Shown: positions 1 through 64,000 of the stretch, in pieces
How positions within the stretch are numbered: the first letter of the stretch is position 1
How the letters are laid out: each line of letters starts with the position of its first letter
From: Chloroflexota bacterium
Lineage (GTDB): Bacteria > Chloroflexota > Anaerolineae > JAAYZQ01
Direction: 5' to 3'
NCBI GenBank assembly: GCA_018606645.1
Contig: JAGVRI010000003.1
Span: forward strand, 27,322 to 91,321
DNA length: 64,000 bases
The notes under the pieces: generated by a model
What the model was told of the DNA's origin: nothing
Databases searched by the model: none
Seen by the model: only the letters and a program-made list of their open reading frames with translations
Program-made: the position numbers and the translations under genes

Positions 1-1
1 G

Positions 2-769
2 ATGGGCCTCTATGCCGGCCCACAACAATTGACTCACTGGCGGGTTGCCACCGACCATCAGAAGATGGCCGATGAGTATGCCATGCTGATCCTGGATCTG
101 TTTGACCGGTCCGGTCAGGATGCGGCGGCGGTGGACGGGATCATTATGGCCAGCGTCGTTCCTCCGCTGACCGGCGTCTTTGAGAAGCTGTGCCTTCGTT
201 ATTTCCGCCAGCCGCCTTTGGTCGTGGGCCCGGGGGTGCGCACCGGGGTGCGGATTCTGCTGGACAATCCATCCGAAGTTGGGGCGGATCGGATTGTCAA
301 CGCCGTGGCGGCCTACCGTCGCTATGGAGGGCCGACCTGTGTGGTGGACTTGGGGACCGCCACGACCTTTGATCTGGTTTCGGAGGAAGGAGACTATTTG
401 GGGGGAGCGATCGCGCCCGGGATCGGGATCGCTGCCGAAGCGTTGTTCCAACGCACGGCCAAGCTGCCGCGCATTGAGCTGGTCCGTCCGCCGTCTCCGA
501 TTGGCAAGAACACGGTGCAGGCGATGCAATCCGGTCTGCTTTTTGGCTATGTGGGGTTGGTGGAGGGGATGGTGGCCCGCTTCCGGGCCGAGCTGGGACC
601 GGCGATGAAGGTGGTCGCCACCGGGGGACTGGCGTCGCTGATTGCGGCCGAGACCGAAGTCATTGAGGCGGTAGACCCCTGGCTAACGCTGGAGGGCCTG
701 CAACAGATATGGGAGATGAATCGGTCGGGACCGATCGCCGAGACCTCGATGCCGGGCCGCAACGGGTGA
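2..769 (+). CDS. coaX: type III pantothenate kinase (5'-truncated at window edge)
   Basis: Translation matches CoaX/Bvg accessory factor fold (GGAIAPG, actin-like ATPase motifs); N-terminus missing because ORF runs off the window start. Confidence 0.8.
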   Translation: MGLYAGPQQLTHWRVATDHQKMADEYAMLILDLFDRSGQDAAAVDGIIMASVVPPLTGVFEKLCLRYFRQPPLVVGPGVRTGVRILLDNPSEVGADRIVNAVAAYRRYGGPTCVVDLGTATTFDLVSEEGDYLGGAIAPGIGIAAEALFQRTAKLPRIELVRPPSPIGKNTVQAMQSGLLFGYVGLVEGMVARFRAELGPAMKVVATGGLASLIAAETEVIEAVDPWLTLEGLQQIWEMNRSGPIAETSMPGRNG

Positions 770-803
770 TTTTGAACCGGGCCATTCAGAGAGGCACATC
801 ACG

Positions 804-2036
804 ATGGTCTTGAAGGACCGCTCTATCGTCCTGGGGGTGACCGGTGGGATCGCCGCCTACAAGGCGGCTGCATTGTGCAGCCATCTGGTTCAGGCGGGTG
901 CTGTGGTGGATGTGATCCTCACCGACGCGGCCCGCGAGTTTGTCGCGCCGCTTACGTTTCAGGCGCTCACCCACCGTCCGGTCATTACCGACATGTTTGC
1001 CTTGCTGGCGGAAACCGAGATCGGCCATGTGACCCTGGCGCGGCGGGCGGAACTGATTATCATCGCCCCGCTCACGGCCAATACCCTGGCCAAACTGGCG
1101 GTGGGACTGGCCGATAACATGCTGACCTGCACCGTGCTGGCGGCGACGGCTCCTCTCTTGCTGGCCCCGGCCATGGAGAGCCACATGTGGATCAACCCGT
1201 TGACGCAGGACAATCTGACGCGGCTGTGCGCCCAGCGCGATGTGACGGTCATCGGCCCGAAAGAAGGGCGACTGGCTTCTGGAGCCAGCGGTGTGGGCCG
1301 CATGGCCGAGCCGGAGGAGATCCTGGACGCGGCGCAGTGGGTGCTGGCCCGTCGTGGTCCCCTGGCCGAACGGCGGGTGGTGGTGACAGCCGGGGGGACG
1401 CGAGAGCCCCTGGATCCGATCCGTTTCCTGGGGAATCGATCCTCCGGCCAAATGGGCTATGCTCTGGCCCGGGCGGCCCGCGATCGGGGCGCACGGGTGA
1501 CGCTGATCACTACGACAGGGCAGCCGCCTCCCTTTGGCGTGGAGTGGGTCGCGGTGGAAACCGCTGAGGAAATGGGGGAAGCGGTCCTGGGTCGGTTGCC
1601 GGAGACCGACCTGCTGCTGATGGCCGCTGCGGTGGCCGACTACCGGCCGGCGGCTGTCGCCGAGCACAAGATCAAAAAGAGCGAAGCGGAACGGACGGTT
1701 ACCCTGGTGCGCACGATCGATATTCTATCGCAGGTCGCCGAGAGGCGCCGTGCCGATCAGGTGATCGTCGGTTTTGCGGCCGAGACCGAGGACCTGATCG
1801 TCCATGCGCAGGACAAGCTGCGCCGGAAGAAACTGGACCTGATCGTGGCCAATGATGCGCGGCAGGCGATGGGCGCGGCCGAGAATCAAGTGGTGCTCCT
1901 CAGCGCCGATGGACGAGTGGAGCAGCTGCCGCTTCTTCCCAAGGAGGAAGTGGCCCACCGCATCCTCGATCGGGTGATGGACCTCTTGCCGGGGCCGCCG
2001 GCGGACCCTGCTCCAGGAAAGAGACCGCTTGGCTGA
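804..2036 (+). CDS. coaBC: bifunctional phosphopantothenoylcysteine decarboxylase / phosphopantothenate-cysteine ligase
   Basis: N-terminal flavoprotein domain (VLGVTGGIAAYK) plus C-terminal DFP ligase domain; 410 aa, immediately after coaX. Confidence 0.9.
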   Translation: MVLKDRSIVLGVTGGIAAYKAAALCSHLVQAGAVVDVILTDAAREFVAPLTFQALTHRPVITDMFALLAETEIGHVTLARRAELIIIAPLTANTLAKLAVGLADNMLTCTVLAATAPLLLAPAMESHMWINPLTQDNLTRLCAQRDVTVIGPKEGRLASGASGVGRMAEPEEILDAAQWVLARRGPLAERRVVVTAGGTREPLDPIRFLGNRSSGQMGYALARAARDRGARVTLITTTGQPPPFGVEWVAVETAEEMGEAVLGRLPETDLLLMAAAVADYRPAAVAEHKIKKSEAERTVTLVRTIDILSQVAERRRADQVIVGFAAETEDLIVHAQDKLRRKKLDLIVANDARQAMGAAENQVVLLSADGRVEQLPLLPKEEVAHRILDRVMDLLPGPPADPAPGKRPLG

Positions 2037-2074
2037 GAACAATCCACTATCTTGGCTCATCGAGGCAAACCGGG

Positions 2075-3763
2075 ATGAACATACTGGGCATCAATTGGGG
2101 CGCTCACGACAGTGCGGCGGCGCTGGTGCAAGACGGTCGGGTGATCGCGGCGGCTGAGGAGGAGCGGTTCAATCGGATCAAACACGCGCCGTATGCCTAC
2201 CCTTTGCGGGCGGCGCGCTACTGCCTGCAGGAGGCAGGTCTTGACATAAAGGACCTCGACGAAATTGTCTTTTCCTTCCATCCCACGCTGGGATTGGGGG
2301 CTTCGCTGGGCCATGCGCTGCGCTTTTTTCCACGCGGTGCCTTTTTTATTCTGGCCGAGTCGGTGCGCCGGGCCTGGTACGCGGGCAGTGGTCTCTATTC
2401 GGAGTATATGCTCCATCTGGACCGGCGTACCCGTCGTCACTGGGTCGATCATCACCTGGCCCATGCGGCCAGCGCCTATTTTGCCTCTCCGTTTGACCGG
2501 GCGGCGATTCTGGTGGTGGATGGGGTGGGGGAGTGGCCGGTGACGACCTTCTATCGGGCCGAGGGATTCCAGATCAAACGGTTAAGGTCGTTTTCTCTGC
2601 CTCATTCCATCGGGTTTTGCTACTCGGCCTTTACCGAGTATATGGGCATGGAGCCGTTTGATGCCGAGTACAAGGTGATGGGGCTGGCGGCCTACGGCGA
2701 CCCGGCCCGCCATCGCGCCCTGTTCCGCCAGATCATCCAACTGGAACCAGAAGGCCGCTATCGGCTGGACCTTTCGTTCTTTAATTTTCAGTATGACTAT
2801 GGTCGCGAGCAATGGTACGGTCCGCGCATGGTCGAGGTTTTTGGGCCTCCCTGCCCACCTGACGAACTGCCGGGTCCGCGGTATGCGGACATTGCAGCCA
2901 GCCTGCAAGAACGGGTCGAAGAGGTGATCTTTCATATGGCCGACTGGCTGTACCAGACCACCGGTTTACCCAATTTGTGTATGGCCGGCGGCGTGGCCCT
3001 AAATAGCGTGGCCAACGGCAAGTTGTGGCGAAGAGGGCCGTTTCAGCGCCTCTACGTCCAGGGCGCGGCTCACGATGCGGGTTGTGCGTTGGGCGCGGCC
3101 CTCTATCGGGCCCATGCGGTTCATCGGTTCCCGCGGCAGGAGATGCGCCATCTCTACTACGGTCCAGGTTACAGCACGGACGAAGTGGAAAGGGTGCTGA
3201 AGGCCAGCCGGATGCCCTACCAGGTGGTGGACGATCCGGCCGAGATGGCGGCGCAGCGCCTGGCGGCGAATCAGATTGTGGGCTGGTTTCAGGGTCGGAT
3301 GGAGTTCGGCCCTCGGGCGCTGGGGAACCGCAGTATCCTGGCCGATCCCCGACAGCTAGATATGAAGGATCGGATCAATGCCGCCATCAAGTTTCGGGAG
3401 CCGTTTCGCCCTTTTGCCCCCTCGGTGCTGGCCGAGCGGAGCCGGGATTATTTTGTCGAGATTGACGATTCGCCGTTTATGATCCTGGTGACCGATGTGC
3501 GTCCGGAACGGCGCGCCCTGGTGCCCGCCATCACCCACGCGGATGGCACGGGCCGTCTGCATACGGTGGAACGCCAGGTCAATCCCCTCTACTGGCGGCT
3601 GATCCACCGCTTTGAGGAACTGACCGGCGTGCCGCTGGTGCTCAATACCTCATTCAATGTCCGTGGGCAGCCGATCGTCAACACTCCCAGCGAGGCGCTG
3701 GCGACCTTCTATACCTCTGGACTCGATGTACTGATCATGGATCGCTTCCTGGTCGAAAAGTGA
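2075..3763 (+). CDS. carbamoyltransferase, NodU/CmcH family
   Basis: N-terminal ILGINWGAHDSAAALV... and C-terminal carbamoyltransferase domain typical of NodU/CmcH/HypF-like O-carbamoyltransferases; 562 aa. Confidence 0.85.
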   Translation: MNILGINWGAHDSAAALVQDGRVIAAAEEERFNRIKHAPYAYPLRAARYCLQEAGLDIKDLDEIVFSFHPTLGLGASLGHALRFFPRGAFFILAESVRRAWYAGSGLYSEYMLHLDRRTRRHWVDHHLAHAASAYFASPFDRAAILVVDGVGEWPVTTFYRAEGFQIKRLRSFSLPHSIGFCYSAFTEYMGMEPFDAEYKVMGLAAYGDPARHRALFRQIIQLEPEGRYRLDLSFFNFQYDYGREQWYGPRMVEVFGPPCPPDELPGPRYADIAASLQERVEEVIFHMADWLYQTTGLPNLCMAGGVALNSVANGKLWRRGPFQRLYVQGAAHDAGCALGAALYRAHAVHRFPRQEMRHLYYGPGYSTDEVERVLKASRMPYQVVDDPAEMAAQRLAANQIVGWFQGRMEFGPRALGNRSILADPRQLDMKDRINAAIKFREPFRPFAPSVLAERSRDYFVEIDDSPFMILVTDVRPERRALVPAITHADGTGRLHTVERQVNPLYWRLIHRFEELTGVPLVLNTSFNVRGQPIVNTPSEALATFYTSGLDVLIMDRFLVEK

Positions 3764-3782
3764 TCTCGGAGGTGTCGAGGTC

Positions 3783-3826
3783 GGGAAGCGGAGCTTTTAG
3801 GGTGGACCGGATAAAGCCTCGACTCC
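3783..3826. repeat. degenerate copy of 44-bp palindromic element (family A)
   Basis: gggaagcggagcttttagggtggaccggataaagcctcgactcc; right arm identical to family consensus, left arm diverged. Confidence 0.6.
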
Positions 3827-3878
3827 CTGACGAGAGGAGGGGATGGGGCATGGGAGCGACCGGACCCCTCCCCCCGGC

Positions 3879-3917
3879 CCCCTCCCCGCGTGCGGGGAGG
3901 GGGTGCGGGGGTGGGGT
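3879..3917. repeat. C-rich perfect palindrome followed by G-run (G4-like) motif
   Basis: cccctccccgc-gt-gcggggagggg palindrome then gggggtgcgggggtggggtg; related motif seen at 19771-19836 and 21245-21294. Confidence 0.5.
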
Positions 3918-3936
3918 GAAGTGGTCTGTCGCAGAG

Positions 3937-3980
3937 GGAGTGGAGCCTTCAGGCGGTGGACCGGCAAAAGCCTCGACTCC
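3937..3980. repeat. 44-bp palindromic element, family A, compact copy 1
   Basis: ggagtggagccttcaggcggtggaccggcaaaagcctcgactcc; differs at 1 position from copies at 35282 and 53049. Confidence 0.8.
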
Positions 3981-4009
3981 CCCGCGAGAGCTGGCGAACC
4001 TGACCCGGG

Positions 4010-5296
4010 TTATGCCAGGACAAGGAACAGCAGCGCGCCGATCAGTCGGACTCCACCCGAAAGGAAAAAGGTAGGGCGGAGGCCGACCCAATTCGCCAGA
4101 CTGGCGCCCAGCAACGGACCGGCAAACGCGGTCACGTTGATCAACGAGGTATAGAGAGCGACATAGGTGGGCCGGTGATCGGCCGGACAGACATCCAGCA
4201 TCCGGTTGAAGAGGGCCAGGTTGCATCCCGCCCAGCTCAGACCTCCGAGGATGGAAACAGGGATCAACCAGGCGAGGCTGGGGGCCAGACCCGTCAGTGC
4301 GGTATATACCGCCGTCCCTATAGCGGTCACCACCAGTAGCTTGCGGTCTCCCCACCGGGTCTGGATCTTGCCCCAGAAGAAATAGCCGACGATGGTGGTG
4401 GCGTCAATGCACATGACCAGGAGACCCACCCACGAGTCGCTGGCCCCCAATTCCCGGATGCGCAGCACGGACCAGAGAGCCGCCGGCAGGTAGAGTCCCC
4501 AGTAGAAGATAAACGAGGCAATGGCAAAACGTACAAAGTTGCGCTGGGAAGAGATTTCGTGCACGCTCTGGCGCAGACCTTGCAGACTGTACCACTGCCC
4601 GGGCTGTCTGGCTCGCTGAGCGCGCACTGCTTCGGAGACCCGGATGCGGCGCAGGTAGATCAGGCCGATCATGGACAGAGCTGTTCCGACCCCAAAGAGG
4701 ACCTGATAGTTGAGGGGAACCGGCATGAGGTCCAGCAGCATGCCTCCCAGCAGAGCGGCAGCGGTGGCCACGGCGGACAGGATCAGCCAGCGGACACTGA
4801 CCACCTGTCCTCGATCCTCCACAGAGATCAGGTCTGGGATGAGAGACGTGATCGCCGTGTTGATGACTGCGGTCGGTAGGGTGACCACTGCGCTGAGAAC
4901 GATCAGCGCCTGCACACGGTACGCCTCCATGAGAAAGGGCATGGCGGCCATGGCCAGATAGCCCAGGCGTTGCAAGGCGCCCGTGAGCAGGATGATGGGC
5001 ATACGACGGCGTTGTCGTTCGATGATCCGGGCGGCGGGCACCAGCCAGACGATGTTGACCAGCGCCGGCAGGGCGGCGAGCCAGCCCAATTGGGCGGTCG
5101 TTGCTCCCAATCGTAGCGCATAGACGCTGACAAAGGTGTTCGCCAGGCCGTTCAGGATACCGAACCAGGCCGTCTCGATGTAGAGATTGCGGATGTTGCT
5201 CCCCTCAAAGGTATCGGCCGGGGTATACCAGGGCATCCGCTGCGCCAGGCGGCGCAGGGTCTGCGTGCCCCGGTTTCTCCAGTGAGCCATTCGCAT
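4010..5296 (-). CDS. MFS transporter
   Basis: 12-TM-like hydrophobic profile, MFS signature regions; start chosen at MRMAHW (ATG 5296) rather than the longer upstream-extended ORF. Confidence 0.75.
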   Translation of the reverse strand: MRMAHWRNRGTQTLRRLAQRMPWYTPADTFEGSNIRNLYIETAWFGILNGLANTFVSVYALRLGATTAQLGWLAALPALVNIVWLVPAARIIERQRRRMPIILLTGALQRLGYLAMAAMPFLMEAYRVQALIVLSAVVTLPTAVINTAITSLIPDLISVEDRGQVVSVRWLILSAVATAAALLGGMLLDLMPVPLNYQVLFGVGTALSMIGLIYLRRIRVSEAVRAQRARQPGQWYSLQGLRQSVHEISSQRNFVRFAIASFIFYWGLYLPAALWSVLRIRELGASDSWVGLLVMCIDATTIVGYFFWGKIQTRWGDRKLLVVTAIGTAVYTALTGLAPSLAWLIPVSILGGLSWAGCNLALFNRMLDVCPADHRPTYVALYTSLINVTAFAGPLLGASLANWVGLRPTFFLSGGVRLIGALLFLVLA

Positions 5297-5312
5297 CCGG
5301 AGTGATGGCAAT

Positions 5313-5811
5313 TTACGCCTCGGGCCGCGCCTGCTCTTCCAGCGCGGCCTTAAGTTGGTCGTAGGTTTGCAGCCAGGTCTGGGGGATGACCCGGACATCC
5401 CCGACAATAGGCATGAAATTGGTGTCGCCGGACCAGCGGGGCACGACATGGAGGTGGACGTGGTCCTCGATCCCGGCGCCGGCGGCGTGGCCCAGGTTCG
5501 CGCCGATGTTGAATCCGTCTGGCTGCATGGCGGTCCGCAGGGCAGCCAGACTGCGGTTGAGGAGCAGCATCAGTTCGGTCAAGGTGGGCGTATCCAGGTC
5601 CTCCAGGCTGGGGACGTGGGTGTACGGGACGACCATCAGATGCCCGTTGTTATAGGGGAAGCGGTTGAGGATGAGAAAGGCCCGCTCCCCTCGCCATAGG
5701 ACCAGGTTCTCTCGATCTTGATTGCTCTGGACGGCTTCACAAAAGATGCAACCATCCTTTTTGGGCGCCTTCAGGTATTCCAGGCGCCAGGGTGACCAGA
5801 GACGTTTCATT
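5313..5811 (-). CDS. HIT family hydrolase (histidine triad, Ap4A-hydrolase-like)
   Basis: HVHLHVVPR histidine-triad motif; start taken at MKRLWSPW. Confidence 0.8.
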
Positions 5812-5921
5812 CCTTGTTCTCCTTGCCAGCGCTGGGGCTCATTGTAGCCCAAAAGGGGTAGAAGAGCAAGGCAGAAAGGAGTGGAATGCAACGCGAGAAG
5901 CAGCCGGGATGGTATGCCGCG

Positions 5922-8897
5922 CTAGACCCTGCCATCCAATATATCGCGCACTCGCTGGAGCAGTTCCTCCACGTCAAAAGGTTTGGACAAAAAGTGCGCG
6001 CTGTCCTCCAGCACGCCGTGGTGGGCGATGCTGCGGCCGGTATATCCGGACATATAGAGCAGCCGTGTTTCCGGACGACTGAGGTGCAGGCGTTCGGCCA
6101 GCGCTCGACCGCCCAATCGCGGCATGACCACATCGGTCAGTAACAGATGGATGGGTCCCTCATGTTCCGCCGCCACCTGGAGCGCCTCGACCCCATCCTG
6201 CGCGGTCAGCACCAGGTAGCCATGGGTGGTCAGGATATCCCGGACCATCTGCCGCACCAGGACCTCATCTTCCACCACCAGCACGGTTTCCGTCCCCTGC
6301 ACGGCGGTCATGGTCGCCTCAGCCGGGCCGGCTGGCAGGGAGCCAATACTGGCTGCCGCTCGCGGCAGGTAGAGTTTGAAGGTGGTGCCCTGTCCGACCT
6401 CGCTTTCGACGCTGATGTGTCCTTGCCATTGGCGGACGATCCCGTACACAGTGGACAGGCCCAGGCCGCTGCCCTGACCGGGCCCCTTGGTGGTGAAGAA
6501 CGGCTCAAAGATGCGAGCCTTGACCTCTTCGCTCATTCCCACCCCGGTGTCACTCACCGACAGCAGGACATAATCGCCTGGCTCCAGTCCAAAGTACTGG
6601 TTGGTGTAGGACCGGTTGAGGAGGACGTTGGATGTCTCGATCCGCAGACGGCCGCCCTGGGGCATGGCGTCGCGGGCGTTGATCGCCAGGTTGAGCAGCA
6701 CCTGATCGAACTGGGTCGGGTTGATCTCGACCGGCCACAGGTCCTCGCTGAGCGACAGGACGAGCTCGATGTCCTCGCCGAGAAGGCGGGGCAGCATCCG
6801 GCTCATCTCGCGGATGCCCTCGTTCAAGTTCATCTGCTGGATCTGGATCGGCATGTGGCGGCTGAGGGTCAGCAGTTGGCGGCTGAGCTCGGCGGCCCGC
6901 TGGCGGGCTTCGTCGATGCGCTGCAATTGCAGGTGGAGGGGATCGGCCGGGTGGAGCTGCTGGCCCATCAGCCGGGTGCTGAGCTGGATGATGGTCAGCA
7001 GGTTGTTGAAATCGTGGGCCACCCCGCCGGCCAGGCGTCCGACCGCCTCCATCTTTTGCGCCTGATAGAACTGCTCCCGGAGCCGGTCTCGCTCCTCCTC
7101 CGCCCATCTGCGCTCGATGGCGAGCGCTACCTGGGATGCGACCGAAGCAAAGAACTCCTTGTCGCGCTCCGAGTACCGGTTCGGATCTTCATAGTTCTGG
7201 ACGGCCATCACGCCGAGGATCCCGTCGGGCGTCTTGAGGGGCGTCCCCAGCCACGAGGCCGAGTTGGCGCCCACCAGTTCCACTTCGCCGCGCGCCAGCA
7301 ACTCGTCAAACTGGGTCTGGTTGACCAGAACCGTCTGGCCGGTGCGATAGACGTACGAGGCCAGGCTCTTTTCGAGTCGAGAGGGAGGCATCGGCTCGTC
7401 GTATTGGTCCACCGTAAAGACTTCTTCGAACAGGCCGGTTCTCTTGTTGTACAGGACGACGAAAAAGTTCTCGGCGTCGATCACCCGGCCGATGAGCCGG
7501 TGGATGAGGGGGAAGAATTCCTGAAGGTCGGTGGCGGTGGCCACGCCTTGCAGGATCTCGAGCATGACCTGGCGCTCCTCCTCCGCCCGCTTGCGTTCGG
7601 TAATGTCGCGGGCAATGCCACCAAACCCGGCTATCCTCCCCTCTGCATCCCGGAGCAGCCAGGCCTTGGTCTGGACCCAGATCGTTCCTCCATCCCGTCT
7701 GGTCAGGCGGAATTCGATGGCTGGCCGAATCCCCCGGACCGTGTCCACAGGTTCCCCGTTCAGGGTGCTCTGGACGCGCGGCAGCAGGAAGGGAAGGTCT
7801 TCTTCATGCACATATTCGGAGAGATGGTGTCCCACAACTTCTTCAGGCTCGTAGCCGATGAAGGCTTTGATGGAGGGATTGGCAAACAGGACATTTCCCT
7901 CCCGGTCGATGGTAAAGACCAGGTCGGTGGTGGCGTTCAGCAGGTCCCGGTATCGCTGTTCACTTTGTCTCGTTTCCTCGTACAGGTGGGCGTTGGCTAC
8001 GGCTATCCCGATCTGTTGCCCTACGGCGATCAGCAGCGCCTTGTCCTCTTCAGACCAGGACCGGCGAGCCCGTGTGGCCACCGCCAAGATGCCCAGGACC
8101 TTCCCGGCGTGCAGCAGAGGGACCATGGCCGAGAGGGTAAACCCGACGGGCTTGATGGCGGGATTCACCCCGGGATCGTTGGAGGTGTCCTCGTGGAAGA
8201 TCGGTTCTCCGTGGAGCAGCAGACGTTCCCGGTTCCCGCCGGCCCGGACTCGACCGAGGAAAGCTTCCCCGACGCGGGGGTCCACCCCTCGTGTGACCAC
8301 CCGCTCCAGGCGCTGTTCCTGTTCCTTCCACAGGGTAATGCCCCCTGCCTCGAAGCCAATCGCCTGCAAGGCGGCGTCCAGCGCGGCGGCCAGGACCCCC
8401 TCCAGGTCCAGCGATCGGCTGACTGCGGCGGCGACGGCGTTGAGGGCAGCCAGATCACGGGTACGTCGTTCGATCTCTTCCCCAGCTTGTTTCTGTTCGG
8501 TGATATCCATGAGGGCAACCTGCAACGCTGGCCTCCCCTGGTAATCCATGATCCGGCCCATCGCCTGCACCCAGCGCACCCGACCGTCCTTGCACTGCAA
8601 GCGGAACTCCCGGCGATCCACCGCAGGCTCACCCGCCAGCCGCTTTGTCACGGCCCCCCAAACCTGTTCTTGATCCTGGGGATGGACCATGGCTTCGACC
8701 TGTGCTGGCGAGAGGGCAAGCAGTTCCTCCACGGAGTAGCCGCTCATCTCCGCCGTGGCTGCATTGGCAAAGATGATCCGACCATCCTGAAGGATGATCC
8801 AGCCCTGCCACGAATGCTCGACCAGGGCCCGGTAGACTTCGGTGGCCAGCCGCTCATTCTCTGGTCCTTGAAACCATTCTACTGCCTGGGTGTTCAT
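5922..8897 (-). CDS. hybrid sensor histidine kinase/response regulator with multiple PAS and GAF domains
   Basis: 991 aa; repeated PAS-like segments, GAF, HisKA (HDFNN), HATPase (GxGxG) and C-terminal receiver (VLVVEDE...LLLTDVVMP). Confidence 0.85.
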   Translation of the reverse strand: MNTQAVEWFQGPENERLATEVYRALVEHSWQGWIILQDGRIIFANAATAEMSGYSVEELLALSPAQVEAMVHPQDQEQVWGAVTKRLAGEPAVDRREFRLQCKDGRVRWVQAMGRIMDYQGRPALQVALMDITEQKQAGEEIERRTRDLAALNAVAAAVSRSLDLEGVLAAALDAALQAIGFEAGGITLWKEQEQRLERVVTRGVDPRVGEAFLGRVRAGGNRERLLLHGEPIFHEDTSNDPGVNPAIKPVGFTLSAMVPLLHAGKVLGILAVATRARRSWSEEDKALLIAVGQQIGIAVANAHLYEETRQSEQRYRDLLNATTDLVFTIDREGNVLFANPSIKAFIGYEPEEVVGHHLSEYVHEEDLPFLLPRVQSTLNGEPVDTVRGIRPAIEFRLTRRDGGTIWVQTKAWLLRDAEGRIAGFGGIARDITERKRAEEERQVMLEILQGVATATDLQEFFPLIHRLIGRVIDAENFFVVLYNKRTGLFEEVFTVDQYDEPMPPSRLEKSLASYVYRTGQTVLVNQTQFDELLARGEVELVGANSASWLGTPLKTPDGILGVMAVQNYEDPNRYSERDKEFFASVASQVALAIERRWAEEERDRLREQFYQAQKMEAVGRLAGGVAHDFNNLLTIIQLSTRLMGQQLHPADPLHLQLQRIDEARQRAAELSRQLLTLSRHMPIQIQQMNLNEGIREMSRMLPRLLGEDIELVLSLSEDLWPVEINPTQFDQVLLNLAINARDAMPQGGRLRIETSNVLLNRSYTNQYFGLEPGDYVLLSVSDTGVGMSEEVKARIFEPFFTTKGPGQGSGLGLSTVYGIVRQWQGHISVESEVGQGTTFKLYLPRAAASIGSLPAGPAEATMTAVQGTETVLVVEDEVLVRQMVRDILTTHGYLVLTAQDGVEALQVAAEHEGPIHLLLTDVVMPRLGGRALAERLHLSRPETRLLYMSGYTGRSIAHHGVLEDSAHFLSKPFDVEELLQRVRDILDGRV

Positions 8898-8958
8898 GGG
8901 ACTCTTGTCTCCTGCTGCACTGGTTGCCCCTCTGGGAGGGAGTCGCTGTGGTTCAGAT

Positions 8959-9192
8959 TCATCGTGTCTCTATCTGAACGTGTTCGCGCCGGGCTGCATC
9001 ACGACCCAGAGCTCTGACCCGACGCCAGAGGTTGATGACAAAGGGAATTGCTGCCACGCCGATCGCCAACTGGGTGATCCAGCCCACGGTGAGCAGATGT
9101 ACCTGCCCGAAGTAGACCGCCTTGAGCCAGCGGCCGAGCATCATCAGCGCATCCAGCGCAAAAGCAGCCACAAACAAATGCAGTTCAGACAT
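8959..9192 (-). CDS. hypothetical small membrane protein (77 aa)
   Basis: Two hydrophobic segments; same strand as flanking HK and ABC operon; no recognisable family. Confidence 0.3.
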   Translation of the reverse strand: MSELHLFVAAFALDALMMLGRWLKAVYFGQVHLLTVGWITQLAIGVAAIPFVINLWRRVRALGRDAARREHVQIETR

Positions 9193-9242
9193 AGAGTCTC
9201 GCCAGAGGGGGCATCGGGACCTCCTGAGCGGAGCAGGATCTC

Positions 9243-10463
9243 CTATTCAAATCGGAATCGCCATGCCGCCAGGGCGAATAACCCGACTGCATAGGCGGAC
9301 ATGATTGCCACCGGCTGTAACACCGACTCTATCCCCAGCCCACGGATGACGAGGTTCTCAAAGCCATCCATCGCCCAGGCGGTGGGCAGCAGGTGGCCAA
9401 TGGTTTGGAATGTCTGGCTGGTGAATTCAAGCGGCACCCAGGCTCCACCGACCCCGGACAAGACAAACATCGGAATGAGCGAATAGATGATCGTTTGCTC
9501 CTCCGTCTTGGCCAGCACACCGATGAGCAGTCCCAGCGCAGCCGTCCAGGCGGCCGTCGCCGCCATCACCAGGGCAACGGCCAAAGGCTGGCGCAAGTAG
9601 GGCACGCCGAGCAGTTGGCCGAAGGCGATCAGGATCACGAACTGAATGATGATCATGAGGAACATGGCCAGGTAATGACCCAAGATGATCTGGGGGCGGG
9701 AGATGGCCGTCGTCAGCAACCGCCGCAGCGCACGGGATTTGCGCTCCGAGACGAGGATAGTGGCCGCTCCGATCAACCCGGCGATGGAGAACTGAACCAT
9801 CATAGACGGTGAGGCGTGCGAGAAACCGCTCTGCATGATCGGATTGGCTTCCATTGCTTTCGATTCCGTCTTGAGCATGGTCAGCGGGGGTTCCTGCCAG
9901 GCCTGGATGGCGCGGTCCACGGCCTCTGCCAGGAACTGCCGTCGGGCAAGGCCGTCGGCGAAGCGGGCCTGGGCTTCATAGGCCTGGGCGCTCAGCCGGG
10001 CGATCTCGGCGGCGCCGGCCAGTCGCAGCGCTGCCGTCTGGATTTCGCGCCGGGCCGTCAACCCGGCAGGCTCGCTTTCATCGAGGAGAACCCGCAACGG
10101 GATCATCTCGCCGGCCAGCAGTCTGTCGCCGTAGCTGGCGGGCACGATCACCACGGCTGCCAGGTCCCCAGCCTGCACCTTTCTTTCTGCACGCTCCGGA
10201 TCGGCCTCCTGGCCTTCTAGCAGGACGGGACGAAGCGTGCCTGACTGGTCGAGCAGGCGCAACAGGCTGGCACTGGAGGAGCTGCGGTCCTGGTCAATGA
10301 ACCCCACCGGCAGCCGAGGGTCCTGCGCTCCGCCTCCGAAACCGCCGAAGGCAAAGCCAAACAGCAGGGTAAAGAGGATGGGCATGATGACCAGAAAGAG
10401 GGCCGTCTTCCAGTCACGGACGAGCTGCCTCAGGTCTTTGATGGTCAGGTCCAGGATGCGCAT
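9243..10463 (-). CDS. ABC-2 family transporter permease
   Basis: N-terminal MRILDLTIKDL...LFLVIMPILF and C-terminal 5-TM core typical of ABC-2 exporters; start chosen 10 nt after the upstream permease stop. Confidence 0.75.
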   Translation of the reverse strand: MRILDLTIKDLRQLVRDWKTALFLVIMPILFTLLFGFAFGGFGGGAQDPRLPVGFIDQDRSSSSASLLRLLDQSGTLRPVLLEGQEADPERAERKVQAGDLAAVVIVPASYGDRLLAGEMIPLRVLLDESEPAGLTARREIQTAALRLAGAAEIARLSAQAYEAQARFADGLARRQFLAEAVDRAIQAWQEPPLTMLKTESKAMEANPIMQSGFSHASPSMMVQFSIAGLIGAATILVSERKSRALRRLLTTAISRPQIILGHYLAMFLMIIIQFVILIAFGQLLGVPYLRQPLAVALVMAATAAWTAALGLLIGVLAKTEEQTIIYSLIPMFVLSGVGGAWVPLEFTSQTFQTIGHLLPTAWAMDGFENLVIRGLGIESVLQPVAIMSAYAVGLFALAAWRFRFE

Positions 10464-10473
10464 GGCAGTCCTC

Positions 10474-11742
10474 CTACGCGAACCGCTTCCGGAACCTGAG
10501 CAAGCCCGCTGCGAAAAAGACACCGGCCAGGCTGACCATGACCAACACGGTGACCAGCACGTCGCCTATCCCGCCGCCGGCCTGGAGGAGTTGCCAGCCG
10601 CGCACCGCCCAGCCCTGGGGTACCAGAAGGGAGAGGGTATCGAATATCTGCCGGGCCGGGCCGGCCACCTGAGCCGTGAAAATGTTGATCATCCCGAGGT
10701 TCCCCATCACGGTCAGCACTCCTCCGTAGACCAGCCCACCCTGCCGTCTATCTTTGAGGAGCGAAGTGAGGAACAGACCAAAACCGGCCGCCAGGAGGAT
10801 CATGCCGGCTGCCACTCCCATTGCCGGTGCAGGCGATCCCCAATGGACGTGGAAGAGCAATGCAGAGGCGGTGACCAACATGACGACCTGGAGGATCAAG
10901 GTGACCAAGGTGGCCACCATCCGGCCCGCCAGGATGGCGGAGATAGGGGTGGGCGTGGTGAACAACCGGGCCAGGGTCCCGGCTTCCTCTTCGGCGAGGA
11001 GATTCTCGGCGGAGGCTGCCCCGGTAAAGAATACGAAAAAGACCATCATCCCGGCCATGATCAGGCTGACGATGCGGGAACGGACGTCCTCACTCCCGGG
11101 CTCAACGGCAGGACGATGGATCTCAAGCAGGGCACTGGTCTCCTGCTGTTGATGTGCCCCCAGGGCTGCGGCCCAGCGGCCATATTCCACCGCTATCGCC
11201 TGCGATGTCGCTGCATCTATGGGGTGTCCGTATCGGGCCAACTGCGCGGTGACCACGTTGGCCGCGATGTTGCTTCCGATCAACCCATCTACGAACTGGC
11301 CGATGATCCCGCTGACGATGCCCGGCCCCAGAGTCAAGGTTGGATCCTGGTAGAGCTCCACGACGGCGCGCTCACCGGGTCGGACCAGAGCGGCGGTCAG
11401 GTCAGCCGGCAAGATGACGGCCAGCCCTGCCTGTTGTTGGTCCACCACACGGCGGGCGGTGACAGCGTCGGCCACCTCGCTCACCGCCAGGATTTCCTTA
11501 AAGTCCTCGGCCTTGAGGAAATTGAGCAGAAGCTGTCCGGCCGAAAAGCCATTCACCGGAGAGTCAAGATTTGCCACGACGACCTGGGTCACGGGCAGGT
11601 CAAAACCGCCATCACCCAACCCGCCGAAGGCAAAGAAAAAGATGCCGCTGGTCAGCAGCGGAACAGCCAGCCCAAAGACCCACACCGAGAAGCTGCGGGA
11701 AGAACGGAGCAGGTCCTTACGGGCAATATCCAGCGTCTTCAT
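10474..11742 (-). CDS. ABC-2 family transporter permease
   Basis: Paralog of the downstream permease (MKTLDIARKDLLRS...); large extracytoplasmic loop then TM core. Confidence 0.75.
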   Translation of the reverse strand: MKTLDIARKDLLRSSRSFSVWVFGLAVPLLTSGIFFFAFGGLGDGGFDLPVTQVVVANLDSPVNGFSAGQLLLNFLKAEDFKEILAVSEVADAVTARRVVDQQQAGLAVILPADLTAALVRPGERAVVELYQDPTLTLGPGIVSGIIGQFVDGLIGSNIAANVVTAQLARYGHPIDAATSQAIAVEYGRWAAALGAHQQQETSALLEIHRPAVEPGSEDVRSRIVSLIMAGMMVFFVFFTGAASAENLLAEEEAGTLARLFTTPTPISAILAGRMVATLVTLILQVVMLVTASALLFHVHWGSPAPAMGVAAGMILLAAGFGLFLTSLLKDRRQGGLVYGGVLTVMGNLGMINIFTAQVAGPARQIFDTLSLLVPQGWAVRGWQLLQAGGGIGDVLVTVLVMVSLAGVFFAAGLLRFRKRFA

Positions 11743-11752
11743 GGTGGCTGCC

Positions 11753-12730
11753 TTACTCATCCCGCAAGGCACGACCGGTGAGGTGGAGGAACACTGCCTC
11801 CAGGTTGGGCTCCTGGATGGTGACCGAGGTTATTCGCACCCCGGCCTGAGTCGCCGATTCGAACAGGCGGGGCAACACCAGGTTACTATCATCCACCAGC
11901 AAGGTGACGGTTCTCTCGCCATCAGTAGCCTGGGGGTGACTCGGGGCTCCAACGATCACCTTCTGCACTCCGGGAATCTGTTGCCACCGGTCGGTCACCC
12001 AGTCGGGCAGGGCGTTGAGCGTCAGGTCCACCCGGTCCAGTTCGCCCACGATCTGGACCAGATCCTGGTGGGTGCCCTGGGCGATGATCCGGCCCTGGTC
12101 CATGATGGCGATCTGGTCGGAAAGTTCCTGGGCCTCTTCCATGTAATGGGTTGTGTAGAGGACGGTCATCCCCTGGCGATTCAGTTCTTTGACACTGTCA
12201 AGGATGTTACGACGAGTCTGGGGATCAATCCCGACCGTCGGTTCGTCCATGATGATCACCTGGGGGCGGTGGAGCAGGGCGATGCCAATGTTCAACCGAC
12301 GCTTCATGCCGCCTGAGAACTTGGCCACACGGCCCTTCTGCCGGTCAGCCAGACCGATAATCTCCAGCACCTCATCCACCCGCTGCCGGAGTGCTGCTCC
12401 GCGCAAGCCAACCATCTTGCCCCAAAAATCGAGGTTCTCGCGGGCCGACAGGTCCTCATACAGCGCAATTTCCTGGGGGACGACACCGATGGCCGCTTTG
12501 ACGGCCATCGGTTCGCGCTGCACTGAGTGGCCCATCACCAGGGCATCCCCGCTGGTGGGTTGTAGCAGGCAGGAAAGGATCGAGATGGTGGTACTCTTGC
12601 CGGCGCCGTTGGGTCCCAGCAGGCTAAAGATCTGGCCAGCCGGGACCGTGAAACTGATCCCCTTTACGGCATGAAGATCGCCGAATCGTTTGTGCAGGTC
12701 GCGGACCTGGATGGCGGGTTGTCCGTTCAT
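11753..12730 (-). CDS. ABC transporter ATP-binding protein
   Basis: Walker A GPNGAGKST, signature LSGGMKRR, Walker B IIMDEPT; heads a 3-gene operon with the two permeases. Confidence 0.9.
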   Translation of the reverse strand: MNGQPAIQVRDLHKRFGDLHAVKGISFTVPAGQIFSLLGPNGAGKSTTISILSCLLQPTSGDALVMGHSVQREPMAVKAAIGVVPQEIALYEDLSARENLDFWGKMVGLRGAALRQRVDEVLEIIGLADRQKGRVAKFSGGMKRRLNIGIALLHRPQVIIMDEPTVGIDPQTRRNILDSVKELNRQGMTVLYTTHYMEEAQELSDQIAIMDQGRIIAQGTHQDLVQIVGELDRVDLTLNALPDWVTDRWQQIPGVQKVIVGAPSHPQATDGERTVTLLVDDSNLVLPRLFESATQAGVRITSVTIQEPNLEAVFLHLTGRALRDE

Positions 12731-12822
12731 GGTTGCTCCTTAGTGTCCCTCGATTATTATACTCACAAGGTCTGGAAAAGCAAGCGGGCAGTTGGGGCTG
12801 TTTCAGAGTTCGGCACCCGGTG

Positions 12823-12880
12823 GGAGTGGAGGCTTTAGCCGGAAGGGAATTGCGCAGAATCCAGCGAAAGCTTCCGCTCC
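12823..12880. repeat. family A palindromic element, long-loop degenerate copy
   Basis: ggagtggaggctttagccgg ...21 nt... gcgaaagcttccgctcc in the ABC/GerW intergenic region. Confidence 0.55.
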
Positions 12881-13067
12881 TGGGCCGTTCCGCAACCCCG
12901 CAGCCGGCTTGGCGACAGCCGCACACCCGGTGGTCCTCTCACACGGCTGAATGGGAAGGCTTCCCATGCCGGCATCAAATGCATCCGTTTTGACAGATAC
13001 AGGCTTTTCGTCTATAGTCTCTTTCGTTCATGGATGATGGTCTAGCAAGTCATGATCAGGAGGACTC

Positions 13068-13430
13068 GTGGCAGAGACAACTCGAAAGGCGGTCAGACCC
13101 AGGCCGTTCCGCAGTGAGATCGTCCGCGGCGAACCCACCCAGGTGGGCGAGCGAGCCTTGATCCCGGTGGCTCGTATCCGCTCATTCGGTCGCGCCAAGG
13201 GGATGGTGGGCGCTCACCGATTCGGGGGCTGGGGAGTGGGAGCCGCCCAGATCACACCGTTGGCCGTGATCGACACGAGCGAACGGGCTGAACGGACCAT
13301 CCCGATTGTGGATGGGACCGCACAGGCCTTGCGGTGGATGATTGCCTGGGCTGCGGCCATCACCCTATTACTGGCGGTGATCCGGCGACAGGTCCGGCAC
13401 CGGCGATCCCAAAGGGGAGGGCTCGCATGA
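13068..13430 (+). CDS. GerW/YtfJ-family protein
   Basis: GTG start with AGGAGG RBS 4 nt upstream; pattern ...IPVARI..FG.GGG..I.P.AVI and C-terminal TM; weaker match than its neighbour. Confidence 0.55.
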   Translation: MAETTRKAVRPRPFRSEIVRGEPTQVGERALIPVARIRSFGRAKGMVGAHRFGGWGVGAAQITPLAVIDTSERAERTIPIVDGTAQALRWMIAWAAAITLLLAVIRRQVRHRRSQRGGLA

Positions 13431-13452
13431 GACATCGGCGAAGGAGAGGCTC

Positions 13453-13848
13453 ATGATTCTGAATCAACTGTTCGACAAGATTGACCAGGTACGGGAAACG
13501 GCCAACTGGCAGGCCGCCTTTGGTCCACCGCAGGTTGTGGAGGGGAAGACGATCATCCCGGTAGCCCAGGTCAGCTATCTCTTTGGACTGGGGTTTGGCA
13601 GCGTGCTCGGCCCTGAAGCGGAAACCGAATCGGTTGGCGGCAGTCAGGGCGGCGGCGAGGGCGGAGGCGCCTCGACGAAACCGCTGGGAGCGATCGTCGT
13701 TACTCCGGATCGGGTCTATTTTGAACCGGTCCTGGATATGGGCAAGATCGCCTCGTTCGGGCTCGGTCTGGCGGCCCTGCTGCTGTTTCAACTGTCCCGG
13801 ACCATCCGCCTTGTCCTGGGACGGAAGGCAAGTCGGGCTGTTCGCTGA
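13453..13848 (+). CDS. GerW/YtfJ-family protein (Spore_YtfJ-like)
   Basis: ...GKTIIPVAQVSYLFGLGFG...GGGEGGGAS...GAIVVTP matches YtfJ/GerW signature; RBS AAGGAGAGG. Confidence 0.7.
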   Translation: MILNQLFDKIDQVRETANWQAAFGPPQVVEGKTIIPVAQVSYLFGLGFGSVLGPEAETESVGGSQGGGEGGGASTKPLGAIVVTPDRVYFEPVLDMGKIASFGLGLAALLLFQLSRTIRLVLGRKASRAVR

Positions 13849-13853
13849 CCAGA

Positions 13854-15170
13854 GTGTCAAGGGCCGCTATGGAGGGCTCCTGGTATCTGGGAGTGGCGCT
13901 GGCCCTGCTGGGGATCAGCATTGTCCTTGGAACCGGCCAGCTCGCCGTGCTTTATCCGCCAACTGGGGTCGAAACATCGAGACCATGGGGGACGGAAGGG
14001 TTGGAATTCTCATCCACGGTGCTGAACTCGGTCGGTCCATCCTGGCCGTTGACCCATTCGAACCAGGCCTTTCTGCCGCTGGTGGAGCGGGGGTTCAGGC
14101 TGACCCCGCCGGCGCATCTGGGGTATGGAGCCAACATTGCTGCTTCCGACCACGTCATCAGCCTGACGGCGATGGGGTTCGACTGGGCCAAGGGGTATGT
14201 CAAGTGGCAGGATGCAGGCTCCGGTCCCCAGTATGATTGGACGGCGGTGGATAACCAACTGCGTGAGTTTGTGCCCCGCGTCTCTCATGTCCTGTTGCGT
14301 TTGGATGGGCCTCCTCCGCCGGGTGTGGGCAACCCTCCGGTATCGGCCGGGGATCTGGCCGCTTTCCAGGCTTTCGCCCAGGCGTTGGCGGTCCATGTGG
14401 CCACCACCTGGCGCAGCCGGGGCCTGAGCACCATTGCCTACGAGATCTGGAACGAACCGAACCTCGGCGATGAATGGGGTGGAACGCCGAACGCCGCCCA
14501 ATATACCGCTCTCCTGCGCGCCGGCTATCAGGGCGTCAAGGCCGGCGACTCTCAGGCGATCGTGGTCAGCGCTGGCCTGGCTACGACCGGTGGTTCTCGC
14601 GCCGATCTTGCCCTGGCGCGGCGCCTCTACGGCGTGGATGCGGTTGTCCCTGATCTGACGTTTCTGCGGAATATGTACAAGAACGGGGCCAAGGGTTATT
14701 TCGACGCGTTGGGCAGCCATCCCTATGGCGGCCCGAATCCGCCCGACACTCCGCCGGGTTCCGCCACGGGGCCCATCTATTTCCGCCGCGCTGAAGAACA
14801 GCGCCAGGTGATGCTTGACTATGGGGACAGTTCACCGGTGTGGGCCACCGAATTTGGCTGGGTGTTGGAGACCGAATGCGACCTGGGAGAGCATGAGTGG
14901 ATGGAGGTGAGCGAGGCCCAACAGGCTGAGTACCTGGCGGCCGCCTATGCCTATGCCGATGAGCAGTGGCCGTGGATGGGGCCGATGTTCCTGTTCAACC
15001 TCGATTTCGCCACGGTTTACTGGTATCGCGAGTGCGATCCGATGCGATGGTATTCGATTACCTATCGCCAGAACCCATACGATCCGGGGAATTCTCCGGT
15101 GCTGCCCCGGCTGGCTTTTGAGACGCTGAAGGCCATGCCCAAGCGTTCGGCATGGACATCTTATGATTGA
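13854..15170 (+). CDS. membrane-anchored glycoside hydrolase, GH5-like (cellulase superfamily)
   Basis: N-terminal TM anchor; EIWNEPN acid/base motif and TEFGW nucleophile motif of clan GH-A; GTG start at 13854, alternative ATG at 13869. Confidence 0.6.
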   Translation: MSRAAMEGSWYLGVALALLGISIVLGTGQLAVLYPPTGVETSRPWGTEGLEFSSTVLNSVGPSWPLTHSNQAFLPLVERGFRLTPPAHLGYGANIAASDHVISLTAMGFDWAKGYVKWQDAGSGPQYDWTAVDNQLREFVPRVSHVLLRLDGPPPPGVGNPPVSAGDLAAFQAFAQALAVHVATTWRSRGLSTIAYEIWNEPNLGDEWGGTPNAAQYTALLRAGYQGVKAGDSQAIVVSAGLATTGGSRADLALARRLYGVDAVVPDLTFLRNMYKNGAKGYFDALGSHPYGGPNPPDTPPGSATGPIYFRRAEEQRQVMLDYGDSSPVWATEFGWVLETECDLGEHEWMEVSEAQQAEYLAAAYAYADEQWPWMGPMFLFNLDFATVYWYRECDPMRWYSITYRQNPYDPGNSPVLPRLAFETLKAMPKRSAWTSYD

Positions 15171-15185
15171 GGAAGATCGTCGCTG

Positions 15186-16907
15186 ATGTTGACGCAACTG
15201 ATCCATCGAGGCGTGGTTGTCCCTGAACCTCCTTCGCCCCGTGGCCTGAAGCTCATCATCCGGGGGGAGTGGGTGGAACTCACTCCCAAACAGGAGGAGA
15301 TGGCGCTGGCCTGGGCCAAGAAACAGGGCACTCCGTATGTCGAGGACCCAGTATTTGTCCGGAACTTCATGCAGGACTTTAGTCAGGCGCTGGGCATTCA
15401 TCCGCCCCTCCGGGTTGAGGAGGTAGATTGGAGCCCGGCCATCCAGATTGTGGAGGAGGAGCGACGGGCCAGGGAGCAGATGAGTCGGGAGGAACGCAAG
15501 GCGCTGGCCGCCGAGCGCAAGGCCAAGCGGGAGGCCCTTCGTGAGCAGTATGGGTATGCCATCGTGAATGGCGAGCGGGTAGAGCTGGGCAATTATCTGG
15601 TGGAGCCAAGCGGCATCTTTATGGGACGCGGCGAACATCCCCTCCGCGGTCGGTGGAAGGAAGGGGTGCGCCAGGAAGAGATTACGTTGAACCTCAGCCC
15701 CGACGCTCCCCGGCCGCCTGGCGAGTGGGGCGAGATCGTCTGGCAACCGGAATCGCTGTGGGTGGCCCGCTGGCAGGACAAGCTCTCGGGCAAGCTCAAA
15801 TATGTCTGGCTGAGCGACACCGCGCCGATCAAGCAACAGCGGGAGGCGCAAAAGTTTGACCGGGCGCATGCGTTGCACGCCCATCTGGATAAAGTCCGGG
15901 CGCAGATCCAGCGGGATCTGTCCGATCCGGACCCCAAGCGGCGCAAGCTGGCCACCGTGTGCGCCCTGATCGATCTGCTCTGTCTGCGAGTCGGTGACGA
16001 AAAGGACCCCGATGAGGCCGATACGGTCGGGGCGACTACGCTGCGACCGGAACATGTAAAGCTTCGGTCCGATGGGACGGCCGAGTTCCGGTTCCTGGGC
16101 AAAGATTCGGTCCTGTGGCACAAGACGGTGGCTCTGCCGGAAGAGGTACGCCGAAATCTGGAAGAGTTGATCCAGACCGCCCGTCCGCCCAACGTCAATG
16201 GCAAGAACAACCGGAACCGCAACGACGAAAAGCCGCAACTGTTTCCGGATATCAGCAGCCGCGACGTGAACGCCTATCTGTCGGGCATCCTGCCCGGCCT
16301 GACGGCCAAGGTGTTCCGCACCCATCATGCGACAATGACGGTGCGCGAGAGCCTGGAACGATCCGAGGTCAAACCGGACGATCCAGAGCATGTCAAATGG
16401 GAAGCGGCCAGCCGGGCCAACTACCAGGCGGCGGTGTTGTGCAACCACACCAAAAAGGCTCCAGCGACCTGGGACCGCAGTCGCCAGCGGTTTCAGGAGC
16501 GACGCCAGAAGGCCGAAGCGCGGGTCCAGGACTGCCGGGCGCGGGTCAAGCAGGAGCGCGAGACCCTGCTGGCGCTGCGACAGGAGGCGCGGGCCGCTCA
16601 GAACCCGCGGACCCAGGCCCGGCTGCGGAAGCAGATCGAGGCGGCCGAGCGCCGATTGAACCAGGCCAAAGAAGCGCTGGAGCGGGCGCGGTTGGCCCTG
16701 GATCGGATCAAAGCGCAGAGTTCGGTGGCGGCGATGAAGCGAACCTGGAATCTGGGCACCAGCCTGAAATCATACATTGACCCCCGGGTCTACTATGAGT
16801 GGGGGCAGCAGGTCGGCTATGATGTGCTGGAGCGCTACTATCCGGCCGCACTGCGGAACAAGTTTGCCTGGGTGCGAAACGACACCGAGGACCAGGAAGG
16901 GGAATGA
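15186..16907 (+). CDS. DNA topoisomerase IB, eukaryotic-type with N-terminal DNA-binding domain
   Basis: N-terminal segment aligns to eukaryotic Top1 core (VELTPKQEEMALAWAKK...FVRNFMQDF vs KLSPKAEEVATFFAKM...FRKNFFKDW); catalytic region RTHHATM and LGTSLKSYIDPRV (active-site Tyr in SKxxY). Confidence 0.85.
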   Translation: MLTQLIHRGVVVPEPPSPRGLKLIIRGEWVELTPKQEEMALAWAKKQGTPYVEDPVFVRNFMQDFSQALGIHPPLRVEEVDWSPAIQIVEEERRAREQMSREERKALAAERKAKREALREQYGYAIVNGERVELGNYLVEPSGIFMGRGEHPLRGRWKEGVRQEEITLNLSPDAPRPPGEWGEIVWQPESLWVARWQDKLSGKLKYVWLSDTAPIKQQREAQKFDRAHALHAHLDKVRAQIQRDLSDPDPKRRKLATVCALIDLLCLRVGDEKDPDEADTVGATTLRPEHVKLRSDGTAEFRFLGKDSVLWHKTVALPEEVRRNLEELIQTARPPNVNGKNNRNRNDEKPQLFPDISSRDVNAYLSGILPGLTAKVFRTHHATMTVRESLERSEVKPDDPEHVKWEAASRANYQAAVLCNHTKKAPATWDRSRQRFQERRQKAEARVQDCRARVKQERETLLALRQEARAAQNPRTQARLRKQIEAAERRLNQAKEALERARLALDRIKAQSSVAAMKRTWNLGTSLKSYIDPRVYYEWGQQVGYDVLERYYPAALRNKFAWVRNDTEDQEGE

Positions 16908-18259
16908 ATCGGCCCTATTCTCTCGGCCACTCGCCTCATGGCGAGACAGCGATGGCGCTGTTGCAGGCGGCGCTGGCCGCGGTTGAGCCAGGCCGGGCGG
17001 TCCACCGGTACGTCCGCCGCGAGGGAGATCGGCTGACGGTCGCCAACCAGGACTATGACCTGGCGGCTATCGAACGGGTGTGGGTGGTGGGAAGCGGGAA
17101 GGCGGCGACCGCGATGGCCGCCGCGCTGTACACTATCCTGGGCGAGCGGTTGACGGGCGGCCTGGTCGTAACCAAGTATGGCCATGCCGATCCTCGCCTC
17201 GCCACCGGTCCGGTGGAAGTGGTCGAAGGTGGACATCCCCTGCCGGACGAGGCGGGGTTGGCCGGGACCCAACGCCTGGTCCAACTCCTGGCTCAGGCGC
17301 AAGAGCACGATCTGGTGTTTGTGGTCCTTTCAGGAGGCGGATCGGCGTTGTTGACCTTGCCGGCCGAGGGCCTGAGCCTGGCCGACCTGCAACGGACGAC
17401 CGACCTCTTGCTGCGCAGCGGGGCGACCATTGGCGAACTGAACGCAGTGCGCAAGCATCTCTCACAGGTCAAGGGAGGTGAACTGGCCCGCCGCGCCGGT
17501 CAGGCTGAGGTGGTGGGCCTGATCCTCTCCGATGTCGTCGGCGACCCGCTGGATACCATCGCTTCGGGCCCTACCGCTCCGGACCCGACCACCTTTGCCG
17601 ACGCCTGGAGCGTGCTGGAGAGGTATGGGTTGACCGGGCAGGTGCCCGGGGCCGTGCGCGCCCGGCTCCAGGCCGGGTTAAGGGGTGAGGTGCCCGAGAC
17701 GCCCAAGCCCGGTGCGGCGCTCTTTGACCGGGTGCAGAATGTGATCGTCGGCAGCAACCGCCAGGCAGCCGAGGCTGCGGTCGAGACGGCGCGAGGCTGG
17801 GGGTATCATGCCCTGCTGCTTTCGACCTTTGTCGAGGGAGAAGCGCGCCAGGTGGCGCGGGTGGCGGCAGCGCTGGCCAAAGAGCTGGTGCACTATCATC
17901 GGCCGGTACCACGTCCCGCCTGTCTGGTGTGGGGTGGTGAGACGACGGTCACGGTGAGCGGACACGGCCTGGGTGGACGGAATCAGGAGCTGGCGCTGGC
18001 CGCGGCTCTGGCGATGGACGGCCTGCCCGACGTGCTGCTCATCGCCGTGGGCACGGATGGCACGGATGGCCCTACGGACGCTGCGGGGGCAGTCGCCACG
18101 GGCGAGACGGTGGCGCGGGCGCGAGCCATGGGGCTGGATGCCGCCGCCTACCTGGCCGACAACAACGCCTACCCCTTTTTTGACCAGTTGGGGGACCTGC
18201 TCCGGACTGGACCGACCGGGACCAACGTCAACGATCTGCTGTTCCTTCTGGCCGGGTAG
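16904..18259 (+). CDS. glycerate kinase (MOFRL family)
   Basis: MOFRL/glycerate-2-kinase-like; ATGA overlap with topoisomerase stop suggests translational coupling. Confidence 0.8.
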   Translation: MNRPYSLGHSPHGETAMALLQAALAAVEPGRAVHRYVRREGDRLTVANQDYDLAAIERVWVVGSGKAATAMAAALYTILGERLTGGLVVTKYGHADPRLATGPVEVVEGGHPLPDEAGLAGTQRLVQLLAQAQEHDLVFVVLSGGGSALLTLPAEGLSLADLQRTTDLLLRSGATIGELNAVRKHLSQVKGGELARRAGQAEVVGLILSDVVGDPLDTIASGPTAPDPTTFADAWSVLERYGLTGQVPGAVRARLQAGLRGEVPETPKPGAALFDRVQNVIVGSNRQAAEAAVETARGWGYHALLLSTFVEGEARQVARVAAALAKELVHYHRPVPRPACLVWGGETTVTVSGHGLGGRNQELALAAALAMDGLPDVLLIAVGTDGTDGPTDAAGAVATGETVARARAMGLDAAAYLADNNAYPFFDQLGDLLRTGPTGTNVNDLLFLLAG

Positions 18260-18306
18260 GAAGGCGCCGAATGCCACGCTGCTAAGAGAAAGGAAGGGAA
18301 AGGACG

Positions 18307-18690
18307 ATGCGCACGATCACGATCCGCATTGGCGAGGTAACCGCTCAGGCGGTGCTGTACGAGAACCCGACGGCCGAGGCCATCTGGGCCGCTTTGCCGT
18401 TCAGCGCGCGGGGAAACCGATGGGGCGACGAGATCTATTTCGAGGTCCCAGTCCGGTTGCCCCAGGCAGCGGATGCCCGCGACCTCCTGGAAGCGGGGGA
18501 ATTGGGCTATTGGCCGGTGGGCCACGCCTTTTGTATCTTCTGGGGACCTACCCCCGCCAGTCGCGGCGATGAGATCCGCGCCTACAGCCCGGTCAACGTC
18601 TTTGGCCGGCTGGAAGGCGATCCATGCGTTTTTGAGACGACGCCCGATGGGGCCGTGGTCATCGTCGAGCGCCAGGAGGGAGCGAAATGA
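18307..18690 (+). CDS. cyclophilin-like fold protein (DUF, PF04126-like)
   Basis: 127 aa, pattern consistent with the cyclophilin-like family of unknown function. Confidence 0.55.
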
Positions 18691-19703
18691 GCCGGAAACC
18701 GAACGTTTGGGTCACGCGCCTCATCCCCGAAGGCGGCCTGGAGCTGATCCGTGAGGCGTGCGAGGTGGAGGTCTGGACGGAGGAACTGCCGCCGCCTCGG
18801 GAAGTGCTCCTGGAGAAGGTGCGGGGCCGGGATGGTTTGCTCTGTCTGCTCACCGATCGGATCGACGCAGCGGTGATGGACGCGGCCGGTCCAAGCCTGA
18901 AGGTGATCAGCAACCTGGCGGTGGGCTATGACAACGTGGATGTGGCGGCGGCGACGGCGCGGGGCATCCCGGTGGGCAATACGCCGGGGGTGCTGACCGA
19001 GACGACGGCCGACATGGCCTTTGCCTTGCTCATGGCTGCGGCGCGGCGCATTGTGGAAGGGGTTGACTATGTGCGGGCCGGCCGGTGGCGGACCTGGGGA
19101 CCGATGCTGCTGCTGGGCTACGACGTGCATGGGGCTACGCTGGGGATCGTGGGCATGGGCCGCATCGGTCAGGCGGTCGCGCGGCGGGCCGCCGGCTTTG
19201 AGATGCGCATTCTCTATTTTGATCCCTACTGCGACCCTGGCAAGATTCCACCGGGGATCGAGGCGACGTGCTGCACCCTGGAAGAACTCCTGGCCGAGGC
19301 CGATTTCGTCAGTCTGCATGTTCCTCTCACCCCAGAAACCTATCGCCTGATCAACGCCGAGAGACTGGCCCAAATGAAGCCTACGGCGGTGTTGGTCAAC
19401 ACCTCGCGCGGACCGGTGGTGGATACCGAGGCGCTCTATCAGGCGCTGGCCTCGGGTCAGATCGCGTACGCCGCGCTGGATGTGACCGATCCGGAACCGT
19501 TGCCGGCGGACCACAAGCTGCTGACGCTGCCCAACTGCCTGGTGGTGCCGCACATTGCCAGTGCGAGCTGGGCGACGCGGACGCGGATGGCGCAGATGGC
19601 GGCGGAGAATCTGATGGCCGGGCTGCGGGGAGAGCGGCTGCCCCATTGCGTGAACCCTGAGGTGTACGGTTCCCAGCCGGGGCAATCGGAACCTGAGCGG
19701 TAG
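18687..19703 (+). CDS. D-isomer specific 2-hydroxyacid dehydrogenase (glyoxylate/hydroxypyruvate reductase-like)
   Basis: NAD-binding GxGxxG (GIVGMGRIG), catalytic R/E/H arrangement; 4-nt overlap with upstream gene. Confidence 0.85.
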
Positions 19704-19704
19704 C

Positions 19705-20007
19705 GGCGGAAGCCTCGACTATCTGGCCTGCGGCCGTGCGTCCCCCGGCAGAGACTTGACCCCCACCTAACCTCCCCCGTCAAGGGGGAGGGACTCGGAT
19801 CCCCCCTCCCCTGGTGGGAGGGGTGGGGGGAGGGGGCCGGTGGAAACGCGTCCGCAGCGGTCTATTTTCGGAGAAGTAGCCAGGCCCGGCTGGGCGCCAC
19901 GAGGGATGAGACTCGGGGCCTGTCAACGAATGGGAAACGAATCAACGAATGGACGCAGCTCCGGGTGGGGGAGTGGAGGCTCTAGGCGGCTGACCGGCTA
20001 AAGGGGG
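19705..20007. repeat. composite intergenic repeat region (family A half copy, G4/C-rich palindrome motif, degenerate family A copy)
   Basis: 19705-19723 ggcggaagcctcgactatc; 19771-19791 cctccccc-gtcaa-gggggagg hairpin; 19815-19836 gggaggggtggggggaggggg; 19970-20007 ggagtggaggctctaggcggctgaccggctaaaggggg. Confidence 0.6.
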
Positions 20008-20070
20008 CGACCGGGCCGGTCGCCCCTACGCTCCCCGCGCGGGGGGAGCGCTCGATTTTCGGGGGAACTG

Positions 20071-20916
20071 TCATCCCGGCTGACCGGGGAGCTGCCACCG
20101 CAGGCGTTCCATGAGGGTCCGGTAGAAGTAGGTTCGGTCCTGGAAGCGCACAAACCGGCCCAGGTGGGGACTGGCCTGGACCGTGACCCAGTCGCCGTCC
20201 AGAAGCTCATATTCAAACTGACCGTCCACGGTAAGAATGGCCTGATGGTCGGTCCGGACCAGGACCTTGACCGTGGCTCCCTGCGAGAGGACGATCGCCC
20301 GGTCCATGCTCAGATGGGCGGCGATGGGCAACAGCAAAATGTTCTTGAGTTGGGGCGGCAGGATGGGACCGCCTACCGCCAGGGCGTAGGCGGTAGAGCC
20401 GGTTGCCGTGGAGACGATCAACCCATCGGCGGCATAGGTGGTCAGGTAACTGCCGTCAATGTAGGTCTCCAGGCGGACGATGCGAGCCAGGCTGCCGCGG
20501 CTGATGACGACATCGTTCAGCGCTTCGTATTGGCCCCGGCAGACTTCACCGCGGTGGTACTCGGCATAGAGCATCATCCGCTCTTCGATCCAGTAATCTC
20601 CGGCCAGCAGGCGAGGCAGAATGGAGGGCCACTGCCCGGGTTCCAGCTCGGTCAGAAAGCCAAGCCGTCCCATTTTGACCCCCAACACCGGCACGCCATG
20701 GTGGCTGGCCATGCGGGCGGCGCGGAGGAGCGATCCATCGCCTCCCAGCGTCACCAGCAGGTCCAGCGTGGCGATCTCCTGGGCGACGGCGGCTTCGTCC
20801 CATGTCGAGCCGATCCAGGTGGCCAGGCCGTGTTTCTCCAGGTCGCGGGCCATGGCCTCGGCCACGGCGGGGGTGGCGGGGAGCTTGGGGTGGTGCAGCA
20901 GGCCGATTCGTTTCAT
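20071..20916 (-). CDS. nadK: NAD kinase
   Basis: GGDGS motif (LVVTLGGDGSLL), NADK fold; start at MKRIGLLHH. Confidence 0.85.
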   Translation of the reverse strand: MKRIGLLHHPKLPATPAVAEAMARDLEKHGLATWIGSTWDEAAVAQEIATLDLLVTLGGDGSLLRAARMASHHGVPVLGVKMGRLGFLTELEPGQWPSILPRLLAGDYWIEERMMLYAEYHRGEVCRGQYEALNDVVISRGSLARIVRLETYIDGSYLTTYAADGLIVSTATGSTAYALAVGGPILPPQLKNILLLPIAAHLSMDRAIVLSQGATVKVLVRTDHQAILTVDGQFEYELLDGDWVTVQASPHLGRFVRFQDRTYFYRTLMERLRWQLPGQPG

Positions 20917-20983
20917 CGTCATCATCTCGCTCGTCAGTGAATCCGAGACCATTATAGCCGATTTGAGGCAAACTGTCCATTGG

Positions 20984-21012
20984 TTGACAGGCGTTCTCGG
21001 CGGTGGTAGAAT
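20984..21012 (+). promoter_or_regulatory. sigma70-like promoter TTGACA-N17-TAGAAT
   Basis: ttgaca (20984-20989), 17-nt spacer, tagaat (21007-21012); faces the peptidase/xseAB genes, leaving a ~320-nt leader. Confidence 0.5.
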
Positions 21013-21244
21013 ACGCTGCAGTGCAATGGAACCGATTGATGCGGACATGCTCAGGACAAGCCCGAAGATCGGTCTGTCCTCCGGCGCGCTCGCCTGTCGC
21101 TCGAAGCGGCGGGCTCAGCCAGCGAAGCCCCTTTCGGGGCTGGGAAACCGGCTTTCACGGGACTTGACATGCGTGGTGGGGGCGGCGCGAGGGATGGAAA
21201 TATCGAGGAGTTGGCACGGCCAGACCTCTCCTCATCCCCCCGGC

Positions 21245-21280
21245 CCCCTTCCCCTCTCCGCCGGCGGAGAGGGGAAGGGG
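21245..21280. repeat. perfect 36-bp palindrome, followed by G-run motif
   Basis: ccccttcccctctccgcc|ggcggagaggggaagggg is a perfect inverted repeat centred on ccgg; followed by gggggtgcagggggcaggggtgagg (21271-21294). Confidence 0.7.
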
Positions 21281-21338
21281 GTGCAGGGGGCAGGGGTGAG
21301 GTGAGGACCCTTATTTTCGAAGGATGAGGGGATCGTCC

Positions 21339-22289
21339 ATGAGAGCCTGGCACAACGCGATCACCGATGTACCCGGAATCCGGGTGGGCCATGCGACCCA
21401 CCGCGAGGCGATGACCGGTTGTACGGTGGTGCTCTGCCCGCCGGAAGGAGCAGTCGGCGGGGTTGACCAGCGCGGCGGGGCGCCCGGTACCCGCGAGACC
21501 GATCTGCTCCGTCCGATGCACCTGGTCGAGCGGGTCCACGCCGTATTGTTGGCGGGGGGGAGCGCCTTCGGCCTGGACGCTGCCGGAGGGGTGGTGCGCT
21601 GGCTGGAGGAGCGGGGCATCGGCTTTGAGACCCGAGTCGCCCGGGTACCGATCGTACCGGCCGCTATCCTGTTCGACCTGGAGGTGGGCCGCGCCGACAT
21701 CCGGCCAGACGCGGCCATGGGCTATGCCGCCTGCGAGGCGGCGCGCGACGGAGCGGTGAAGGAGGGCAGCGTCGGCGCCGGCACGGGCTGCGCGGTGGGA
21801 TGGATCCTGGGGGCAAGCCGCACCTCGAAATCGGGCCTGGGCACGGCCAGCGTGGACCTGGGAGGAGGGCTTGTCGTGGGCGCTGTGGTGGCGGTGAATG
21901 CCTTTGGCGACGTGGTGGACCCGCACACGGGCGAGATCCTGGCCGGGGCGCGGGCGCTGACTGGCGACGGCTTTGCCGACACGTTGAAGGTCATGAGGGG
22001 GATGGTGGGCAAGGCTGCCTTGCACCTGGCCCACCGCGGGCAGACGGTCATCGGCGTGGTGGCCAGCAACGCCCGCCTGACCAAGGAAGAGACCAACAAA
22101 GTGGCCCAGATGGCCCACGATGGACTGGCCCGCGCGGTCCGCCCGGCGCATACCCTGTTCGACGGCGATACCCTCTTTGCCCTGGCCACCGGCCAGAAAC
22201 GGGCCGATGTCAACCTGGTGGGCGCCTATGCCGCCGAGGTAGTCGCGGATGCCATTGTCCGGGCAGTAAAGGCGGCGCGGGAAGAATGA
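21339..22289 (+). CDS. P1 family peptidase (DmpA/L-aminopeptidase D-Ala-esterase/amidase family, S58)
   Basis: DmpA/ArgJ-like fold motifs (GTTNIGVVATNA-like VIGVVASNARLT). Confidence 0.75.
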   Translation: MRAWHNAITDVPGIRVGHATHREAMTGCTVVLCPPEGAVGGVDQRGGAPGTRETDLLRPMHLVERVHAVLLAGGSAFGLDAAGGVVRWLEERGIGFETRVARVPIVPAAILFDLEVGRADIRPDAAMGYAACEAARDGAVKEGSVGAGTGCAVGWILGASRTSKSGLGTASVDLGGGLVVGAVVAVNAFGDVVDPHTGEILAGARALTGDGFADTLKVMRGMVGKAALHLAHRGQTVIGVVASNARLTKEETNKVAQMAHDGLARAVRPAHTLFDGDTLFALATGQKRADVNLVGAYAAEVVADAIVRAVKAAREE

Positions 22290-23548
22290 GCAAGAGCGCA
22301 GGGTCCCGGGCGAACCTCTCCCGGTCGCTGCCAACCTCCTCTCCGCCTCAAGCCTGGACGGTGAGTGGACTGACCCGATATCTCCAGGGGCGGCTGGATT
22401 CTGATCCTTCGTTGCAGGACCTGTGGTTGAGCGGGGAGGCGTCGAACGTCAGCCGCTCGGCGGCGGGACACCTCTATTTCACCCTGAAGGACGCGGAAGC
22501 GGCACTCCATTGTGTCATGTGGCAGGAGGCGGCGGCGCGGCTGACCTGGCGGCTGGAGCAGGGAGCCGCGGTGCTGGTCCATGGCCGCCTGTCGATCTAT
22601 CCGGCGCAGGGACGCTACCAGCTCTATGTGGATCAGGTACGCCCGGCCGGCCAGGGCGACCTGTATGCCCGCTTTATCGAGTTGCGCGATCGGCTTCGCG
22701 CTGAAGGGCTGTTCGAGGCCGAGCGCAAGCGGCCCGTGCCGTCCTTTCCGCGCACGCTGGGAGTGGTGACCTCGCCTCAGGCGGCTGCTCTACGCGATGT
22801 GCTCCAAATCCTGCGCCGCCGGTATCCCCTGGTGCGGGTCATCCTGGCCCCTACCCTGGTCCAGGGCGAGCAGGCGCCAGCCCAGATTGTGGCCGCGTTG
22901 CAGGCGGTGGATTCGCTGGACGATGTCGATGTGATCTTGCTGGTGCGCGGAGGAGGCTCACTCGAGGAACTGTGGGCCTTTAATGATGAGCGGGTGGCGA
23001 GAGCCATCGCTGCCTGCCGGCATCCGGTGGTCTGCGGGGTGGGCCACGAGACCGATTTTACGATTGCCGACATGGTGGCCGACCTCCGGGCGCCGACCCC
23101 CTCGGCGGCGGCGGAACAGGCGGTCCCGGATCAGGCTGCCCTGCGGACCCAGATTGCGACCCGGCGCCGTCAGTTAGATCAACTCCTGGCCCATCGCTTG
23201 AAGCAGGCCCGCCAATCGCTCTCCCAACAGCAAGGGGCGCTGCGCCGTCTCTCCCCCCTCAACCGGATCCAGATCTATCGCCAGCAGGTGGACGATTTCA
23301 GCCGACGGGCGAGCCGCGCCCTCGGCCACCGGATGAGCCTGGCTCGCTCGACGCTGGTCGGGTACCAGGAACGCCTGGCGGCGCTGAATCCGTTGGCCAT
23401 TCTGGAGCGGGGGTATGCCATTGTCCGCCGCACCGATACCCGACAGATCGTGTCCCATGTGGACCAGGTCGGCGAGGGGGACCGGATCGGCATCCGGGTG
23501 GCAGACGGGGAGTTTGGGGCGGTGGTCCGGATGGACAGCGAGAGATAA
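22286..23548 (+). CDS. xseA: exodeoxyribonuclease VII large subunit
   Basis: N-terminal OB fold (LYFTLKDAEAAL) and ExoVII-L catalytic domain; ATGA overlap with upstream stop. Confidence 0.85.
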   Translation: MSKSAGSRANLSRSLPTSSPPQAWTVSGLTRYLQGRLDSDPSLQDLWLSGEASNVSRSAAGHLYFTLKDAEAALHCVMWQEAAARLTWRLEQGAAVLVHGRLSIYPAQGRYQLYVDQVRPAGQGDLYARFIELRDRLRAEGLFEAERKRPVPSFPRTLGVVTSPQAAALRDVLQILRRRYPLVRVILAPTLVQGEQAPAQIVAALQAVDSLDDVDVILLVRGGGSLEELWAFNDERVARAIAACRHPVVCGVGHETDFTIADMVADLRAPTPSAAAEQAVPDQAALRTQIATRRRQLDQLLAHRLKQARQSLSQQQGALRRLSPLNRIQIYRQQVDDFSRRASRALGHRMSLARSTLVGYQERLAALNPLAILERGYAIVRRTDTRQIVSHVDQVGEGDRIGIRVADGEFGAVVRMDSER

Positions 23549-23606
23549 TGGCCGCTCTTGACCGGGGCGGGAACCCGGATGGTCCATCGCCAGAAAGGGG
23601 AAAGAA

Positions 23607-23861
23607 ATGAACGAGCCAGACACGATGACCTTTGAAGAGGCGCTCCGCGAGCTGGAAGCCACCGTCCAGCGCCTGGAGGAGGGGGGCCTGACCCTGGAAG
23701 AAGCCATATCGTTGTATGAGCGGGGAGTGAGTCTGGCCCAACGCTGTCAGGAGATACTGAACAACGCCGAACTCCAGGTGCAGCAACTGACGTTGGGCAG
23801 CAATCAGCAACAGATGGGGATGTTCCTGGCCGAAGCGCCGGAGGGATTCGATCTGGCGTGA
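23607..23861 (+). CDS. xseB: exodeoxyribonuclease VII small subunit
   Basis: 84 aa, FEEALxELExIVxxLExG signature. Confidence 0.85.
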   Translation: MNEPDTMTFEEALRELEATVQRLEEGGLTLEEAISLYERGVSLAQRCQEILNNAELQVQQLTLGSNQQQMGMFLAEAPEGFDLA

Positions 23862-23865
23862 GCGG

Positions 23866-25215
23866 TCAGGTCATCTGCCGCAGGCGAGGATAGCGCCAGG
23901 CGACGATGAGGCCATAGACCAGACAGACCGCCGCGCCGATGCCGACTGCCAGCGGCGCGCCGAGAGCATCCCCCATCAATCCGGCCTGCATGCCTCCCAG
24001 ACGCATCATGCCCTGAAAGGACATGGAGTAGAAACTCATCACCCGGCCGCGTAACCGGTCGGGGACGAGGATTTGGATGAGGGTGTTGGCCAGGGCGTTT
24101 TGCGTGACAAAGCTAAACCCGATCCCCACCAGCAGACCCAAGGAGAGGAAAAAGGAACGCGAGAGCGACAGGCCGATGACCAGGGCGGGAAACCCCAGGT
24201 TCCCGAAGGTCAGGAGTCGGCCGCGCCGCGCGGTAGCAGGGAGCGAAGCGACGACCAGCGCCCCGGTCACGGCTCCCAGCCCGGTGGCGGCCATCAACAG
24301 ACCATAGGTCAGGGCCTCGGGCGACTGGCAGGAAGTGCCCAGGGCGCTGGCCTGACGGCAGGCGTAATCGAGCAGAGGCTGAGCGCTCTCGTTCAACACC
24401 TCTTTGGCAAACACCGGCATCAGGGTGGAGTAGGGCATGGAGAGGAACGCCGAGACGGCCACCAGGCTGATGAGGACCATAATGATCTGCTGGCTCCACA
24501 CATAGCCCACTGCTTCCCGCAGATGAGAGGCGATCGCTGCCCGGCTGGAGGGGAGAGGCTGCTGCGCCAGGCGCATCATCAGCAGGCTGCTAATCACGGC
24601 CAGGAATGACAACCCGTTGATGAAAAAGGCGCCGGCTTCGCCGGTGGTGGCTACGGCGGCACCGGCCAGGGCCGGACCGACAGCCCGCGCGCCGTTGAAC
24701 AGGGCGGAATTGAGACCAATGGCGTTGGTCAGGTCCTCTTTGCCCTCGACCATCTCGATCAGGAACGCCTGGCGGGCGGGAATGTCCAGCGCGTTGGCCG
24801 AGGCGTGCAACAGGGCCAGCAACAGGACGTGCCAGACCTGCACGACCCCGGTCCAGGTCAGGACGGCCAGGAGAAATGCCTGGAGCATCATGACCGATTG
24901 GGTGATGACGACGATGGTTCGTCGGGGGAAGCGATCGGCCAGGGAACCGCCCCACAGCGAAAGGGGGATGAGCGGCAGCGCCGAGATCAGATTGATCACC
25001 CCCAGCATGGTTGCCGAGCCGGTCAGACGGTAGACCAGCCATTGGAGGGCAATATGCTGCATCCAGGTCCCGACCAGGGAGATCATCTGGCCAAAGAAGA
25101 ACAGGCGGAAATTGCGATGGCGCAGGGCGCGGAAGGTAGAAGGGATTCGCCGGGCAGGGACAGATGCCTCGCCGGCCGACAGGTTGCTGGACGAGGGATG
25201 GATCGATCGAGACAC
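23866..25215 (-). CDS. MFS transporter (enterobactin-exporter EntS-like)
   Basis: 449 aa, 12 TM-like segments, MFS motifs. Confidence 0.8.
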   Translation of the reverse strand: MSRSIHPSSSNLSAGEASVPARRIPSTFRALRHRNFRLFFFGQMISLVGTWMQHIALQWLVYRLTGSATMLGVINLISALPLIPLSLWGGSLADRFPRRTIVVITQSVMMLQAFLLAVLTWTGVVQVWHVLLLALLHASANALDIPARQAFLIEMVEGKEDLTNAIGLNSALFNGARAVGPALAGAAVATTGEAGAFFINGLSFLAVISSLLMMRLAQQPLPSSRAAIASHLREAVGYVWSQQIIMVLISLVAVSAFLSMPYSTLMPVFAKEVLNESAQPLLDYACRQASALGTSCQSPEALTYGLLMAATGLGAVTGALVVASLPATARRGRLLTFGNLGFPALVIGLSLSRSFFLSLGLLVGIGFSFVTQNALANTLIQILVPDRLRGRVMSFYSMSFQGMMRLGGMQAGLMGDALGAPLAVGIGAAVCLVYGLIVAWRYPRLRQMT

Positions 25216-25330
25216 GAGATCCTCATTCTTGAATGATCGGTCCCCGCTGCGGGGGCGTGCGCTCGATTATACCTGCTTTGGTCGGACCTGTCCAGTTTTC
25301 TACCGTTAACGGAGAGGCACCCGACAGCGC

Positions 25331-25556
25331 GGGTTCTAGGCGATTCCACTCCGGCTAAAGCCTCGACTCCCATCGGGTGGCGGACTTGGCCCAGGAGTGG
25401 AAGCTTTAGCCGGGTTCTGTACGGTTCCGTTCCGGCTAAAGCCTCGACTCCCACCGGGTGCTGGACCCTGCCGCCGAGGAGTGGAGGCTTTAGCCGGGTT
25501 CTGTACGATTCCGGTCCGGCTAAAGCCTCCACCCCCACCGGGCGCCGGACCTGCCC
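25331..25556. repeat. tandem array (~2.7 units of 82-84 bp) of long-loop family A palindromic element
   Basis: Unit gggttctgtacgattccggtccggctaaagcctcgactccca-(24 nt)-ggagtggaggctttagcc repeated at 25331, 25412, 25496; each unit contains a ~20-bp inverted repeat. Confidence 0.8.
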
Positions 25557-25617
25557 TACAGCCCCAACCTGATGGCTTGCGCGCTGACCGAATTCGAGTT
25601 ACAATGAGGGCCATCGC

Positions 25618-26376
25618 GTGGCTGGAGAGTTCATCTTGGATACTCATGCGATCATTATCCCCACCTATAATGAGCGGGAAAATATCGGCCTGTTGATCCG
25701 GGAGCTTCTGGCGCTGGAGCTGGGCTCGCGGGTCATTATTGTGGACGACAACTCCCCAGACGGTACCGGCCAACTGGCGGACGAGTTGGCGAAGGATCAT
25801 CCGGGCATCCGGGTCATCCACCGTCCGGGCAAACTCGGTCTGGGGACGGCTCACATCGCCGGGATGAAAGCAGCGCTGGCCGATGGGGCGGCCCACATTG
25901 TGACCATGGATGCCGATCTATCGCATTCTCCGCGCTATCTGCCTGATCTGCTGGCGGCTCTGGACCGCTTCGATGTGGTGATCGGCTCCCGCTACGTGCC
26001 GGGAGGCGGGACGCTGTATTGCACGGTACCTCGCCGCGTCCTCAGCCGCGGGGCCAATCTCTTTGCCCGCGCCGTGCTGAGCCTGCCCGCCGGCGATGCC
26101 ACGGCCGGTTTCCGGGGCTACCGCCGGGCGGTGCTGGAGAGCATCGCTCTGGATGAGATCCGGTCCGATGGGTACTCGTTTCTGATCGAGATGCTGTACC
26201 ATTGTCAACAGCAGGGATGGCGCATTGGCGAGGTCCCCATTGTCTTTGAGAACCGACAGCGGGGCGCGTCCAAAATCTCCAAAGCCGAGATCCTGAAAGC
26301 CCTGCAGACGGTCGGACGGCTGGGTTGGGACCGCCTGGGGAACCACCAGCCCCCCCGCCATCGCACCGAGCCATGA
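25618..26376 (+). CDS. polyprenol-phosphate mannosyltransferase (Dpm1/Ppm1-like GT2)
   Basis: IIPTYNEREN...VDDNSPDGT...DAD..H... GT2 DPM1-like motifs; GTG start. Confidence 0.85.
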   Translation: MAGEFILDTHAIIIPTYNERENIGLLIRELLALELGSRVIIVDDNSPDGTGQLADELAKDHPGIRVIHRPGKLGLGTAHIAGMKAALADGAAHIVTMDADLSHSPRYLPDLLAALDRFDVVIGSRYVPGGGTLYCTVPRRVLSRGANLFARAVLSLPAGDATAGFRGYRRAVLESIALDEIRSDGYSFLIEMLYHCQQQGWRIGEVPIVFENRQRGASKISKAEILKALQTVGRLGWDRLGNHQPPRHRTEP

Positions 26377-27932
26377 TGAGCCACGCGGTCGGACGGGCCA
26401 GGGCCGGTCTTTCGATGCAGCGGTTGGTCGAACTGGTCTTGTGGGCCGCGATCTTGGCCTTGGCCGTCCGTCCGCCGGCGGATACCGATACCTGGTGGCA
26501 CCTGAAGAGCGGCCAACTGATGTGGGATACGGGCCGCATCCTGCGCACCGATCCCTTTTCCCACACCGTTGGCGGCCGGCCGTGGATTGACCACGGCTGG
26601 CTGGTGCAGGTCCTTCTCTGGCCCGTGTACCGGGTATTGGGCCTGGGCGGGCTGGCTCTGCTGTTGGCGGGGCTGGTGACGGCTTCCTTCTGGCTGGTCC
26701 ATCGTCAGTGCGCGGGCCGACCTTTTGTGGCTGCCTTTGCCGTCCTGTTGGCAGCGGTCGTCTCGTCGGTCATCTGGAGCGTCCGGCCGCAGATGGTGTC
26801 CTTTCTGCTGGCAGCCGGCGTCGCGTTCCTCCTCGATCGCTACAAGCGCAGCGGCAACCCTCGCTGGCTGTGGGCGCTTCCGGCTCTGGTGCTGGTGTGG
26901 GTCAATTGCCATGGCGGCTTTGTCGTGGCGTTTATCCTGATGGGTTGCTATCTGGTGGGTGAGACGCTCAACCGGCTGACTGCACCTGTGGTCCCGATAG
27001 GCGCCAAACCCGGGTGTCAGACCGAGCGTGCGCCAGCGGCGAGGCTCGGGCCGCTCCTTCTGGTCGCCCTGGCCTGTCTGCCGGTCGTGCTCCTCAACCC
27101 CCACACGGTCAAGATGGTGCCCTATGCCTTTCAAACGGTGCGCATCGGCCCGCTCCAGGAGTTTATCCAGGAATGGGCTGCCCCGGACTTTCACCGTTTG
27201 CAGTTTCACCCCTTCCTGTGGCTGCTGTTATGGACCATGGCAGCGATGGCCCTCTCGCGCCAGCGCGCTGATTGGACCGAGTTGAGTCTGGTGGTGGTGT
27301 TTGGCTACATGGGGTTTCTGGCGGTGCGGAACACGGCCCTTTTCGCCCTGGTGGCCCCGCCGGTCCTCACCCGCCACGCCGTGGCCGCTCTGGACGACCT
27401 GGCGACGACCACGCCGCGGCTGTCGTGGCTGACGGTGCTGGGCCGCCCTCGGTCAGAGCGTCCCTCGCGGCGGCAAGTTGTGGCGAACGGGGTCCTGCTG
27501 GGGCTGGTGATCGCGGCGGCGGGGATCAAGGTCGGTCTGGAGCTGGTCCGTCTGCGCGACCCGGCGGTGTGGGGCCGGGGGCTGCCGTTGGGCGCGGTGG
27601 AGTACCTGCGCAGCCACGATCTGCCGGGAGCGATGTTCAATAGTTACAATTGGGGCGGTTATTTGATCTGGAGCCTGTATCCCGATATGCCGGTCTTTAT
27701 TGATGGGCGGACCGACCTGTACGCGCTGAATGGTTCGGTGTTGGACGATTATACGCGGGTGCACTGGCTGCGGCCGGGCTGGCAGCAGGTGCTGGACCGG
27801 TACCGGGTCGGCTTTGTGCTGACCGAGCGCACCGGTTTGCTGGACATGGCGCTGGCCGAGGCCGAGGGCTGGGAAGCGGTGTACCGGGACGACCTGGCGG
27901 TGATTTATGGTCGGACCCATGAAGCAAGATAA
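26373..27932 (+). CDS. GT-C fold polytopic membrane glycosyltransferase-like protein (PMT_2/ArnT-like)
   Basis: Multi-TM N-terminal domain with extracytoplasmic loop DTDTWWHLKSG and soluble C-terminal domain; ATGA overlap with the GT2 gene. Confidence 0.6.
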   Translation: MMSHAVGRARAGLSMQRLVELVLWAAILALAVRPPADTDTWWHLKSGQLMWDTGRILRTDPFSHTVGGRPWIDHGWLVQVLLWPVYRVLGLGGLALLLAGLVTASFWLVHRQCAGRPFVAAFAVLLAAVVSSVIWSVRPQMVSFLLAAGVAFLLDRYKRSGNPRWLWALPALVLVWVNCHGGFVVAFILMGCYLVGETLNRLTAPVVPIGAKPGCQTERAPAARLGPLLLVALACLPVVLLNPHTVKMVPYAFQTVRIGPLQEFIQEWAAPDFHRLQFHPFLWLLLWTMAAMALSRQRADWTELSLVVVFGYMGFLAVRNTALFALVAPPVLTRHAVAALDDLATTTPRLSWLTVLGRPRSERPSRRQVVANGVLLGLVIAAAGIKVGLELVRLRDPAVWGRGLPLGAVEYLRSHDLPGAMFNSYNWGGYLIWSLYPDMPVFIDGRTDLYALNGSVLDDYTRVHWLRPGWQQVLDRYRVGFVLTERTGLLDMALAEAEGWEAVYRDDLAVIYGRTHEAR

Positions 27933-30030
27933 CCTGACCCAACGTGCTCCCATTCCATGGGGGCTGACGGTCAGCGGGGTTCTGCTGTGGCTGGTGGCGG
28001 TCCTTCCTGCGTATTATGTGGTGCATAAGCCTTTTGCCGGCGAGTCTGCCCTGGTTTCGCCGACTATTTCCTTTAACTTTTCTGCCATGGCTCTCGCGAT
28101 CGGGAGCAGGCTGGCTGCTCTTGGTTTGCTGACGGCGACCGTCGTCATGGCGGCCGCCTGGGGCGGCCGTCTCGGCAGGTGGTTAGGCATTCCGTTCGAG
28201 TCCGATCTGGAACGATGGGCTCTGGGGGCCACGCTGGGCCTGGGCCTGCTGGGCAGTGTCGTGTTTGGACTGGGGGCCGTGGGTGGACTCTATCCCGCTG
28301 TCGCCTATCTTCTTCTCGGGGTCCTCGGAGTTGCCGGTGGACCAGAGGTCCGTACTCTGGTGCGAGGGTTGCGCCCTCGGCTGCATCCGATGCCAGGGAA
28401 CCGAATTCGCTGGCTCTGGCTTTACGCCGGCCTGGTGGGCCTGCTATCCCTGGGCGCTGCCCTCTTGCCCCCGACCGCCTGGGATGCATTGGTTTACCAT
28501 CTGCAAGGTCCTCGCCTCCATGTGGAGGCCCATCGCCTGATCGCTGTCCCGGAGAACTTTTATCTGAATTCGCCCGCCCAGGTGGAGATGCTCTTTACCT
28601 GGGGATTGCTGCTCCAGGGGGATCTGTTGGCCCAACTGCTCCATTGGGTCTTTTGGCCGTTGACGGCGATATTGCTGTACGCCCTGGTTCGACGGAACGG
28701 GAACCCTGAGGTTGGGGGGTGGGCTGTCGCTCTGTGGGCCTCGGTGCCCTTTGCCGGCGAACTGGCCGGGGTCGCCTATGTGGATGTCGGCCTGACCGCC
28801 TTTGTCCTGGGCAGCGCCTATGCCTTCCTGAAATGGACCGAATCGCAAAATGCGCGTTGGCTGACGCTGGCAGCCCTGTTCCTGGGGCTGGCTATGGCCA
28901 CCAAGTACACGGCGGTAACATGGCTGGGCCTTTTGGCTCTGCTGGTTGTGTACCATGGCGCACGGGACCAGAAGCGGCCTGTGGGTTGGGTCGTGAGCCA
29001 GGCGACCAAGATGGGAATGATCGCTGCCCTCCCCGTCCTCCCATGGCTGGTCAAGAACTGGATCGTGACCGGCAATCCGGTCTATCCGTTCCTGTGGGGC
29101 GGGGTGGGATGGAACGAGACACGGGCGGCATGGCTCCTCTGGCCCGGCCACGGCTACAGCCGCAACTTGCTGGACTATCTGGCGCTGCCCTGGACCATGA
29201 CCGTCACCGGGGTCAGCCGCACCGCTGCCTTTGACGCGACGACCGGCCCACTGCTGCTGTGCCTCGCGCCGTGGGTGGTTCTATTCCGGGGATTGCCCAA
29301 GGCGGTCCGCTATGCGCTGATCCTGATCGGCGGACAATGGGTCCTGTTTGCTCTCCTGATCGGGCGGTATGTGTATCTGGCCGAGACGCGCCTGTTGTTG
29401 CCCGCTTTTCCATTGCTCTGTCTGGTGGCTGCCTTTGTCCTGGATCACCTGTCTCTCTGGGATCGAGCGGGGTTGCGCCTGTCCCGGGTCGTCAGGGGGA
29501 TCGTGGTCATGGTGCTGGTGCTGACGCTGGCGACTGAAGCATGGGCGTTCCTGGGATCTCGACCGTTGCCGGCGTTGCTGGGTTTGGAGCCGCGCCAGAA
29601 CTACCTGGCGCGGCGACTGGGCGCTTTTTGGGACGCGATGAGCTATGTAAATGAACAATTGCCTGACCATGTCCGACTCTTCTTTCTGTGGGAACCCCGA
29701 GGCTACTACTGTGACCGTCCGGCGCAGGCCGATGTCACACTCGACAACCTGGCTCAGCTCCGCGTGCGCTATGGGGACGCCGATAGGGCGGTGGCGGCGT
29801 TGCAGGCGGGAGGTTTTACGCATCTTCTTTTCCATAAAACGGGCTTGGAGTTCCTGCAACAGCCGTCTATCCCTCCTCCGACGCTCGGTCGCTTGTTCAG
29901 ACCCGTGCTCCCGACCGAATCGTATTACCCGATCACCGCAACCGATCTCGATTTTCTGGCTACGATTCTCGAAAAATGCCAGAAAATCAAAGACATCGCT
30001 GCAACCTATGAGGTTTACCAAATCCCTTGA
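27907..30030 (+). CDS. GT-C fold polytopic membrane glycosyltransferase-like protein
   Basis: ~15 TM-like segments, C-terminal soluble domain; overlaps upstream stop; alternative ATG at 27919. Confidence 0.6.
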   Translation: MVGPMKQDNLTQRAPIPWGLTVSGVLLWLVAVLPAYYVVHKPFAGESALVSPTISFNFSAMALAIGSRLAALGLLTATVVMAAAWGGRLGRWLGIPFESDLERWALGATLGLGLLGSVVFGLGAVGGLYPAVAYLLLGVLGVAGGPEVRTLVRGLRPRLHPMPGNRIRWLWLYAGLVGLLSLGAALLPPTAWDALVYHLQGPRLHVEAHRLIAVPENFYLNSPAQVEMLFTWGLLLQGDLLAQLLHWVFWPLTAILLYALVRRNGNPEVGGWAVALWASVPFAGELAGVAYVDVGLTAFVLGSAYAFLKWTESQNARWLTLAALFLGLAMATKYTAVTWLGLLALLVVYHGARDQKRPVGWVVSQATKMGMIAALPVLPWLVKNWIVTGNPVYPFLWGGVGWNETRAAWLLWPGHGYSRNLLDYLALPWTMTVTGVSRTAAFDATTGPLLLCLAPWVVLFRGLPKAVRYALILIGGQWVLFALLIGRYVYLAETRLLLPAFPLLCLVAAFVLDHLSLWDRAGLRLSRVVRGIVVMVLVLTLATEAWAFLGSRPLPALLGLEPRQNYLARRLGAFWDAMSYVNEQLPDHVRLFFLWEPRGYYCDRPAQADVTLDNLAQLRVRYGDADRAVAALQAGGFTHLLFHKTGLEFLQQPSIPPPTLGRLFRPVLPTESYYPITATDLDFLATILEKCQKIKDIAATYEVYQIP

Positions 30031-30131
30031 CGGTACAATCGAACTATTGGCAACATGGGCCATTTCTGCTATACTTGCACTGGAGCAAGTTCGTCTTCGG
30101 GAAGCCGGTTTCGTGGAAAAGATGGCCAGAG

Positions 30132-31796
30132 ATGCAGAAGACAAGACCCCAGTTGTTGTCCCGTGCTAGGTCTGAAGATGGCTCTATCCTGACCTGGTCC
30201 GTCCTCTTGATCTTCTTCCTTGCCCTGGCTCTCCGCTGGCTGTACGTCCAGGTGGTGGTCTTTCCTCCCCTGGATGATCCCGCGTTCTACCTGACCACGG
30301 CCCAAAACCTGGTGGCCGGACGCGGCCTGGAAATAGATGCTCTATGGAGCTATCAGGTCCCGTTTGAGGGGGTCACCCATCCCAGCCACGAGCACTGGAT
30401 GCCGCTGACCACCGGGTTGATGGCGGTCGCTCTCGCGATCCAGCGGTTGCTGGGGGGAGCATCCCAGAGCCCCTTGCGCGCCGGTCAGATGCCGGGGTGG
30501 ATCATGGGCGCCCTGCTGGTGCCGCTGACCTATTGGGTGGGCCGGTGGGCTCTTCCGGCAAGAGCGGGCAGCCGCCAGGTTGCGCTGGGCGCGGCCCTCC
30601 TGGTCGCGGCGAACGCGACCTTGAGTTACCAGGCGGCCAGCGCGGATAGCAGCGCGCCCTTTGCCCTGCTGGGGGCTGGGGTGCTGGCCGCCGCCGGGCG
30701 GAAATCCGGGACAGGAGGGGGGTTTTTGAGCATCGGCCTGCTGATCGGCCTTGCCTACCTGACCCGCGCCGACGGCCTGCTATTCCTTCTGGCCGTACCG
30801 CTGGCTTGGTGGCTTGGACCCCGGCCGGCCTGGAACGGTCGGCCTGGGGAAAGCTCGCCGGAGGTCGGCCAAGGCAGACGCAGACCCGGTCTGGTCGGCA
30901 TGGTGGATATGGGAGCAGGCTTTTTCCTGGTCGTCATCCCGTGGTTGGTGCGGAATTACCTGGCTTTTGGCACGCCGCTCCCCAGCTCGGTGCTCCACCA
31001 GGCATGGTTAACCGACTATCTGGACACCTTTAACTATCTCACCCACCCGACCTGGCGGAGCTGGATGGCTCAGGGCTGGGTCGAGAGCCTGGCCCAGCGG
31101 GGCCAGGCTCTTCTCCACAACGGGAAGGTGTTTCTGGTCAGCACGTTCCCGTGGGGGGTGCTGGCTCTACCGGGCTTGTGGTGGCTCCGCCGGGAGCCGG
31201 CCTTCTTCCCTTCTCTGGTCTACAGCCTGCTCCTGTACCTGGTGATGGCGCTTGCCTTTCCTGTATCCTCGATGTCCGGGACGTTCTACCATTCCTTGGG
31301 AGCGGTGACTCCCTTTTGGGCCTTGAGTGCGGTTTATGCGGTACAGGTGGCTGCTGAGCGGTTCGGGAAGAGCCGCGATCCGCGCTTGATCGGCCCGACC
31401 CGGACGGCACTGGTGGTGGGGTTGGCGGTGCTGAGCGGGGCGCAGGCGGCCCTGGCCTTGCCCACGGTCGCAGCTCGCCATCGGGCGGAAAAGGAGCAGT
31501 ATGAAGCGATAGCCCGGTGGCTGGCCGATCATGCCGCTCCGGGCGACGTGGTGATGACCACACAGCCCTACACCCTGCATTACGCCAGCGGCCATCCGTG
31601 TATCGTTCTGCCGGGCAATGAATCGCCTGAGGCCGCATGGCAGGCCGCGCAACGGTATGGCGCCCGGTACCTGGTCATCACCCAGACCTTCGGACAGTAT
31701 CCTCGCATCCTGCACGATCGGCCGGATCCGCGTTTTCTGCCGCTTGTTGCCACCGACGACGCCGAGATCTATGCCATCCAGGGAGAGACCCCGTGA
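30132..31796 (+). CDS. GT-C fold polytopic membrane glycosyltransferase-like protein
   Basis: Paralog of 31793-33406 gene (shared motifs HPxxEHWMPL, VRNYLAFGTPLP, ARYLVI); ATG 30132 chosen, TTG at 30027 possible. Confidence 0.6.
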   Translation: MQKTRPQLLSRARSEDGSILTWSVLLIFFLALALRWLYVQVVVFPPLDDPAFYLTTAQNLVAGRGLEIDALWSYQVPFEGVTHPSHEHWMPLTTGLMAVALAIQRLLGGASQSPLRAGQMPGWIMGALLVPLTYWVGRWALPARAGSRQVALGAALLVAANATLSYQAASADSSAPFALLGAGVLAAAGRKSGTGGGFLSIGLLIGLAYLTRADGLLFLLAVPLAWWLGPRPAWNGRPGESSPEVGQGRRRPGLVGMVDMGAGFFLVVIPWLVRNYLAFGTPLPSSVLHQAWLTDYLDTFNYLTHPTWRSWMAQGWVESLAQRGQALLHNGKVFLVSTFPWGVLALPGLWWLRREPAFFPSLVYSLLLYLVMALAFPVSSMSGTFYHSLGAVTPFWALSAVYAVQVAAERFGKSRDPRLIGPTRTALVVGLAVLSGAQAALALPTVAARHRAEKEQYEAIARWLADHAAPGDVVMTTQPYTLHYASGHPCIVLPGNESPEAAWQAAQRYGARYLVITQTFGQYPRILHDRPDPRFLPLVATDDAEIYAIQGETP

Positions 31797-33406
31797 AGTG
31801 GCCGCCTCCCCTTCGCCCTGATCTCAAACACCTGGCATGGCCACTGGCTGTGCTGATCCTGTCCCTTGTGGTTCGTCTGCTCACGGCCTGGCCGCTGGGC
31901 CAGCCCGGCTATACCGATGCCTATTACTATGCCGTCGGGGCGCGACAACTATATGGCGGTCAGGGGTTCAGCGAGCCGTTTGTCTGGAACTACCTCAGCC
32001 CGCCCGAGCGCGTCCCCCACCCCGGCTACGAGTACTGGATGCCGCTGGCCGCCATGCTGGGCTGGCTGGGGCTGGCCCTGGGCGGCGATTCCTTCCGCGC
32101 CCTCCAGGCGCCGTTCCTCGTGCTGGCTGCTGTGCTGCCGGTCATCGCCTATGGGGTGGCCTGGGACCTGACCGGCAAGCGAAAGCATGCGCTGCTGGCG
32201 GGAGGGCTGGCGGTTTTCCCCGGCTTCTATGCCCACGTCCTGGTCCTGCCCGACACCTTTGCCCCGTTTGCGGTGGTCGGCAGCGCCTGCCTGTGGGCCA
32301 CGGGTCGAGGTCTGCGCAGCGGTCGGGCGCGGTGGTTCGGGGCAGCCGGGCTGGCCGCCGGGCTGGCCCATCTAGCACGGGCCGATGGGATGCTGTTGGC
32401 CGGGGTGGTCCTGCTGGCGGCAGTGGCTCAGCGTCCCCGGTCTGGCAGCCGGTGGGGCGGAGGCTGGTGGACTCGAGCGGTCAGCCTGGCGATGACCGTG
32501 GCCGGCTATCTGGCGGTGATGGGCCCGTGGTTCCTCCGCAACTGGCGGACCTTTGGCACGCCGCTGCCTGGGTCCGGGATGTCCACGCTCTTCCTGACGT
32601 CGTATGACGACATGTTCGCCTATGGCCGGCGCCTGACATGGTCCACCTACCTGAGCTGGGGCTGGGAGCCGGTCCTGCGGTCCAAGGCGGAGGCGCTGTG
32701 GATCAACCTGCAGCGCCTGTGGGTGGAGAACCTGCTCGTCTTTCTGCTGCCGTTCGCTGCCCTGGGGCTGTGGCGGCTGCGCCGGGACCGCCGGCTGTGG
32801 CCCTTCCTTCTCTATCTGCCGCTCTTGTTTGGGGCGATGACCATCGCCTTCACGTTTCCAGGGATGCGAGGCGGACTCTACCATTCGGGCGGGGCGCTGC
32901 TGCCCTTCTTTTTTGCGGCAGCGGGACCGGGATTGGAGGCGGCGCTCCAGGCGGCGGCGCGGCGGTTCCGGGGATGGCAGACAAAGACGGCATGGACGGT
33001 GTTTGCCGTCGGGTTCGTGGGGTTGGCGGCGCTGGTGACGCTCCTGGCGCTGGCGCGGGCGGGAGTGCTGACCGGGGAGTGGAACGAGCGGGACCGCGGC
33101 TATGCGGAGATTGGGGATTGGCTGGCGGGGCAGGGGGCAACCGGCGCGGTGGTGATGGTCGGCGACGCGCCGGGTTTTAGCTGGCACACCGGTCATCCGG
33201 CGGTTGCCGTGCCGAACGAGCCGCTGGAGGTCATCCTGGCGGTGGCAGACCGATACAGCGCGCGCTATCTGGTCCTGGATGCCAAACGTCCCCGCACGAC
33301 CGATGCCCTGTACGAAGGGCGGGCCGGGCATTCGCGGCTGGTGCTGCGGTGCACGGTGAGTCGCCAAGATCAGCGTTGGCAAGTGTATGAGGTCCGGGAG
33401 CCCTGA
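31793..33406 (+). CDS. GT-C fold polytopic membrane glycosyltransferase-like protein
   Basis: GTG start overlapping upstream stop (gtga); motifs HPGYEYWMPL, LRNWRTFGTPLP, ARYLVL shared with upstream paralog. Confidence 0.6.
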   Translation: MKWPPPLRPDLKHLAWPLAVLILSLVVRLLTAWPLGQPGYTDAYYYAVGARQLYGGQGFSEPFVWNYLSPPERVPHPGYEYWMPLAAMLGWLGLALGGDSFRALQAPFLVLAAVLPVIAYGVAWDLTGKRKHALLAGGLAVFPGFYAHVLVLPDTFAPFAVVGSACLWATGRGLRSGRARWFGAAGLAAGLAHLARADGMLLAGVVLLAAVAQRPRSGSRWGGGWWTRAVSLAMTVAGYLAVMGPWFLRNWRTFGTPLPGSGMSTLFLTSYDDMFAYGRRLTWSTYLSWGWEPVLRSKAEALWINLQRLWVENLLVFLLPFAALGLWRLRRDRRLWPFLLYLPLLFGAMTIAFTFPGMRGGLYHSGGALLPFFFAAAGPGLEAALQAAARRFRGWQTKTAWTVFAVGFVGLAALVTLLALARAGVLTGEWNERDRGYAEIGDWLAGQGATGAVVMVGDAPGFSWHTGHPAVAVPNEPLEVILAVADRYSARYLVLDAKRPRTTDALYEGRAGHSRLVLRCTVSRQDQRWQVYEVREP

Positions 33407-33430
33407 CAGGGGCACTGCACGGAGGGCCCA

Positions 33431-35038
33431 GTGAAACAGGCTGAGAAGGGTTGGACGCATCAGTGGCTGGTGATGGGGATGGTGGCCCTGTTGAGCACGG
33501 GTCTCTACCCGCTCTACTCCTATCTCGGCGGCCATCTCGGCTTTCCGCTGGACGACGCCTGGATCCACCAGACCTACGCCCGCAATCTGGCCCAGACCGG
33601 ACAGCTTGCCTATCGGCCCGGTCAGCCTAGCGCCGGGTCCACCTCGCCAGCGTGGAGTTTCCTTCTTTCCCTGGCCTACCTGGTCGGTCTGGACTACCGC
33701 TTATGGGCCTACCTATTGGGCGGGCTGGCGTTGGCCGCCAGCGCCTGGCTCACCCGCCGCCTCTTTCTGCGTCTGGCTCCCCGGCGCCCCCAGGCCGCCC
33801 TGTGGACCGGGCTCCTGGTTGCCACGGAGTGGCACCTGGTCTGGGCTGCGGCGTCGGGCATGGAAACGATGCTCTTTACCGCGCTGTCGCTGGCGCTCCT
33901 GGATTATTTCTGGGGCTACGCGGCCGGGCCGTCCGCCGCTACCGGACCGGTCAGTCTCCAGACGGAGCGGACGATGGTCAGCGCCGTCGGCATCGGCTTG
34001 CTGGGCGGGCTGCTGGTGGTCACCCGACCGGAAGGACTGGGATTGGCGGCGTTGGTGGCCGTCGCATTTCTGGTGGTTCCAGGTCCTACCGGCCGCAAGA
34101 TGACCAGGACGCGCTTCCTGGCGGCCGGGGCGTTGCTGGCGGCCTTTGGGCTGATTGCGGGGCCCTATGTGGCCTTTAACCTGAGGACGGCGGGAGCGGT
34201 CTTTCCCACGACCTTCTATGCGAAACAGACCGAATATCAGATCTCCCTTGCGCTGCCGGTCCGTTTCTGGCAGGTACTGAGCCCCACCTTGGTCGGCGCT
34301 CAGGTGCTGCTCCTGCCCGGCCTGGGCTATGGGCTCTATCGGCTGCTGCGCCACATCCTTTCTCATCGGAACGCTGCTCATGGTGAGCCCAAGCGCTTGG
34401 AAATCGTGCCGGCGCTCTTGCCGCTGGGATGGTGGGCGGCGCTGCTCGTCGTCTACACCCTGCGTTTGCCGGTCGCGTACCAGCATGGCCGCTATGTCAT
34501 GCCCACCATCCCGCTGCTCCTCCTCTACGGTTCCTGGGGCACGGCCGAGTTGCTGCGCCCACGCTCTTCTCAGCCGTGGCAGCGCGTGCTCAGTCGAAGC
34601 GTGCTTGCGGCCCTGATCCTGCTGGTGGGGTGGTTCTGGGGACGGGGGGCGATCGCCTACCGCGATGAAGTGGGCTTTATTGAGGGGGAGATGGTGGCCG
34701 TTGCCGAATGGCTGAATGAGCATACAGACCCCGGAGACTGGATCGCGGTGCATGACATTGGCGCCATCGGATATTTTGCCGATCGCCCGCTTCTGGACCT
34801 GGCCGGATTGATCAGTCCGGAGGTGATCCCGTTCATGACCGATGCAGAGAGGCTGATGAACTGGATCGCCGAGCGGGGGGCCAGGTATCTCGTCTTTTTC
34901 CCTGACTTTTCGACCACCTATCGCCGGCTTTCGACGGATCCCAGGCTCCAGGTGGTCTATTGCACCGACCATGCCTGGACGCGGCAGCAGGGACATGAGA
35001 ATATGTGCGTGTACCGCCTTACGAGTATCGTTCCGTGA
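33431..35038 (+). CDS. GT-C fold polytopic membrane glycosyltransferase-like protein
   Basis: Loop motif FPLDDAWIHQTYARN, many TM segments, C-terminal soluble domain ending ARYLVFFPD shared with paralogs. Confidence 0.6.
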   Translation: MKQAEKGWTHQWLVMGMVALLSTGLYPLYSYLGGHLGFPLDDAWIHQTYARNLAQTGQLAYRPGQPSAGSTSPAWSFLLSLAYLVGLDYRLWAYLLGGLALAASAWLTRRLFLRLAPRRPQAALWTGLLVATEWHLVWAAASGMETMLFTALSLALLDYFWGYAAGPSAATGPVSLQTERTMVSAVGIGLLGGLLVVTRPEGLGLAALVAVAFLVVPGPTGRKMTRTRFLAAGALLAAFGLIAGPYVAFNLRTAGAVFPTTFYAKQTEYQISLALPVRFWQVLSPTLVGAQVLLLPGLGYGLYRLLRHILSHRNAAHGEPKRLEIVPALLPLGWWAALLVVYTLRLPVAYQHGRYVMPTIPLLLLYGSWGTAELLRPRSSQPWQRVLSRSVLAALILLVGWFWGRGAIAYRDEVGFIEGEMVAVAEWLNEHTDPGDWIAVHDIGAIGYFADRPLLDLAGLISPEVIPFMTDAERLMNWIAERGARYLVFFPDFSTTYRRLSTDPRLQVVYCTDHAWTRQQGHENMCVYRLTSIVP

Positions 35039-35227
35039 CCGCCTGACGGTTCACTCCAGGGTTGTCGCATGAAAATAGCCGGCGGCTGAAGCCGCGCCTG
35101 TCAGGCCGGCGGCCGAACGTCCCCCGGCGGGGACGCGTTCCGTCGGCGCAGGCCGACGGCCAGCCGAAGGTTCTTGAGGGGCGATTTCAATCGCGGTCTA
35201 TTATCGAGGAGCCTTTCGGCGGGTTGT

Positions 35228-35325
35228 CCGGCTGAAGCCTCGACTCCCGGATGCGGGGAGCGGTCTGTTTCGAAGGGAGGTGGAGTGGAGCCTTCAGGCG
35301 GTGGACCGGCTAAAGCCTCGACTCC
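35228..35325. repeat. family A palindromic elements: half copy (35228-35247) plus compact 44-bp copy 2 (35282-35325)
   Basis: ccggctgaagcctcgactcc then ggagtggagccttcaggcggtggaccggctaaagcctcgactcc. Confidence 0.8.
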
Positions 35326-35330
35326 TGGAT

Positions 35331-35455
35331 GCGAGGAGCGGCATTCCCGGCAACAGCGCATGAGGCCAGGGAGTTCTGGCCAATGGCGGCGATTCAAGCG
35401 GCAGGTGATCAGCGGGAATGCCTCGCCGCTACGACGTGGATGGAGAATGCACAGC
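35331..35455 (+). repeat. ~120-bp repeat family B, copy 1
   Basis: gcgaggagcggcattcccgg...ttctggccaatggcggcgattcaagcggcagg...cgggaatgcctcgccgctac...gagaatgcacagc; internal inverted repeat ggcattcc/ggaatgcc; aligns at ~75-80% with 37980-38101. Confidence 0.7.
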
Positions 35456-35479
35456 TCTATGAAGAGGATAGCACTCGAG

Positions 35480-35508
35480 TTGTAATCAAATGAATTCTGT
35501 GCTATACT
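35480..35508 (+). promoter_or_regulatory. sigma70-like promoter TTGTAA-N17-TATACT
   Basis: AT-rich island 80 nt upstream of the response-regulator gene. Confidence 0.5.
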
Positions 35509-35587
35509 AATAGCTGTCAGCGGTGCATCGGACGAGTCTCGGCAGGTTCTCGCTGAAAGCCGAGAAGGCAGGGCGGGGGTAAAGCCT

Positions 35588-36277
35588 ATGCACAGAATCA
35601 CGGTCATGTTGGTGGACGATCATCCTGTTTTCCGCCAGGGCTTGCGTCGAGTACTGGAGAGCGAAGATGACCTGGAAGTGATCGCCGAGGTGGACGATGG
35701 CCTGGAAGCCCTGCGTCTGGCCAAGGAGATGGTCCCCGATGTGATGCTGCTGGATATTAACCTACCGGGCATGAACGGCCTCCAGGTGGCCCGCGCCCTG
35801 AAAGACACCCTGCTGGAGATCAACATCATCATGTTGACCGCCTATCATGATGATCAACAGGTGTTCCATTCGATCCAGGCCGGCGCCTCGGCCTACTTTC
35901 CCAAGGATGTCAGCCCACGACGGTTGATCGAGGCGATCCGATTGGTACACCAGGGGTGTTATGTGGTCGAAGATCGGGTGCTGGAAAAGCCTCAGGTGGG
36001 CCAGTGGCTTCTCGAGCAATTTGAGCGGATCTCGCCGAACGCAGACGGGGATCTGGGCGGGCTGTTGTTGCCGTTGTCTCCGCGCGAGATGGAGATCCTG
36101 CTCTTTATCGCCCAGGGCAAGAGCAACAAGGAAATTGCGTACGAGCTGGGCATCAGTCGCCAGACGGTCAAGAACCACATGACCAGCATCCTGCGCAAGC
36201 TGGCGGTGAACGATCGCACCCAGGCGGCCATCTATGCGCTGCGCCGGGGTTGGATCCGTCTCCAGGATATTGGCTGA
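35588..36277 (+). CDS. LuxR/NarL-family response regulator (DegU-like)
   Basis: Receiver (VMLVDDHP...LLDINLPGMNG) plus C-terminal LuxR HTH (LSPREMEILLFIAQGKSNKEIAYELGISRQTVKNH). Confidence 0.9.
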   Translation: MHRITVMLVDDHPVFRQGLRRVLESEDDLEVIAEVDDGLEALRLAKEMVPDVMLLDINLPGMNGLQVARALKDTLLEINIIMLTAYHDDQQVFHSIQAGASAYFPKDVSPRRLIEAIRLVHQGCYVVEDRVLEKPQVGQWLLEQFERISPNADGDLGGLLLPLSPREMEILLFIAQGKSNKEIAYELGISRQTVKNHMTSILRKLAVNDRTQAAIYALRRGWIRLQDIG

Positions 36278-36350
36278 GGGAATGACAGATCGTCCTGTCG
36301 AGAGGGATTCATCTCTTGCCTCGGATCCTGAACCAGAAGGTTCTGAAATC

Positions 36351-37442
36351 ATGAATGTCTCGAATGAGGTGAGGTGGATGGCGGAAGAACAGGCTCAGAC
36401 CGGCATGGAACTGCTCACCGCTCTGATTCAGGAGAGCCAGAGCGACTATGAGCAGCTTCAGAAGGAACTCAAAGAGATCGATGTCCTCATCCGACAAAGC
36501 GCCACCGAGGTGGAGAAGCTGACCCAGCGCAACTCGCAGATGGGCAACCGGGTGCGCCAGATGGAGATGAACCTCGACACCTACCCCCGCAACGATATCC
36601 GCGAGATCTATCTCGCCGCCCACGAGATCCAGATGCGCCTGTTCATGATGCGCGGGCAACTGGAGCAACTGCAGAATCGCCAGCAAAGCCTGGAGCAGCA
36701 GAGCCAATACCTGGCGCGGCTGATTGACATCCTGAGCCAGATCGCGCCCTCTGACCTTGTTCGAGACGTGAACCGCGCCCATCCGGCGGTGCATAGCGAC
36801 GTGGTGCGCGTCATCGAAGCCCAGGAGAATGAACGCCAGCGGCTGGCGCGGCAGATCCATGACGGGCCGGCGCAATCGCTCACCAATCTGATCCTGCAGG
36901 CCGAGATCTGCGAGCGGCTCTTTGACACCGATCCGGTCCAGGCCCGCGTTGAACTGGGCAATCTCAAGAACTCGGTGAATGCCACCTTCCAGAAGATCCG
37001 CGAGTTTATCCTGATGTTGCGCCCGATGATGCTCGATGACCTGGGCCTCATGCCGACGCTGAAGCAGTACGTCCAGGATTTTGAGGAAAAGACGCGACTT
37101 TCCACCAGTTTGACGATCATGGGGCGTGAGAGCCGGCTTCCTTCCTACACCGAGGTGACCATCTTTCGCATGATCCAGGAATTGCTGAACAATGTGCGCA
37201 TTCATGCCCATGCCAGCCATGCCCAGGTGACCCTCGATTTTCAGGATACAATGGTCGTGGTCAGCGTCGAAGATGACGGTAGCGGCTTTGATGTGGAAGA
37301 GGTGCAGAAGGCGATCCAACAGCGGAAGGGGTTGGGGCTGCACACCATCCAGGAACGGGCCGAAATGCTGGGCGGCCGCGTCCAGTTGGACAGCCGCATT
37401 GGGCGTGGGACCCGGGTTCGGATTGAAATTCCAATAGAATAG
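36351..37442 (+). CDS. cytoplasmic sensor histidine kinase, HisKA_3 family (DegS-like)
   Basis: No TM segments; N-terminal coiled-coil region, H-box ERQRLARQIHDGPAQSL, HATPase_c; RBS GAAGG upstream of ATG 36351. Confidence 0.85.
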   Translation: MNVSNEVRWMAEEQAQTGMELLTALIQESQSDYEQLQKELKEIDVLIRQSATEVEKLTQRNSQMGNRVRQMEMNLDTYPRNDIREIYLAAHEIQMRLFMMRGQLEQLQNRQQSLEQQSQYLARLIDILSQIAPSDLVRDVNRAHPAVHSDVVRVIEAQENERQRLARQIHDGPAQSLTNLILQAEICERLFDTDPVQARVELGNLKNSVNATFQKIREFILMLRPMMLDDLGLMPTLKQYVQDFEEKTRLSTSLTIMGRESRLPSYTEVTIFRMIQELLNNVRIHAHASHAQVTLDFQDTMVVVSVEDDGSGFDVEEVQKAIQQRKGLGLHTIQERAEMLGGRVQLDSRIGRGTRVRIEIPIE

Positions 37443-37455
37443 TACTTCTGTACTA

Positions 37456-37484
37456 TTGAAAATTAGAACTAGATCAGTTATAAT
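37456..37484 (+). promoter_or_regulatory. consensus sigma70-type promoter TTGAAA-N17-TATAAT
   Basis: ttgaaa 37456-37461, 17-nt spacer, tataat 37479-37484, in a strongly AT-rich island; ~65 nt upstream of flp. Confidence 0.6.
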
Positions 37485-37551
37485 AGAAGCATCCTGGAGA
37501 TATCTGTACGTTGATACCCCGAGAATTATTAAAGAAAGGAGGTGTACCGAA

Positions 37552-37698
37552 ATGCTGTTTCTACCGCGCGAGGAAGGACAGGGGCTCGTTGAATATGCGT
37601 TGATTCTTGTTCTGGTGGCGATTGTGGTCATTGCCATTCTGCTCCTGGTCGGTCCGGCCGTGGGCAACGTCTTTAGCACCATCGTCAACGCCATCTAA
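37552..37698 (+). CDS. flp: Flp family type IVb pilin (48 aa)
   Basis: MLFLPREEGQGLVEYALILVLVAIVVIAILLLVGPAVGNVFSTIVNAI: Flp motif G/(E/Q)GxVEYALIL, hydrophobic stretch, Gly cleavage site; strong RBS AAAGGAGG. Confidence 0.85.
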   Translation: MLFLPREEGQGLVEYALILVLVAIVVIAILLLVGPAVGNVFSTIVNAI

Positions 37699-37730
37699 CG
37701 ACCGAGCGACAGCGACCCTGTCAACGAACG

Positions 37731-37770
37731 GAAGAGCCTCACCCCTCAGGTGGGGCTCTTCCCCTTTTTG
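37731..37770 (+). terminator. intrinsic terminator downstream of flp
   Basis: gaagagccucaccccucagguggggcucuuc: 8 bp + U:G + 4 bp stem, 5-nt loop, followed by CCCCUUUUUG. Confidence 0.7.
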
Positions 37771-37979
37771 CGCTAGTACCAAGAGGCTATTGTCAACCGG
37801 GTAAATTCACCGTATACTAGAAACCGATGGCAGACAGAAGGTGGACGGCGAAGCGATTTGGAATGTCGGAGCAGGAATTGCGCCCTTGCCTGGCGCAGAG
37901 GTTGAGCGGGATGGCCCGTAGCCTCCCAGGATGTCCAGCCGTGGCTCGTGGTGGGCAGGGCCGTTGGAAGGTCGGGCCT

Positions 37980-38101
37980 GGGGCGAGGCATTCCGGGGAA
38001 CGGCGTATAAGGGCAGGTGGTTCTGGCCCATCCGCGGCGATTCAAACGGTAGGCGGCCACTGGGAATGCCTCGCCCCTACAATGTCAGAGAATGCAACAG
38101 C
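37980..38101 (+). repeat. ~120-bp repeat family B, copy 2
   Basis: ggggcgaggcattccgggg...ttctggcccatccgcggcgattcaaacggtagg...gggaatgcctcgcccctac...gagaatgcaacagc; same orientation as copy 1. Confidence 0.7.
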
Positions 38102-38567
38102 CCTACCTGGTGGGAAGAGGCCCTGGCGTGAGCATCCGCTTTGGGAGGAGGGGCAGAGCCTGCTGGAAATGTCGGTGGGTCTGGTGTTCCTGCTGGGGAT
38201 CGTGCTGGTCCTGTTTGAGGGAGCATTGCTGTTTCACTCCTACATTGCCTTGCTGAATGCAGCGCGAGAAGGGGCAGTGTATGCCTCTCTCCATCCGACC
38301 ATGAGTCCGGGGACATCCGAGTATGCGCAATATGAATCGGTCACGCGCACCGAAGCAACAGCCGCCGGGTTGCTGACCGATCCGGCGTACTTTCAGATCG
38401 ACCCGCCCCAGACGCCGGAGGGCACCGACCCGTTGGATCCGATTATCGTGACGGTCCATTATCAGTTGATCAATCCGATGCAAGGCCTTATCCTTCCTTT
38501 CTTTGGACGGATGGGCTTGTTCGATAGTGTATGGATGACGGCGGCTACGGAGATGCCGATCCGGTGA
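38082..38567 (+). CDS. TadE-like pilus assembly protein (pseudopilin)
   Basis: N-terminus EEGQSLLEMSVGLVFLLGIVLVLFEG matches TadE/TadF GQxxVEFAL motif; long ORF extension back to 37827 runs through repeat B and is rejected. Confidence 0.65.
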   Translation: MSENATALPGGKRPWREHPLWEEGQSLLEMSVGLVFLLGIVLVLFEGALLFHSYIALLNAAREGAVYASLHPTMSPGTSEYAQYESVTRTEATAAGLLTDPAYFQIDPPQTPEGTDPLDPIIVTVHYQLINPMQGLILPFFGRMGLFDSVWMTAATEMPIR

Positions 38568-38625
38568 ACGGCCGGGGAGTAGAGAGTAGATGCGAATTCT
38601 TGTCTTGAGGCAGCGCGACAGCCGG

Positions 38626-39063
38626 ATGGTTGGCCAGGAAGGCCAGGCGATGACCGAATTTGCGCTTTCGATGACGTTGTTGGTCGCCCTGCTGGTGGGG
38701 ATTATCGCCCTGGCCTGGGTCGGCTTTTGTTATGTGAGCATCACCAGCGCGGCGCGCATGGGAACGCGGCACATGATCACCTATCCGACCAGCCCCCAGG
38801 ATCCGCACCGCTTTGCCAATGTGGATGCGGAGATCACCTATGTGGTCACCAGTTCGATGCCGATGCTGGACTGGCGCCAGGCGACGATCATCATCCTGCC
38901 CCAACCGCCGGCCAGTCGGCTCTCAGGCACCCAGGTCTCGGTCCAGATCGTGTATCCGATGAATACGCCGACGATCCGAATCCCGTATGGGTTGAGGGAG
39001 GGATCTTTCGTGCTGTTACCGCCGATTACGCTGAATGCCACATCGCGGATGCGGCTGGATTGA
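38626..39063 (+). CDS. TadE-like pilus assembly protein (pseudopilin)
   Basis: GQEGQAMTEFALSMTLLVALLVGIIAL; alternative start 38590. Confidence 0.65.
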   Translation: MVGQEGQAMTEFALSMTLLVALLVGIIALAWVGFCYVSITSAARMGTRHMITYPTSPQDPHRFANVDAEITYVVTSSMPMLDWRQATIIILPQPPASRLSGTQVSVQIVYPMNTPTIRIPYGLREGSFVLLPPITLNATSRMRLD

Positions 39064-39126
39064 GGAGGGCCGGCCCCAATGGGCAGGCCTGACTCGGACT
39101 CGTATGGACAGAAGAGGAGGTGAACG

Positions 39127-40200
39127 ATGTCTCATCGAGAAAAAGAAAGTGGTCAGTCAATTGTAATCATTGCGTTTGCCATCATGATGCTTTTGGCGCT
39201 GGTGGCGATCGTCGTGGATGTGGGCAATGCCTATGCCCACCGCCGGATGGTGCAAAATGCGGTGGACGCGGCTGCCCTGGCCGGGGCGCGGAAACTGGCC
39301 GACCGGATGGTGGCGAGTAACCCGGACAGCGTGAAACATATCCACGTGTCCTATCAGATCAGGCGCTATGCGCAAGAGAACGGCCTGCCGGTGAGCGAAC
39401 CCGGCATCCTCCAGGCGTGGTTCATTGACAAGAACGGGAATCGGCTCGAACAGGTGCGGCCCAGCCCGGATTTCATCAATCCCCAGGCCAGAGGGGTTGA
39501 GGTCATTGGCAAGCTGCCCTTTACGACCTATTTTGCCCACCTGCTTGGTTTCTCGACGATGGAGGCGGCTACCTCCGCCCGCGCCTGGGTGCTGCGCGGT
39601 CCCTGCAATGGGGATAGTCTGTTCCCGGTAGGGATCGCTCAGAGTATCTTTGGAGGCGGTGGCGTTCCTCAACCTGGGACAACCTACACCATGTGGGACA
39701 AGACCAAGGAGGCGCCCGGTCAATTCGGCTGGCTGTACTGGAAGGACGGGAACGGTGTGGTGCGGGGAACCGAGCCGCCGCAGCAGAACTCGAACACGAC
39801 CAATCTGGCGGCAAACATCCTGGACACCTCACGCAGCGGTGCGTGGCGGGTGAATGATTGGGTGCACGGCAGCAGCGGCGTCAGCTTCCAGCCGGTCCTG
39901 GATGAGCTGGAACAGAGGATGGGTTCTTCCCACACCGTCATCGTCCCGATCTACGATCAGGTTTCGGGAACGGGGGACAACGCCGTGTACCGAATCGTGG
40001 GCTTTGGCGCCTTTCAGATGACCTGCGCCTATAGCTCAAAGAGCCATTATGTGGAAAATCCGAGTGGGTCGTGCGCTCCTTGTCGGGAGGAAGACAAACC
40101 GTGCATCCGAGGGACGTTCGTGCGGATGATCGAACCGAGCGGCGACGATGGGTGCCTGGACACCGGCGTCGTCATCCCTTCGTTCCGGATGCCCAAATAG
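39127..40200 (+). CDS. TadG-like / Tad_N-domain pilus assembly protein
   Basis: N-terminus ESGQSIVIIAFAIMMLLALVAIVVDVGNAYAHRRMVQNAVDAAALAGA typical of putative Tad-like Flp pilus-assembly (PF13400); RBS GGAGGTG. Confidence 0.7.
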   Translation: MSHREKESGQSIVIIAFAIMMLLALVAIVVDVGNAYAHRRMVQNAVDAAALAGARKLADRMVASNPDSVKHIHVSYQIRRYAQENGLPVSEPGILQAWFIDKNGNRLEQVRPSPDFINPQARGVEVIGKLPFTTYFAHLLGFSTMEAATSARAWVLRGPCNGDSLFPVGIAQSIFGGGGVPQPGTTYTMWDKTKEAPGQFGWLYWKDGNGVVRGTEPPQQNSNTTNLAANILDTSRSGAWRVNDWVHGSSGVSFQPVLDELEQRMGSSHTVIVPIYDQVSGTGDNAVYRIVGFGAFQMTCAYSSKSHYVENPSGSCAPCREEDKPCIRGTFVRMIEPSGDDGCLDTGVVIPSFRMPK

Positions 40201-40215
40201 CCCTTTCTCGATGAT

Positions 40216-40251
40216 CCTGAGCGAGGGCGGGCGTTCCCCCCCTCGCTCAGG
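40216..40251. repeat. perfect 12-bp stem / 12-nt loop hairpin after TadG-like gene
   Basis: cctgagcgaggg-cgggcgttcccc-ccctcgctcagg; no downstream T-run. Confidence 0.5.
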
Positions 40252-40420
40252 ACCTGGGCCAACCGGCCGCGGGCATGAATCCGCATCCTCATGCTCCCGC
40301 GGTCAAATCACAAACCAGGCAATGGCCAGGAAAAGTGTTCCGCCGTACCCCCTGGCGCGATCAGGAAGGAAGCTGAAACCCATGCAAGCGACTGTCAACT
40401 GCCCGAGGAGAAGAAACCCG

Positions 40421-43400
40421 ATGTTCCGGTCTCTGCTGCTCGCCGTGCCCCTGGGACTTCTGGGAGTGCTTGTCTTTGTCCTCTCCTCCAACGCGTACGT
40501 CACCCAGAAGGGCGAGACCACGCTGGTGGATTTCGATAGCGGCACCTTTATCTACACCGGGTTGCTGGATATCCCCGAGCAGGGGATCGATAGTGTGCAG
40601 TTGCTGCCCATCGGATTGACCGGGGACTGGGAGGTGGCCAATCGGTCGTTGCCGCTTCGGCTGACGGACCATGCCGTGGTTGCGCACGGGGACGCCATCT
40701 ATGTGGTCGGTGGCACTGACGAGGAGTATGCCGTCCATGATGAGGTATTCATGACCCAAATGTCCCTGGACGGACAGCTCTCCCCCTGGCAATCCCAGAA
40801 CCCACTGCCGGACCCTCGCTCTGCCGCCGCGATCGCGACCTACCGATTGGACGCGGACAATTCATTCCTGTATGTGCTCGGAGGAATCGGATCTGACTTT
40901 GGTGCCACCGACACGGTATACTATGCGCCCATCAATGATGAGACGGGAGAGCTCGGGGCCTGGCAACTGGACAGTCAAAGCCTCCCCAATCCGGTCTACT
41001 ATGCGGCTGCGGTCGAGCATGATGGCGCCCTGTATGTCATCGGCGGGGCGGGTGATACCGTCTTTGATCAGGTGTACTATGCGACGGTCCAGGAGGATGG
41101 TTCATTGGGTTCGTTCATCGCCACCTCCTCGCTTCCCGAACCGCTGTACGACGGTCTGGCCATCGTCTATGAGGGGGAGCCGGTCGATACGCTGTACTAT
41201 ATCGGCGGTCGGAACGCCATTACCTCTACTTTCAAGGTCTATTTTGCCGACTTTGTGCCCGGTGGAGGCTTGAGCGCCTGGCAACTTTCTCAAGGCAATC
41301 TGCCGGGTCACCTCTTTGGCCACGACGGCACCTTGCTGAGCGGGGAGATCATCCTCACTGGGGGGATTGTGGATTCCATCAATCCATACGTCGGCATTTC
41401 CAACACCGTGGAAGCGGCTCTGGTGGATCCTGGCAACCCGGCATTTCGCCTGTACGACTGGTGCCTGGGGGTGCCGCCTCCGACCTGTACCATCGGCGCC
41501 TGGCAAACCGGGAGTCTACTCCCGGACGTGCGCGCCCGTCATGGCATGGCCTCCGGCCACGGGCATCTCTACGTCCTGGGTGGAGTGGATTCCACCCAAT
41601 ACCCACGAGATACCATCTATGTGGGTTCTGTCACCGGCTTTGGCGCGCGCTACTCGCCGGAGGGGTATTACATTTCTGACCCGATTGACCTGGGGCCGGG
41701 GGTGGCCCTTCGGCGGCTGAGTTGGGGGACGACCATTCACGATCCTGCTCACATGGGGCTGGAGATGCAGTTCCGCCACACCAGCGACGGTCAAATCTGG
41801 TCCGAGTGGTCCACACCCATTCCTTCCATCAGCGGCACGAACCAGATTGACCTGGATCCGCCACTGACCGGGGTCCACTATCTCCAGTATCGGGCCCACC
41901 TGACCACGACTGTCTCCCATGCGTCTCCGCTCCTGGATTGGGTGGAGATCTACTATGAGGTTCCGGATCCAGAGGTTGCGGTGTATAAGGACACCGGTGG
42001 GGTGATGACCGTGACTCTGGGCGACCACCTGGAATATACCATCTACTACACCAACTATGGCGGGTGGACGGCCGAGAATGTGGTCCTCACCGAGACCCTG
42101 CCGGCGCACACGAGCTACGTAGGAGGGTCAGGTTGGCATCAGGTGGCCGGTACCAATATGTATACCTATGACGTCGGCAACCTGGCGCCCGGAGCGAGCG
42201 GCAGCGTTCCCTTCCCGATCAAGGTGAATGACGACGTGCCTCTCGAGACCCGGTATCTCACCAATACCATCGAAATCGCCTACCCTCCCATGCTCGACGC
42301 GCTGGCGGAGTGGGTGACCGATCCGGAACCGGGCAATAATACCTTTGCGCTGGCGACCCGCTTTAGCCCGTATGCGATCACCGTTGCCAAAGACTCGGAG
42401 CCACCGCCGGGCGAACCGGTCGCTCCCGGCGAGATCATCACCTATATCCTGACCTACTCCAACCCGGTGGGAGCGGTCAGCGTTCCGCAGGCCTACCTCC
42501 TCGATGCGCTCCCGGAGCATGTCAGCTATATTCCGGGCTCCATCTTTGGGCCCGGGGCGGACGCCAGCAACCCACGAGAGCTCCGCTGGGACCTCGGCGT
42601 CGTCGGACCTGGGGAGACGTATCAGGTGGGCTATGCGGTCCAGGTGGATTCCTCGACTCCGTTGGGAACTGTCCTGTCGAATACGGCCACCCTGTACAGC
42701 GATATCGGTCCTCCCAGGACGAGCAATTGCGTCGAGACTCTGGTCGTGGACAAGACGTACCGGGTAGAGGTCAACAAGGAGGCGGTGCCCTCTCCGGGGA
42801 GCACCGTGGCTCCTGGCTCGCTGATCCACTACACTCTGTATTACACCAACGCCGGCTTTATCGCGGCCAGCCAGGCGGTGTTGACCGAGGTCTTTGATCT
42901 GAACCAGAGCTACTCGCTGGTGTCGGCCGATCCGCCGCCGGACGTGATGCCCAATGTCTGGCACCTGGGCGCGCTGGGACCTGGCCAGAAGGGGGCGATT
43001 GACCTGGTGGTCCAGCTCGACGACGTGTTGCCCAGTCACTGGATCGTCAGCAACCAGGCCGTGATCGATAGCCCGGAAGGGGTGCCATCGTATACTCCGG
43101 TCATCACGCACCTGGTCATGAATCCACCGGAGGTCCCCCTGGTTGATCTGGTGGTGGGGAAGGTGCGCATGGAGCCTGCTGAACCCAAGCCGGGCGAACC
43201 GGTGGCGTTCTACGTAACGATCTCCAACACAGGCAACCTGAACGCCAGCGGCTATTTCTGGGTGGAGTTGTACGTCAAGTCTGCGCCCTCGGAACCTCCC
43301 CGTGGGCCCTCTGACCATGATCAGGGGTACTGCCTGAACGGGTGCTCGATCGTGCGCCCGTACCATCTGGTGCTGGTCAACAGTCTGGGGAAGGGGGCGA

Positions 43401-43621
43401 AGAAGGAGATCAAGTTCGCAAACGAGAAGTTGTTCTTCCCCACGGAGGGCGCCTATGATGTGTATGTGCAGGTGGACGTGGCCTTTGACGATCCACGTTA
43501 CAGCCCATATTGGGGCTTTTATCCGGAACACCATGAAGGCAACAACATCGTCCACGAAACGGTGTTCATTGGCGGGGTACCGCGATACTATTTGCCCGCG
43601 GTGTACAAGCGGTGGCCATAG
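40421..43621 (+). CDS. large secreted/anchored protein with Kelch-like beta-propeller and multiple DUF11 domains (candidate pilus-associated adhesin)
   Basis: 1066 aa; signal/anchor MFRSLLLAVPLGLLGVLVFVL; repeated ...YVxGG... blades (AIYVVGG, FLYVLGG, ALYVIGG, LYYIGG, LYVLGG), then several DUF11-type repeats (GDxLEYTIYYTNxG..., GEIITYILTYSN, GSLIHYTLYYTNAG); RBS GAGGAG. Confidence 0.7.
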   Translation: MFRSLLLAVPLGLLGVLVFVLSSNAYVTQKGETTLVDFDSGTFIYTGLLDIPEQGIDSVQLLPIGLTGDWEVANRSLPLRLTDHAVVAHGDAIYVVGGTDEEYAVHDEVFMTQMSLDGQLSPWQSQNPLPDPRSAAAIATYRLDADNSFLYVLGGIGSDFGATDTVYYAPINDETGELGAWQLDSQSLPNPVYYAAAVEHDGALYVIGGAGDTVFDQVYYATVQEDGSLGSFIATSSLPEPLYDGLAIVYEGEPVDTLYYIGGRNAITSTFKVYFADFVPGGGLSAWQLSQGNLPGHLFGHDGTLLSGEIILTGGIVDSINPYVGISNTVEAALVDPGNPAFRLYDWCLGVPPPTCTIGAWQTGSLLPDVRARHGMASGHGHLYVLGGVDSTQYPRDTIYVGSVTGFGARYSPEGYYISDPIDLGPGVALRRLSWGTTIHDPAHMGLEMQFRHTSDGQIWSEWSTPIPSISGTNQIDLDPPLTGVHYLQYRAHLTTTVSHASPLLDWVEIYYEVPDPEVAVYKDTGGVMTVTLGDHLEYTIYYTNYGGWTAENVVLTETLPAHTSYVGGSGWHQVAGTNMYTYDVGNLAPGASGSVPFPIKVNDDVPLETRYLTNTIEIAYPPMLDALAEWVTDPEPGNNTFALATRFSPYAITVAKDSEPPPGEPVAPGEIITYILTYSNPVGAVSVPQAYLLDALPEHVSYIPGSIFGPGADASNPRELRWDLGVVGPGETYQVGYAVQVDSSTPLGTVLSNTATLYSDIGPPRTSNCVETLVVDKTYRVEVNKEAVPSPGSTVAPGSLIHYTLYYTNAGFIAASQAVLTEVFDLNQSYSLVSADPPPDVMPNVWHLGALGPGQKGAIDLVVQLDDVLPSHWIVSNQAVIDSPEGVPSYTPVITHLVMNPPEVPLVDLVVGKVRMEPAEPKPGEPVAFYVTISNTGNLNASGYFWVELYVKSAPSEPPRGPSDHDQGYCLNGCSIVRPYHLVLVNSLGKGAKKEIKFANEKLFFPTEGAYDVYVQVDVAFDDPRYSPYWGFYPEHHEGNNIVHETVFIGGVPRYYLPAVYKRWP

Positions 43622-43651
43622 TGACCGGCTCAATTCGGGTTGAGGAGAAAA

Positions 43652-43680
43652 TTGCCATTCACGCAATTTTCTGGTAGAAT
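43652..43680 (+). promoter_or_regulatory. candidate promoter TTGCCA-N17-TAGAAT with overlapping inverted repeat
   Basis: Inverted repeat gaaaattgc-cattcac-gcaattttc (43648-43672) overlaps the spacer; ~240-nt leader to cpaB. Confidence 0.4.
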
Positions 43681-43918
43681 AGAATCTAGTGCTCACCAAT
43701 GCGGCTTCAGGCAAATGAGATTCCTCGATGATCGGTTCCTGGCCGGAAGGGCGAGCGACTGGATGCTTTCGCAGGCGGTCCGAGGGTAGCGCGGTTCCGC
43801 CCGAGTGGCGGTCACTGCTGGCCATGGAGGAGATCATACACGGAGACAGGCCGATCCGATGGTTGATGGGGGGACGACCAGACCTGTCTAGCGCAGAGCA
43901 AAACATGGAGGAGAACCG

Positions 43919-44842
43919 ATGCGTCGTGGTAGAATCCTGATCTTGTTGGGCCTGATCCTGGCGATTGGCACCGCTGCGATCGTGTTCATCATGCTCCAGG
44001 GGGCAGCCGGCAGCAAGGGAACGGTAGAGGTAGAGCGGGAAGAGGTGGTGGTCGCCATTCAACCCATCCCCGAGGACGAGCCGGTGGAAGGGCGGATCGA
44101 GATTCGGGCCATGCCCAAAGAATCGATACCGGTGAACGCCCTCCGTTCTCTGGACGAAGCAACGGGAATGCTGGCCGCCGGGCCGATTCCGCAGGGCACC
44201 ATACTCCAACCCGATCTCTTGATCAGCCCGGCGGAGCTGATGCAGCAGGGCAAGTTGGGGAAATTGATCGAACCTGGGTTTGTCGCCGTGGCCTTTCCGA
44301 TCGATGAGCTTTCCAGCGTATCGTACGGAATCCAGCCTGGCGATCATGTGGATGTACTGATGAGCTTCTGGTTCATCGACCTTGACGCGGAAACTCAGAG
44401 CAAGGCGCCGATCTGTCCGCCCAGATGTGAGGCCGGGGCGGAGCAGACCCAGGCCGTTGTGGAGCAGCGTCCGCGGCTGGCTGCGCAACTGACGCTCCAG
44501 GATGCTGCTGTGCTTGGGGTTGGACGATGGAGCACCCAACCCGCAGTTACGGAAGCGGCTGCCACGCCGGAACCGCGAGAAGGTGAGGAAGCGGCTGTCG
44601 AACTACCTGAGTATATTACGCTCATGCTCACCCCTCAGGATGCCCTGGTCTTAAAGTTCGCCCGGGAATCGGGGGCCAGGATCGACCTGGCCGTCCGCGC
44701 CAAGGATGATCACCAGCAGTTCGTCACCCAGCAAGTCACCCTGGACTATATCCTGGCCCGCTTTGGCGTCTCCCTGCCGGCCCGGCAGCCCTACACCATC
44801 GAAGGGCTCGGGCAGGCGCCGCCGACCAGCCCGGAGGAGTGA
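43919..44842 (+). CDS. cpaB: Flp pilus assembly protein CpaB/RcpC
   Basis: N-terminal TM anchor then SAF domain (IPQGTIL...) and RcpC-like C-terminus. Confidence 0.8.
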   Translation: MRRGRILILLGLILAIGTAAIVFIMLQGAAGSKGTVEVEREEVVVAIQPIPEDEPVEGRIEIRAMPKESIPVNALRSLDEATGMLAAGPIPQGTILQPDLLISPAELMQQGKLGKLIEPGFVAVAFPIDELSSVSYGIQPGDHVDVLMSFWFIDLDAETQSKAPICPPRCEAGAEQTQAVVEQRPRLAAQLTLQDAAVLGVGRWSTQPAVTEAAATPEPREGEEAAVELPEYITLMLTPQDALVLKFARESGARIDLAVRAKDDHQQFVTQQVTLDYILARFGVSLPARQPYTIEGLGQAPPTSPEE

Positions 44843-44926
44843 TACCTGGTTTGCATGGTTGGGCGATGGAATCAGCCGGGGACGGACCGATGGTTGATGA
44901 TATCGGGGAAAGTGACTTGAGCAAGC

Positions 44927-46234
44927 GTGAGCGGGAAAATGGCGTCTACACCGACTGAAAAGATCCGTCTGCTCATCGTTGACGATATCCCAGAGACGCG
45001 GGAGAATCTGCGTAAGTTGCTCTATTTTGAGCCGGACATCGAGATCGTGGGCATGGCTTCGGATGGACGGTCGGCCATTGAGGAAGCCAAGAGGCTGCAA
45101 CCTCACATCGTGCTGATGGACATCAACATGCCGGACATGGATGGGATTACGGCCAGTCAGAAGATCAGCCAGGTAGCACCCATGTGCCAGGTGATCATGA
45201 TGTCGGTTCAGAGTGAGGCCGATTACCTGCGCCGTTCGATGCTGGCCGGTGCGACGGATTTCCTGACCAAGCCGTTCACCAGCGAAGAACTGACGAGCAG
45301 CATTCGCCGGGTCTATGAGATGGGGGCCAGTCGCCGCCTGGCCATGCCGGTCGTTCAGGAAGTCGAAGAAGGCGCTCCTGGATTGACTCCATCCGCCCGA
45401 CGCCCCCGAAAGGGAGGGAAGCTCTTGCTGGTGTACAGCCCGAAGGGAGGGACAGGCTGCAGCACGGTGGCGACCAATCTGGCCATCGCCCTGCACCAGG
45501 TGACAGCCCAGAAGGTTGCCCTGGTGGACGCCAGTTTCCAATTTGGCGACGTTGATGCGCTCCTGAACCTGCAGAGCAACCGTTCTATCGCGGATGCGGT
45601 CAGTCAGATCAAGACCCTGGATACGATGCTCCTCAGCGCTGTGCTCTCTGCCCACTCTTCGGGCATTCGGGTGCTGGCTGCGCCTCCCGGACCGGAGATG
45701 GCGGAGGCGATCAAAGCCGAGGATGTGAAAACGATTCTGACGCTGATGATCCAGGAATTTGACTTGATTGTGGTGGATTCGTGGAGCAATCTTGATGACA
45801 TGGTCCTGACGCTGATGGACCTGGCCGACCGCATCCTGGTGGTGATGACGCCCGAAATCCCTTCGATCAAGGACACCAAGTTGTTCCTTGAGATCGCCGA
45901 TGCGTTGCAATTCCCGCAGGAGTGCATTGACCTGATTCTCAACAAGGTCGTCCTGCGGGATGGCATTCGCGCGGATCAAATTGAGAGCAATTTGAAGCAC
46001 AAGATCCTGATCCAGTTGGACTTTGAACCCAAGGGCGTGCGACAGGCCATTAACCAGGGCCTGCCCTTGATCCTGGCCGAGCCCAAGCACCCTCTTTCGC
46101 AAAAGTTCCTGGCTCTGGCCCGGGAAGAGGTAGCGGTTCTGGAACCTCAGCCGCGAGGTGAAGCAGAGAAAGAGATCCATGAGGCAAAATCGGAACGTAA
46201 ACCGAGGCCCAGATTGTTTGGTCGGATGAAGTGA
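44927..46234 (+). CDS. cpaE: pilus assembly protein CpaE/TadZ (receiver domain + ParA/MinD-like ATPase)
   Basis: N-terminal receiver-like domain (RLLIVDDIPETRE), deviant Walker A KGGTGCSTVATNLA. Confidence 0.85.
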   Translation: MSGKMASTPTEKIRLLIVDDIPETRENLRKLLYFEPDIEIVGMASDGRSAIEEAKRLQPHIVLMDINMPDMDGITASQKISQVAPMCQVIMMSVQSEADYLRRSMLAGATDFLTKPFTSEELTSSIRRVYEMGASRRLAMPVVQEVEEGAPGLTPSARRPRKGGKLLLVYSPKGGTGCSTVATNLAIALHQVTAQKVALVDASFQFGDVDALLNLQSNRSIADAVSQIKTLDTMLLSAVLSAHSSGIRVLAAPPGPEMAEAIKAEDVKTILTLMIQEFDLIVVDSWSNLDDMVLTLMDLADRILVVMTPEIPSIKDTKLFLEIADALQFPQECIDLILNKVVLRDGIRADQIESNLKHKILIQLDFEPKGVRQAINQGLPLILAEPKHPLSQKFLALAREEVAVLEPQPRGEAEKEIHEAKSERKPRPRLFGRMK

Positions 46235-46255
46235 TGTTCAGAAAAGAGGTGGAAT

Positions 46256-47644
46256 ATGTCGTTATTAAGACGGATTGAGAGGAACCAGCAGGTGGCGGTG
46301 GATCAACTGACACCCGTGGCAGAGCATTCCACCCGGTTGGAGGAATTGCGCATTCGTCGTGCACCGGCTGCGCCGGCGCGGGATGCCTTTCAGGACTTGA
46401 AGAGTCGGATCCATAACAAGCTGCTGGCTGAACTCGACCCCAAAATGGATGTCTCCAAGACGGATGAAGTGCGCCAGACGATCGAAGAGATGTATGATGC
46501 GATGCTGGCGCAGGAGAATCTGATCCTGGGTCGAGCGGACCGCCAGCGTCTGTTAGAGCAGATTGTGGCCGAGATCCTGGGCTATGGTCCCATCGAGCCG
46601 TTGCTGGCCGATGATACGATCACTGAGATCATGGTGAACGGACCCAACGCCGTCTATATTGAACGAGCCGGACGGATCGAGCCCACCGACATCCGATTCG
46701 AAAACGATGAGCATGTGTTGCGGATCATTGACCGGATTGTCTCACCGTTGGGACGCCGGATTGATGAAAGCCAGCCGTATGTGGATGCGCGTCTGCCGGA
46801 TGGTTCGCGGGTCAATGCGGTCATTCCACCTCTATCGCTGATCGGCCCGGTGTTGACCATCCGCAAATTTGCTCGGATCCCGATCACGGCCCAGACGCTG
46901 ATTGAGCTGGGGACGATTACCCCGGAGGCCCTCGAGTTCTGCAAGGCTTGCGTCCAGGCCAAGCTCAATATGGTGATCTCCGGAGGCACTGGCTCCGGAA
47001 AGACGACCACGCTGAACGTCTTTTCTGCCTTTATTCCTAATGACGAACGGATCATCACCATCGAAAATGCGGCGGAGCTTCAGCTCCAGCAAGATCACGT
47101 CATCCCGCTGGAAACGCGGCCGCCCAACGTCGAAGGCAAGGGTGAGATCACCATGCGGCAGCTCGTGATTAACAGTCTGCGGATGCGCCCGGATCGGATC
47201 ATTGTCGGGGAATGCCGGGGGGCGGAGGCCCTGGACATGTTGCAGGCCATGAATACGGGCCACGACGGGAGCATGACCACAGCTCACTCGAACAGTCCAC
47301 GCGATACGCTGGCCCGTCTGGAAACGATGGTGTTGATGGCCGGCATGGACCTGCCGTTGCGAGCGATCCGCGAACAGATCGCTTCCGCGCTGCACCTGGT
47401 TGTGCATCAGGAGCGGATGCGCGATGGAAGCCGCAAGATCACCAAGATCACCGAGGTCCAGGGGATGGAAGGCGACGTGATCGTCATGCAGGACATTTTC
47501 ACCTTTGAGCAGCAAGGGATCGAGGGGGGGAAGGTGATCGGCCGGCTCAAGCCCACCGGAATTCGCCCCAAATTTATGGAGATCATCGAGGCGGCCAATA
47601 TCCACCTGCCGCCTACGATCTTTGGCATGGGAAGACGGTACTAA
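46256..47644 (+). CDS. cpaF: Tad secretion ATPase CpaF/TadA
   Basis: Walker [11 protein letters not shown]2SS/T4SS ATPase motifs ([18 protein letters not shown]). Confidence 0.9.
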
Positions 47645-47659
47645 CAGGGTAATCCGAGG

Positions 47660-48634
47660 ATGGGGTCCTTACAACCTTTGATGAATCCGGTCGTATTGGC
47701 CCTACTGGCGGCAGTCGCTGTGTTCCTGCTCTTCGCCGGCCTCCACTGGATTGGAATGGCCCGCGAGCAGGCGGTTGAGGAGCGGCTGGATCGGTACGGC
47801 GGTCGCGCGGAGGAGGAGAAGAAAAAGCCCAAGCGGGAAAAGCGGCGGGCTGCTGTCGAGGGCATCGAGGAGATTGTATCGCGCCGGAGCTTTGCCGCCG
47901 GTGTGCGGGAGGACCTGGCCCAGGCCGATCTGAAACTGCGCGTGGCCGAATATCTGGGACTGATCGCGCTGAGCACGTTCGTTTTCTTTTTGGTGGCTCG
48001 CTGGATCTTTGACTCGGTCCTGCTGGGCCTGGTGTTCGGCGTCGTCGGCTTTTTCGCGCCGCGCTTTTATGTGGACCTGCGCAAGAGACGTCGTCTAAAC
48101 GCCTTCAATGACCAGTTGGGAGACTGTATCACCCTGTTGGCCAATTCCCTCCGTTCGGGCTTTAGCATCGTCCAGTCCATGGATACGGTGGCTCAGCAGT
48201 TGCCCAATCCGATCGCGGCCGAGTTCCGCCGCGTCACCCAGGAAATCGGACTCGGACTCCACTACGAAGAGGCCCTCAACAACATGCTGCGGCGCGTTCC
48301 CAGTGAAGACCTGGACCTGATGATCACCGCCATCAACATTCAGGGCAAGGTGGGCGGCAACCTGGCCGAGATCCTGGACACCATCGGACATACCATCCGC
48401 GAGCGGGTGCGGATCAAGGGGGAGATCCGGGTCCTTACCGCCCAACAGATGATTTCGGGGTACATTCTCACCGGCTTGCCGGTTGCTCTGGGGTTGGTGT
48501 TATATCTGATCAACAAGACCTACATCAGCCGCATGTTCAGTGAGCCGTGTGGATGGATCATGCTCGGTGTGGCGTTCAGCATGCTGGTCTTTGGCTTTCT
48601 GGCCATCCGCAAGATCGTCAGCATCGAGGTGTAG
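47660..48634 (+). CDS. tadB: Tad inner-membrane platform protein TadB
   Basis: T2SSF domain, TM segments N- and C-terminal. Confidence 0.8.
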   Translation: MGSLQPLMNPVVLALLAAVAVFLLFAGLHWIGMAREQAVEERLDRYGGRAEEEKKKPKREKRRAAVEGIEEIVSRRSFAAGVREDLAQADLKLRVAEYLGLIALSTFVFFLVARWIFDSVLLGLVFGVVGFFAPRFYVDLRKRRRLNAFNDQLGDCITLLANSLRSGFSIVQSMDTVAQQLPNPIAAEFRRVTQEIGLGLHYEEALNNMLRRVPSEDLDLMITAINIQGKVGGNLAEILDTIGHTIRERVRIKGEIRVLTAQQMISGYILTGLPVALGLVLYLINKTYISRMFSEPCGWIMLGVAFSMLVFGFLAIRKIVSIEV

Positions 48635-48697
48635 CATGAGGTCCACCAATGGGCGGCTGGAAGGGATTGAGCCTGTGACGAGATTGGGAGAGAACTG

Positions 48698-49630
48698 ATG
48701 CCCCCAGTCATAATGTTCGGCATTGCCTTTATGGTGTTCCTGTCTCTCATGCTCATCATCGTGGGCATTGCTTCTCCACGGCCCGCCGATCAGGTGGAAA
48801 GCCGGTTGATGGAGTACGGGAGCCGGCCGATGACGCTGGAAGAGATCGAGCTGGCTCAACCGTTCAGCCAACGGGTCCTTATCCCGATGGTCCGGGCCAG
48901 CGCAGAATTTGTGTCTCGTTTCACTCCGCAACACAGCCTGGAAGCGACGCGCCACAAGCTGGATCTGGCCGGCAACCCCAACAATTGGAGCGCCACCGAT
49001 TTCTTGGGCATTCGCGGCCTGGCTGCGTTTGTGTTAGGGGCCCTTACCTTTGTGTTGACGATGCTGGCCAACACGGCATTTACCCAGCGCCTGCTGTTCA
49101 CGGGGGTCATGGGGCTGCTGGGCTTTTTTCTACCCGTGATCTGGTTGGGGCGACGGATCCGAAGCCGTCAAGCGGAGATTGTCAAGACTCTGCCGGATGC
49201 GCTGGACCTGCTCACCATCAGTGTGGAGGCGGGTCTGCCGTTCGATGGGGCGATGCAACGGGTTGCCGAGAAATGGGATAATGAGATCAGCAAAGCGTTT
49301 CGGCGCCTGCTCGCCGAGATGCGCATGGGCAAGTCCCGCCGTGAGGCCCTCCGGGATATGGCCGACCGGATGGACGTGCCGGATGTGACCAGCTTTGTGG
49401 CCGCGTTGATTCAGGCCGATCAACTGGGTATCAGTATTGCCAAGATCCTGCGCATCCAGTCCGAGCAGATGCGGATCAAGCGCCGTCAGCGGGCTGAGGA
49501 AAAGGCGCAGCAGGCGCCGATCAAGATGCTCATCCCGATGACGTTTCTGATCTTTCCGACCATTCTGATCGTCATCCTGGGACCAGCGATCCTGATTCTC
49601 AAGAATTCGCCTATCTTCCGGGTGATGTGA
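48698..49630 (+). CDS. tadC: Tad inner-membrane platform protein TadC
   Basis: T2SSF domain; paralogous to TadB. Confidence 0.8.
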   Translation: MPPVIMFGIAFMVFLSLMLIIVGIASPRPADQVESRLMEYGSRPMTLEEIELAQPFSQRVLIPMVRASAEFVSRFTPQHSLEATRHKLDLAGNPNNWSATDFLGIRGLAAFVLGALTFVLTMLANTAFTQRLLFTGVMGLLGFFLPVIWLGRRIRSRQAEIVKTLPDALDLLTISVEAGLPFDGAMQRVAEKWDNEISKAFRRLLAEMRMGKSRREALRDMADRMDVPDVTSFVAALIQADQLGISIAKILRIQSEQMRIKRRQRAEEKAQQAPIKMLIPMTFLIFPTILIVILGPAILILKNSPIFRVM

Positions 49631-49693
49631 TCTGCCAGACCAACGACGCTTTGCCTCTGTGCCTGTCTGGCCTATCAGGTTGAGAACTGCACA

Positions 49694-50467
49694 GTGACGA
49701 TCTGCGCAACCAAGAAGTCACTGGTTCAGACCAGACACAGGCAGCTTGCCGTGTGGAAGGATGCCATCCTTGATCTGCTGTTTCCTCCCCATTGTGTCGT
49801 CTGCCGCCGTCTGGGGAGCTGGCTATGCCAGGCGTGCCAGGACAAGATTGAGCTGATTGTGCCGCCGTTATGTCTGCGGTGTGGGCTGCCTCTGAAGGGG
49901 GCCGCCGGCCCACTCCGTTCGTGGGTGGTTTGTATGCACTGCCAGGGGAGAACGACAGAACTCGACGGATTGCTGGCCTATGCATTCCACACCGATCCGT
50001 TACGGCAGATCATTCACGAATTCAAGTACCGCGATCTCCAGAGTCTGGCCAGACCGCTGGGCCAGATGATGGCCCAGGGATGGAGGGTGTTGGCTCCGTC
50101 TGAGTGGGAAGTGGATGTCATCGTCCCTGTGCCTCTGCACCCGACACGGCAACGGCAACGCGGCTACAATCAGGCGGCGCTCCTGGCACGCGAACTCGGC
50201 GTCCACATCCAGCGCCCGGTTGTGGAAGATGTCCTGGTGAGGTCCAGACCAACGGTACCCCAGGTTGAGCTGAGCTTCCAGGAGCGAATGGCCAACATTC
50301 AGGGCGCTTTTCAGTGTAACGATTCAGCGCTGGCTGGTCAACGGGTGTTGCTGGTGGACGACGTATGTACGACCGGCGCCACGTTGGAGGCGGCCGGAGC
50401 TGCATTACGGCGAGGGAAGGTTGCCGCGATATGGGGCTATACCCTGGCCCGCGCCAAACCTGAGTGA
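49694..50467 (+). CDS. ComF family protein (phosphoribosyltransferase domain, ComFC-like)
   Basis: N-terminal 4-Cys zinc finger (CxxC...CxxC) and C-terminal PRTase motif VLLVDDVCTTGAT. Confidence 0.8.
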   Translation: MTICATKKSLVQTRHRQLAVWKDAILDLLFPPHCVVCRRLGSWLCQACQDKIELIVPPLCLRCGLPLKGAAGPLRSWVVCMHCQGRTTELDGLLAYAFHTDPLRQIIHEFKYRDLQSLARPLGQMMAQGWRVLAPSEWEVDVIVPVPLHPTRQRQRGYNQAALLARELGVHIQRPVVEDVLVRSRPTVPQVELSFQERMANIQGAFQCNDSALAGQRVLLVDDVCTTGATLEAAGAALRRGKVAAIWGYTLARAKPE

Positions 50468-50502
50468 AACAGGAAGCTATATTGTCAGTAAGGAGAGTGG
50501 AA

Positions 50503-51063
50503 ATGGAACTGATCATCAAGGGCAAGAACGTAGAAGTCACGGATCGGCTTCGCGATTATGTCCGGAAAAAGGTCGGCAAGCTCGACCGCTATCTGCCGTC
50601 CATTACCGAAGCGTGGGTGGAGCTGTCGGTGGAAGGCACCAGAGCGGCCCAAGATCGGCAGGTGTGTCAGCTTACCGTACGGTCCAACGGCACAATCTTG
50701 CGGGCGGAAGAGCGCTCGGAGGACATTTTCAACTGCATTGACAACGTTCTGGACAAGATGTATCGCCAAATCGCCCGTTACAAGGGCAAACGGAAGAACC
50801 GCTGGCGAGGAGCAGGGACCACGATTGAGCCTCTTCCCCCGGAATATGAGGAACTCGAAGAGGAACTTGAAGAGGAGACCAGCAGCATCGTCCGGGTCAA
50901 GCGGTTCCCCATGACGCCCATGAGCCCGAGTGAAGCGATTGAGCAGATGGAGCTGTTGGGTCACGACTTTTTTGTCTTTTTCAATGCCGATGAAGGGCAG
51001 ATCAACGTTCTGTATCGGCGCAAAGATGGCAACTATGGGTTGATCCAACCCGAACTTGCCTAG
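50503..51063 (+). CDS. hpf: ribosome hibernation promoting factor, long form
   Basis: MELIIKGKNVEVTDRLRDYV... RaiA/HPF N-domain plus C-terminal dimerisation domain. Confidence 0.9.
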   Translation: MELIIKGKNVEVTDRLRDYVRKKVGKLDRYLPSITEAWVELSVEGTRAAQDRQVCQLTVRSNGTILRAEERSEDIFNCIDNVLDKMYRQIARYKGKRKNRWRGAGTTIEPLPPEYEELEEELEEETSSIVRVKRFPMTPMSPSEAIEQMELLGHDFFVFFNADEGQINVLYRRKDGNYGLIQPELA

Positions 51064-51137
51064 CCGGGTTGACTGGGAAAGGGGCCAGGGCCGGATAGCT
51101 CTGACCCCTTTTGTTGTCTCTGGCGGTTGGTGCGGGA

Positions 51138-52490
51138 CTAGACCGGATCGCGCGGCGGCAGGGGCTGACCCTGTCGCGCCAGCCAGGCCTCGCGGGCTTC
51201 GGCGGCCACAAATACCGAGCCGGTGCAGCAGATGAGATCGGTGCTGTCGGCCTGCGCCAGAGCCAGGTTCAGGGCTTCCGCCACCGTCTCGCTTGGATGC
51301 AGATGGAATCCCAGTTCGCCGGCCCGCGCCTGGAGCTGTGCAGGTTGGGCGGCACGCGGATGCCGGGAGCGGGTGGCGATGGCCAGATCGGCTTCGGCCA
51401 GCAGGGCGGTGAGCAATTCGGGCGTCACATGGTCGAGGGAAGCGCCAAGGATCACAATCAGGCGCCGGAACGGAAAGTAGGTTTTCAGTGCGGCCATCAG
51501 TTTCTGGGCCGAGTCGCCGTTGTGGGCGCTGTCGGCGATGACGAAAGGGGCGCGCCCCAGGATCTCGAGGCGTCCGGGCCAGTGGACGGAACGCAGGCCG
51601 GCACGGATCGCTTCCTCTCCCACTTGCGTTCCGGCTCCGGTGAGAGCGGTCACCAGCGCGATGGCCGTGGTTGCGTTCACGACCTGATATTCCCCTAACA
51701 GGGGGATCCACAGACCGGGAAGGAGATGATCGCCATGGATCACACTGAATGCCTGGCCGGCGAGGGTCGCCTGCTCCAGACGCCATGTCCAATCCCGTCC
51801 GACCAGGGTGAGAGGTGCTCCCTGCTGCTGGCATGTAGCCTGAATGACCGACAGCGCCTCATCGGACTGGGGGGCGCTGATCACCGGAACGCCGGGCTTG
51901 ATGATGCCTGCTTTCTCGGCAGCGATTTTGGCGTGGGTGTCGCCCAGGATGGCGGTGTGGTCGAGGCTGATGGAGGTAATGCTCACCACGGCAGGCTTCA
52001 GGACATTGGTCGCATCTAACCGTCCGCCCAGCCCCACTTCGACCACGGCCCACTCGACTCGCTGCGCGGCAAACCAGGCGAAGGCCAGGGCAGTCATGAC
52101 CTCAAAGGTGGTGATCTCTGGCACCTGGGAAACCAGAGGCTGTATCCTCTCCACCCAGTCTACCACGTCGGACTCGGCGATGAGGCGGCCATCTACCTGG
52201 ATCCGTTCGCGGAAGGTGTGGAGATGGGGGGAGGTGTACAGTCCGGTCCGGTAACCGGCAGAGCGCAGGATCGCTTCGGTCATGGCTGCGGTCGAGCCCT
52301 TGCCCTTCGTCCCGGCAATGTGCACGCTCTGAAAAGAGCGGTGGGGGTCGCCGAGCAACGCCAGGAGATGGTGCACTCTGGCCAGGTTGTAGAACTGAGG
52401 AGCATAGGCCGCCAGTCCCCTCTTCTCATAATCGGTAAAGTGGTACAGATAGTCGAGTGCCTGCTGATAGGTCATCGTTGACATCATCAA
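51138..52490 (-). CDS. folC: bifunctional folylpolyglutamate synthase / dihydrofolate synthase
   Basis: Mur ligase family, GTKGKGST P-loop. Confidence 0.85.
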   Translation of the reverse strand: MMMSTMTYQQALDYLYHFTDYEKRGLAAYAPQFYNLARVHHLLALLGDPHRSFQSVHIAGTKGKGSTAAMTEAILRSAGYRTGLYTSPHLHTFRERIQVDGRLIAESDVVDWVERIQPLVSQVPEITTFEVMTALAFAWFAAQRVEWAVVEVGLGGRLDATNVLKPAVVSITSISLDHTAILGDTHAKIAAEKAGIIKPGVPVISAPQSDEALSVIQATCQQQGAPLTLVGRDWTWRLEQATLAGQAFSVIHGDHLLPGLWIPLLGEYQVVNATTAIALVTALTGAGTQVGEEAIRAGLRSVHWPGRLEILGRAPFVIADSAHNGDSAQKLMAALKTYFPFRRLIVILGASLDHVTPELLTALLAEADLAIATRSRHPRAAQPAQLQARAGELGFHLHPSETVAEALNLALAQADSTDLICCTGSVFVAAEAREAWLARQGQPLPPRDPV

Positions 52491-52601
52491 ATCCGTTGCC
52501 TTTGATAGGAATCATATTCTATCCCAATTGGCTCTGCTTGTAAAGTTGCCGAAATCGGGCAGGGATGGTAAGATGCGAGGGGAGGCGATGGACGCAGGCC
52601 G

Positions 52602-55430
52602 ATGGCTCATAGTTCCTGGCGGCGGCAATTCCTGACCGTTCTGGTCTACAGCATCCTGGCGCTGGCTCTCACCTGGCCGCTTGTCAGCCGGTTCACCGAT
52701 CATGTGCCGGGTAACGGGGTGGACGATCCGCCGCTGACCTGGAACCTGTGGTGGGTTCGTCATGCCCTGCTGGAGTTGGGCGTTGATCCGTTTGACTGCG
52801 CCTACCTGTTCTATCCGATCGGCATCAACCTGGCGTTTTACACCCTCACCATTCTGAACAGCTTGCTCTCCATTCCCTGGCAGGCGGTTTGGGGCCTGGT
52901 GCCGGCCAGCAATCTGTTACTTCTGTCTTCCTTTGTGCTGAGTGGGTATGGAGCCTTTCTTCTGGGATGGTATTGTTTAGGAAGAGGCAGGGCACAGGCC
53001 CCGGACGAACCCCTCACGCCTTTGAAAATAGACCGCGCCCCTCGCGCAGGAGTCGAGGCTTCAGCCGGTCCACCGCCTGAAGGCTCCACTCCCCCAGCCG
53101 GAGTCGAGGCCTCCGCCGCCAACCTCGATATTTTCATCCGTCGTGGCGCCCCACCGGGCATGGCTACTCCCTCCAGAATGTTTCTGGCGGCGTTTGTGGC
53201 CGGTCTTCTCTATGCCTTTGCCTCATGCAAAATGGCCTATGCGGCGCTGGGGCAATGGAATATCGCCAGTTCTCAATGGATCCCGTTTTATGTGCTCTAT
53301 TTGTTCAGAATGGGGGAATGCCCAGGCCGATGGCGCTATCTCCTTCTGGCGGCGCTCTTTTTATGGTTTCAGGCCTATGCGGAGCTGACCTATGCTTCGT
53401 TCCTGGTGCTCTTTACCGCAGGATGGGGGCTGTGGCGACTGCTCATTTGCCTTCGAGAGCGGAACGTACGACAGGCCAAGCGTCTAATCGGCAAGCTGGC
53501 TGTTCTTGCACTGTTGACTGTCGGAGGGCTGATCCCGGTCCTGGTCCGGATGATCCCGGACATGGTGCAGGAAGGGCGGTTTCTGGTCGAAGGCGAAGGC
53601 TTTGCCGACGTCTTCTCTGCGGACCTGTTGGGGTTCTGGGTGCCGACCATGTATCACCCGGTGCTGGGGTCATGGGTGGAGCGGTTCCGTTTTGATTACA
53701 GTGTGGGGCAACATATCTATGTGGGGTATGCGGTGCTGGCGCTGGTTCTGGTGGCCGGCGTCCGCTGTTGGCGCAGGCCCGGAGTGCGCTTTTGGTTTGC
53801 GTCGGCGTGTGTGTTCTGGGTGTTGACGTTCGGTCCTTCGCTCCGGATCAATGGTCAGAGCACCGGGCTGCCGATGCCGTTTGTCTGGATTGCGCGGCTG
53901 CCCTTCTTTGAGGGGAATCGGTATCCAAGCCGTTACAGCGTGCTCTTGATGCTCAGCCTGGCTATGTTGGTGGCTTTTGGGTTGAGTGAGCTTCTTCGCC
54001 GTCGGGGTGGGCGCTTTCGCGCCGTCCCTTGGACCGTCTCCTGGTTGTTGATCCTGCTGCTTCTGGGCGAGCACCTCTCGATTCCACTTCCGTTGTCCGA
54101 TATGCGGGTGCCGGCCGTGTATGACAAGATCGCCGGGGAGTACCCTGGCGACTGGGCGCTGTTGGACCTGCCGGTGGCCTGGCGGAATGGTTTTCGCGTG
54201 ACCGGGACGCAGCATCCGGTGATCATGTTTGAACAGTACTATCAATCCGCCCACGGCAAACGGCTCCTGGGAGGCAATACGTCGCGCAATCCCCCTTTCA
54301 AATTCCAGTATTTTACGGAAGCGCCGGTGATCAACACCCTGATCGCCCTGGAAACCGGGCATGAGGTGGACCCTGAGGTCGTGAAGCGTGACCGATCTCT
54401 GGCTCCGGAGGTGCTGCGATTTTTCAATATCGAGGCGGTGGTAGTTCATACGGATCAGACCGGACCGGATGTCATCCCGTACATTCAGGCGACCCTGCCC
54501 GTTCGGGCCATCTACGAGCAAGCGGGGATCGTCGCGTACCGGGCCGAGCTGCCGCCATGGCCCTCGACCTGGGATATCCGGCCGGGCGATGCGTTGTCAC
54601 GATTGAGCCTCGGCGAAGGTTGGGGGGCGCCGACCGACGATCTGGTCTGGGCCCAACGGCGCACGGTTCGACTGCTCGTGCCGCTGCGGGGTGGGCGCCA
54701 ACGGATGACCTTCCGCATGTATAGCCCGGAAGGTGGATCCTATCTCCGGGTGGAGGCGAATGGACAATTGGTGGTCCGCCTTCCCTTGAAGTCAGGGTGG
54801 GCTGACTATGAGTTGGAGATCCCGGGCGATCGAGTCGATGCCGGATTGAATGAGTTTCGGCTCCGCTTTGAGAAACTCTATCCCACGGAGGAGATCCGGC
54901 TCTCACCACGCTCGGTTGGCGCAACCGGGGTCGAGTCGCCGGTCAACCTGGTGGTGCAAAGCGCCGGGCAAGAGGTGGGGGATTTGGCTTATCTGTACGT
55001 CAACGGCAGACAGGTTTCGCCCAACCAGCGGGGGTACAACCTGGTGGTGGTGAATGCGGAGAATGGTACGGTGGAACAGGTAGTCAGCTTTGACACCCAT
55101 CTCAACGAAAGGGCCAGCGCAGAGCTGGCTGCTGTTCTGAACCAGGTGTCGCCTGGCCGGATCGTGGCGGTCGCGGTCGCTGATGAGGCGTCACGGCTGC
55201 TGGGTGAGGAGGCAGTGAACGCCCTGCGCCGTATCGGAGCGACGGAGGACCTGCGAGGCCGATTCCGGTGGGGGCAGGCGATCATCGGGGTACAGGGCGC
55301 AGCGCCCGGTACGGCTCTGGAAGCGGCGGATTGGATGCGCCCAGTCACACTGGTGGTGGGCGAGGGGGCCACCGAACCGCAGCTCGCGGCCGCTTTTGCC
55401 TGGATCCGGTTCACGGCGGTTCCAGAGTAG
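52602..55430 (+). CDS. large polytopic membrane protein (GT-C/YfhO-like N-domain) with C-terminal ILEI/PANDER-like domain
   Basis: 942 aa; many TM segments; C-terminal GYNLVVVNAENGTVEQVVSFDTH...GRIVAVAVADEAS...IGATEDLRGRFRWGQ matches FAM3/ILEI pattern; contains an in-frame family A repeat at 53049-53092. Confidence 0.6.
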   Translation: MAHSSWRRQFLTVLVYSILALALTWPLVSRFTDHVPGNGVDDPPLTWNLWWVRHALLELGVDPFDCAYLFYPIGINLAFYTLTILNSLLSIPWQAVWGLVPASNLLLLSSFVLSGYGAFLLGWYCLGRGRAQAPDEPLTPLKIDRAPRAGVEASAGPPPEGSTPPAGVEASAANLDIFIRRGAPPGMATPSRMFLAAFVAGLLYAFASCKMAYAALGQWNIASSQWIPFYVLYLFRMGECPGRWRYLLLAALFLWFQAYAELTYASFLVLFTAGWGLWRLLICLRERNVRQAKRLIGKLAVLALLTVGGLIPVLVRMIPDMVQEGRFLVEGEGFADVFSADLLGFWVPTMYHPVLGSWVERFRFDYSVGQHIYVGYAVLALVLVAGVRCWRRPGVRFWFASACVFWVLTFGPSLRINGQSTGLPMPFVWIARLPFFEGNRYPSRYSVLLMLSLAMLVAFGLSELLRRRGGRFRAVPWTVSWLLILLLLGEHLSIPLPLSDMRVPAVYDKIAGEYPGDWALLDLPVAWRNGFRVTGTQHPVIMFEQYYQSAHGKRLLGGNTSRNPPFKFQYFTEAPVINTLIALETGHEVDPEVVKRDRSLAPEVLRFFNIEAVVVHTDQTGPDVIPYIQATLPVRAIYEQAGIVAYRAELPPWPSTWDIRPGDALSRLSLGEGWGAPTDDLVWAQRRTVRLLVPLRGGRQRMTFRMYSPEGGSYLRVEANGQLVVRLPLKSGWADYELEIPGDRVDAGLNEFRLRFEKLYPTEEIRLSPRSVGATGVESPVNLVVQSAGQEVGDLAYLYVNGRQVSPNQRGYNLVVVNAENGTVEQVVSFDTHLNERASAELAAVLNQVSPGRIVAVAVADEASRLLGEEAVNALRRIGATEDLRGRFRWGQAIIGVQGAAPGTALEAADWMRPVTLVVGEGATEPQLAAAFAWIRFTAVPE
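53049..53117. repeat. family A 44-bp palindromic element (compact copy 3, reverse orientation) plus adjacent half copy, inside CDS
   Basis: ggagtcgaggcttcagccggtccaccgcctgaaggctccactcc = reverse complement of copies 1/2 with 1 substitution; translated in frame as AGVEASAGPPPEGSTPPAGVEASA. Confidence 0.8.
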
Positions 55431-55547
55431 ACATCCCTTCGATCTGTCAGATTTGACACGGTCGGACCAAGCGTCTATAATCGGCGTGGAAATGTGGAGC
55501 CTCCGACAGGTGGTGGACGACTCGGGGGCTTGAGGAGAAGATGGTGT

Positions 55548-56105
55548 ATGATCGATGTGAATGAACTGCGCAAGGGAGTTACCTTCACCCTCGACGGGGA
55601 GCTGTATCGGGTGCTCCAATACCAGCACTATAAACCCGGCCGGGGAAATGCGGTGATCCGAACCAAGCTGCGCAATTTGCGCACCGGAGCGACTCTGGAA
55701 AAGAACTTTATCTCCGGGGACCGGGTGCAGGATATCCGTCTGGATCACCAGACCGTCCAGTATCTGTACAACGACGGGGACCTGTACTATTTTATGGATA
55801 CCAAGACGTTCGAGCAGTTTCCACTGCCCGAGGCGTTGCTGGAGGACGTAAAGCCGTACCTGGTGGAGAATATGGAACTCGAGCTATCGAGTTACCAAGG
55901 CGAGCCACTGGGGGTGGAGTTGCCCATCACCGTGGATCTGCGGGTTGTTGAGGCGCCGCCGGGCTTTGCTGGCGATACCGCTTCCAGTCCTTCCAAAGAA
56001 GTGGTCCTGGAGACCGGGCTGAAGGTCCAGGTTCCGCTCTTTATTGAGGTGGGCGACGTCGTGCGGATTGACACCCGCGACGGTCGCTATGTAACCCGAG
56101 TGTAG
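55548..56105 (+). CDS. efp: elongation factor P
   Basis: 185 aa, KPGKG loop region (YKPGRGNAVIRTKLRN). Confidence 0.9.
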   Translation: MIDVNELRKGVTFTLDGELYRVLQYQHYKPGRGNAVIRTKLRNLRTGATLEKNFISGDRVQDIRLDHQTVQYLYNDGDLYYFMDTKTFEQFPLPEALLEDVKPYLVENMELELSSYQGEPLGVELPITVDLRVVEAPPGFAGDTASSPSKEVVLETGLKVQVPLFIEVGDVVRIDTRDGRYVTRV

Positions 56106-56114
56106 GCACCTCCT

Positions 56115-57431
56115 CTACACCACCTGCCGAATCTGAATTCGTTCGATCTTGGGCCCCTTCATCTGGGAGACACCAAGTTCCAGGTCTCCCAGACGAAGGG
56201 TGTCCCCCACCTCCGGGATTCGCTGGAGATGGAAGAGGATCAGGCCAGCGACCGTCTCGTATTCCTCGCCTTCCGGTAGGTTGAGGTGGAGTTGATCGTT
56301 GACTTCATCTACCCGAAGTTGAGCATCGATTTCCACCGTGTGCTCGTTGATCCGGACGACGGGTTCTTCTCCGACGAATAGTTCATCGCTTAGCCGTCCG
56401 ACAATCTCCTCCACTAGCTCCTCCAGGGTCACGATCCCTGCTGTGCCGCCATATTCGTCAATGACAATCGCCATCTGGTTGTGGCTGGCTCGCATGTCGG
56501 CCAACAGGTCGCTCACCGCTACCGTCTCGGGGACAAAGTGGGCTGGCCTGGCCAAGGACCGGATGGGGGTGTCCATGTGGACGGGGTCTTGAGCCAGAGC
56601 GCGCAGCACATCTTTGATGGCTACGATGCCCACGATGTTGTCCAGGTTCTCCTCATATACCGGAAACCGGGCATGGCTGGATTCGGCGAACAGACTGAGA
56701 AGGTCGCGGATGGTAGCGTTGGCCTCTACCCCGATGACATCGGGGCGGGGGATCATGACTTCGTAAACCTGTCGTTCGCCAAATTCAAACACCTTTTGGA
56801 GCATCTCCTCCTGCTGAGCCTCGAGAGCCCCGAACTGTTGGGCTTCGCGCATCAGGATTTTCAGTTCCTCGACGGAATGGACCTGCTGATGCCCCCTCAC
56901 CGTCTGCAGTCCTAATAACTTCAGCAGTCCGTTGCCGGTGCCATTGAGCAGCCAGATGGCGGGGCGGAACAACGTTTCAGCCAGGAGGATAGGCCGGGAG
57001 ACAGCCAGGCTGGCCTGCTCCGGGTACTGCAGGGCCACCGACTTGGGAGCCAGTTCTCCCAATACGACGTGCAGGAAAGTGATCAGGGCAAAGGCTGCAC
57101 CAGCCGCGACCGAGTGTACGAGCGCCTCGTCCCATGGAGCCGGGATGGCCTTGAGCAAGGGCGCGAGCAGGCCGGCAAACGTCGGCTCCCCCACCCATCC
57201 CAGGCCGAGGCTGGCCAGGGTGATGCCCAGTTGGGTGGCGGCGATGAATCGGTCTGGGTCGCTGATGGCTTTTCGGACGGTTCGCGCCCCGGGGTGACCT
57301 TGGGCGATCAGTTCGTCGATCCGACTGCGGCGCACGCTGACCAGCGCGAATTCGGCCACGACAAAAAAGCCGTTCAGCGCCACCAGGGCGAAAGCGATCG
57401 CAAGTCGCAGAAGCGCCAAACTTATGGGCAT
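56115..57431 (-). CDS. HlyC/CorC (CNNM) family transporter
   Basis: DUF21 TM domain, tandem CBS and CorC_HlyC C-terminal domain. Confidence 0.85.
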   Translation of the reverse strand: MPISLALLRLAIAFALVALNGFFVVAEFALVSVRRSRIDELIAQGHPGARTVRKAISDPDRFIAATQLGITLASLGLGWVGEPTFAGLLAPLLKAIPAPWDEALVHSVAAGAAFALITFLHVVLGELAPKSVALQYPEQASLAVSRPILLAETLFRPAIWLLNGTGNGLLKLLGLQTVRGHQQVHSVEELKILMREAQQFGALEAQQEEMLQKVFEFGERQVYEVMIPRPDVIGVEANATIRDLLSLFAESSHARFPVYEENLDNIVGIVAIKDVLRALAQDPVHMDTPIRSLARPAHFVPETVAVSDLLADMRASHNQMAIVIDEYGGTAGIVTLEELVEEIVGRLSDELFVGEEPVVRINEHTVEIDAQLRVDEVNDQLHLNLPEGEEYETVAGLILFHLQRIPEVGDTLRLGDLELGVSQMKGPKIERIQIRQVV

Positions 57432-57449
57432 TGGCCTCGTTCCTCACTT

Positions 57450-58007
57450 TCAATTGGCAACGGTTCGCTGAGCCATGATCCGCTGCAACGCCTGGACATA
57501 GATGGCGTACGCCCGTTGTCCATACAGCACAAATCGCACCAGTTGGATGCCGTCCTGTTGATGCTCAAGGAAGTTGATCACCGTCTGCAGAGCGATGGGT
57601 GCGGCTTCTTCCATCGGATAGCCGTACGCTCCGGTGCTGATCGAGGGGAAGGCGATACTTTTCACGCCGTGCTCGGTCGCCACCTCAAGGCTGCGACGAT
57701 AGGCGCTGGCCAACAACTGCGCGGCTTTGGTTGGGCCTTCCCGTCTGTAGACCGGCCCGACGGCATGGATGACATACCTGGCGCGGAGCCGGCCTCCGGT
57801 GGTGATCTTGGCATCGCCAGTAGCGCACCCTCCCAGCTTGCGACATTCCTCCAGGATGGCCGGGCCTCCCGCGCGGTGGATGGCGCCGTCCACTCCTCCG
57901 CCACCCAACAGCGAGGGGTTGGCTGCATTGACGATGGCTTCCGTATCCTGTTGGGTGATGTCGCCTTCTACCAATTCTAAGGTGGCCTGTCCGATCTGAA
58001 TCTGCAT
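57450..58007 (-). CDS. macro domain protein (O-acetyl-ADP-ribose deacetylase-like)
   Basis: IVNAANPSLLGGGGVDGAIHRAGG macro-domain motif. Confidence 0.85.
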   Translation of the reverse strand: MQIQIGQATLELVEGDITQQDTEAIVNAANPSLLGGGGVDGAIHRAGGPAILEECRKLGGCATGDAKITTGGRLRARYVIHAVGPVYRREGPTKAAQLLASAYRRSLEVATEHGVKSIAFPSISTGAYGYPMEEAAPIALQTVINFLEHQQDGIQLVRFVLYGQRAYAIYVQALQRIMAQRTVAN

Positions 58008-58128
58008 CGCTGATCTCCTTCTCCCCGTGTTCTAGCCTACACAACTATGCTCCAAGAAGGTTATGTGGAAGTAAACCTGGGCGTGGTTTGAATTTGCCTC
58101 CTCTCGGAATCCAAGGTATAGTGGGGGT

Positions 58129-59241
58129 ATGGCAGCGCTGCAGAATATCATCCACCCGGACCATCTGGCGGCCATGGGCATGCGTCTTCTGGATTGGTAT
58201 GTGAGCCATGCCCGTGATCTCCCCTGGCGATCCACTCGGGACCCCTATGCCATTTGGGTGGCCGAGGTCATGTTGCAGCAAACTCGATCCGGTCTGGTTG
58301 TAGATCGCTTCCGGCAGTTTCTGCACCGTTTCCCCACTTTGCAGTCTCTGGCAGCGGCCTCCCTGGACGATGTGCTGAAAGCGTGGGAGGGATTGGGCTA
58401 CTACTCCCGCGCCCGAAACCTCCACGCTGCAGCGCGCCAGGTGGTCCAGGAGCTGGATGGACGGATACCGGAGACGCCTGAAGCGCTGATCCGTCTGCCG
58501 GGAGTGGGGCCCTACATCGCCGCAGCGATTGCCAGCATTGCGTTTGGACATGATGTCATCGCTCTGGACGGGAATCTCATCCGGGTTCTGTGTCGGCTCC
58601 TGGCCATTGACGAGGATCCCAGCCGGCCCAGGATCCAACGGTTTCTTCGCGAATGCGCCCTGGCCATGGTACCGCCTGGCCGGGCAGGGGATCTGAATCA
58701 GGCGATGATGGACCTGGGGGCCACTCTTTGCCTTCCGGCGCGTCCCCGCTGCCTGGTATGTCCGCTGTTCGATGGGTGTCTGGCCCAGCGACAAGGGATC
58801 CAGAACGAATTGCCGATTATCGCCACGCGGACTCGACAGGCGCATCGGGATGTAACGGCCGGGGTGATCTGGGATGGAAATGGCCGGTTCCTGATCACGC
58901 AGCGGCCGGCTGACGCCATGCTGGGTGGTCTGTGGGAGTTCCCGGGTGGCAAACGCTGTCCTGGGGAAGCGTTGCCGGCCTGTTTGCTCCGGGAGATCCG
59001 CGAGGAGTTGGGCATCGAGATCGAAGTCGGCGAGTTGCTGTGCACGATTGAGCATAGCTTTACCCATTTTCACATGACGCTCTATGCGTTCCAATGCCGA
59101 TGGTTGAGCGGCGAACCCCAGTGTCTGGGATGTGCTGCCTTGCGATGGGTCCGGCTTGATGAACTGGATGCGTTTGCCTTCCCTGTGGCTGACCAAAAGA
59201 TCATCAGTCACCTGCGAGCTCTGACGGGTGCGAGTGAATAA
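58129..59241 (+). CDS. mutY: A/G-specific adenine DNA glycosylase
   Basis: HhH-GPD, 4Fe-4S Cys cluster (CLPARPRCLVCPLFDGC), C-terminal NUDIX-like domain. Confidence 0.85.
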   Translation: MAALQNIIHPDHLAAMGMRLLDWYVSHARDLPWRSTRDPYAIWVAEVMLQQTRSGLVVDRFRQFLHRFPTLQSLAAASLDDVLKAWEGLGYYSRARNLHAAARQVVQELDGRIPETPEALIRLPGVGPYIAAAIASIAFGHDVIALDGNLIRVLCRLLAIDEDPSRPRIQRFLRECALAMVPPGRAGDLNQAMMDLGATLCLPARPRCLVCPLFDGCLAQRQGIQNELPIIATRTRQAHRDVTAGVIWDGNGRFLITQRPADAMLGGLWEFPGGKRCPGEALPACLLREIREELGIEIEVGELLCTIEHSFTHFHMTLYAFQCRWLSGEPQCLGCAALRWVRLDELDAFAFPVADQKIISHLRALTGASE

Positions 59242-59383
59242 GCTCAAGTCCCCCGGCAAGGTGCGGGTTCCCTCCCGATTGAGCCTGCGACTATTATACC
59301 AGTTTATGGCCGTGAATTCAAAAAGAATTCGGGCATTTTGGGCTGCTGGAGAGTGGCGGCAGCGGGTTCGCAACCTGGTGCGG

Positions 59384-60721
59384 ATGCCGAAAAGCGAGGC
59401 GTCGGTTCCTTTGGACGTCCTGCGTCTGGCCTTGCCGGCGACGGCCGAGCAGATGCTGAGCATGATGGTCGGCATCGTGGACACGTTTCTGGTCGGCCAT
59501 CTCGGCGCGGCCTCGTTGGCGGCAGTCGGTTTGGCCAGTCAGTGGATCTTTCTTGCCTATACCTTATTGGGCGCGACGGCCACTGGCTCCACCGCTCTGA
59601 TCGCCCGTTTCACCGGCGCCAAAGAGCGAGACCAGGCGAACCGGGTGGTGCGCCAGTCGGTGTGGTTGGGGGCTCTCATTGGGCTGGGATGCAGCTTGTT
59701 GGGTGTGGTGTTGGCCCGGCCGGCCGTGCTCCTTCTCGGAGCGGAAGCCGAAGTGGTGAGCCTGAGCACGTCGTATTTGAGGATCGTGGCCGGATTTTTG
59801 TTCTTCTCTTCGCTCATGTTCATTGGCAATGCCTGTCTGCGGGGGGCAGGTGACACCCGGACGCCACTCTATGTCATGCTGGTGGTGAACCTGGTGAACA
59901 TCTCGGTGGCGTGGACCACGATCAATGGTTTGTTGGGCCTGCCCAAATTGGGGGTTGTCGGCTCAGCCTTGGGTGCGGCTTCGGGACAACTGGTGGGAGG
60001 GCTCCTGGTTCTGCTCAGTCTGTGGAAAGGGCGATCCGGCATCGGGTTGAACCTGACTGGTTTCCGACCTGACTGGGGTTTGATCCGCCGCGTGTTGCGC
60101 ATTGGGTTGCCAACCGGGGTGGAACAGGTCTTTTTTCGCACGGGGAATATGGCCTATGTCCGTATCCTGGCTACCCTGGGGATTGCGGCCTATGCAGCCA
60201 ATCAGGTCGCCATCAACAGTTGGTCGTTGTCGTTCATGCCGGGCTTTGGCTTTGCCATCGCCGCCACGACACTGGTGGGCCAAAGCCTGGGGGCTCGGGA
60301 GCCGGATGAGGCGCAACGACGCGGATTCACCACGTACTGGATGGGCGCAGGGTTGATGGCACTGGTGGGTCTGAGCTTTGTCTTCTTTCCGACCCAGATC
60401 ATGGGGTTCTTTACGAACGACCACGAAGTGATCGACCTGGGAGCGCTCCCGCTGCGGATTATGGGCGTGTTTCAACCGATTCTCGCGGCGAGTATGATCT
60501 TCACTGGAGGGTTGCGCGGTGCCGGGGACACCCGCTATCCGATGGTGGTGACGGCCGGCGGTATCTGGTTGGTGCGCCTGCCGCTGGCGTATCTATTCGC
60601 CATCGGGTTAGGTTGGGGGTTGACCGGGGCCTGGAGCGCCATGGCCATCGATCTCACGATTCGCGCCGTCCTCAATTTTCTGCGCTTCCGCAGCGGAAAG
60701 TGGAAGGCGATCGCGGTTTGA
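59384..60721 (+). CDS. MATE family efflux transporter
   Basis: 12 TM, MatE repeats; start chosen at MPKSEAS. Confidence 0.8.
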   Translation: MPKSEASVPLDVLRLALPATAEQMLSMMVGIVDTFLVGHLGAASLAAVGLASQWIFLAYTLLGATATGSTALIARFTGAKERDQANRVVRQSVWLGALIGLGCSLLGVVLARPAVLLLGAEAEVVSLSTSYLRIVAGFLFFSSLMFIGNACLRGAGDTRTPLYVMLVVNLVNISVAWTTINGLLGLPKLGVVGSALGAASGQLVGGLLVLLSLWKGRSGIGLNLTGFRPDWGLIRRVLRIGLPTGVEQVFFRTGNMAYVRILATLGIAAYAANQVAINSWSLSFMPGFGFAIAATTLVGQSLGAREPDEAQRRGFTTYWMGAGLMALVGLSFVFFPTQIMGFFTNDHEVIDLGALPLRIMGVFQPILAASMIFTGGLRGAGDTRYPMVVTAGGIWLVRLPLAYLFAIGLGWGLTGAWSAMAIDLTIRAVLNFLRFRSGKWKAIAV

Positions 60722-60755
60722 CCGTTTTCAGGTGGTTTTCACGCCAAGGGAATTC

Positions 60756-61790
60756 TTACATGCCGATGCCATCAATGACGGTTCCACAAAAGGCGCAATG
60801 ACCGTTTTGCGTGTGGCGTTGGGTCACCTGGAATCCCCATCGGCCAATCACTGTCTGATGACAATTGGGACATCGGGTATCCTCCAGGCGGGCGCTGGGC
60901 AGGTTCCCGACGTAGACATACCGAAGGCCGGCTTCGCACCCCAGTTCGTAAGCGCGGCGCAGGGTCTCTGGCGGCGTTGGTCCTCGATCAAGCATCTGAT
61001 AATCGGGATGGAAGCGGCTGACATGCCATGGTGTTTCGACGCCTAACTCGGTGGCGATAAAGGTAGCAATGTCCCGCAGTTCCTTCTCCGAATCGTTCAT
61101 GCCAGGCACCACGAGAGTGGTCACCTCGACCCACACCCCCAGTTCTTTCATCGCCTTGAGAGAATCCAGGACCGGTTGCAGGCGGGCCTTGCACACCTGG
61201 CGGTACGTCTCGTCGCGGAATGCTTTGAGGTCCACGTTCGCTGCGTCCAGCCATGGCTCATGGCCATCGCTCAGGCCTTGGAACAGCTCCAGCATTTCGC
61301 GGGTCATATAGCCGTTCGTCACATACACATTGCCAATCCCGACCTGGTGGGCCAGTCGAGAGATGTCGTAGCTATATTCGAAAAAGATGGTAGGTTCGGT
61401 GTAGGTGTAAGAGATGGACCGGCAGTGATAGCGCTGAGCGGTACGGACGACCTCCTCCGGCGCAACGGACCGGCCCAGAATCTGGCCCCGGTCGCGCGGC
61501 ATTTGGGAGATGTCGGCGTTCTGACAAAAGGCACAGCGAAAGTTGCAGCCTGCGGTAGCGATGGAAAAGGCCGAGCTGCCCGGATAAAAGTGGAACAGAG
61601 GTTTCTTCTCGATGGGGTCCACTGCCTGGGAGAGAGGCAGGCCGTAGACCAGGGAGTAGAGAACGCCGTCGCGATTCTCGCGAACCAGGCATACCCCCTT
61701 GTGTCCAGGCGCAATGAGACAGCGATGAGCGCACAGGTTGCAGCGCACCCGTTGGTTGTCCAGCTTTTCATACAACAGGGCTTCCTTCAT
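60756..61790 (-). CDS. AmmeMemoRadiSam-system-type radical SAM enzyme (AmrS-like)
   Basis: N-terminal Cys/His ribbon CNLCAHRC...GVC, radical SAM CNFRCAFCQN, C-terminal CPNC...CAFC; PFL-activase-related. Confidence 0.7.
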   Translation of the reverse strand: MKEALLYEKLDNQRVRCNLCAHRCLIAPGHKGVCLVRENRDGVLYSLVYGLPLSQAVDPIEKKPLFHFYPGSSAFSIATAGCNFRCAFCQNADISQMPRDRGQILGRSVAPEEVVRTAQRYHCRSISYTYTEPTIFFEYSYDISRLAHQVGIGNVYVTNGYMTREMLELFQGLSDGHEPWLDAANVDLKAFRDETYRQVCKARLQPVLDSLKAMKELGVWVEVTTLVVPGMNDSEKELRDIATFIATELGVETPWHVSRFHPDYQMLDRGPTPPETLRRAYELGCEAGLRYVYVGNLPSARLEDTRCPNCHQTVIGRWGFQVTQRHTQNGHCAFCGTVIDGIGM

Positions 61791-61803
61791 CTTGTGGTCC
61801 CTT

Positions 61804-62577
61804 CTAGTGGCCATCCAGCTTTAGGGAGGCAAGGATCGCCTCCAGCGAACGGCGGAATGGTGCCTCGGCAGGTAGTTGGACGATCGGCTTGCCCTCAGCG
61901 TCAAATTCGCCCACCGTGGGGTCGAAGGGGAGCACGCCGAGCAGTTGAAGTCGGTGTTCCTCTATCGTACGCAGCACGGTGTCGGGCAGGGTTTGGCCAT
62001 TGACGCGATTGACGATGAGGTAGACAGCTCCCACCGCGGTCCTGAGTTCGTTCACCAACTCGGCCACGCGGCTGGCGGCGAGGATGCCCCGCAAGGTCGG
62101 ATCCGAAACGACCAACAAAATATCCACATCGCGGGTGGTGCGCCGGCTGAGATGCTCCAATCCGGCTTCGTTGTCAATGACTACCCAGTCGTACGCATTG
62201 GAGAGTCGATCGATCGATGAACGAAGGATGTTGTTGGCCGCGCAATAGCAGCCGGGGCCTTCCGGCCGGCCCATGGCCAGCAGATCAAAGCCAGGTTGCT
62301 CGACGAGGGCTTCATTGATGCGCAAATCGAGATAATCCCACTTGCTCATGCCCCCCAAGGGGCGGCCCGAGCTGGCGATGGTGGCGGTTTCCTCGCGCAC
62401 ATCGCCTATCGTTTCTGTGAGAGGTACACCGAGCGCCAGGTTCAGGTTGGTGCTGGGATCGGCATCGATGGCGAGCACGGTCCCCTTTTTGTTTCTCACC
62501 AGATAGTCAATGGTGAGGGCTGCGATGCTTGTTTTTCCTGTCCCTCCCTTGCCGGCCACCGCGATTGTTTTGGTCAC
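61804..62577 (-). CDS. CooC-like P-loop ATPase (MinD/ParA superfamily)
   Basis: IAVAGKGGTGKTS Walker A, DADP motif, CxC (GCYCAAN) typical of CooC-type metal-insertion ATPases. Confidence 0.65.
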   Translation of the reverse strand: MTKTIAVAGKGGTGKTSIAALTIDYLVRNKKGTVLAIDADPSTNLNLALGVPLTETIGDVREETATIASSGRPLGGMSKWDYLDLRINEALVEQPGFDLLAMGRPEGPGCYCAANNILRSSIDRLSNAYDWVVIDNEAGLEHLSRRTTRDVDILLVVSDPTLRGILAASRVAELVNELRTAVGAVYLIVNRVNGQTLPDTVLRTIEEHRLQLLGVLPFDPTVGEFDAEGKPIVQLPAEAPFRRSLEAILASLKLDGH

Positions 62578-62822
62578 GACTCACTCCCGGTTTTGAACTA
62601 ATCCTACCAAAAGAAATGGTAACATAGAGGATGGTCCCTGTCAAATAGGTTTGTTGCCGGGGCAGACAACTCTTCAGAAGGCTTGACTGTCAAGAAATTT
62701 GGTTGGCCTCTTTTTGCGTGGTATAATGTAAGCTGGTGTGAGTGGATTCGGCTGGATCAAGGGATGTGAAAGAGATAGGGCGATCATCGTCTGGAAGAAA
62801 ACGGGATTCAGGACAGGTTTCA

Positions 62823-64000
62823 ATGCTGAAGGGTTTGCTTAGCAAGGTAGTGGGTGATCCGAACGAGCGGGAGATCCAGAAGCTTCGGCCTCTGGTGGAG
62901 GCGATCAATGCGCTGGAGCCAGAGATGGAGCGGCGCACAGATGCGCAGCTCCGGAGCCTGACCGATCAGTTCCGCCGGCGGTTGGCTTCGGGAGAGACGT
63001 TGGATCAGCTCCTGGTGGAAGCCTTTGCCGCGGTGCGCGAGGCCGCCAAACGGACGGTGGATATGCGGCCGTTTGATGTTCAGTTGATCGGCGGCATCGT
63101 GCTCCACCAGGGCAAAGTGGCCGAGATGAAGACGGGAGAAGGCAAGACCCTGGTCGCCACCATGCCGGTGTATCTGAATGCGTTGCTGGGGCGCGGTGTG
63201 CATCTGGTGACGGTGAATGACTACCTGGCTCGCCGCGACGCCCTGTGGATGGGGCCCATCTACCATTTGCTGGGACTGACGGTGGGCTTGCTTCAGTCGG
63301 GCGAGGATCAACCCGCCTATCTGTACGATCCGGAATATCAGCGCGATCCCTATCCGGGGTTGCGTCCGGTGCCTCGTCGGGTGGCCTATGCGGCCGACGT
63401 CACGTATGGAACGAACAACGAGTTCGGTTTCGACTACCTGCGCGACAATCTGGCCCTCTCGCTGGAGCAGCGGGTCCAGCGTTCGCTCTATTACGCCATT
63501 GTGGATGAGGTAGACAATATCTTTATTGACGAGGCCCGCACGCCGCTGATCATTTCGGGCCCTTCCAGTGAACCGGTCGAAGAGTATAGCCGATTTGCAG
63601 CCATTGCCCGCAAGTTGGAAGCTGGCGTCCACTATGAACTGGATGAGAAAGAGCGGACCGTCTTTCTGACTGACGAAGGCCTGGCGGTGGTAGAGCAAGA
63701 GACCGGGATCGAGAACATCTACGATGAGGCCAACTACCGCTATGTTCACTTTATGGAACAGGCGCTCAAGGCCCAGGTCCTCTTCCAGGAAGGCCGGGAC
63801 TATATCCGGCAACGCAAGCAGATCATCCTGATCGATCCCCACACCGGACGCCTCATGCCCGATCGACGCCTCAGCGAAGGACTCCACCAGGCGATTGAGG
63901 CCAAGGAGGGGGTGCCGATTCGGCCTCGTGATGTGACGTCGGCGACCATTACCATCCAGAACTATTTCCGGATGTACGAGAAACTGGCCGGGATGAGCGG
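62823..64000 (+). CDS. secA: preprotein translocase ATPase SecA (3'-truncated at window end)
   Basis: MLKGLLSKV..., Walker [13 protein letters not shown]-like motor; runs off the window end. Confidence 0.9.

Follow-up and report, generated by a model that had tools for sequence, protein, structure and literature searches.

Hairpin repeats in a Chloroflexota genome as probable REPINs of a Chloroflexota RAYT clade

Hairpin copies in the window

The window (the whole 64-kb stretch of DNA analyzed here) holds about 13 units of a single palindromic family at six loci, five of them intergenic. Three units are near-identical 44-nt hairpins, and the others are long-loop, tandem, degenerate, or half copies; we refer to hairpins as REPINs and to their arms as REPs, a reading argued for below. 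The original prediction had proposed a family of at least nine hairpin copies, and our count agrees: its coordinates for the three compact copies were exact, and all of its additional sites (3783, 12823, 19705, 19970, 25331-25556, 35228, and 53098) are real family members. The compact copies are nearly identical, as claimed, but they vary at two adjacent loop-side positions (ggc-AA/TA/TG-aagcc; 1-2 bases per pair) rather than at a single one, and the consensus given for them was 43 nt instead of 44, one base short, so that an exact search with it failed.

A degenerate compact REPIN at 3783..3826 (+; 5′ arm GGGAAGCGGAGCTTTTAGGG, 3′ arm CCGGATAAAGCCTCGACTCC; repeat family D1, 66% identity to the reference copy) lies 20 nt past the stop codon of a carbamoyltransferase gene. 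The compact 44-nt REPIN at 3937..3980 (+) is a heterodimer of 5′ arm GGAGTGGAGCCTTCAGGCGG, loop TGGA, and 3′ arm CCGGCAAAAGCCTCGACTCC, with convergent genes on either side and a DNA fold of -10.0 kcal/mol (z = -2.45). Between divergent genes, 12823..12880 (+) is a long-loop REPIN with a degenerate 3′ arm; the segment 12804-12886 resembles the copies at 25.4 kb (I1: 83 nt, 84% complementary to 25388-25470). A single REP-like arm (GCGGCGGAAGCCTCGACTAT) at 19703..19722 (+) starts where gene 18687-19703 ends, at its stop codon, and belongs to repeat D9, which recurs at 35082-35134. A truncated REPIN at 19970..20003 (+; GGAGTGGAGGCTCTAGGCGGCTGACCGGCTAAAG; D1, I7) keeps the 5′ arm and the loop but, of the 3′ arm, only its first half.

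The tandem REP cluster at 25330..25555 (+; D2), also between divergent genes, comprises 2.7 units of 81-84 bp (TRF period 84, 84% matches): a partial unit ending in the arm 25351-25370, followed by full long-loop REPINs at 25394-25451 and 25478-25535. Its DNA fold reaches -17.4 kcal/mol (z = -5.4). A degenerate compact REPIN at 35204..35247 (+; D1, 64%) sits 35 nt upstream of the intact compact 44-nt REPIN at 35282..35325 (+), which is 98% identical to 3937-3980 and lies between two genes on one strand: gene 33431-35038 precedes it and a response-regulator gene at 35588 follows. The third compact 44-nt REPIN, at 53049..53092 (-), falls within gene 52602-55430 (in-frame translation AGVEASAGPPPEGSTP) and adjoins a single REP arm (GCGGCGGAGGCCTCGACTCC) at 53100..53119 (-). 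Other short repeated modules in the window include a second repeat family, G-rich palindromes, and repeat D9.

With as many as two mismatches tolerated, the window contains the 13-mer arm core AAGCCTCGACTCC 18 times versus 1.95 times expected (maximum of 6 in 100 shuffles). Across 935 kb (the window plus loci from other assemblies), we counted 81 hairpins (dimers) and 99 single arms. One further match, at 42641, is a chance one in coding sequence, and relative L125 has it too. A search of the whole window against Rfam at gathering thresholds returned no match, and two element regions searched at E-value thresholds gave only generic long-hairpin matches (miRNA-like, C4) far below the cutoffs. 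In the literature, a search with the arm sequence matched only an unrelated primer, and searches combining Chloroflexi or Anaerolineae with MITE or REP retrieved only general REP papers.

The arm and its folding

The basic unit of the family is a 20-nt arm, GGAGT[C/G]GAGGCTTYAGCCGG, and a hairpin is formed by two inverted arms with a variable loop of 0-48 nt. Each arm is laid out as 5'-GG-A-GT(C/A/G)G-A-[GGCT-TY-AGCC]-GG-3', in which a putative GTAG-like tag precedes a tiny stem-loop (GGCT-TY-AGCC). A short repeated unit with a stem-loop of its own is a defining trait of REP/REPIN-RAYT systems. In the 44-70-nt hairpin, the tags of the two inverted arms face outward on either side of a lineage-specific spacer. 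Predicted stems of whole hairpins are 18-20 bp with conserved mismatches, matching the imperfect stem originally described, and their folding energies range from -23 to -46 kcal/mol as RNA and from -9 to -17 kcal/mol as DNA. Most copies fold more stably than shuffled sequences (z = -2.4 to -5.4), but 35282 and 3783 are not significant individually.

Two features of the single arm count against a REP interpretation. Its own stem is only 3-4 bp (-1.2 to -1.6 kcal/mol), equivalent to shuffles, and previously described REP stems have 5-13 bp. Of the arms, 78% have GTCG as the putative tag and only 11% the canonical GTAG, and the window copies carry GTGG; at position 6 of 5′-type arms near RAYT genes, we counted C 178, A 24, G 18, and T 7 times. 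The rarity of GTAG is unfavorable, though these variants are compatible with the degenerate "GTMG" tags mentioned for REPs (PMC3733652).

The short stem appears to be constrained. Arm pairs 3-12 and 4-11 (two of the four pairs) covary, with 36 double-changed cells versus 8.0 +/- 2.3 in shuffles and none of 500 shuffles as high; at pair 4-11, GC occurs 387 times, CG 77 times, and AT 5 times, with about 13 cases unpaired. The alternative reading in the original prediction, strong functional constraint, is partly right, though in another sense: the arm is constrained phylum-wide and shows compensatory changes, but a host RNA or terminator role does not follow.

An in-frame insertion in gene 52602-55430

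The gene at 52602..55430 (+) encodes a membrane protein of 942 aa whose C terminus carries an ILEI domain, and its homologues span 100% of its length (the closest, P0121, has 892 aa). It houses the single exception to the earlier statement that all copies but one are intergenic. The reading frame stays open through a mosaic insertion at 53019..53168, which is in frame, about 150 nt or 50 codons long, with boundaries good to a few bases, and contains the REPIN 53049..53092, the single arm 53100..53119, and a copy of the second repeat family (53118-53178). Protein alignment shows that the 49-50 extra residues are missing from eight orthologues, and DNA alignment with a ~95%-identical orthologue (L125:10320-10520) reveals an empty site for the 53049 copy. 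Since the insertion is a mosaic with the second repeat family, its edges cannot be read simply as those of one insertion event. No consistent target-site duplication was found in the flanks of the copies or at the empty site. Both the empty site and the stretch that separates the insertion's two halves contain the string 'CCCAGCCGG', a possible sign of two separate insertions.

Intragenic copies also occur in genes for a P-type ATPase (L027), a GT4 glycosyltransferase (L063), AroE (L102), and a histidine kinase (L060). In these genes, as in gene 52602-55430, the added peptides are short and hydrophilic, lie in loops, and follow the pattern GVEASAG...PAKASTP. Most reading frames through the arm are open, and it codes for Gly/Ala/Ser/Pro-rich linkers; speculatively, this may be what allows the family to colonize coding regions in addition to spacers. 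Only ~8-10% of hairpins are intragenic. Two further candidates from the open-frame screen (L004 and L040) were rejected, their copies lying upstream of the real start codons.

Turnover among close relatives

The original prediction raised recent, REP/MITE-like mobility and proposed comparing orthologous intergenic regions of related genomes; that comparison supports mobility, as copies are present or absent among close relatives and one precise empty site exists. In ~70 kb of mostly syntenic sequence from relatives L119-L123, L125, and L126 (about 88-99% amino-acid identity), no arms were found at up to four mismatches, except for the chance site shared with the window. The spacer between the carbamoyltransferase and MFS genes measures 246 bp in the window versus ~100 bp in relatives, and the 12823 copy is missing from the syntenic region of L121. 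Where the window carries the degenerate copy 3783..3826, the 98%-identical relative L124 has the start of an intact copy. Intergenic DNA of relatives at 93-94% amino-acid identity is too divergent to define insertion boundaries. Short-read contigs of two relatives break at the repeat.

Distribution and the RAYT partner

The same kind of arm occurs in many Chloroflexota metagenome-assembled genomes (MAGs) of the Anaerolineae, Caldilineae, and Chloroflexia, and the family is present in >100 independent assemblies. Pattern matches outside Chloroflexota lacked the second arm. A viral collection gave seven matches, none a hairpin and together consistent with chance, and phage-borne spread was rejected on this basis.

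A Pfam scan of the ~47 genes in the window found no transposase, RAYT, HUH, or integrase gene, in agreement with the original prediction, which had suggested looking for a RAYT elsewhere. RAYTs (REP-associated tyrosine transposases) are HUH/Y1 enzymes with kinship to the TnpA of IS200/IS605. In other Chloroflexota, the same arms directly flank one. A gene of ~180 aa adjoins arms in three genomes (L025, L048, and L117), and its products match Pfam Y1_Tnp at 32-37 bits (cutoff 23), with invariant HUH (HYH) and Tyr (YIHHNPVKH) motifs. The L025 and L048 proteins score 101 bits against NCBIfam NF047646, "REP-associated tyrosine transposase" (cutoff 80); against the IS200 model, the RAYT scores 19.7 bits, far below its cutoff of 55, and the best PDB match is E. 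coli TnpA-REP (4ER8, E = 1.3e-9).

This association is exclusive to one RAYT clade. Where a metagenomic locus encodes a RAYT of 50% identity or more, arms lie within 300 bp in 65/65 cases and on both sides in 54, most of the others being cut by contig ends; among loci whose RAYTs are 31-48% identical, only 1/15 has any arm. Arm orientation is consistent, with the 5′-type upstream and the 3′-type downstream, and the gene takes the place of the spacer in a "REPtron": one arm ends ~30-120 bp before the start codon, and the inverted arm follows 0-60 bp past the stop. Beside its RAYT, L137 carries compact heterodimers of the type found in the window (GGAGTGGAGCCTTCAGGCGG-6 nt-CCGGCTAAAGCCTCCACTCC). 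Group 4 RAYTs have been reported as common in Caldilineae (PMC5581495), and the only Chloroflexota listed with GTAG REPs in PMC3733652 are Chloroflexus aggregans and Thermomicrobium roseum.

Discussion

The sharing of arms with RAYT loci, together with the absence of copies at syntenic sites in relatives, leads us to conclude that the window hairpins are very probably REPINs: non-autonomous inverted dimers of a 20-nt REP belonging to a Chloroflexota RAYT clade. Since none is encoded within the 64-kb window, the RAYT partner is presumed for the source organism. By analogy with E. coli TnpA-REP and IS200/IS605, a single-copy RAYT encoded elsewhere in the genome would recognize the folded single-stranded arm with its tag, and cleavage and rejoining at the arm could copy or move dimers without target-site duplications; clusters might then enlarge through slippage or recombination. 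RAYT-catalyzed spread of this kind would also offer the simplest account of the phylum-wide constraint and the within-arm compensatory changes, namely that the RAYT must recognize the arm.

Alternatively, the hairpins could be functional elements selected by the host, such as terminators, mRNA-stabilizing or processing sites, or sites for nucleoid or regulatory proteins, with no dedicated transposase. Phylum-wide conservation of the arm is consistent with this, as are the copies in transcribed spacers at gene 3′ ends (3764-4009, 19704-20070, and 35039-35587) and the established exaptation of E. coli REPs for mRNA stability and protein binding (PMC3733652). We nonetheless consider it unlikely: no copy is terminator-like or has a T-tract after it, Rfam offers only the generic hairpin matches, copies are also found between divergent promoters and within ORFs, and the orthologous spacers of close relatives do without them. 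Furthermore, the strict tie to one RAYT clade explains the sequence conservation without a host function. Individual copies may have been secondarily exapted. A host RNA or terminator role is not needed to account for the family.

Still less probable is a classical MITE, that is, a deletion derivative of a DDE-type IS whose 20-bp arms are terminal inverted repeats moved by cut-and-paste with target-site duplications. The layout of the hairpins, 40-90 bp in total with inverted 20-bp ends enclosing a short core that varies, would fit such an element, as would the dispersal of copies, some of them in genes. Its signatures are missing, however: among 118 loci, no distant arm pair encloses a transposase-sized ORF other than at RAYT loci or any DDE transposase, the flanks lack a consistent target-site duplication, and the RAYT is the sole gene family recurrently beside the arms. 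Nor would covariation within each arm be expected if a DDE enzyme bound the inverted repeats as duplex DNA. We can practically dismiss a palindrome arisen by chance in G+C-rich DNA, and likewise an artefact of assembly or chimerism: the source is probably a MAG and relatives' short-read contigs break at the repeat, but the family is strongly enriched over shuffles, has near-identical copies within unique flanks, recurs in independent assemblies and at 65 RAYT loci, and keeps the reading frame in its intragenic copy.

Several other element types were rejected. Intrinsic (Rho-independent) terminators are not indicated, as none of the terminator-like sites in 3000-21500 coincides with a copy and the 3′ flanks (CCCGCGAG, TGGATGCG, and CACCGGGT) contain no T-tract. 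The arms lack the core sites of integron attC (R''/R', RYYYAAC...GTTRRRY), and the copies are scattered among housekeeping genes; the tandem units have repeated spacers, whereas those of a CRISPR array would be unique; and the defining motifs or arrangement of a tRNA-like structure are absent.

Conservation of the 20-nt arm in at least two classes of the phylum counts against the REPIN-RAYT reading, as REPs are usually species- or genus-specific. One tentative possibility, which we regard as doubtful, is an unusually ancient and uniform REPIN-RAYT pair, in which one 20-nt REP (3-4-bp stem) and one RAYT clade span at least two Chloroflexota classes. Such a pair would imply that both partners were inherited together vertically for very long periods or were transferred repeatedly inside the phylum; it would also imply recognition of a tag plus mini-hairpin unlike that in the two studied TnpA-REP/REP groups, and a preference for heterodimers of GGCT..AGCC and GCCT..AGGC arms.

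To our knowledge, REPIN-RAYT systems have been studied almost solely in Proteobacteria. The family described here provides a well-defined pairing of a REP sequence with a RAYT clade for Chloroflexota, a phylum known largely from metagenomes. Its repeats break short-read assemblies of their hosts (as seen in two relatives), produce spurious or extended ORFs, and insert peptide segments into real proteins, all of which annotators should recognize. The very short stem, putative GTCG/GTGG tag, and phylum-wide conservation make it a test case for RAYT substrate recognition, and the family bears on the lifespan of REP-RAYT partnerships.

Comparison with known systems

The family belongs to a known kind of element; no new type of system is involved. 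It most resembles the REP/REPIN-RAYT systems (E. coli REP with TnpA-REP 4ER8, Pseudomonas REPINs, and "REPtrons") in its short palindromes with a putative 5′ GTAG-type tag and a TY loop, in the predominance of inverted dimers, each of which folds as one larger hairpin, in its tandem clusters and many, mainly extragenic copies, and, in related genomes, in a Y1/HUH gene bracketed by inverted copies that passes the NCBIfam RAYT equivalog cutoff with 4ER8 as closest structure. It differs in the single-unit stem (3-4 bp vs 5-13 bp in described families), in having GTCG/GTGG more often than GTAG, in conservation of the 20-nt unit between classes of the phylum rather than within a genus, and in its host phylum, Chloroflexota. 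TY loops, dimers, clusters, and intragenic REP dimers coding for 20-30 aa have all been described for REPs (PMC3733652).

In-frame palindromes in unrelated housekeeping genes recall the Rickettsia palindromic elements (RPE) and other intragenic REPs (PMC10969869, PMC3733652). RPE-1 is ~100-150 bp with no known transposase, whereas the Chloroflexota family has a cognate RAYT clade and is ~8-10% intragenic; the likeness is one of shared behavior, not shared ancestry. E. coli BIMEs are likewise intergenic mosaics of alternately oriented REPs and other short repeated modules, but their module sequences differ. With IS200/IS605 and its PATE derivatives, the family shares the Y1 HUH superfamily and, by analogy, would share recognition of hairpins on single-stranded DNA and the lack of target duplication. 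Unlike the distinct left and right subterminal hairpins of IS200/IS605, the Chloroflexota repeats are symmetric dimers, and the RAYT gene is present once per locus, not multiplied along with the repeats.

The TIRtrons/TIRYT of Di Nocera et al. 2013 (PMC3733652) similarly place a RAYT-like gene between ~20-bp inverted repeats, and their flanking repeats also form dimers and clusters elsewhere in the genome, in moderate to high abundance. The TIRs of TIRtrons are described as either unrelated to GTAG REPs or sharing a GGGGWSAS motif (PMC3733652), whereas the Chloroflexota arms carry a putative GTMG-type tag and a mini stem-loop, which places them between the REP and TIR categories.

The hairpin family in the window

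Three compact hairpins of 44 nt, at 3937-3980 (+), 35282-35325 (+) and 53049-53092 (-, inside gene 52602-55430), are identical apart from two adjacent bases next to the loop. The original prediction placed these near-identical copies at exactly these positions, and its 44-bp length holds, whereas its written consensus was one base short, so that an exact-length search with it failed. Every additional site it named is also a family member; the remaining members are degenerate compact copies at 3783-3826 and 35204-35247, a long-loop copy at 12823-12880, a tandem cluster of 2.7 units of 84 bp at 25330-25555, a truncated copy at 19970-20003, and single arms at 19703-19722 and 53100-53119. With up to two mismatches, the arm core AAGCCTCGACTCC occurs 18 times in the window against 1.95 expected from shuffles (maximum 6). 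Predicted stems span 18-20 bp with recurrent mismatches, and the majority are stabler than those of shuffled sequences; DNA folding energies are -17.4 kcal/mol (z = -5.4) for the long-loop copy at 25394 and -10.0 kcal/mol (z = -2.45) for the compact one at 3937.

The surroundings are ordinary chromosomal sequence (62% G+C), including genes for pantothenate and CoA enzymes, a carbamoyltransferase, MFS and ABC transporters, NAD kinase, glycosyltransferases, a Tad pilus operon, EF-P and MutY, and the nearest named relatives of the organism are Anaerolineae MAGs. Family sites fall in five intergenic regions (two convergent, two divergent, one same-strand) and one gene. As predicted from the sequence, the 64-kb window contains no transposase or RAYT (REP-associated tyrosine transposase), nor does it contain another HUH enzyme or an integrase. 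No T-run lies 3' of any family copy in the window, none was called terminator-like, and an Rfam search returned no family matching the hairpins. The best terminator-like site between the convergent genes there, at 20029-20050 (+), is a G+C-rich 8-bp stem followed by CTCGATTTTC and lies directly 3' of the truncated copy at 19970. Two minus-strand genes, those ending at 12730 and 25215, each have a minus-strand TATAAT box with CGAG after it (12745-12766 and 25258-25275) ~30 nt before the start codon, which suggests short leaders and a common promoter-proximal motif. Separately, the 573-aa product of 15186-16907 (+) combines the full set of three eukaryote-type topoisomerase IB domains (Topoisom_I_N, Topoisom_I and Topo_C_assoc), which is uncommon in bacteria; the syntenic relative L121 has this gene too.

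Architecture of the arm

The repeat unit is a 20-nt arm, either 5'-type, GGAGT(C/G)GAGGCTTYAGCCGG, or its 3'-type complement, CCGGCTRAAGCCTCGACTCC, and a hairpin is two inverted arms around a loop. Two subfamilies occur in the window, one compact with a 4-nt loop and one with an 18-nt loop, in which similarity runs ~12 nt past the arms on both sides. The putative REP-type tag is GTCG in 78% of arms and GTAG in 11%, while window copies carry GTGG. Judged by sequence, this arrangement would correspond to that described for REPs: a GTAG-type tag, a short stem and a TY loop.

Covariation suggests that the arm itself is a structural unit. Among 489 arms, picked by the outer tail alone to avoid bias, the inner ten bases act as a small stem: pair 4-11 is GC in 387 arms, CG in 77 and AT in 5, against ~13 unpaired combinations, and pair 3-12 is CG in 11 arms and AT in 10. 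Across 105 distinct arms, changes on both sides filled 36 cells compared with 8.0 +/- 2.3 in shuffled data, none of 500 shuffles reaching 36, and no slid register of the stem came near this value. Compact copies have the 5' arm GAGCCTTCAGGCGG in place of GAGGCTTCAGCCGG, so that the long hairpin has two mismatches, C.C and G.G. These copies appear mismatched because they join two different arms, GCCT..AGGC and GGCT..AGCC, in a heterodimer where each arm is consistent within itself; the long hairpin alone would not demand this pattern. An isolated arm folds only weakly (-1.2 to -1.6 kcal/mol), no better than shuffles; if this stem has a role, recognition probably takes place in a complex with protein. 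Alternatively, the arm may be a symmetric double-stranded binding site.

A proposed partner RAYT gene

A search for a RAYT or IS200-like gene elsewhere, suggested by the original prediction, located a RAYT beside arms in three genomes (L025, L048 and L117): when open reading frames within 300 bp of arms were clustered across the 118 loci listed, one ~180-aa family emerged, each member adjoining an arm array. These candidates score 32-37 bits against Pfam Y1_Tnp (cut-off 23); L025 and L048, the two scanned against NCBIfam, reach 101 bits for the equivalog NF047646, 'REP-associated tyrosine transposase' (cut-off 80), and only 19.7 bits for the IS200 model, under its cut-off of 55. The nearest solved structure is E. 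coli TnpA-REP (4ER8, E = 1.3e-9), and the HUH (HYH) and tyrosine (YIHHNPVKH) motifs are invariant in the three proteins.

Searching metagenome contigs with the three proteins gave 80 loci. Where the RAYT was at least 50% identical, family arms lay within 300 bp of the gene in 65 of 65 loci, on both sides in 54, with the remainder mostly cut by contig ends; where it was 31-48% identical, only 1 of 15 loci had any arm. Locus layout is constant: on the upstream side a 5'-type arm starts ~30-120 bp from the start codon, on the downstream side a 3'-type arm begins 0-60 bp past the stop codon, and alternating arrays often extend on both sides, so that the RAYT gene occupies the position of the hairpin loop. 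At one of these loci, L137, there are compact heterodimers that match the window copies in design and have GTGG heads.

Distribution across genomes

An exact scan for GGCNNAAGCCTCGACTCC in one genome per species returned at least 118 loci, with taxon labels taken as in the MAG records. Among the 118 matches listed, 103 are labelled Chloroflexota, covering Anaerolineae, Anaerolineales, Caldilineae, Ardenticatenaceae, Chloroflexia/Oscillochloris and a few Dehalococcoidales, and the full palindrome is usual in these loci. The second arm is absent from all 15 listed loci of other phyla (best 5'-arm score at most 13 of 20); since a calculated ~280 matches are expected by chance for 16 fixed bases in 596 Gb, these loci are consistent with chance matches. 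A viral collection yielded seven chance-like matches only and no hairpins. The window and the loci listed, 935 kb in all, hold 81 hairpins and 99 single arms, with loops of 0-48 nt (preferred lengths 30, 16-17, 10-11 and 6 nt) and of lineage-specific sequence. The conserved part is therefore the arm, not the whole element, and this conservation spans classes.

Arrays of 3'-type arms only, in direct orientation, occur at L085 2700-2920 (seven copies, 34-bp period) and L012 6640-6825 (three copies, 80-81-bp period), indicating that single arms can be amplified in tandem without an inverted partner. In the Oscillochloris MAGs L001, L031, L034, L073 and L097, the compact heterodimer sits inside a larger conserved, lineage-specific palindrome, AGCAATCCTA...hairpin...TAGGATTGCT. 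In the window, a 53-nt repeat opening with a REP-like arm occurs at 19703-19755, starting at the stop codon of gene 18687-19703, and, 81% identical, at 35082-35134, ~44 nt past the gene 33431-35038 stop codon; this repeat may be composite, a module that includes a REP. G/C-homopolymer-rich palindromes (CCCCTCCCC...GGGGAGGGG) lie in three intergenic regions, at 3860-3918, 19770-19842 and 21244-21281; two of these regions also hold REP copies, and the third, without them, has a perfect 38-nt palindrome (21244-21281). A second dispersed family, roughly CCTCGATATTTTCATCCGTCGTGGCGCCCCACCGGGCATGGCTACT, is found at 19867-19909, 21159-21215 and 53118-53178 (80-88% identity), the last copy lying in frame within gene 52602-55430 and adjoining the REPIN (inverted REP dimer).

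Turnover and intragenic insertion

Four relatives with carbamoyltransferases 93-94% identical (L119-L122) are syntenic with the window over 17-21 kb, and these contigs have no arms at up to four mismatches; their carbamoyltransferase-MFS spacer is ~100 bp versus 246 bp in the window. Relatives at 88-99% are also represented in the read sets SRR8371833 and SRR27730047. In the 98% relative L124, an intact compact copy starts exactly at the window's degenerate copy at 3783, and the contig breaks off within this repeat (3873-3921), past the carbamoyltransferase gene; in the 99% relative L123 the contig ends at 7330-7389, a few tens of bases beyond that gene. Such ends are typical assembly breaks at dispersed repeats, and the family fragments the assemblies of these organisms.

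The product of gene 52602-55430 is a 942-aa membrane protein that includes an ILEI domain, and its homologues align along the whole length. Aligned with eight orthologues, one of them ~95% identical, the protein from the window is longer by 49-50 residues (LKIDRAPRAGVEASAGPPPEGSTPPAGVEASAANLDIFIRRGAPPGMAT). In the DNA of the ~95% orthologue (L125) the site is empty, CCCCTCACA running directly into CCGCCCAGCCGGTTTCTGG, where the window carries an insertion of ~150 bases. Three elements make up this mosaic insertion, the 44-nt hairpin, a single arm and a second-family copy; it is divisible by three in length and keeps the frame open. In a further 20 kb of L125 the one arm match is a chance one in coding sequence, which the window also has.

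Screening all 81 hairpins for traversing open frames gave nine candidates, and inspection with Pfam left genuine in-frame insertions in four genes elsewhere: a P-type ATPase (L027; three tandem 81-nt units within the hydrolase domain), a GT4 glycosyltransferase (L063; between two domains), a shikimate dehydrogenase (L102) and a histidine kinase (L060). Candidates in L004 and L040 actually lie in 5' leaders. The usual peptide is GVEA(S/L)AG...PA(K/E)ASTP. The only stop codons in arms are TAG, in frame 2 of 5'-type arms of the TTTAGCC form, and TAA/TGA, in frame 3 of 3'-type arms; this scarcity of stops may help intragenic copies survive.

Comparison with known REP/RAYT systems

Features reported for REPs by Di Nocera et al. 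2013 (PMC3733652) include degenerate GTMG/GTRG tags, TY loops, homodimers, heterodimers and clusters, with some dimers able to form large hairpins, and dimers within genes that encode 20-30 residues. The term REPIN, from Bertels and Rainey (PMC3116915), denotes an inverted REP dimer. The present family shares the short stem, TY loop, dimers, clusters and intragenic dimers and has a putative tag of the GTAG type; the hairpins in the window are accordingly REPINs that belong to a RAYT clade of Chloroflexota. We infer the mechanism of spread from E. coli TnpA-REP and IS200/IS605 (Corneloup et al. 2021, PMC8266576), by analogy with which the RAYT would recognise the folded single-stranded unit and its tag, then cleave and transfer the strand without target duplication, and clusters would grow later via slippage or recombination.

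Related arrangements include 'TIRtrons', in which a RAYT-like gene lies between long inverted repeats that themselves constitute repeat families (PMC3733652), and Group 4 RAYTs, which are common in Caldilineae and have flanking 16-mers that are only modestly repeated (Bertels et al. 2017, PMC5581495). The present family differs from described REPs in that its single-unit stem is shorter and its tag is mostly non-GTAG, and it is unusual in that lineages as distant as Anaerolineae and Chloroflexia have a 20-nt unit in common. The short stem, non-GTAG tag, wide sharing and scarcity of stops are variations within a known kind; they are of interest to specialists in REP/RAYT systems but establish no new category.

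Follow-up and report, generated by a model that had tools for sequence, protein, structure and literature searches.

The window, a stretch of 64,000 nucleotides, carries on its forward strand (15186-16907) a gene for a DNA topoisomerase IB (TopIB) of 573 amino acids, which is of the long form typical of eukaryotes and archaea (Pfam PF02919, PF01028 and PF14370). It is followed on the same strand by genes encoding a putative glycerate kinase of the MOFRL family (451 aa, 16904-18259; DUF4147, 5.4e-87; MOFRL, 1.9e-41), a cyclophilin-like protein (Cyclophil_like, PF04126; 127 aa, 18307-18690) and a D-2-hydroxyacid dehydrogenase of the glyoxylate/hydroxypyruvate reductase type (338 aa, 18687-19703; 2-Hacid_dh_C, PF02826, 2.8e-66; 2-Hacid_dh, PF00389, 1.1e-33). 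The kinase matched the NCBIfam glycerate 2-kinase models with scores below the equivalog cut-offs and the dehydrogenase scored 409 bits with the glyoxylate reductase model, whose cut-off is 455, so that the substrates of these enzymes are not certain. The conserved right-hand boundary of this metabolic block is an NAD kinase gene on the reverse strand (20071-21048; PF01513 and PF20143), which occupies the same position in the related loci L009, L022, L032, L085 and L088.

As noted in the sequence-only reading, the stop codon of TopIB overlaps the ATG of the kinase gene (ATGA, 16904-16907). The kinase start is backed by an N-terminal stretch, 'PYS..SPH', conserved in homologues, and the closest relative, L085, has the same 4-nt overlap in the form GTGA. 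Overlaps had been proposed for the genes further downstream as well. This holds for the cyclophilin-like and dehydrogenase genes (ATGA, 18687-18690) but not for the kinase and cyclophilin-like genes, which are separated by a 47-bp gap, the latter gene having a strong Shine-Dalgarno sequence of its own; overlaps are thus present at two of the three junctions among the four genes.

The tight co-directional run starts three genes upstream of TopIB, at 13068, with gaps of 22, 5, 15, -4, 47 and -4 bp. Its first genes, all on the forward strand, encode a 120-aa protein without Pfam match (13068-13430), a small Spore_YtfJ-like protein of 131 aa (13453-13848; PF09579, 6.7e-8) and a 438-aa protein, also without Pfam match, whose stop codon lies 15 bp in front of the TopIB start (13854-15170). 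A sigma-70 promoter-like site on the same strand about 50 bp in front of the first gene (TTGACA-17-TATAGT, 12990-13018), identified by consensus match only (11 of 12 positions), may be the promoter of the whole run. It was the one near-consensus promoter-like site, no convincing terminator was found upstream of 19703, and between TopIB and the downstream genes neither a promoter-like nor a terminator-like site was detected. C-rich/G-rich hairpins directly behind the last gene (19771-19836, forward strand), between it and the convergent NAD kinase gene, probably mark where the transcription unit ends. The run of about eight genes between 13068 and 19703 is probably co-transcribed.

The TopIB gene encodes a complete long-form type IB topoisomerase. 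Its N-terminal part (residues 4-209, 15195-15812), the CAP module with core subdomains I-II, matched the Topoisom_I_N profile end to end (PF02919, 5.5e-53, profile positions 5-213 of 213), so that the earlier assignment to the long eukaryote/archaea-type form, and not to the poxvirus-like form of about 340 aa, is borne out; the short TopIB of Deinococcus aligned with the core only. The catalytic core, subdomain III, follows at residues 214-451 (15825-16538; Topoisom_I, PF01028, 7.9e-62), and residues 507-569 form the C-terminal Topo_C_assoc domain (16704-16892; PF14370, 3.6e-12). In a search of PDB sequences the best match was CsTOP1 (6z01, 1.4e-139), and human Top1 aligned over residues 6-565 (about 1e-77).

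All five catalytic residues are present and do not vary among the bacterial loci of the alignment (75 of 75). These are R287 (16044-16046), K306 (16101-16103), R378 (16317-16319) and H421 (16446-16448), equivalent to human R488, K532, R590 and H632, and the catalytic tyrosine Y530 in the motif TSLKSYIDPR (16773-16775), aligned to human Y723 and located in the C-terminal domain. The tyrosine had been placed in an SKxxY motif; it is there, but the stretch reads S526-L-K528-S-Y530 and not literally SKxxY as in human Top1 (SKLNY). The spacing from His to Tyr is 109 residues, compared to 91 in the human enzyme and 67 in CsTOP1. An AF2 model of the protein (pLDDT 92.9, pTM 0.85) superposed on the whole human Topo70 chain including the linker; Foldseek aligned it to closed human Top1 (1k4t) over 579 columns with TM scores of 0.84/0.85 and an rmsd of 3.4 A. 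According to DSSP on this model, two long antiparallel helices (residues 429-470 and 474-518, 16470-16739) form the equivalent of the coiled-coil linker of Top1. From these features the protein is predicted to be active and would work as a clamp-shaped swivelase, with the CAP module and the catalytic core enclosing duplex DNA. With the help of R287, K306, R378 and H421, Y530 would nick one strand by forming a 3'-phosphotyrosyl link, and the DNA would rotate, damped by the coiled-coil linker, before being resealed.

The neighbourhood of TopIB was surveyed in the best 80 of at least 543 genomes; in 63 of these 80 loci the sequence continues for 1.5 kb or more downstream. Of the 80 loci, 5 have a glycerate kinase gene no more than 6 kb downstream of TopIB, and in one of those 5 the two genes are directly adjacent. 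Linkage is limited to one subclade, where it is present in 14 loci and absent in 11, and all of the approximately 50 loci outside this subclade lack it. Of the 25 informative loci of the subclade, 14 retain the order of TopIB and metabolic block, with TopIB identities as low as about 64%. Most linked relatives have a serine/glyoxylate-type aminotransferase gene (Aminotran_5) between TopIB and kinase, and in one population (L087 and L088) TopIB and aminotransferase form a single ORF of 972 aa. The gene directly behind TopIB varies, encoding an aminotransferase, an SDR, a HAD-like protein or others, among them a putative GalT-like protein recognized by eye from its translation. The cyclophilin-like gene is optional and is missing between kinase and dehydrogenase genes in L032, L060 and L087. 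The metabolic block is self-contained, consisting of aminotransferase, glycerate kinase, in some loci the cyclophilin-like protein, and hydroxyacid reductase, with TopIB as its upstream neighbour. Its pathway may lead from serine via hydroxypyruvate and D-glycerate to phosphoglycerate.

On the upstream side, TopIB might be functionally tied to the 120-aa, Spore_YtfJ-like and 438-aa proteins rather than to the metabolic genes. Among related loci, the gene most often found upstream of TopIB is the YtfJ-like one, with homologues in 13 loci, and a 438-aa homologue stands directly in front of TopIB in 9 of the 80 loci; both counts exceed that of loci with a downstream kinase, and the gaps in the window are merely 5-22 bp. 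The 120-aa gene is conserved beside the YtfJ-like gene (orthologues of 110-117 aa in L085, L086 and L087), and some relatives of the 438-aa protein have PKD-like N-terminal repeats, the L087 orthologue showing a weak PKD match. These neighbours are, however, found in a minority of the 67 loci having upstream sequence, occur solely in those Chloroflexota-type loci that are nearest to the window and nowhere in the KSB1-type clade, and have no known DNA-related function. We regard such a tie as very unlikely.

The sequence-only reading had proposed a single operon joining DNA topology and C3-acid metabolism. As a selected, translationally coupled unit this would account for the four-base overlaps at 16904 and 18687, the overlap retained in L085, the uninterrupted stretch between the genes, the order kept in 14 loci and the fused ORF of L087 and L088. 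However, as a functional unit it is not supported, given the kinase linkage in only 5 of 80 loci and one subclade, with an aminotransferase usually in between, the absence of linkage in 11 loci even inside that subclade and the variable gene behind TopIB. Moreover, the run also includes unrelated upstream genes. Among overlapping genes of prokaryotes in general, the four-base class is the most frequent, and the window has further examples at 30027 and 50464, which indicates that the TopIB/kinase overlap is ordinary for this genome. To our knowledge, there is no biochemical link between a swivelase and glycerate metabolism. A coupled operon of this kind is thus very improbable.

Judged from gene order, the TopIB-kinase junction is instead a by-product of genome compaction and of a gene order inherited in one lineage, not a functional partnership. 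The ancestral order in this lineage was probably TopIB, class-V aminotransferase, glycerate kinase, with or without the cyclophilin-like gene, and hydroxypyruvate/glyoxylate reductase; loss of the aminotransferase gene in the lineage of the window would have brought the kinase start to the TopIB stop. On this reading, the combination owes its rarity to chance in the local order of genes. Given the order retained in 14 of 25 subclade loci and the 972-aa fused ORF, there is a low probability that the linkage of TopIB and block is kept by selection.

The window comes from a member of the Chloroflexota, probably of the class Anaerolineae, in which TopIB itself is a resident chromosomal gene; several hundred bacterial species share it. 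The search returned 5821 homologues, the top 120 with at least 67% identity, and the long form occurs in no fewer than 543 GTDB species genomes, of which the best 80 are without exception MAGs of bacteria (Anaerolineae, Thermoflexia, Ardenticatenales, KSB1 and 'Cytophagia'). In the window its neighbours include genes for an ABC transporter, Spore_YtfJ, NAD kinase, peptidase S58 and a PAS/GAF hybrid kinase; in L085, exonuclease VII subunits follow S58. Plasmid-borne TopIBs are of the short form only (28-34% identity, core region only). That the gene is foreign, be it through eukaryotic or archaeal contamination, mis-assembly or recently inserted viral or mobile-element cargo, might be suspected from a domain architecture otherwise typical of eukaryotes and archaea and from the searched literature describing bacterial TopIB as short form only (PMC4824112, PMC8748870), but is effectively refuted by a composition without break (codon-position GC of 0.69/0.43/0.77, similar to neighbour genes), the same gene order on both flanks in L085, homologues within bacterial contigs of 2.1-5.2 Mb (L003, L071 and L076), prokaryotic translation signals with overlapping stop and start codons, a separate bacterial clade with 57-85% identity to the window protein, and the lack of any phage, tRNA or Rfam match in the window.

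In a neighbour-joining tree of 134 sequences (491 columns), the bacterial long TopIBs were monophyletic (97/100) and grouped with P0130, P0131 and P0134 at 100/100. P0134 is named Heimdallarchaeota, and the neighbours of P0130 include gelsolin and MJ0207; taxon labels are lacking for P0131 and for several of the deeper branches. A '...KSY' motif and a long linker are common to bacterial and Asgard-like TopIBs, in contrast to '...RNY' and a short linker in the Thaumarchaeota type. Most likely, the bacterial long form goes back to a single acquisition from Asgard-type archaea, although this affinity and the direction of transfer are provisional, since the tree is based on simple corrected distances and few prokaryotic tips carry taxon labels. 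The occurrence of a long TopIB in so many bacterial genomes, joining Asgard-like sequences, is a more interesting result than the gene junction. Taken together, we consider it probable that the window encodes a working long-form TopIB, resident in bacteria and Asgard-derived, whose junction with the kinase gene results from compaction and involves no functional coupling.

Modules of hydroxypyruvate reductase, glycerate kinase and serine-glyoxylate aminotransferase belong to the serine cycle, photorespiration and glyoxylate assimilation. The genes downstream of TopIB represent the same families (2-Hacid_dh of the GhrB/glyoxylate-reductase type and MOFRL kinase). The Aminotran_5 gene is present in the blocks of relatives but missing from the window, which also differs by the inserted cyclophilin-like protein.

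A poxvirus-like short bacterial TopIB was reportedly described from Deinococcus radiodurans by Krogh and Shuman in 2002. This enzyme (PDB 2f4q/3m4a) shares catalytic-core fold and tyrosine chemistry with the window TopIB, but lacks a linker, and its N-terminal domain is small and of another kind; it aligned only over residues 200-395 approximately (2.9e-8), and with the AF2 model over 242 columns (Foldseek, TM(query) 0.27). Human Top1 (Topo70; PDB 1k4t, 1a36) has the same fold and all active-site residues, yet the two proteins share only about 30% identity, the window protein lacks the charged N-terminal domain (about 200 residues), the tyrosine motif of human Top1 is SKLNY instead of SLKSY, and the tree places the eukaryotic sequences opposite all long forms of prokaryotes. 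The archaeal long form is represented by CsTOP1 of Caldiarchaeum subterraneum (PDB 6z01/6z03; Dahmane 2016, PMC4824112; Takahashi 2022, PMC8748870). CsTOP1 and the Thaumarchaeota type have the same three-domain architecture without the eukaryotic N-terminal tail, and CsTOP1 shows 46% identity to the window TopIB over 563 columns with an identical catalytic pentad. In contrast to this archaeal type, the window TopIB has a bacterial host, a longer linker (109 residues from His to Tyr compared to 67-79) and Ser instead of Asn before the catalytic Tyr, and falls outside the CsTOP1/Nitrososphaeraceae clade. In Asgard archaea TopIB is known as a eukaryotic signature protein of Gerd-, Thor-, Balder- and Hermodarchaeota (bioRxiv 10.1101/858530; 10.1101/2021.04.02.438162). 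The Asgard-like proteins P0134 (42-43% identity) and P0130 are the nearest group in the tree and have the TWNLGTSLKSYIDPR motif and the extended linker in common with the bacterial TopIBs. The bacterial proteins differ from them in forming their own clade and in their more uniform length of about 570-600 aa, whereas the Asgard-like representatives have longer linker insertions, with 123-210 residues between His and Tyr.

The 573-aa type IB topoisomerase (TopIB), encoded at 15186..16907 (+), is of the long type known from eukaryotes and archaea and not of the short form. Pfam domains and structure matches thus bear out the identification made by the sequence-only reading. That reading had staked its claim on the profile Topoisom_I_N (PF02919; the CAP module, core subdomains I-II), which matched residues 4-209 over profile positions 5-213 of 213 (5.5e-53). 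The catalytic core Topoisom_I (PF01028, 7.9e-62) and the C-terminal domain Topo_C_assoc (PF14370, 3.6e-12) were detected as well, and the yeast N-terminal fragment 1ois matched TopIB with 8.3e-32. When solved structures were searched by sequence, the archaeal CsTOP1 of Caldiarchaeum subterraneum (6z01) was the best match (1.4e-139); human Top1 followed with about 1e-77, spanning residues 6-565.

Residues R287, K306, R378, H421 and Y530 align to human R488, K532, R590, H632 and Y723, and all five active-site residues are invariant in the bacterial homologues (75/75). The catalytic tyrosine had been announced within an SKxxY motif. Y530 is indeed present, but it lies in T-S-L-K-S-Y-I-D-P-R, SKxxY being the pattern of the human enzyme (SKLNY). 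The residue preceding it (S529; S529-Y530 occupy window positions 16770-16775) is a serine in 75/75 bacterial loci. The Asgard-like sequences have a serine here too, and CsTOP1 and the Nitrososphaeraceae sequence an asparagine. The wild-type human residue at this place is Asn722, and its change to serine confers camptothecin resistance on human Top1. The aligned human chain 1rrj carries a serine because it is such a camptothecin-resistance mutant according to its entry title. The conserved bacterial serine at this position is a small, testable side point.

An AlphaFold2 run based on just 10 closely related sequences gave a pLDDT of 60.3 and was discarded. With a diverse alignment of 40 sequences the model reached a pLDDT of 92.9 and a pTM of 0.85. 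Helices 429-470 and 474-518 of this model form a coiled-coil linker, and Foldseek superimposed it on the closed human Top1-DNA complex 1k4t with TM scores of 0.84/0.85 and an rmsd of 3.4 A over about 579 columns. According to the model, the overall clamp fold and the linker of long-form TopIB are present. The matched Topoisom_I_N profile together with this fold match over human Top1 identifies TopIB as a complete long form. The enzyme is predicted to relax positive and negative supercoils independently of ATP and Mg via a 3'-phosphotyrosyl intermediate. ATP- and Mg-independent relaxation has been demonstrated for CsTOP1 and for the N. viennensis enzyme (PMC4824112).

The gene is resident in a bacterial chromosome. 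Its GC content and codon-position GC match those of its neighbours, which are of bacterial type (ABC transporter, Spore_YtfJ, NAD kinase, peptidase S58, PAS/GAF hybrid histidine kinase). In the closest relative the S58 gene is followed by the genes for the large and small subunits of exonuclease VII. A homologue with 85% identity is annotated as "Anaerolineae bacterium", and its contig shows the same gene order on both flanks. Scans of the whole window for tRNAs and Rfam families found nothing, so that the window holds neither a tRNA-type integration site nor rRNA. A viral or plasmid origin of TopIB was rejected: no phage match was found, and plasmids bear only short-form cores. Neither these scans nor the phage comparison hinted at a mobile element. 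Elsewhere in the window, a 942-aa protein (52602-55430) ends in an ILEI/FAM3-type domain (PF15711, 7.8e-17), a domain family named after animal proteins. A probable surface protein of 1157 aa (40148-43621) has, besides Kelch beta-propeller repeats, DUF11, DUF7927 and CARDB-type repeats.

A word-indexed search returned 5821 TopIB homologues; in the top 120 identity never drops below 67%, and the same three domains are present. An exhaustive search of 50%-identity representatives gave 3604 matches with E <= 1e-3 and 642 with E <= 1e-30. A scan with two peptide patterns confirmed the long form in at least 543 species genomes of GTDB; one pattern, CLRVGDEK, occurred only in bacterial-clade representatives among those checked. 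The best 80 of these at least 543 genomes are without exception bacterial MAGs. Most belong to Anaerolineae and other Chloroflexota, and a second group bears the labels KSB1, "Cytophagia" or plain "bacterium". Since several of these homologues reside on contigs 2.1-5.2 Mb long, those cases cannot be binning artefacts.

In a neighbour-joining tree of 134 full-length sequences and 491 columns, the bacterial long TopIBs are monophyletic (97/100) and fall into a Chloroflexota-type (83/100) and a KSB1-type subclade (96/100). The bacteria group with the representatives P0130, P0131 and P0134 at 100/100; the Thaumarchaeota/Aigarchaeota group (CsTOP1, P0149) and the eukaryotes are placed elsewhere. 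The only 50%-identity representatives bearing names are P0134 (Heimdallarchaeota), P0149 (Nitrososphaeraceae) and P0129 (Chloroflexota), while P0131 and P0135 are unlabelled. P0130 was judged to be Asgard-like by its adjoining genes, one with a gelsolin domain and one of the MJ0207 family. The gelsolin-domain gene (8017-8616) lies directly beside it on an 80-kb contig (L081) that also carries type III CRISPR (RAMP/Cmr5) genes, and points to an Asgard archaeal origin of this contig.

Two independent characters agree with the grouping of bacteria and Asgard-like sequences. Both share the motif "...LKSY", the Thaumarchaeota type reading "...LRNY", and the spacing between the active-site histidine and tyrosine is 109-210 residues in bacteria and Asgard-like sequences compared to 67-79 in the Thaumarchaeota type. 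As the deeper prokaryotic branches are archaeal wherever they are labelled, the tree suggests one transfer from archaea to bacteria followed by spread among bacteria; this remains provisional because the neighbour-joining method is simple and labels are sparse. The fuller reading is that long TopIB is not limited to eukaryotes and archaea, that a single old transfer from Asgard-type archaea seeded a bacterial long-TopIB clade, that KSB1-type bacteria and several hundred or more Chloroflexota species, Anaerolineae for the most part, have kept it, and that this branch is essentially undescribed in work on topoisomerases. Our confidence in this reading as a whole is evenly balanced.

The sequence-only reading had further placed TopIB in a single operon mixing DNA topology and C3-acid metabolism. 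Four plus-strand ORFs are found where it had put them, encoding TopIB, a kinase of 451 aa (16904..18259), a cyclophilin-like protein of 127 aa (18307..18690) and a dehydrogenase of 338 aa (18687..19703). The overlap of the TopIB stop with the ATG of the kinase gene is real (ATGA). The kinase start at 16904 is taken as genuine from the sequence comparison: homologues keep the residues "PYS..SPH" right after it, and the closest relative has the identical 4-nt overlap with a GTG start. The statement that the downstream genes also overlap proved half right: the dehydrogenase gene begins within the stop of the cyclophilin-like gene (ATGA), but 47 bp part the kinase from the cyclophilin-like gene. 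A strong Shine-Dalgarno sequence is found inside this gap. Apart from two small errors, the earlier observation holds in essence.

The kinase shows the domains of a glycerate kinase, DUF4147 in its N-terminal (5.4e-87) and MOFRL in its C-terminal part (1.9e-41). The name MOFRL glycerate kinase is therefore apt at family level but not at equivalog level, where the scores remain under the NCBIfam cut-offs (238.8 bits against 550 for NF041176, 188.9 bits against 670 for NF040791). The 127-aa ORF matches Cyclophil_like in Pfam. The dehydrogenase, a candidate glyoxylate/hydroxypyruvate reductase of GhrB type, carries the catalytic and NAD-binding domains of D-2-hydroxyacid dehydrogenases (2-Hacid_dh and 2-Hacid_dh_C; PF02826 at 2.8e-66, PF00389 at 1.1e-33), and its best NCBIfam model is glyoxylate reductase PRK13243 (409 bits, slightly under the cut-off of 455). 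Because these NCBIfam scores are family-level and below equivalog, the substrates of kinase and reductase are putative. Together with the aminotransferase usually found in relatives, the two enzymes form what we take to be a module leading from serine via hydroxypyruvate and D-glycerate to phosphoglycerate.

On a crude gene map TopIB lies inside a co-directional run of eight genes (13068-19703) with gaps of 22, 5, 15, -4, 47 and -4 bp; further -4 overlaps are present elsewhere in the window. In consensus scans, the only strong promoter-like site stands ahead of the first gene of the run; none was seen directly before TopIB or the kinase gene. This site (12990-13018) is a near-consensus sigma-70 promoter-like sequence, TTGACA-17-TATAGT (11/12), located in the gap from which the ABC-transporter genes and the run diverge. 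No convincing terminator was found inside the run, and GC-rich hairpins follow its last gene, past 19703. With a single strong promoter-like site ahead, no internal terminator and hairpins after the end, co-transcription of the run is plausible on the basis of these scans. One transcript would also take in three unrelated upstream genes. The hairpins at 19771-19836 resemble those at 3867-3900, all being C-rich/G-rich (CCTCCCC...GGGGAGG) and lying in two gaps between convergent genes; they may be terminators or REP-like elements.

Comparative gene order speaks against a functional coupling of TopIB and the C3-acid genes. A functionally coupled operon joining the two is unsupported, the order of TopIB and kinase not being kept across TopIB-bearing genomes. 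Among 80 loci from GTDB species genomes, 63 of which extend at least 1.5 kb downstream, 5 have a glycerate kinase in the 6 kb after TopIB, and in 1 it is directly adjacent. With the aminotransferase added as a marker and four extra loci included, linkage is confined to one bacterial TopIB subclade (14 loci with, 11 without); none was seen in about 50 loci outside it. Most loci with the linkage have a class-V aminotransferase (PF00266) between TopIB and the kinase, and the recurring unit consists of aminotransferase, kinase, in some cases the cyclophilin-like gene, and reductase, facing a convergent NAD kinase. The aminotransferase is missing in the window together with its closest relative and, separately, in one further locus (L009), and a tblastn search found no match to it elsewhere in the window. 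Its absence has brought the kinase start against the TopIB stop. The junction is a lineage-restricted synteny, tightened by loss of the intervening gene. The operon claim carries little weight, as ordinary synteny and compaction account for it, and it offers no basis for a link between topology and metabolism.

Clustering of up to three ORFs per side in 75 of the 80 loci revealed no universally conserved TopIB neighbour; the largest cluster, with 13 loci, is the upstream YtfJ-like gene. It belongs to a trio at 13068-15170 (a 120-aa protein, the Spore_YtfJ-like protein and a 438-aa protein without Pfam match) that recurs upstream of TopIB in related genomes. Some homologues of the 438-aa protein have long PKD-like N-terminal repeats, e.g. 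a 682-aa ORF of locus L028 (by eye), and a weak PKD match was obtained in locus L087. In L087 (6001-8919) and L088 (2550-5468), originating from two JGI metagenome samples (3300057025 and 3300056901), TopIB and the class-V aminotransferase form one ORF of 972 aa (P0039), the junction of which, at about 7750-7800 in L087, reads ...FAWVRDENGGENGEMEERGAGRTGMPALRPGHIKLMIPGPVD... The single frame may reflect a genuine fusion, loss of a stop codon or an assembly error. Occurring in a single lineage, it leaves the verdict on the operon unchanged.

The long TopIB form was reported from Thaumarchaeota in 2008 (PMC2621148), and its range then grew to take in Aig-, Bathy- and several Asgard phyla (PMC8371274; 10.1101/858530; 10.1101/2021.04.02.438162). 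According to reviews and primary papers up to 2022 the prokaryotic long form is archaeal, and bacteria possess only the short poxvirus-like one (PMC4824112, PMC8748870, PMC8371274); a structural paper of 2022 still depicts the bacterial enzyme in its short form (PMC8748870). In the open-access literature we found no paper on a bacterial long-form TopIB or pairing TopIB with Chloroflexi, Chloroflexota or Anaerolineae. Public records already call such proteins "DNA topoisomerase I [Anaerolineae bacterium]", so that the sequences are known to databases and their distribution is apparently undiscussed. Chloroflexota are also known to have acquired an archaeal archaellum cluster (PMC12488501). A topoisomerase of archaeal origin in this phylum matches that pattern and would be another archaea-to-Chloroflexota transfer.

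The wide bacterial spread of long TopIB and its Asgard affinity appear to be moderately interesting and under-reported. A complete long TopIB in a bacterial chromosome, with relatives in at least 543 GTDB species and Asgard-like sequences as nearest non-bacterial kin, makes TopIB a less clear-cut "eukaryotic signature protein" or phylogenetic hallmark of particular archaea. One may also ask what a Top1-type swivelase contributes to bacteria that already possess gyrase and topoisomerase IA. If the reading holds, swivelases of the Top1 type could be studied in a bacterial system, and work on the origin of eukaryotic Top1 would gain a new outgroup or sister lineage.

Among known enzymes, the short poxvirus-like bacterial form differs from TopIB in architecture. 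This form comprises about 310-350 aa and lacks a linker, its N-terminal domain being small and of viral type, whereas TopIB has 573 aa and no Pfam match to the viral-type domain. The short Deinococcus enzyme (2f4q) matches only residues 201-395 (2.9e-8), and in Foldseek the alignments of the model with short bacterial and poxvirus enzymes extend over no more than about 240 columns. Eukaryotic nuclear Top1 has a charged N-terminal domain of about 200 aa before the core, which is absent from TopIB. TopIB starts at the core itself, residue 4 corresponding to profile position 5 and residue 6 aligning to residue 21 of the truncated human 1rrj_A. The archaeal enzymes share this architecture, a long form missing only the eukaryote-specific charged N-terminal tail, and TopIB is 46% identical to CsTOP1, 42% to the Heimdallarchaeota-labelled P0134 and 31% to human Top1.

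Follow-up and report, generated by a model that had tools for sequence, protein, structure and literature searches.

Organization of the Tad locus

The DNA stretch analyzed here (the window; 64 kb) comes from a member of the Anaerolineae (Chloroflexota) and encompasses a secretin-less, monoderm-type Tad/Flp locus adjoined by a DegS-type/NarL-type two-component system, as proposed in an earlier, sequence-only reading. The gene order and domain content are as stated there, each named gene is present, and Pfam/NCBIfam back all the assignments. All features of the locus are on the forward strand.

The first gene (35588..36277) encodes a NarL/LuxR-family response regulator (REC and GerE HTH domains; Pfam Response_reg 2.4e-30, GerE 6.8e-23) and is preceded by a promoter-like site (35480..35508; TTGTAA-17-TATACT, TG-extended; 9/12 match). 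The second encodes a DegS-type histidine kinase (36378..37442; longest ORF from 36234) with a DegS coiled-coil (2.3e-12; 47.1 bits, cut-off 27.6), HisKA_3 (6.3e-16) and HATPase_c (9.8e-17); gene calls in relatives are 352-358 aa long. No hydrophobic or TM-like segment was found in the kinase, which is therefore cytoplasmic. The description of this pair as DegS/DegU-like holds as a family-level resemblance and does not extend to orthology, because no NCBIfam equivalog cut-off is reached (the top NCBIfam similarity of the regulator is to NarL, at 161.6 bits, under the 250 cut-off).

The flp gene (37552..37698) encodes a 48-aa major pilin (MLFLPREEG/QGLVEYALIL..., the slash marking the processing site). 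Its Flp_Fap match (E 4.9e-6, 26.7 bits) is under the gathering score of 32.2, and the protein has the classic G/XXXXEY site, as EEG/QGLVEY, such that the mature pilin would comprise about 39 aa. The same 48-aa Flp is found in 71 blocks of a public collection in which the surrounding DNA is just 65-95% identical. As initially claimed, flp has its own consensus promoter and terminator: TTGAAA-17-TATAAT (37456..37484; 11/12 match), the top promoter-like site within the 15.6 kb scanned, and, 3' of the gene, an intrinsic terminator (37730..37762) with a 14-bp stem, 9 G-C pairs and a T run, which is kept in two relatives (L083, L089). A AAAGGAGG ribosome-binding site precedes flp.

Another promoter, AGTACCAAGAGGCTATTGTCA-17-TATACT with a half-conserved operator (37775..37818), precedes the minor-pilin genes. 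TadE-like pseudopilin 1 (TadE1; 37914..38567; Pfam TadE 1.1e-5) has a long basic leader ending in EEG/QSLLEM, a motif kept in all relatives, upstream of the starts picked by their gene callers. The start of TadE1 is most likely ATG 37914, alternatively ATG 38082, rather than the earliest ATG in the long ORF; no codon-position bias was found in 37827-37961. Compared with L083 and L089, the leader contains an in-frame insertion of about 146-156 bp (37962..38108), one copy of a small repeat whose other copy lies at 35340-35459 (77% identity between the copies). TadE-like pseudopilin 2 (38590..39063; Pfam TadE 3.8e-8) has the leader QEG/QAMTEF and thus shares the EG/Q processing site with Flp and TadE1; the TadG-like pseudopilin (39127..40200; Tad N-terminal domain, Pfam Tad 5.5e-11) has SG/Q. 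TadG is represented here by a short form without the VWA domain found in many relatives, where the protein is 357-787 aa long, in some cases with VWA/CarboxypepD_reg/SdrD_B.

The reported absence of a CpaC/RcpA secretin, TadD and a prepilin peptidase was upheld: no Secretin, Peptidase_A24 or TPR/TadD families were found in the annotated genes of the window, nor Secretin, A24 or TadD in the other 61 ORFs, each 100 aa or longer, and an A24 peptidase is likewise absent within 10 kb of the locus in any relative. We assume that the Tad system is complete, the required prepilin peptidase not being among the window genes.

A propeller-and-stalk protein encoded with the minor pilins

The final gene of the minor-pilin unit (40421..43621) encodes a giant, 1066-aa protein with Kelch, CLIPPER(DUF11), DUF7927 and CARDB domains, identical to an NCBI protein of the same length (P0001). 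The protein contains a Sec-type signal peptide with a conserved ANA/Y signal-peptidase site and a conserved disordered C-terminal tail. As modelled by AlphaFold (pLDDT 89.8), it is a secreted protein in which an Ig-like stalk carries a propeller head. A Foldseek search with this model retrieved integrin alpha chains first (TM 0.2, ~10% identity); the integrin alpha ectodomain also has a propeller head on Ig-like legs, which is an architectural likeness, not homology.

This gene does lie between tadG and cpaB, as previously noted, but it is not a local oddity: all homologues examined, whose identity ranges from 100% to 30% (with the position conserved at 48, 45, 41, 32 and 30%), are encoded in the tadG-cpaB interval. 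Because neither a pilin-like N-terminus nor a recognised cell-wall anchor is present in the protein, its gene position is what ties it to the pilus. We propose that it may be a pilus-associated surface adhesin produced together with the tip pseudopilins. We consider it somewhat unlikely that the protein acts on its own as a fibrillar adhesin at the cell surface or as an envelope component, sharing a transcript with the pseudopilins but never touching the pilus. The Sec-type signal peptide in place of a prepilin leader fits such a role, and CLIPPER/DUF11 repeats typically form the stalks of fibrillar adhesins that stand alone (bioRxiv 10.1101/2025.04.25.650565); like the giant protein, these adhesins combine a signal peptide and a globular head with a stalk built from CnaA-like Ig domains. 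Furthermore, in Litorilinea, another member of the Chloroflexota, a DUF11 protein forms grappling hooks independent of pili (bioRxiv 10.1101/2025.08.19.671072). However, it would be difficult to account for the fixed placement of the gene in the tadG-cpaB interval if its product had no functional link with Tad, and, unlike the CLIPPER adhesins, the giant protein lacks LPXTG, OmpA or any other anchor domain, and therefore needs a partner for retention on the cell.

The pilus-associated adhesin that we favor would resemble PilY1, a large Sec-secreted non-pilin that contains a beta-propeller and whose gene closes a minor-pilin operon. In the giant protein, unlike PilY1, the propeller is Kelch-type and N-terminal, followed by the Ig-like stalk; the PilY1/PilC family is absent from its Pfam results, and the two proteins show no detected relationship in sequence. 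Type IVa pili display PilY1 at their tips together with minor pilins (cited in PMC12075869), whereas any tip association is putative here.

The machinery operon and the CpaE receiver

The machinery operon has a promoter of its own (43652..43680; TTGCCA-17-(TG)GTAGAAT) that lacks the operator and whose TTGCnnTTC...TTTTCTGGTAnAAT pattern is shared by ten relatives. The operon consists of cpaB/rcpC (43919..44842; N-terminal TM, SAF and RcpC; TIGR03177 101 bits, cut-off 71), cpaE/tadZ (44927..46234; probable start at ATG 44939), the secretion ATPase gene cpaF/tadA (46256..47644; T2SSE 1.2e-64, TadA-family TIGR03819 8.6e-104) and the genes for the platform proteins, the polytopic TadB (47660..48634; T2SSF 1.9e-19) and TadC (48698..49630; T2SSF 8e-20).

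In CpaE, a receiver domain is joined to an ATPase of the ParA/MinD type (Response_reg 2.1e-29, ParA 3.2e-12); among solved structures, CheY proteins and the ParA-family ATPase 3EA0 come closest to it. TadZ/CpaE of Aggregatibacter, Eubacterium rectale and Caulobacter share this architecture, the deviant Walker A (KGGTGCST here) and the gene position between cpaB and cpaF. TadZ receivers have been described as atypical, protein-interaction modules (bioRxiv 10.64898/2026.07.08.737194), whereas the CpaE receiver studied here gives CheY-like scores, and 81/81 sequences retain its acidic pocket, phospho-acceptor Asp, Ser/Thr and Lys (D19, D20, D65, S93 and K115) unchanged. This receiver is canonical, with the full phospho-chemistry set, a feature on which the sequence-only reading was silent. 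In 18 Chloroflexales-type loci, the canonical CpaE receiver is retained and the adjacent kinase is absent. The alpha-1 specificity positions differ between the two receivers of the locus (V-F-G-R-V vs E-T-N-K-L), so another kinase may serve CpaE.

Directly 3' of tadC, 63 nt downstream, are a comFC-like gene (DZR_2 and phosphoribosyltransferase) and hpf (49694..51063), possibly co-transcribed with the machinery operon. In related loci, comFC directly follows tadC in 32/53 cases and HPF is present in 27/53, frequencies that are not an unbiased census, the 80 genome loci having been chosen by CpaE similarity. This adjacency, together with the dependence of natural transformation on the Flp pilus in the monoderm Micrococcus luteus (PMC4322843), could indicate that the locus mainly encodes a DNA-uptake (competence) pilus rather than an adhesion/motility pilus. 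We consider this improbable: comEA, comEC and dprA are all missing from the window, and the large adhesin-like protein and the VWA-type TadG of the relatives favor adhesion. The comFC-hpf(-secA) array is an old, conserved monoderm neighbourhood, so that the adjacency to tadC may be positional.

The two-component system and its predicted operator

One base upstream of the flp -35 element, centred at about -43.5, is a 14-bp perfect inverted repeat, AGTAC-TTCT-GTACT (37441..37454), and this AGTAC-N4-GTACT palindrome is likely the binding site of the regulator. The palindrome is conserved across lineages. The minor-pilin promoter has a half-conserved copy, of which the right half is degenerate in the window (3 mismatches); the same TAGTACC-N4-SSCTATTGYCA layout is found in L091, L092, L093 and L095, and in L088 and L090 the palindrome at this site is perfect. 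A degenerate motif yields 18 matches in 1.49 Mb on both strands (about 3 Mb scanned), of which 14 precede an flp ATG by 78-127 nt and two are located at tadE promoters; in the window, 6 matches compare with 0.78 expected, and additional copies occur in L091, L093 and L095. The palindrome is absent from the machinery promoter and from the ECF-sigma variant L085. Nor does it adjoin the promoter of the regulator gene, so autoregulation is not indicated. The clade with GTAC operators has ISRQTVKNHMTSIL as the recognition helix of its regulator, and the clade with GTCC operators has ISHQTVKNHMT, a correlation that amounts to essentially a single clade-level change, not independent events. Among relatives, the regulator is 86-88% identical, compared with just 32-58% for the giant proteins.

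The DegS-type kinase and NarL-type regulator are located directly upstream of flp in 23/54 related loci, and this synteny, along with the conserved palindrome at the flp and tadE promoters, supports the view of the pair as dedicated to the pilus. An unlikely alternative is that the pair instead regulates a cluster of polytopic membrane proteins that resemble GT-C/PMT_2 glycosyltransferases and are encoded upstream (26325-35038), and with it envelope glycosylation, flp being just a syntenic neighbour: PMT_2 and unknown membrane proteins precede the pair in 19/21 loci with sufficient upstream sequence, and one of the cluster genes has a two-mismatch motif copy at its start (30032), but this match is not kept in relatives, the operator is conserved at flp/tadE promoters with no conserved copy found ahead of the membrane-protein genes of other loci, and the pair still adjoins flp where the cluster is missing (L002, L004).

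Proposed mechanism and relationship to known systems

Taken as a whole, the locus is probably a complete secretin-less Tad/Flp type IVc pilus cluster with four transcription units and the regulation proposed here. The two-component system and the giant-protein gene had been placed inside a single operon, which is not borne out, given that the island reads as four promoter-defined units. Unit 1 would be the regulator pair; unit 2, flp alone, from its own strong promoter to the terminator; unit 3, tadE-tadE-tadG and the Kelch/CLIPPER gene; and unit 4, cpaB-cpaE-cpaF-tadB-tadC, with probable read-through into comFC-hpf.

Under this model, the cytoplasmic kinase would phosphorylate the regulator, a dimer of which would bind the palindrome abutting the -35 element and activate, rather than repress, the flp and minor-pilin/giant-protein promoters, and the machinery operon would be driven by its conserved extended -10 promoter lacking the palindrome. 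An unlinked A24 prepilin peptidase would cleave Flp and both TadE proteins at EG/Q and TadG at SG/Q. Pilus assembly would then be powered by CpaF, with TadB/TadC as the platform and CpaB as the envelope ring, and CpaE/TadZ would position or license the machine, a step that the canonical receiver could make phosphorylation-dependent.

The core machinery is already known in kind. The MacSyFinder census found Tad loci in 1,234/3,780 Chloroflexota genomes, about one third, none with secretins (PMC12488501), and Chloroflexales are described as carrying rcpC-tadZABC, tadEEG and flp (PMC7332563). The locus shares with the Tad pili of Chloroflexus, Roseiflexus and Litorilinea flp, tadE/E/G, rcpC/cpaB, tadZ/cpaE, tadA/cpaF, tadB and tadC, and, in keeping with a phylum regarded as monoderm, the lack of a secretin (PMC7332563, PMC12488501 and bioRxiv 10.1101/2025.08.19.671072). 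The searched passages of the three sources make no mention of a flanking DegS/NarL-type pair or its operator, a canonical TadZ receiver or a Kelch/CLIPPER gene. The Chloroflexales-type loci examined contain tadG and DUF11-like genes but, unlike the locus described here, no adjacent two-component system.

In Pseudomonas aeruginosa, the PprAB kinase/regulator pair, encoded beside tad genes, activates flp/tad transcription. The same has been shown experimentally for Pectobacterium ECA0785/0786 (PMC3767616), but that pair is of the OmpR/BaeS type and belongs to a diderm that has a secretin, in contrast to the cytoplasmic DegS-like kinase and NarL-type regulator here, and the predicted 5-4-5 palindrome abutting the -35 element also differs from the Pectobacterium system. 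The arrangement is thus non-canonical, as had been suggested, against proteobacterial models only; within the Anaerolineae, it is the conserved standard. The regulator pair with its DNA target, the phosphorylatable positioning ATPase and the propeller-and-stalk surface protein are conserved add-ons of which we found no description, and the locus is a real variant of a known system, typical of its lineage.

Gene content of the Tad/Flp locus

The interval 35480-49630, in a window with a G+C content of about 62%, encompasses twelve genes that all have the same orientation. Pfam and NCBIfam bear out every gene assignment that the sequence-only reading had made, and the HMM searches of the translated ORFs that it had proposed uphold the Tad assignments. 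The first two genes encode a regulator with REC and GerE domains and a kinase consisting of DegS (47.1 bits against a cut-off of 27.6), HisKA_3 and HATPase domains, without a hydrophobic or transmembrane (TM) segment. The Flp pilin (48 aa, 37552-37698; MLFLPREEG/QGLVEYALILVLVAIVV, with the slash marking the processing site) combines a G/XXXXEY prepilin site with a hydrophobic helix; its match to Pfam Flp_Fap (E-value 4.9e-6, 26.7 bits) falls under the gathering score of 32.2, but the G/XXXXEY site is nonetheless of the textbook form (MLFLPREEG/QGLVEYALIL). Two TadE proteins (Pfam TadE, 1.1e-5 and 3.8e-8) and TadG (Pfam Tad, 5.5e-11), all above the gathering scores, are followed by a giant protein of 1066 aa (40421-43621, + strand) with Kelch, DUF11, DUF7927 and CARDB domains. 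The remaining genes encode CpaB (SAF and RcpC domains, RcpC at 2.4e-15, with TIGR03177 exceeding its cut-off), CpaE (a receiver and a ParA/MinD domain, with ParA/AAA_31 matches), CpaF (T2SSE, 1.2e-64) and the platform proteins TadB and TadC (T2SSF, 1.9e-19 and 8e-20).

Of the components expected in a Tad/Flp (type IVc) system, the Flp pilin, TadA/CpaF, TadB, TadC, TadZ/CpaE, CpaB/RcpC and the TadE/TadG pseudopilins are present. Neither tRNA genes nor integration signatures were found in the window, and its composition gives no hint of a recently acquired island. The locus is real, was read correctly from the sequence, and has a mostly ordinary core.

Secretin, TadD and prepilin peptidase

Compared to diderm Tad systems, the outer-membrane parts RcpA/CpaC (secretin) and TadD/RcpB are missing here. 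Family scans of the larger genes and of the 61 remaining ORFs with 100 aa or more detected no Secretin, TadD-like/TPR lipoprotein or A24 peptidase family in the window, in agreement with the initial claim that CpaC/RcpA, TadD and TadV are absent. [quoted passage not shown] The prepilin peptidase must be encoded outside the window; no dedicated A24 enzyme (TadV/CpaA) was found within 10 kb of the relatives' loci either, and other systems are known to have an unlinked tadV gene or to share a PilD. Scanning the window and 92 loci for the A24 motif GxGD[VAILFM]K yielded zero matches, which is a weak test.

Conservation of the gene order

With one genome taken per species, the best relatives of CpaE come from Thermoflexales, Anaerolineae and Chloroflexia MAGs and are 41-51% identical. 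When the proteins of the window were mapped onto 80 related genome loci, the regulator and the kinase were found directly upstream in 23 of the 54 loci whose sequence extended 5.5 kb or more upstream of cpaE, 18 of these 23 also containing flp, although these counts are no unbiased census because the loci were chosen by similarity to CpaE. In 18 further loci, of the Chloroflexales type, tadG is present and there is no adjacent two-component system. In metagenome contexts with the exact Flp, the order is response regulator, histidine kinase, flp, tadE, tadE, tadG, Kelch/CLIPPER gene, in most cases a CarboxypepD_reg gene, cpaB, REC-cpaE and cpaF, and the sampled homologs of the giant protein, at 48, 45, 41, 32 and 30% identity, are all encoded between tadG and cpaB. 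The arrangement is the lineage-typical Tad architecture of an Anaerolineae clade. Its initial description as non-canonical holds only by comparison with proteobacterial models; the two-component pair and the giant gene are no local oddities, given the frequency of the former and the constant position of the latter.

In the metagenome collection, the same 48-aa Flp is encoded in 71 blocks, on contigs whose DNA identity to the window is 93-95% for L083 and 87% for L089, the two closest related loci, and 65-80% for the others. The pilin is 100% identical across lineages (L081-L090) in which the flanking DNA is merely 65-80% identical; Limnocylindria-type loci contain two to four tandem flp paralogs instead. 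In one locus with the identical pilin (L085:3028-13585), an ECF sigma factor and a DUF5667 protein replace the two-component system, cpaE and tadB have no cpaF between them, and tadC is followed by a gene for a TPR protein. The additional gene between the giant gene and cpaB in most relatives (L081:16032-16823, L091:13368-14219, L092:14331-15020, L093:11333-12094, L095:11040-11780) codes for a protein that combines a signal peptide and a Pro/Thr-rich linker with a CarboxypepD_reg domain. The window, L083 and L089 lack this gene and have a 232-nt leader before cpaB; a tblastn search for a decayed remnant between the giant gene and cpaB gave no match.

The Kelch/CLIPPER protein

The giant protein has an identical entry at NCBI, an 84% identical relative labeled Anaerolineae bacterium, and about 77 homologs with the Kelch and CLIPPER layout, all the named ones being from Anaerolineae. 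Their alignment reveals a conserved signal-peptidase site (ANA/Y) and a near-invariant Leu-Pro among the last residues. In the AlphaFold model, which is confident with a mean pLDDT of 89.8, a small N-terminal domain and a Kelch propeller are followed by a beta-sandwich, a chain of Ig-like domains and a disordered C-terminal tail, in this order. In a Foldseek comparison, integrin alpha ectodomains come first on overall architecture, and Kelch domains do so for the head.

DUF11 has been renamed CLIPPER, an isopeptide-stabilized stalk domain of fibrillar adhesins (bioRxiv 10.1101/2025.04.25.650565), and the giant protein shares with these adhesins the signal peptide, an adhesive-type head and a tandem Ig stalk. 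An independent adhesin that is merely co-regulated with the pilus is accordingly a serious alternative. The giant protein has no pilin-type leader, and Pfam, the TM scan and the model reveal no anchor family and no C-terminal TM segment. We nevertheless favor a pilus-associated adhesin that would dock by its conserved tail, because the gene occupies the position that PilY1 has in minor-pilin operons of type IVa systems, and because functional tip complexes are now ascribed to TadE/F/G (PMC12075869). The putative link to the minor pilins comes from gene position only, and the Pfam matches of the giant protein include no PilY1/PilC family.

Regulator pair and candidate operator

As in DegS-DegU, a soluble kinase in which HisKA_3 and HATPase follow a DegS N-terminal domain lies beside a NarL/LuxR-family regulator, so that the label "DegS/DegU-like" is apt with regard to domain make-up. 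Neither protein reaches an NCBIfam equivalog cut-off, the nearest models, NarL, MctR and MctS, all scoring well below threshold. Promoter-like sites at 35480, 37456, 37790 and 43652 each lie exactly within one of the four intergenic gaps, and a strong terminator follows flp, which accordingly has its own promoter and terminator as originally proposed. By contrast, the island does not read as a single operon that includes the regulator pair and the giant gene; the four promoter-like sites split it into four predicted units, that is, the regulator pair, flp, tadE-tadE-tadG-giant gene, and cpaB-cpaE-cpaF-tadB-tadC, with predicted starts at about 35515, 37491, 37825 and 43687.

A perfect inverted repeat, AGTAC-TTCT-GTACT (37441-37454), lies upstream of flp and ends one base before the -35 element. 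In aligned flp upstream regions, the palindrome, which abuts the -35 element as GTACTATTG or GTCCTATTG, is found in 14 of the 15 flp loci linked to the two-component system; the sigma-factor variant and two loci that lack the regulator pair do not have it. In a degenerate form, the motif has 18 matches on both strands of 1.49 Mb, against about 1.4 expected by chance by our own calculation; several of these matches come from near-identical contigs, so that they represent about nine independent lineages. Fourteen of the 18 lie 78-127 nt upstream of the flp start codon and two lie at the tadE promoter (L088, L090), with further copies of the motif in L091, L093 and L095. With up to three mismatches allowed, the strict motif has 6 matches within the window (0.78 expected), one of them at the tadE promoter (AGTACCAAGAGGCTATTGTCA), where the left half and the CTATTG junction recur in L091, L092, L093 and L095. 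The promoter of the machinery operon is conserved (TTGCnnTTC...TTTTCTGGTAnAAT) and contains no palindrome. A candidate third operator before cpaB, at 43576, was rejected: it lies in the coding sequence for the conserved C-terminus of the giant protein and is not retained in L083 or L089, and the real cpaB promoter has no palindrome. Nor did the long 5' regions appear to contain a riboswitch or leader RNA, with no Rfam match at gathering scores or at E-values up to 1 and folding z-scores of 0.71 and 0.65.

The regulator is unusually conserved, being 86-88% identical between loci where the giant protein is 32-58% identical. In the clade whose half-sites are GTAC, its recognition helix is ISRQTVKNHMTSIL; in the GTCC clade, it is ISHQTVKNHMT. 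This pairing, although essentially a single clade-level change, would fit direct readout. Given this match and the conservation of the motif at the flp and tadE promoters, we propose that the NarL-type regulator binds the palindrome, centered near -43.5, and from there would control flp and the minor-pilin/giant gene operon, with the machinery being expressed independently. From the position of the site alone, we infer activation rather than repression.

The CpaE/TadZ receiver domain

The receiver domain of TadZ has been described as atypical and as serving protein interactions (bioRxiv 10.64898/2026.07.08.737194). In contrast, the phospho-acceptor chemistry is intact here: the CpaE receiver is a full-length match to Pfam Response_reg (2.1e-29) and aligns to CheY structures at about 1e-20, and D19, D20, the phospho-acceptor Asp65, Ser93 and Lys115 are invariant in all 81 CpaE sequences, which are 41-51% identical overall. 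The simplest reading of this conservation is that this TadZ can be phosphorylated. The alpha-1 positions, which usually set partner specificity, differ between the CpaE receiver and the regulator receiver, a difference compatible with a shared kinase as well as with separate ones, and Chloroflexales retain the canonical CpaE receiver without a neighboring kinase.

Prepilin leaders and a mobile-like repeat

The leader junctions of Flp (EEG/QG), TadE1 (EEG/QS) and TadE2 (QEG/QA) share a Glu at +5, which TadG (SG/QS) lacks. The TadE1 leader, which is kept in all relatives, lies upstream of the start codon picked by gene callers. Translation of a long ORF from ATG 37827 on a leaderless mRNA was rejected, the substitutions relative to L089 showing no codon-position bias (19/14/19); the likely start, judging by sequence comparison, is ATG 37914. 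Relative to L083 and L089, the TadE1 leader of the window contains an in-frame insertion of about 150 bp, which is one copy of a repeat of about 120-150 bp present in two 77% identical copies (37987-38105 and 35340-35459; also 35057-35462). This copy is missing in L083 despite its 93-95% identity, and the window has about 370 bp extra upstream of the regulator gene compared with L083. The repeat looks like a small MITE-like mobile element.

Genomic neighborhood

Five consecutive polytopic membrane proteins (26325-35038, + strand), two of them PMT_2 glycosyltransferase-like and three without a Pfam family, lie directly upstream of the regulator pair, as they do in 19 of 21 related loci; they may be tied to the pilus, for example, through pilin or envelope glycosylation. 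Downstream of tadC are comFC-like and hpf genes (49694-51063, + strand), which follow tadC in 32 and 27, respectively, of 53 related loci. A role of the locus in DNA uptake is possible, given this adjacency in most relatives and the precedent of Flp-pilus-dependent natural transformation in the monoderm Micrococcus luteus (PMC4322843), but the adjacency may be just old synteny.

A SecA fragment lies at the end of the window (62742-63998). A 573-aa protein (15186-16907, + strand) is a long eukaryote-type topoisomerase IB with three domains, Topoisom_I_N (5.5e-53), Topoisom_I (7.9e-62) and Topo_C_assoc (3.6e-12); it has more than 5,800 relatives, the best 120 of which are about 67-100% identical, the named ones among these coming from Anaerolineae MAGs. 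Among prokaryotes, the long form was limited to Thaumarchaeota according to a 2016 paper (PMC4824112), and a conserved bacterial clade may merit separate study. The only Pfam match of a 942-aa protein (52602-55430, + strand) is ILEI (interleukin-like EMT inducer/FAM3; 7.8e-17), near the C-terminus, which is unusual for a bacterium.

Implications for Chloroflexota Tad pili

Previous work noted rcpC-tadZABC, tadEEG and flp in Chloroflexales (PMC7332563) and described a tad cluster and pili in Litorilinea (bioRxiv 10.1101/2025.08.19.671072). Since Chloroflexota Tad loci without secretins are already published, the core of the locus is a known kind of system. The regulator/operator pair, the canonical TadZ receiver and the Kelch/CLIPPER accessory protein define a variant of it, of which we found no description in the literature. 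Tad pili are the sole pili in many Chloroflexota, and the adhesion, aggregation and gliding of these abundant filamentous bacteria are attributed to them.

A broader scenario, which we consider rather unlikely as a whole, is that this Anaerolineae Tad system is gated by phosphorylation at two levels and has a tip or partner protein of a kind not known before. Either the DegS-like kinase or another one would phosphorylate both the NarL-type regulator, turning on the pilin and tip genes, and the TadZ/CpaE receiver, making machine assembly a two-component output, and the Kelch/CLIPPER protein would be a PilY1-like adhesin of Tad pili, with the conserved, disordered tail at its C-terminus docking onto the tip complex of TadE/TadG.

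The predicted regulator/operator pair provides a testable handle on the expression of the pilin and tip genes. The TadZ receiver looks phosphorylatable; such receivers have previously been regarded as inert modules for interaction. The adhesive end of a monoderm Tad pilus might be formed by the conserved propeller-and-stalk protein, whose gene belongs to the tip-pilin operon. These observations extend current views to a poorly studied phylum and overturn none of them.
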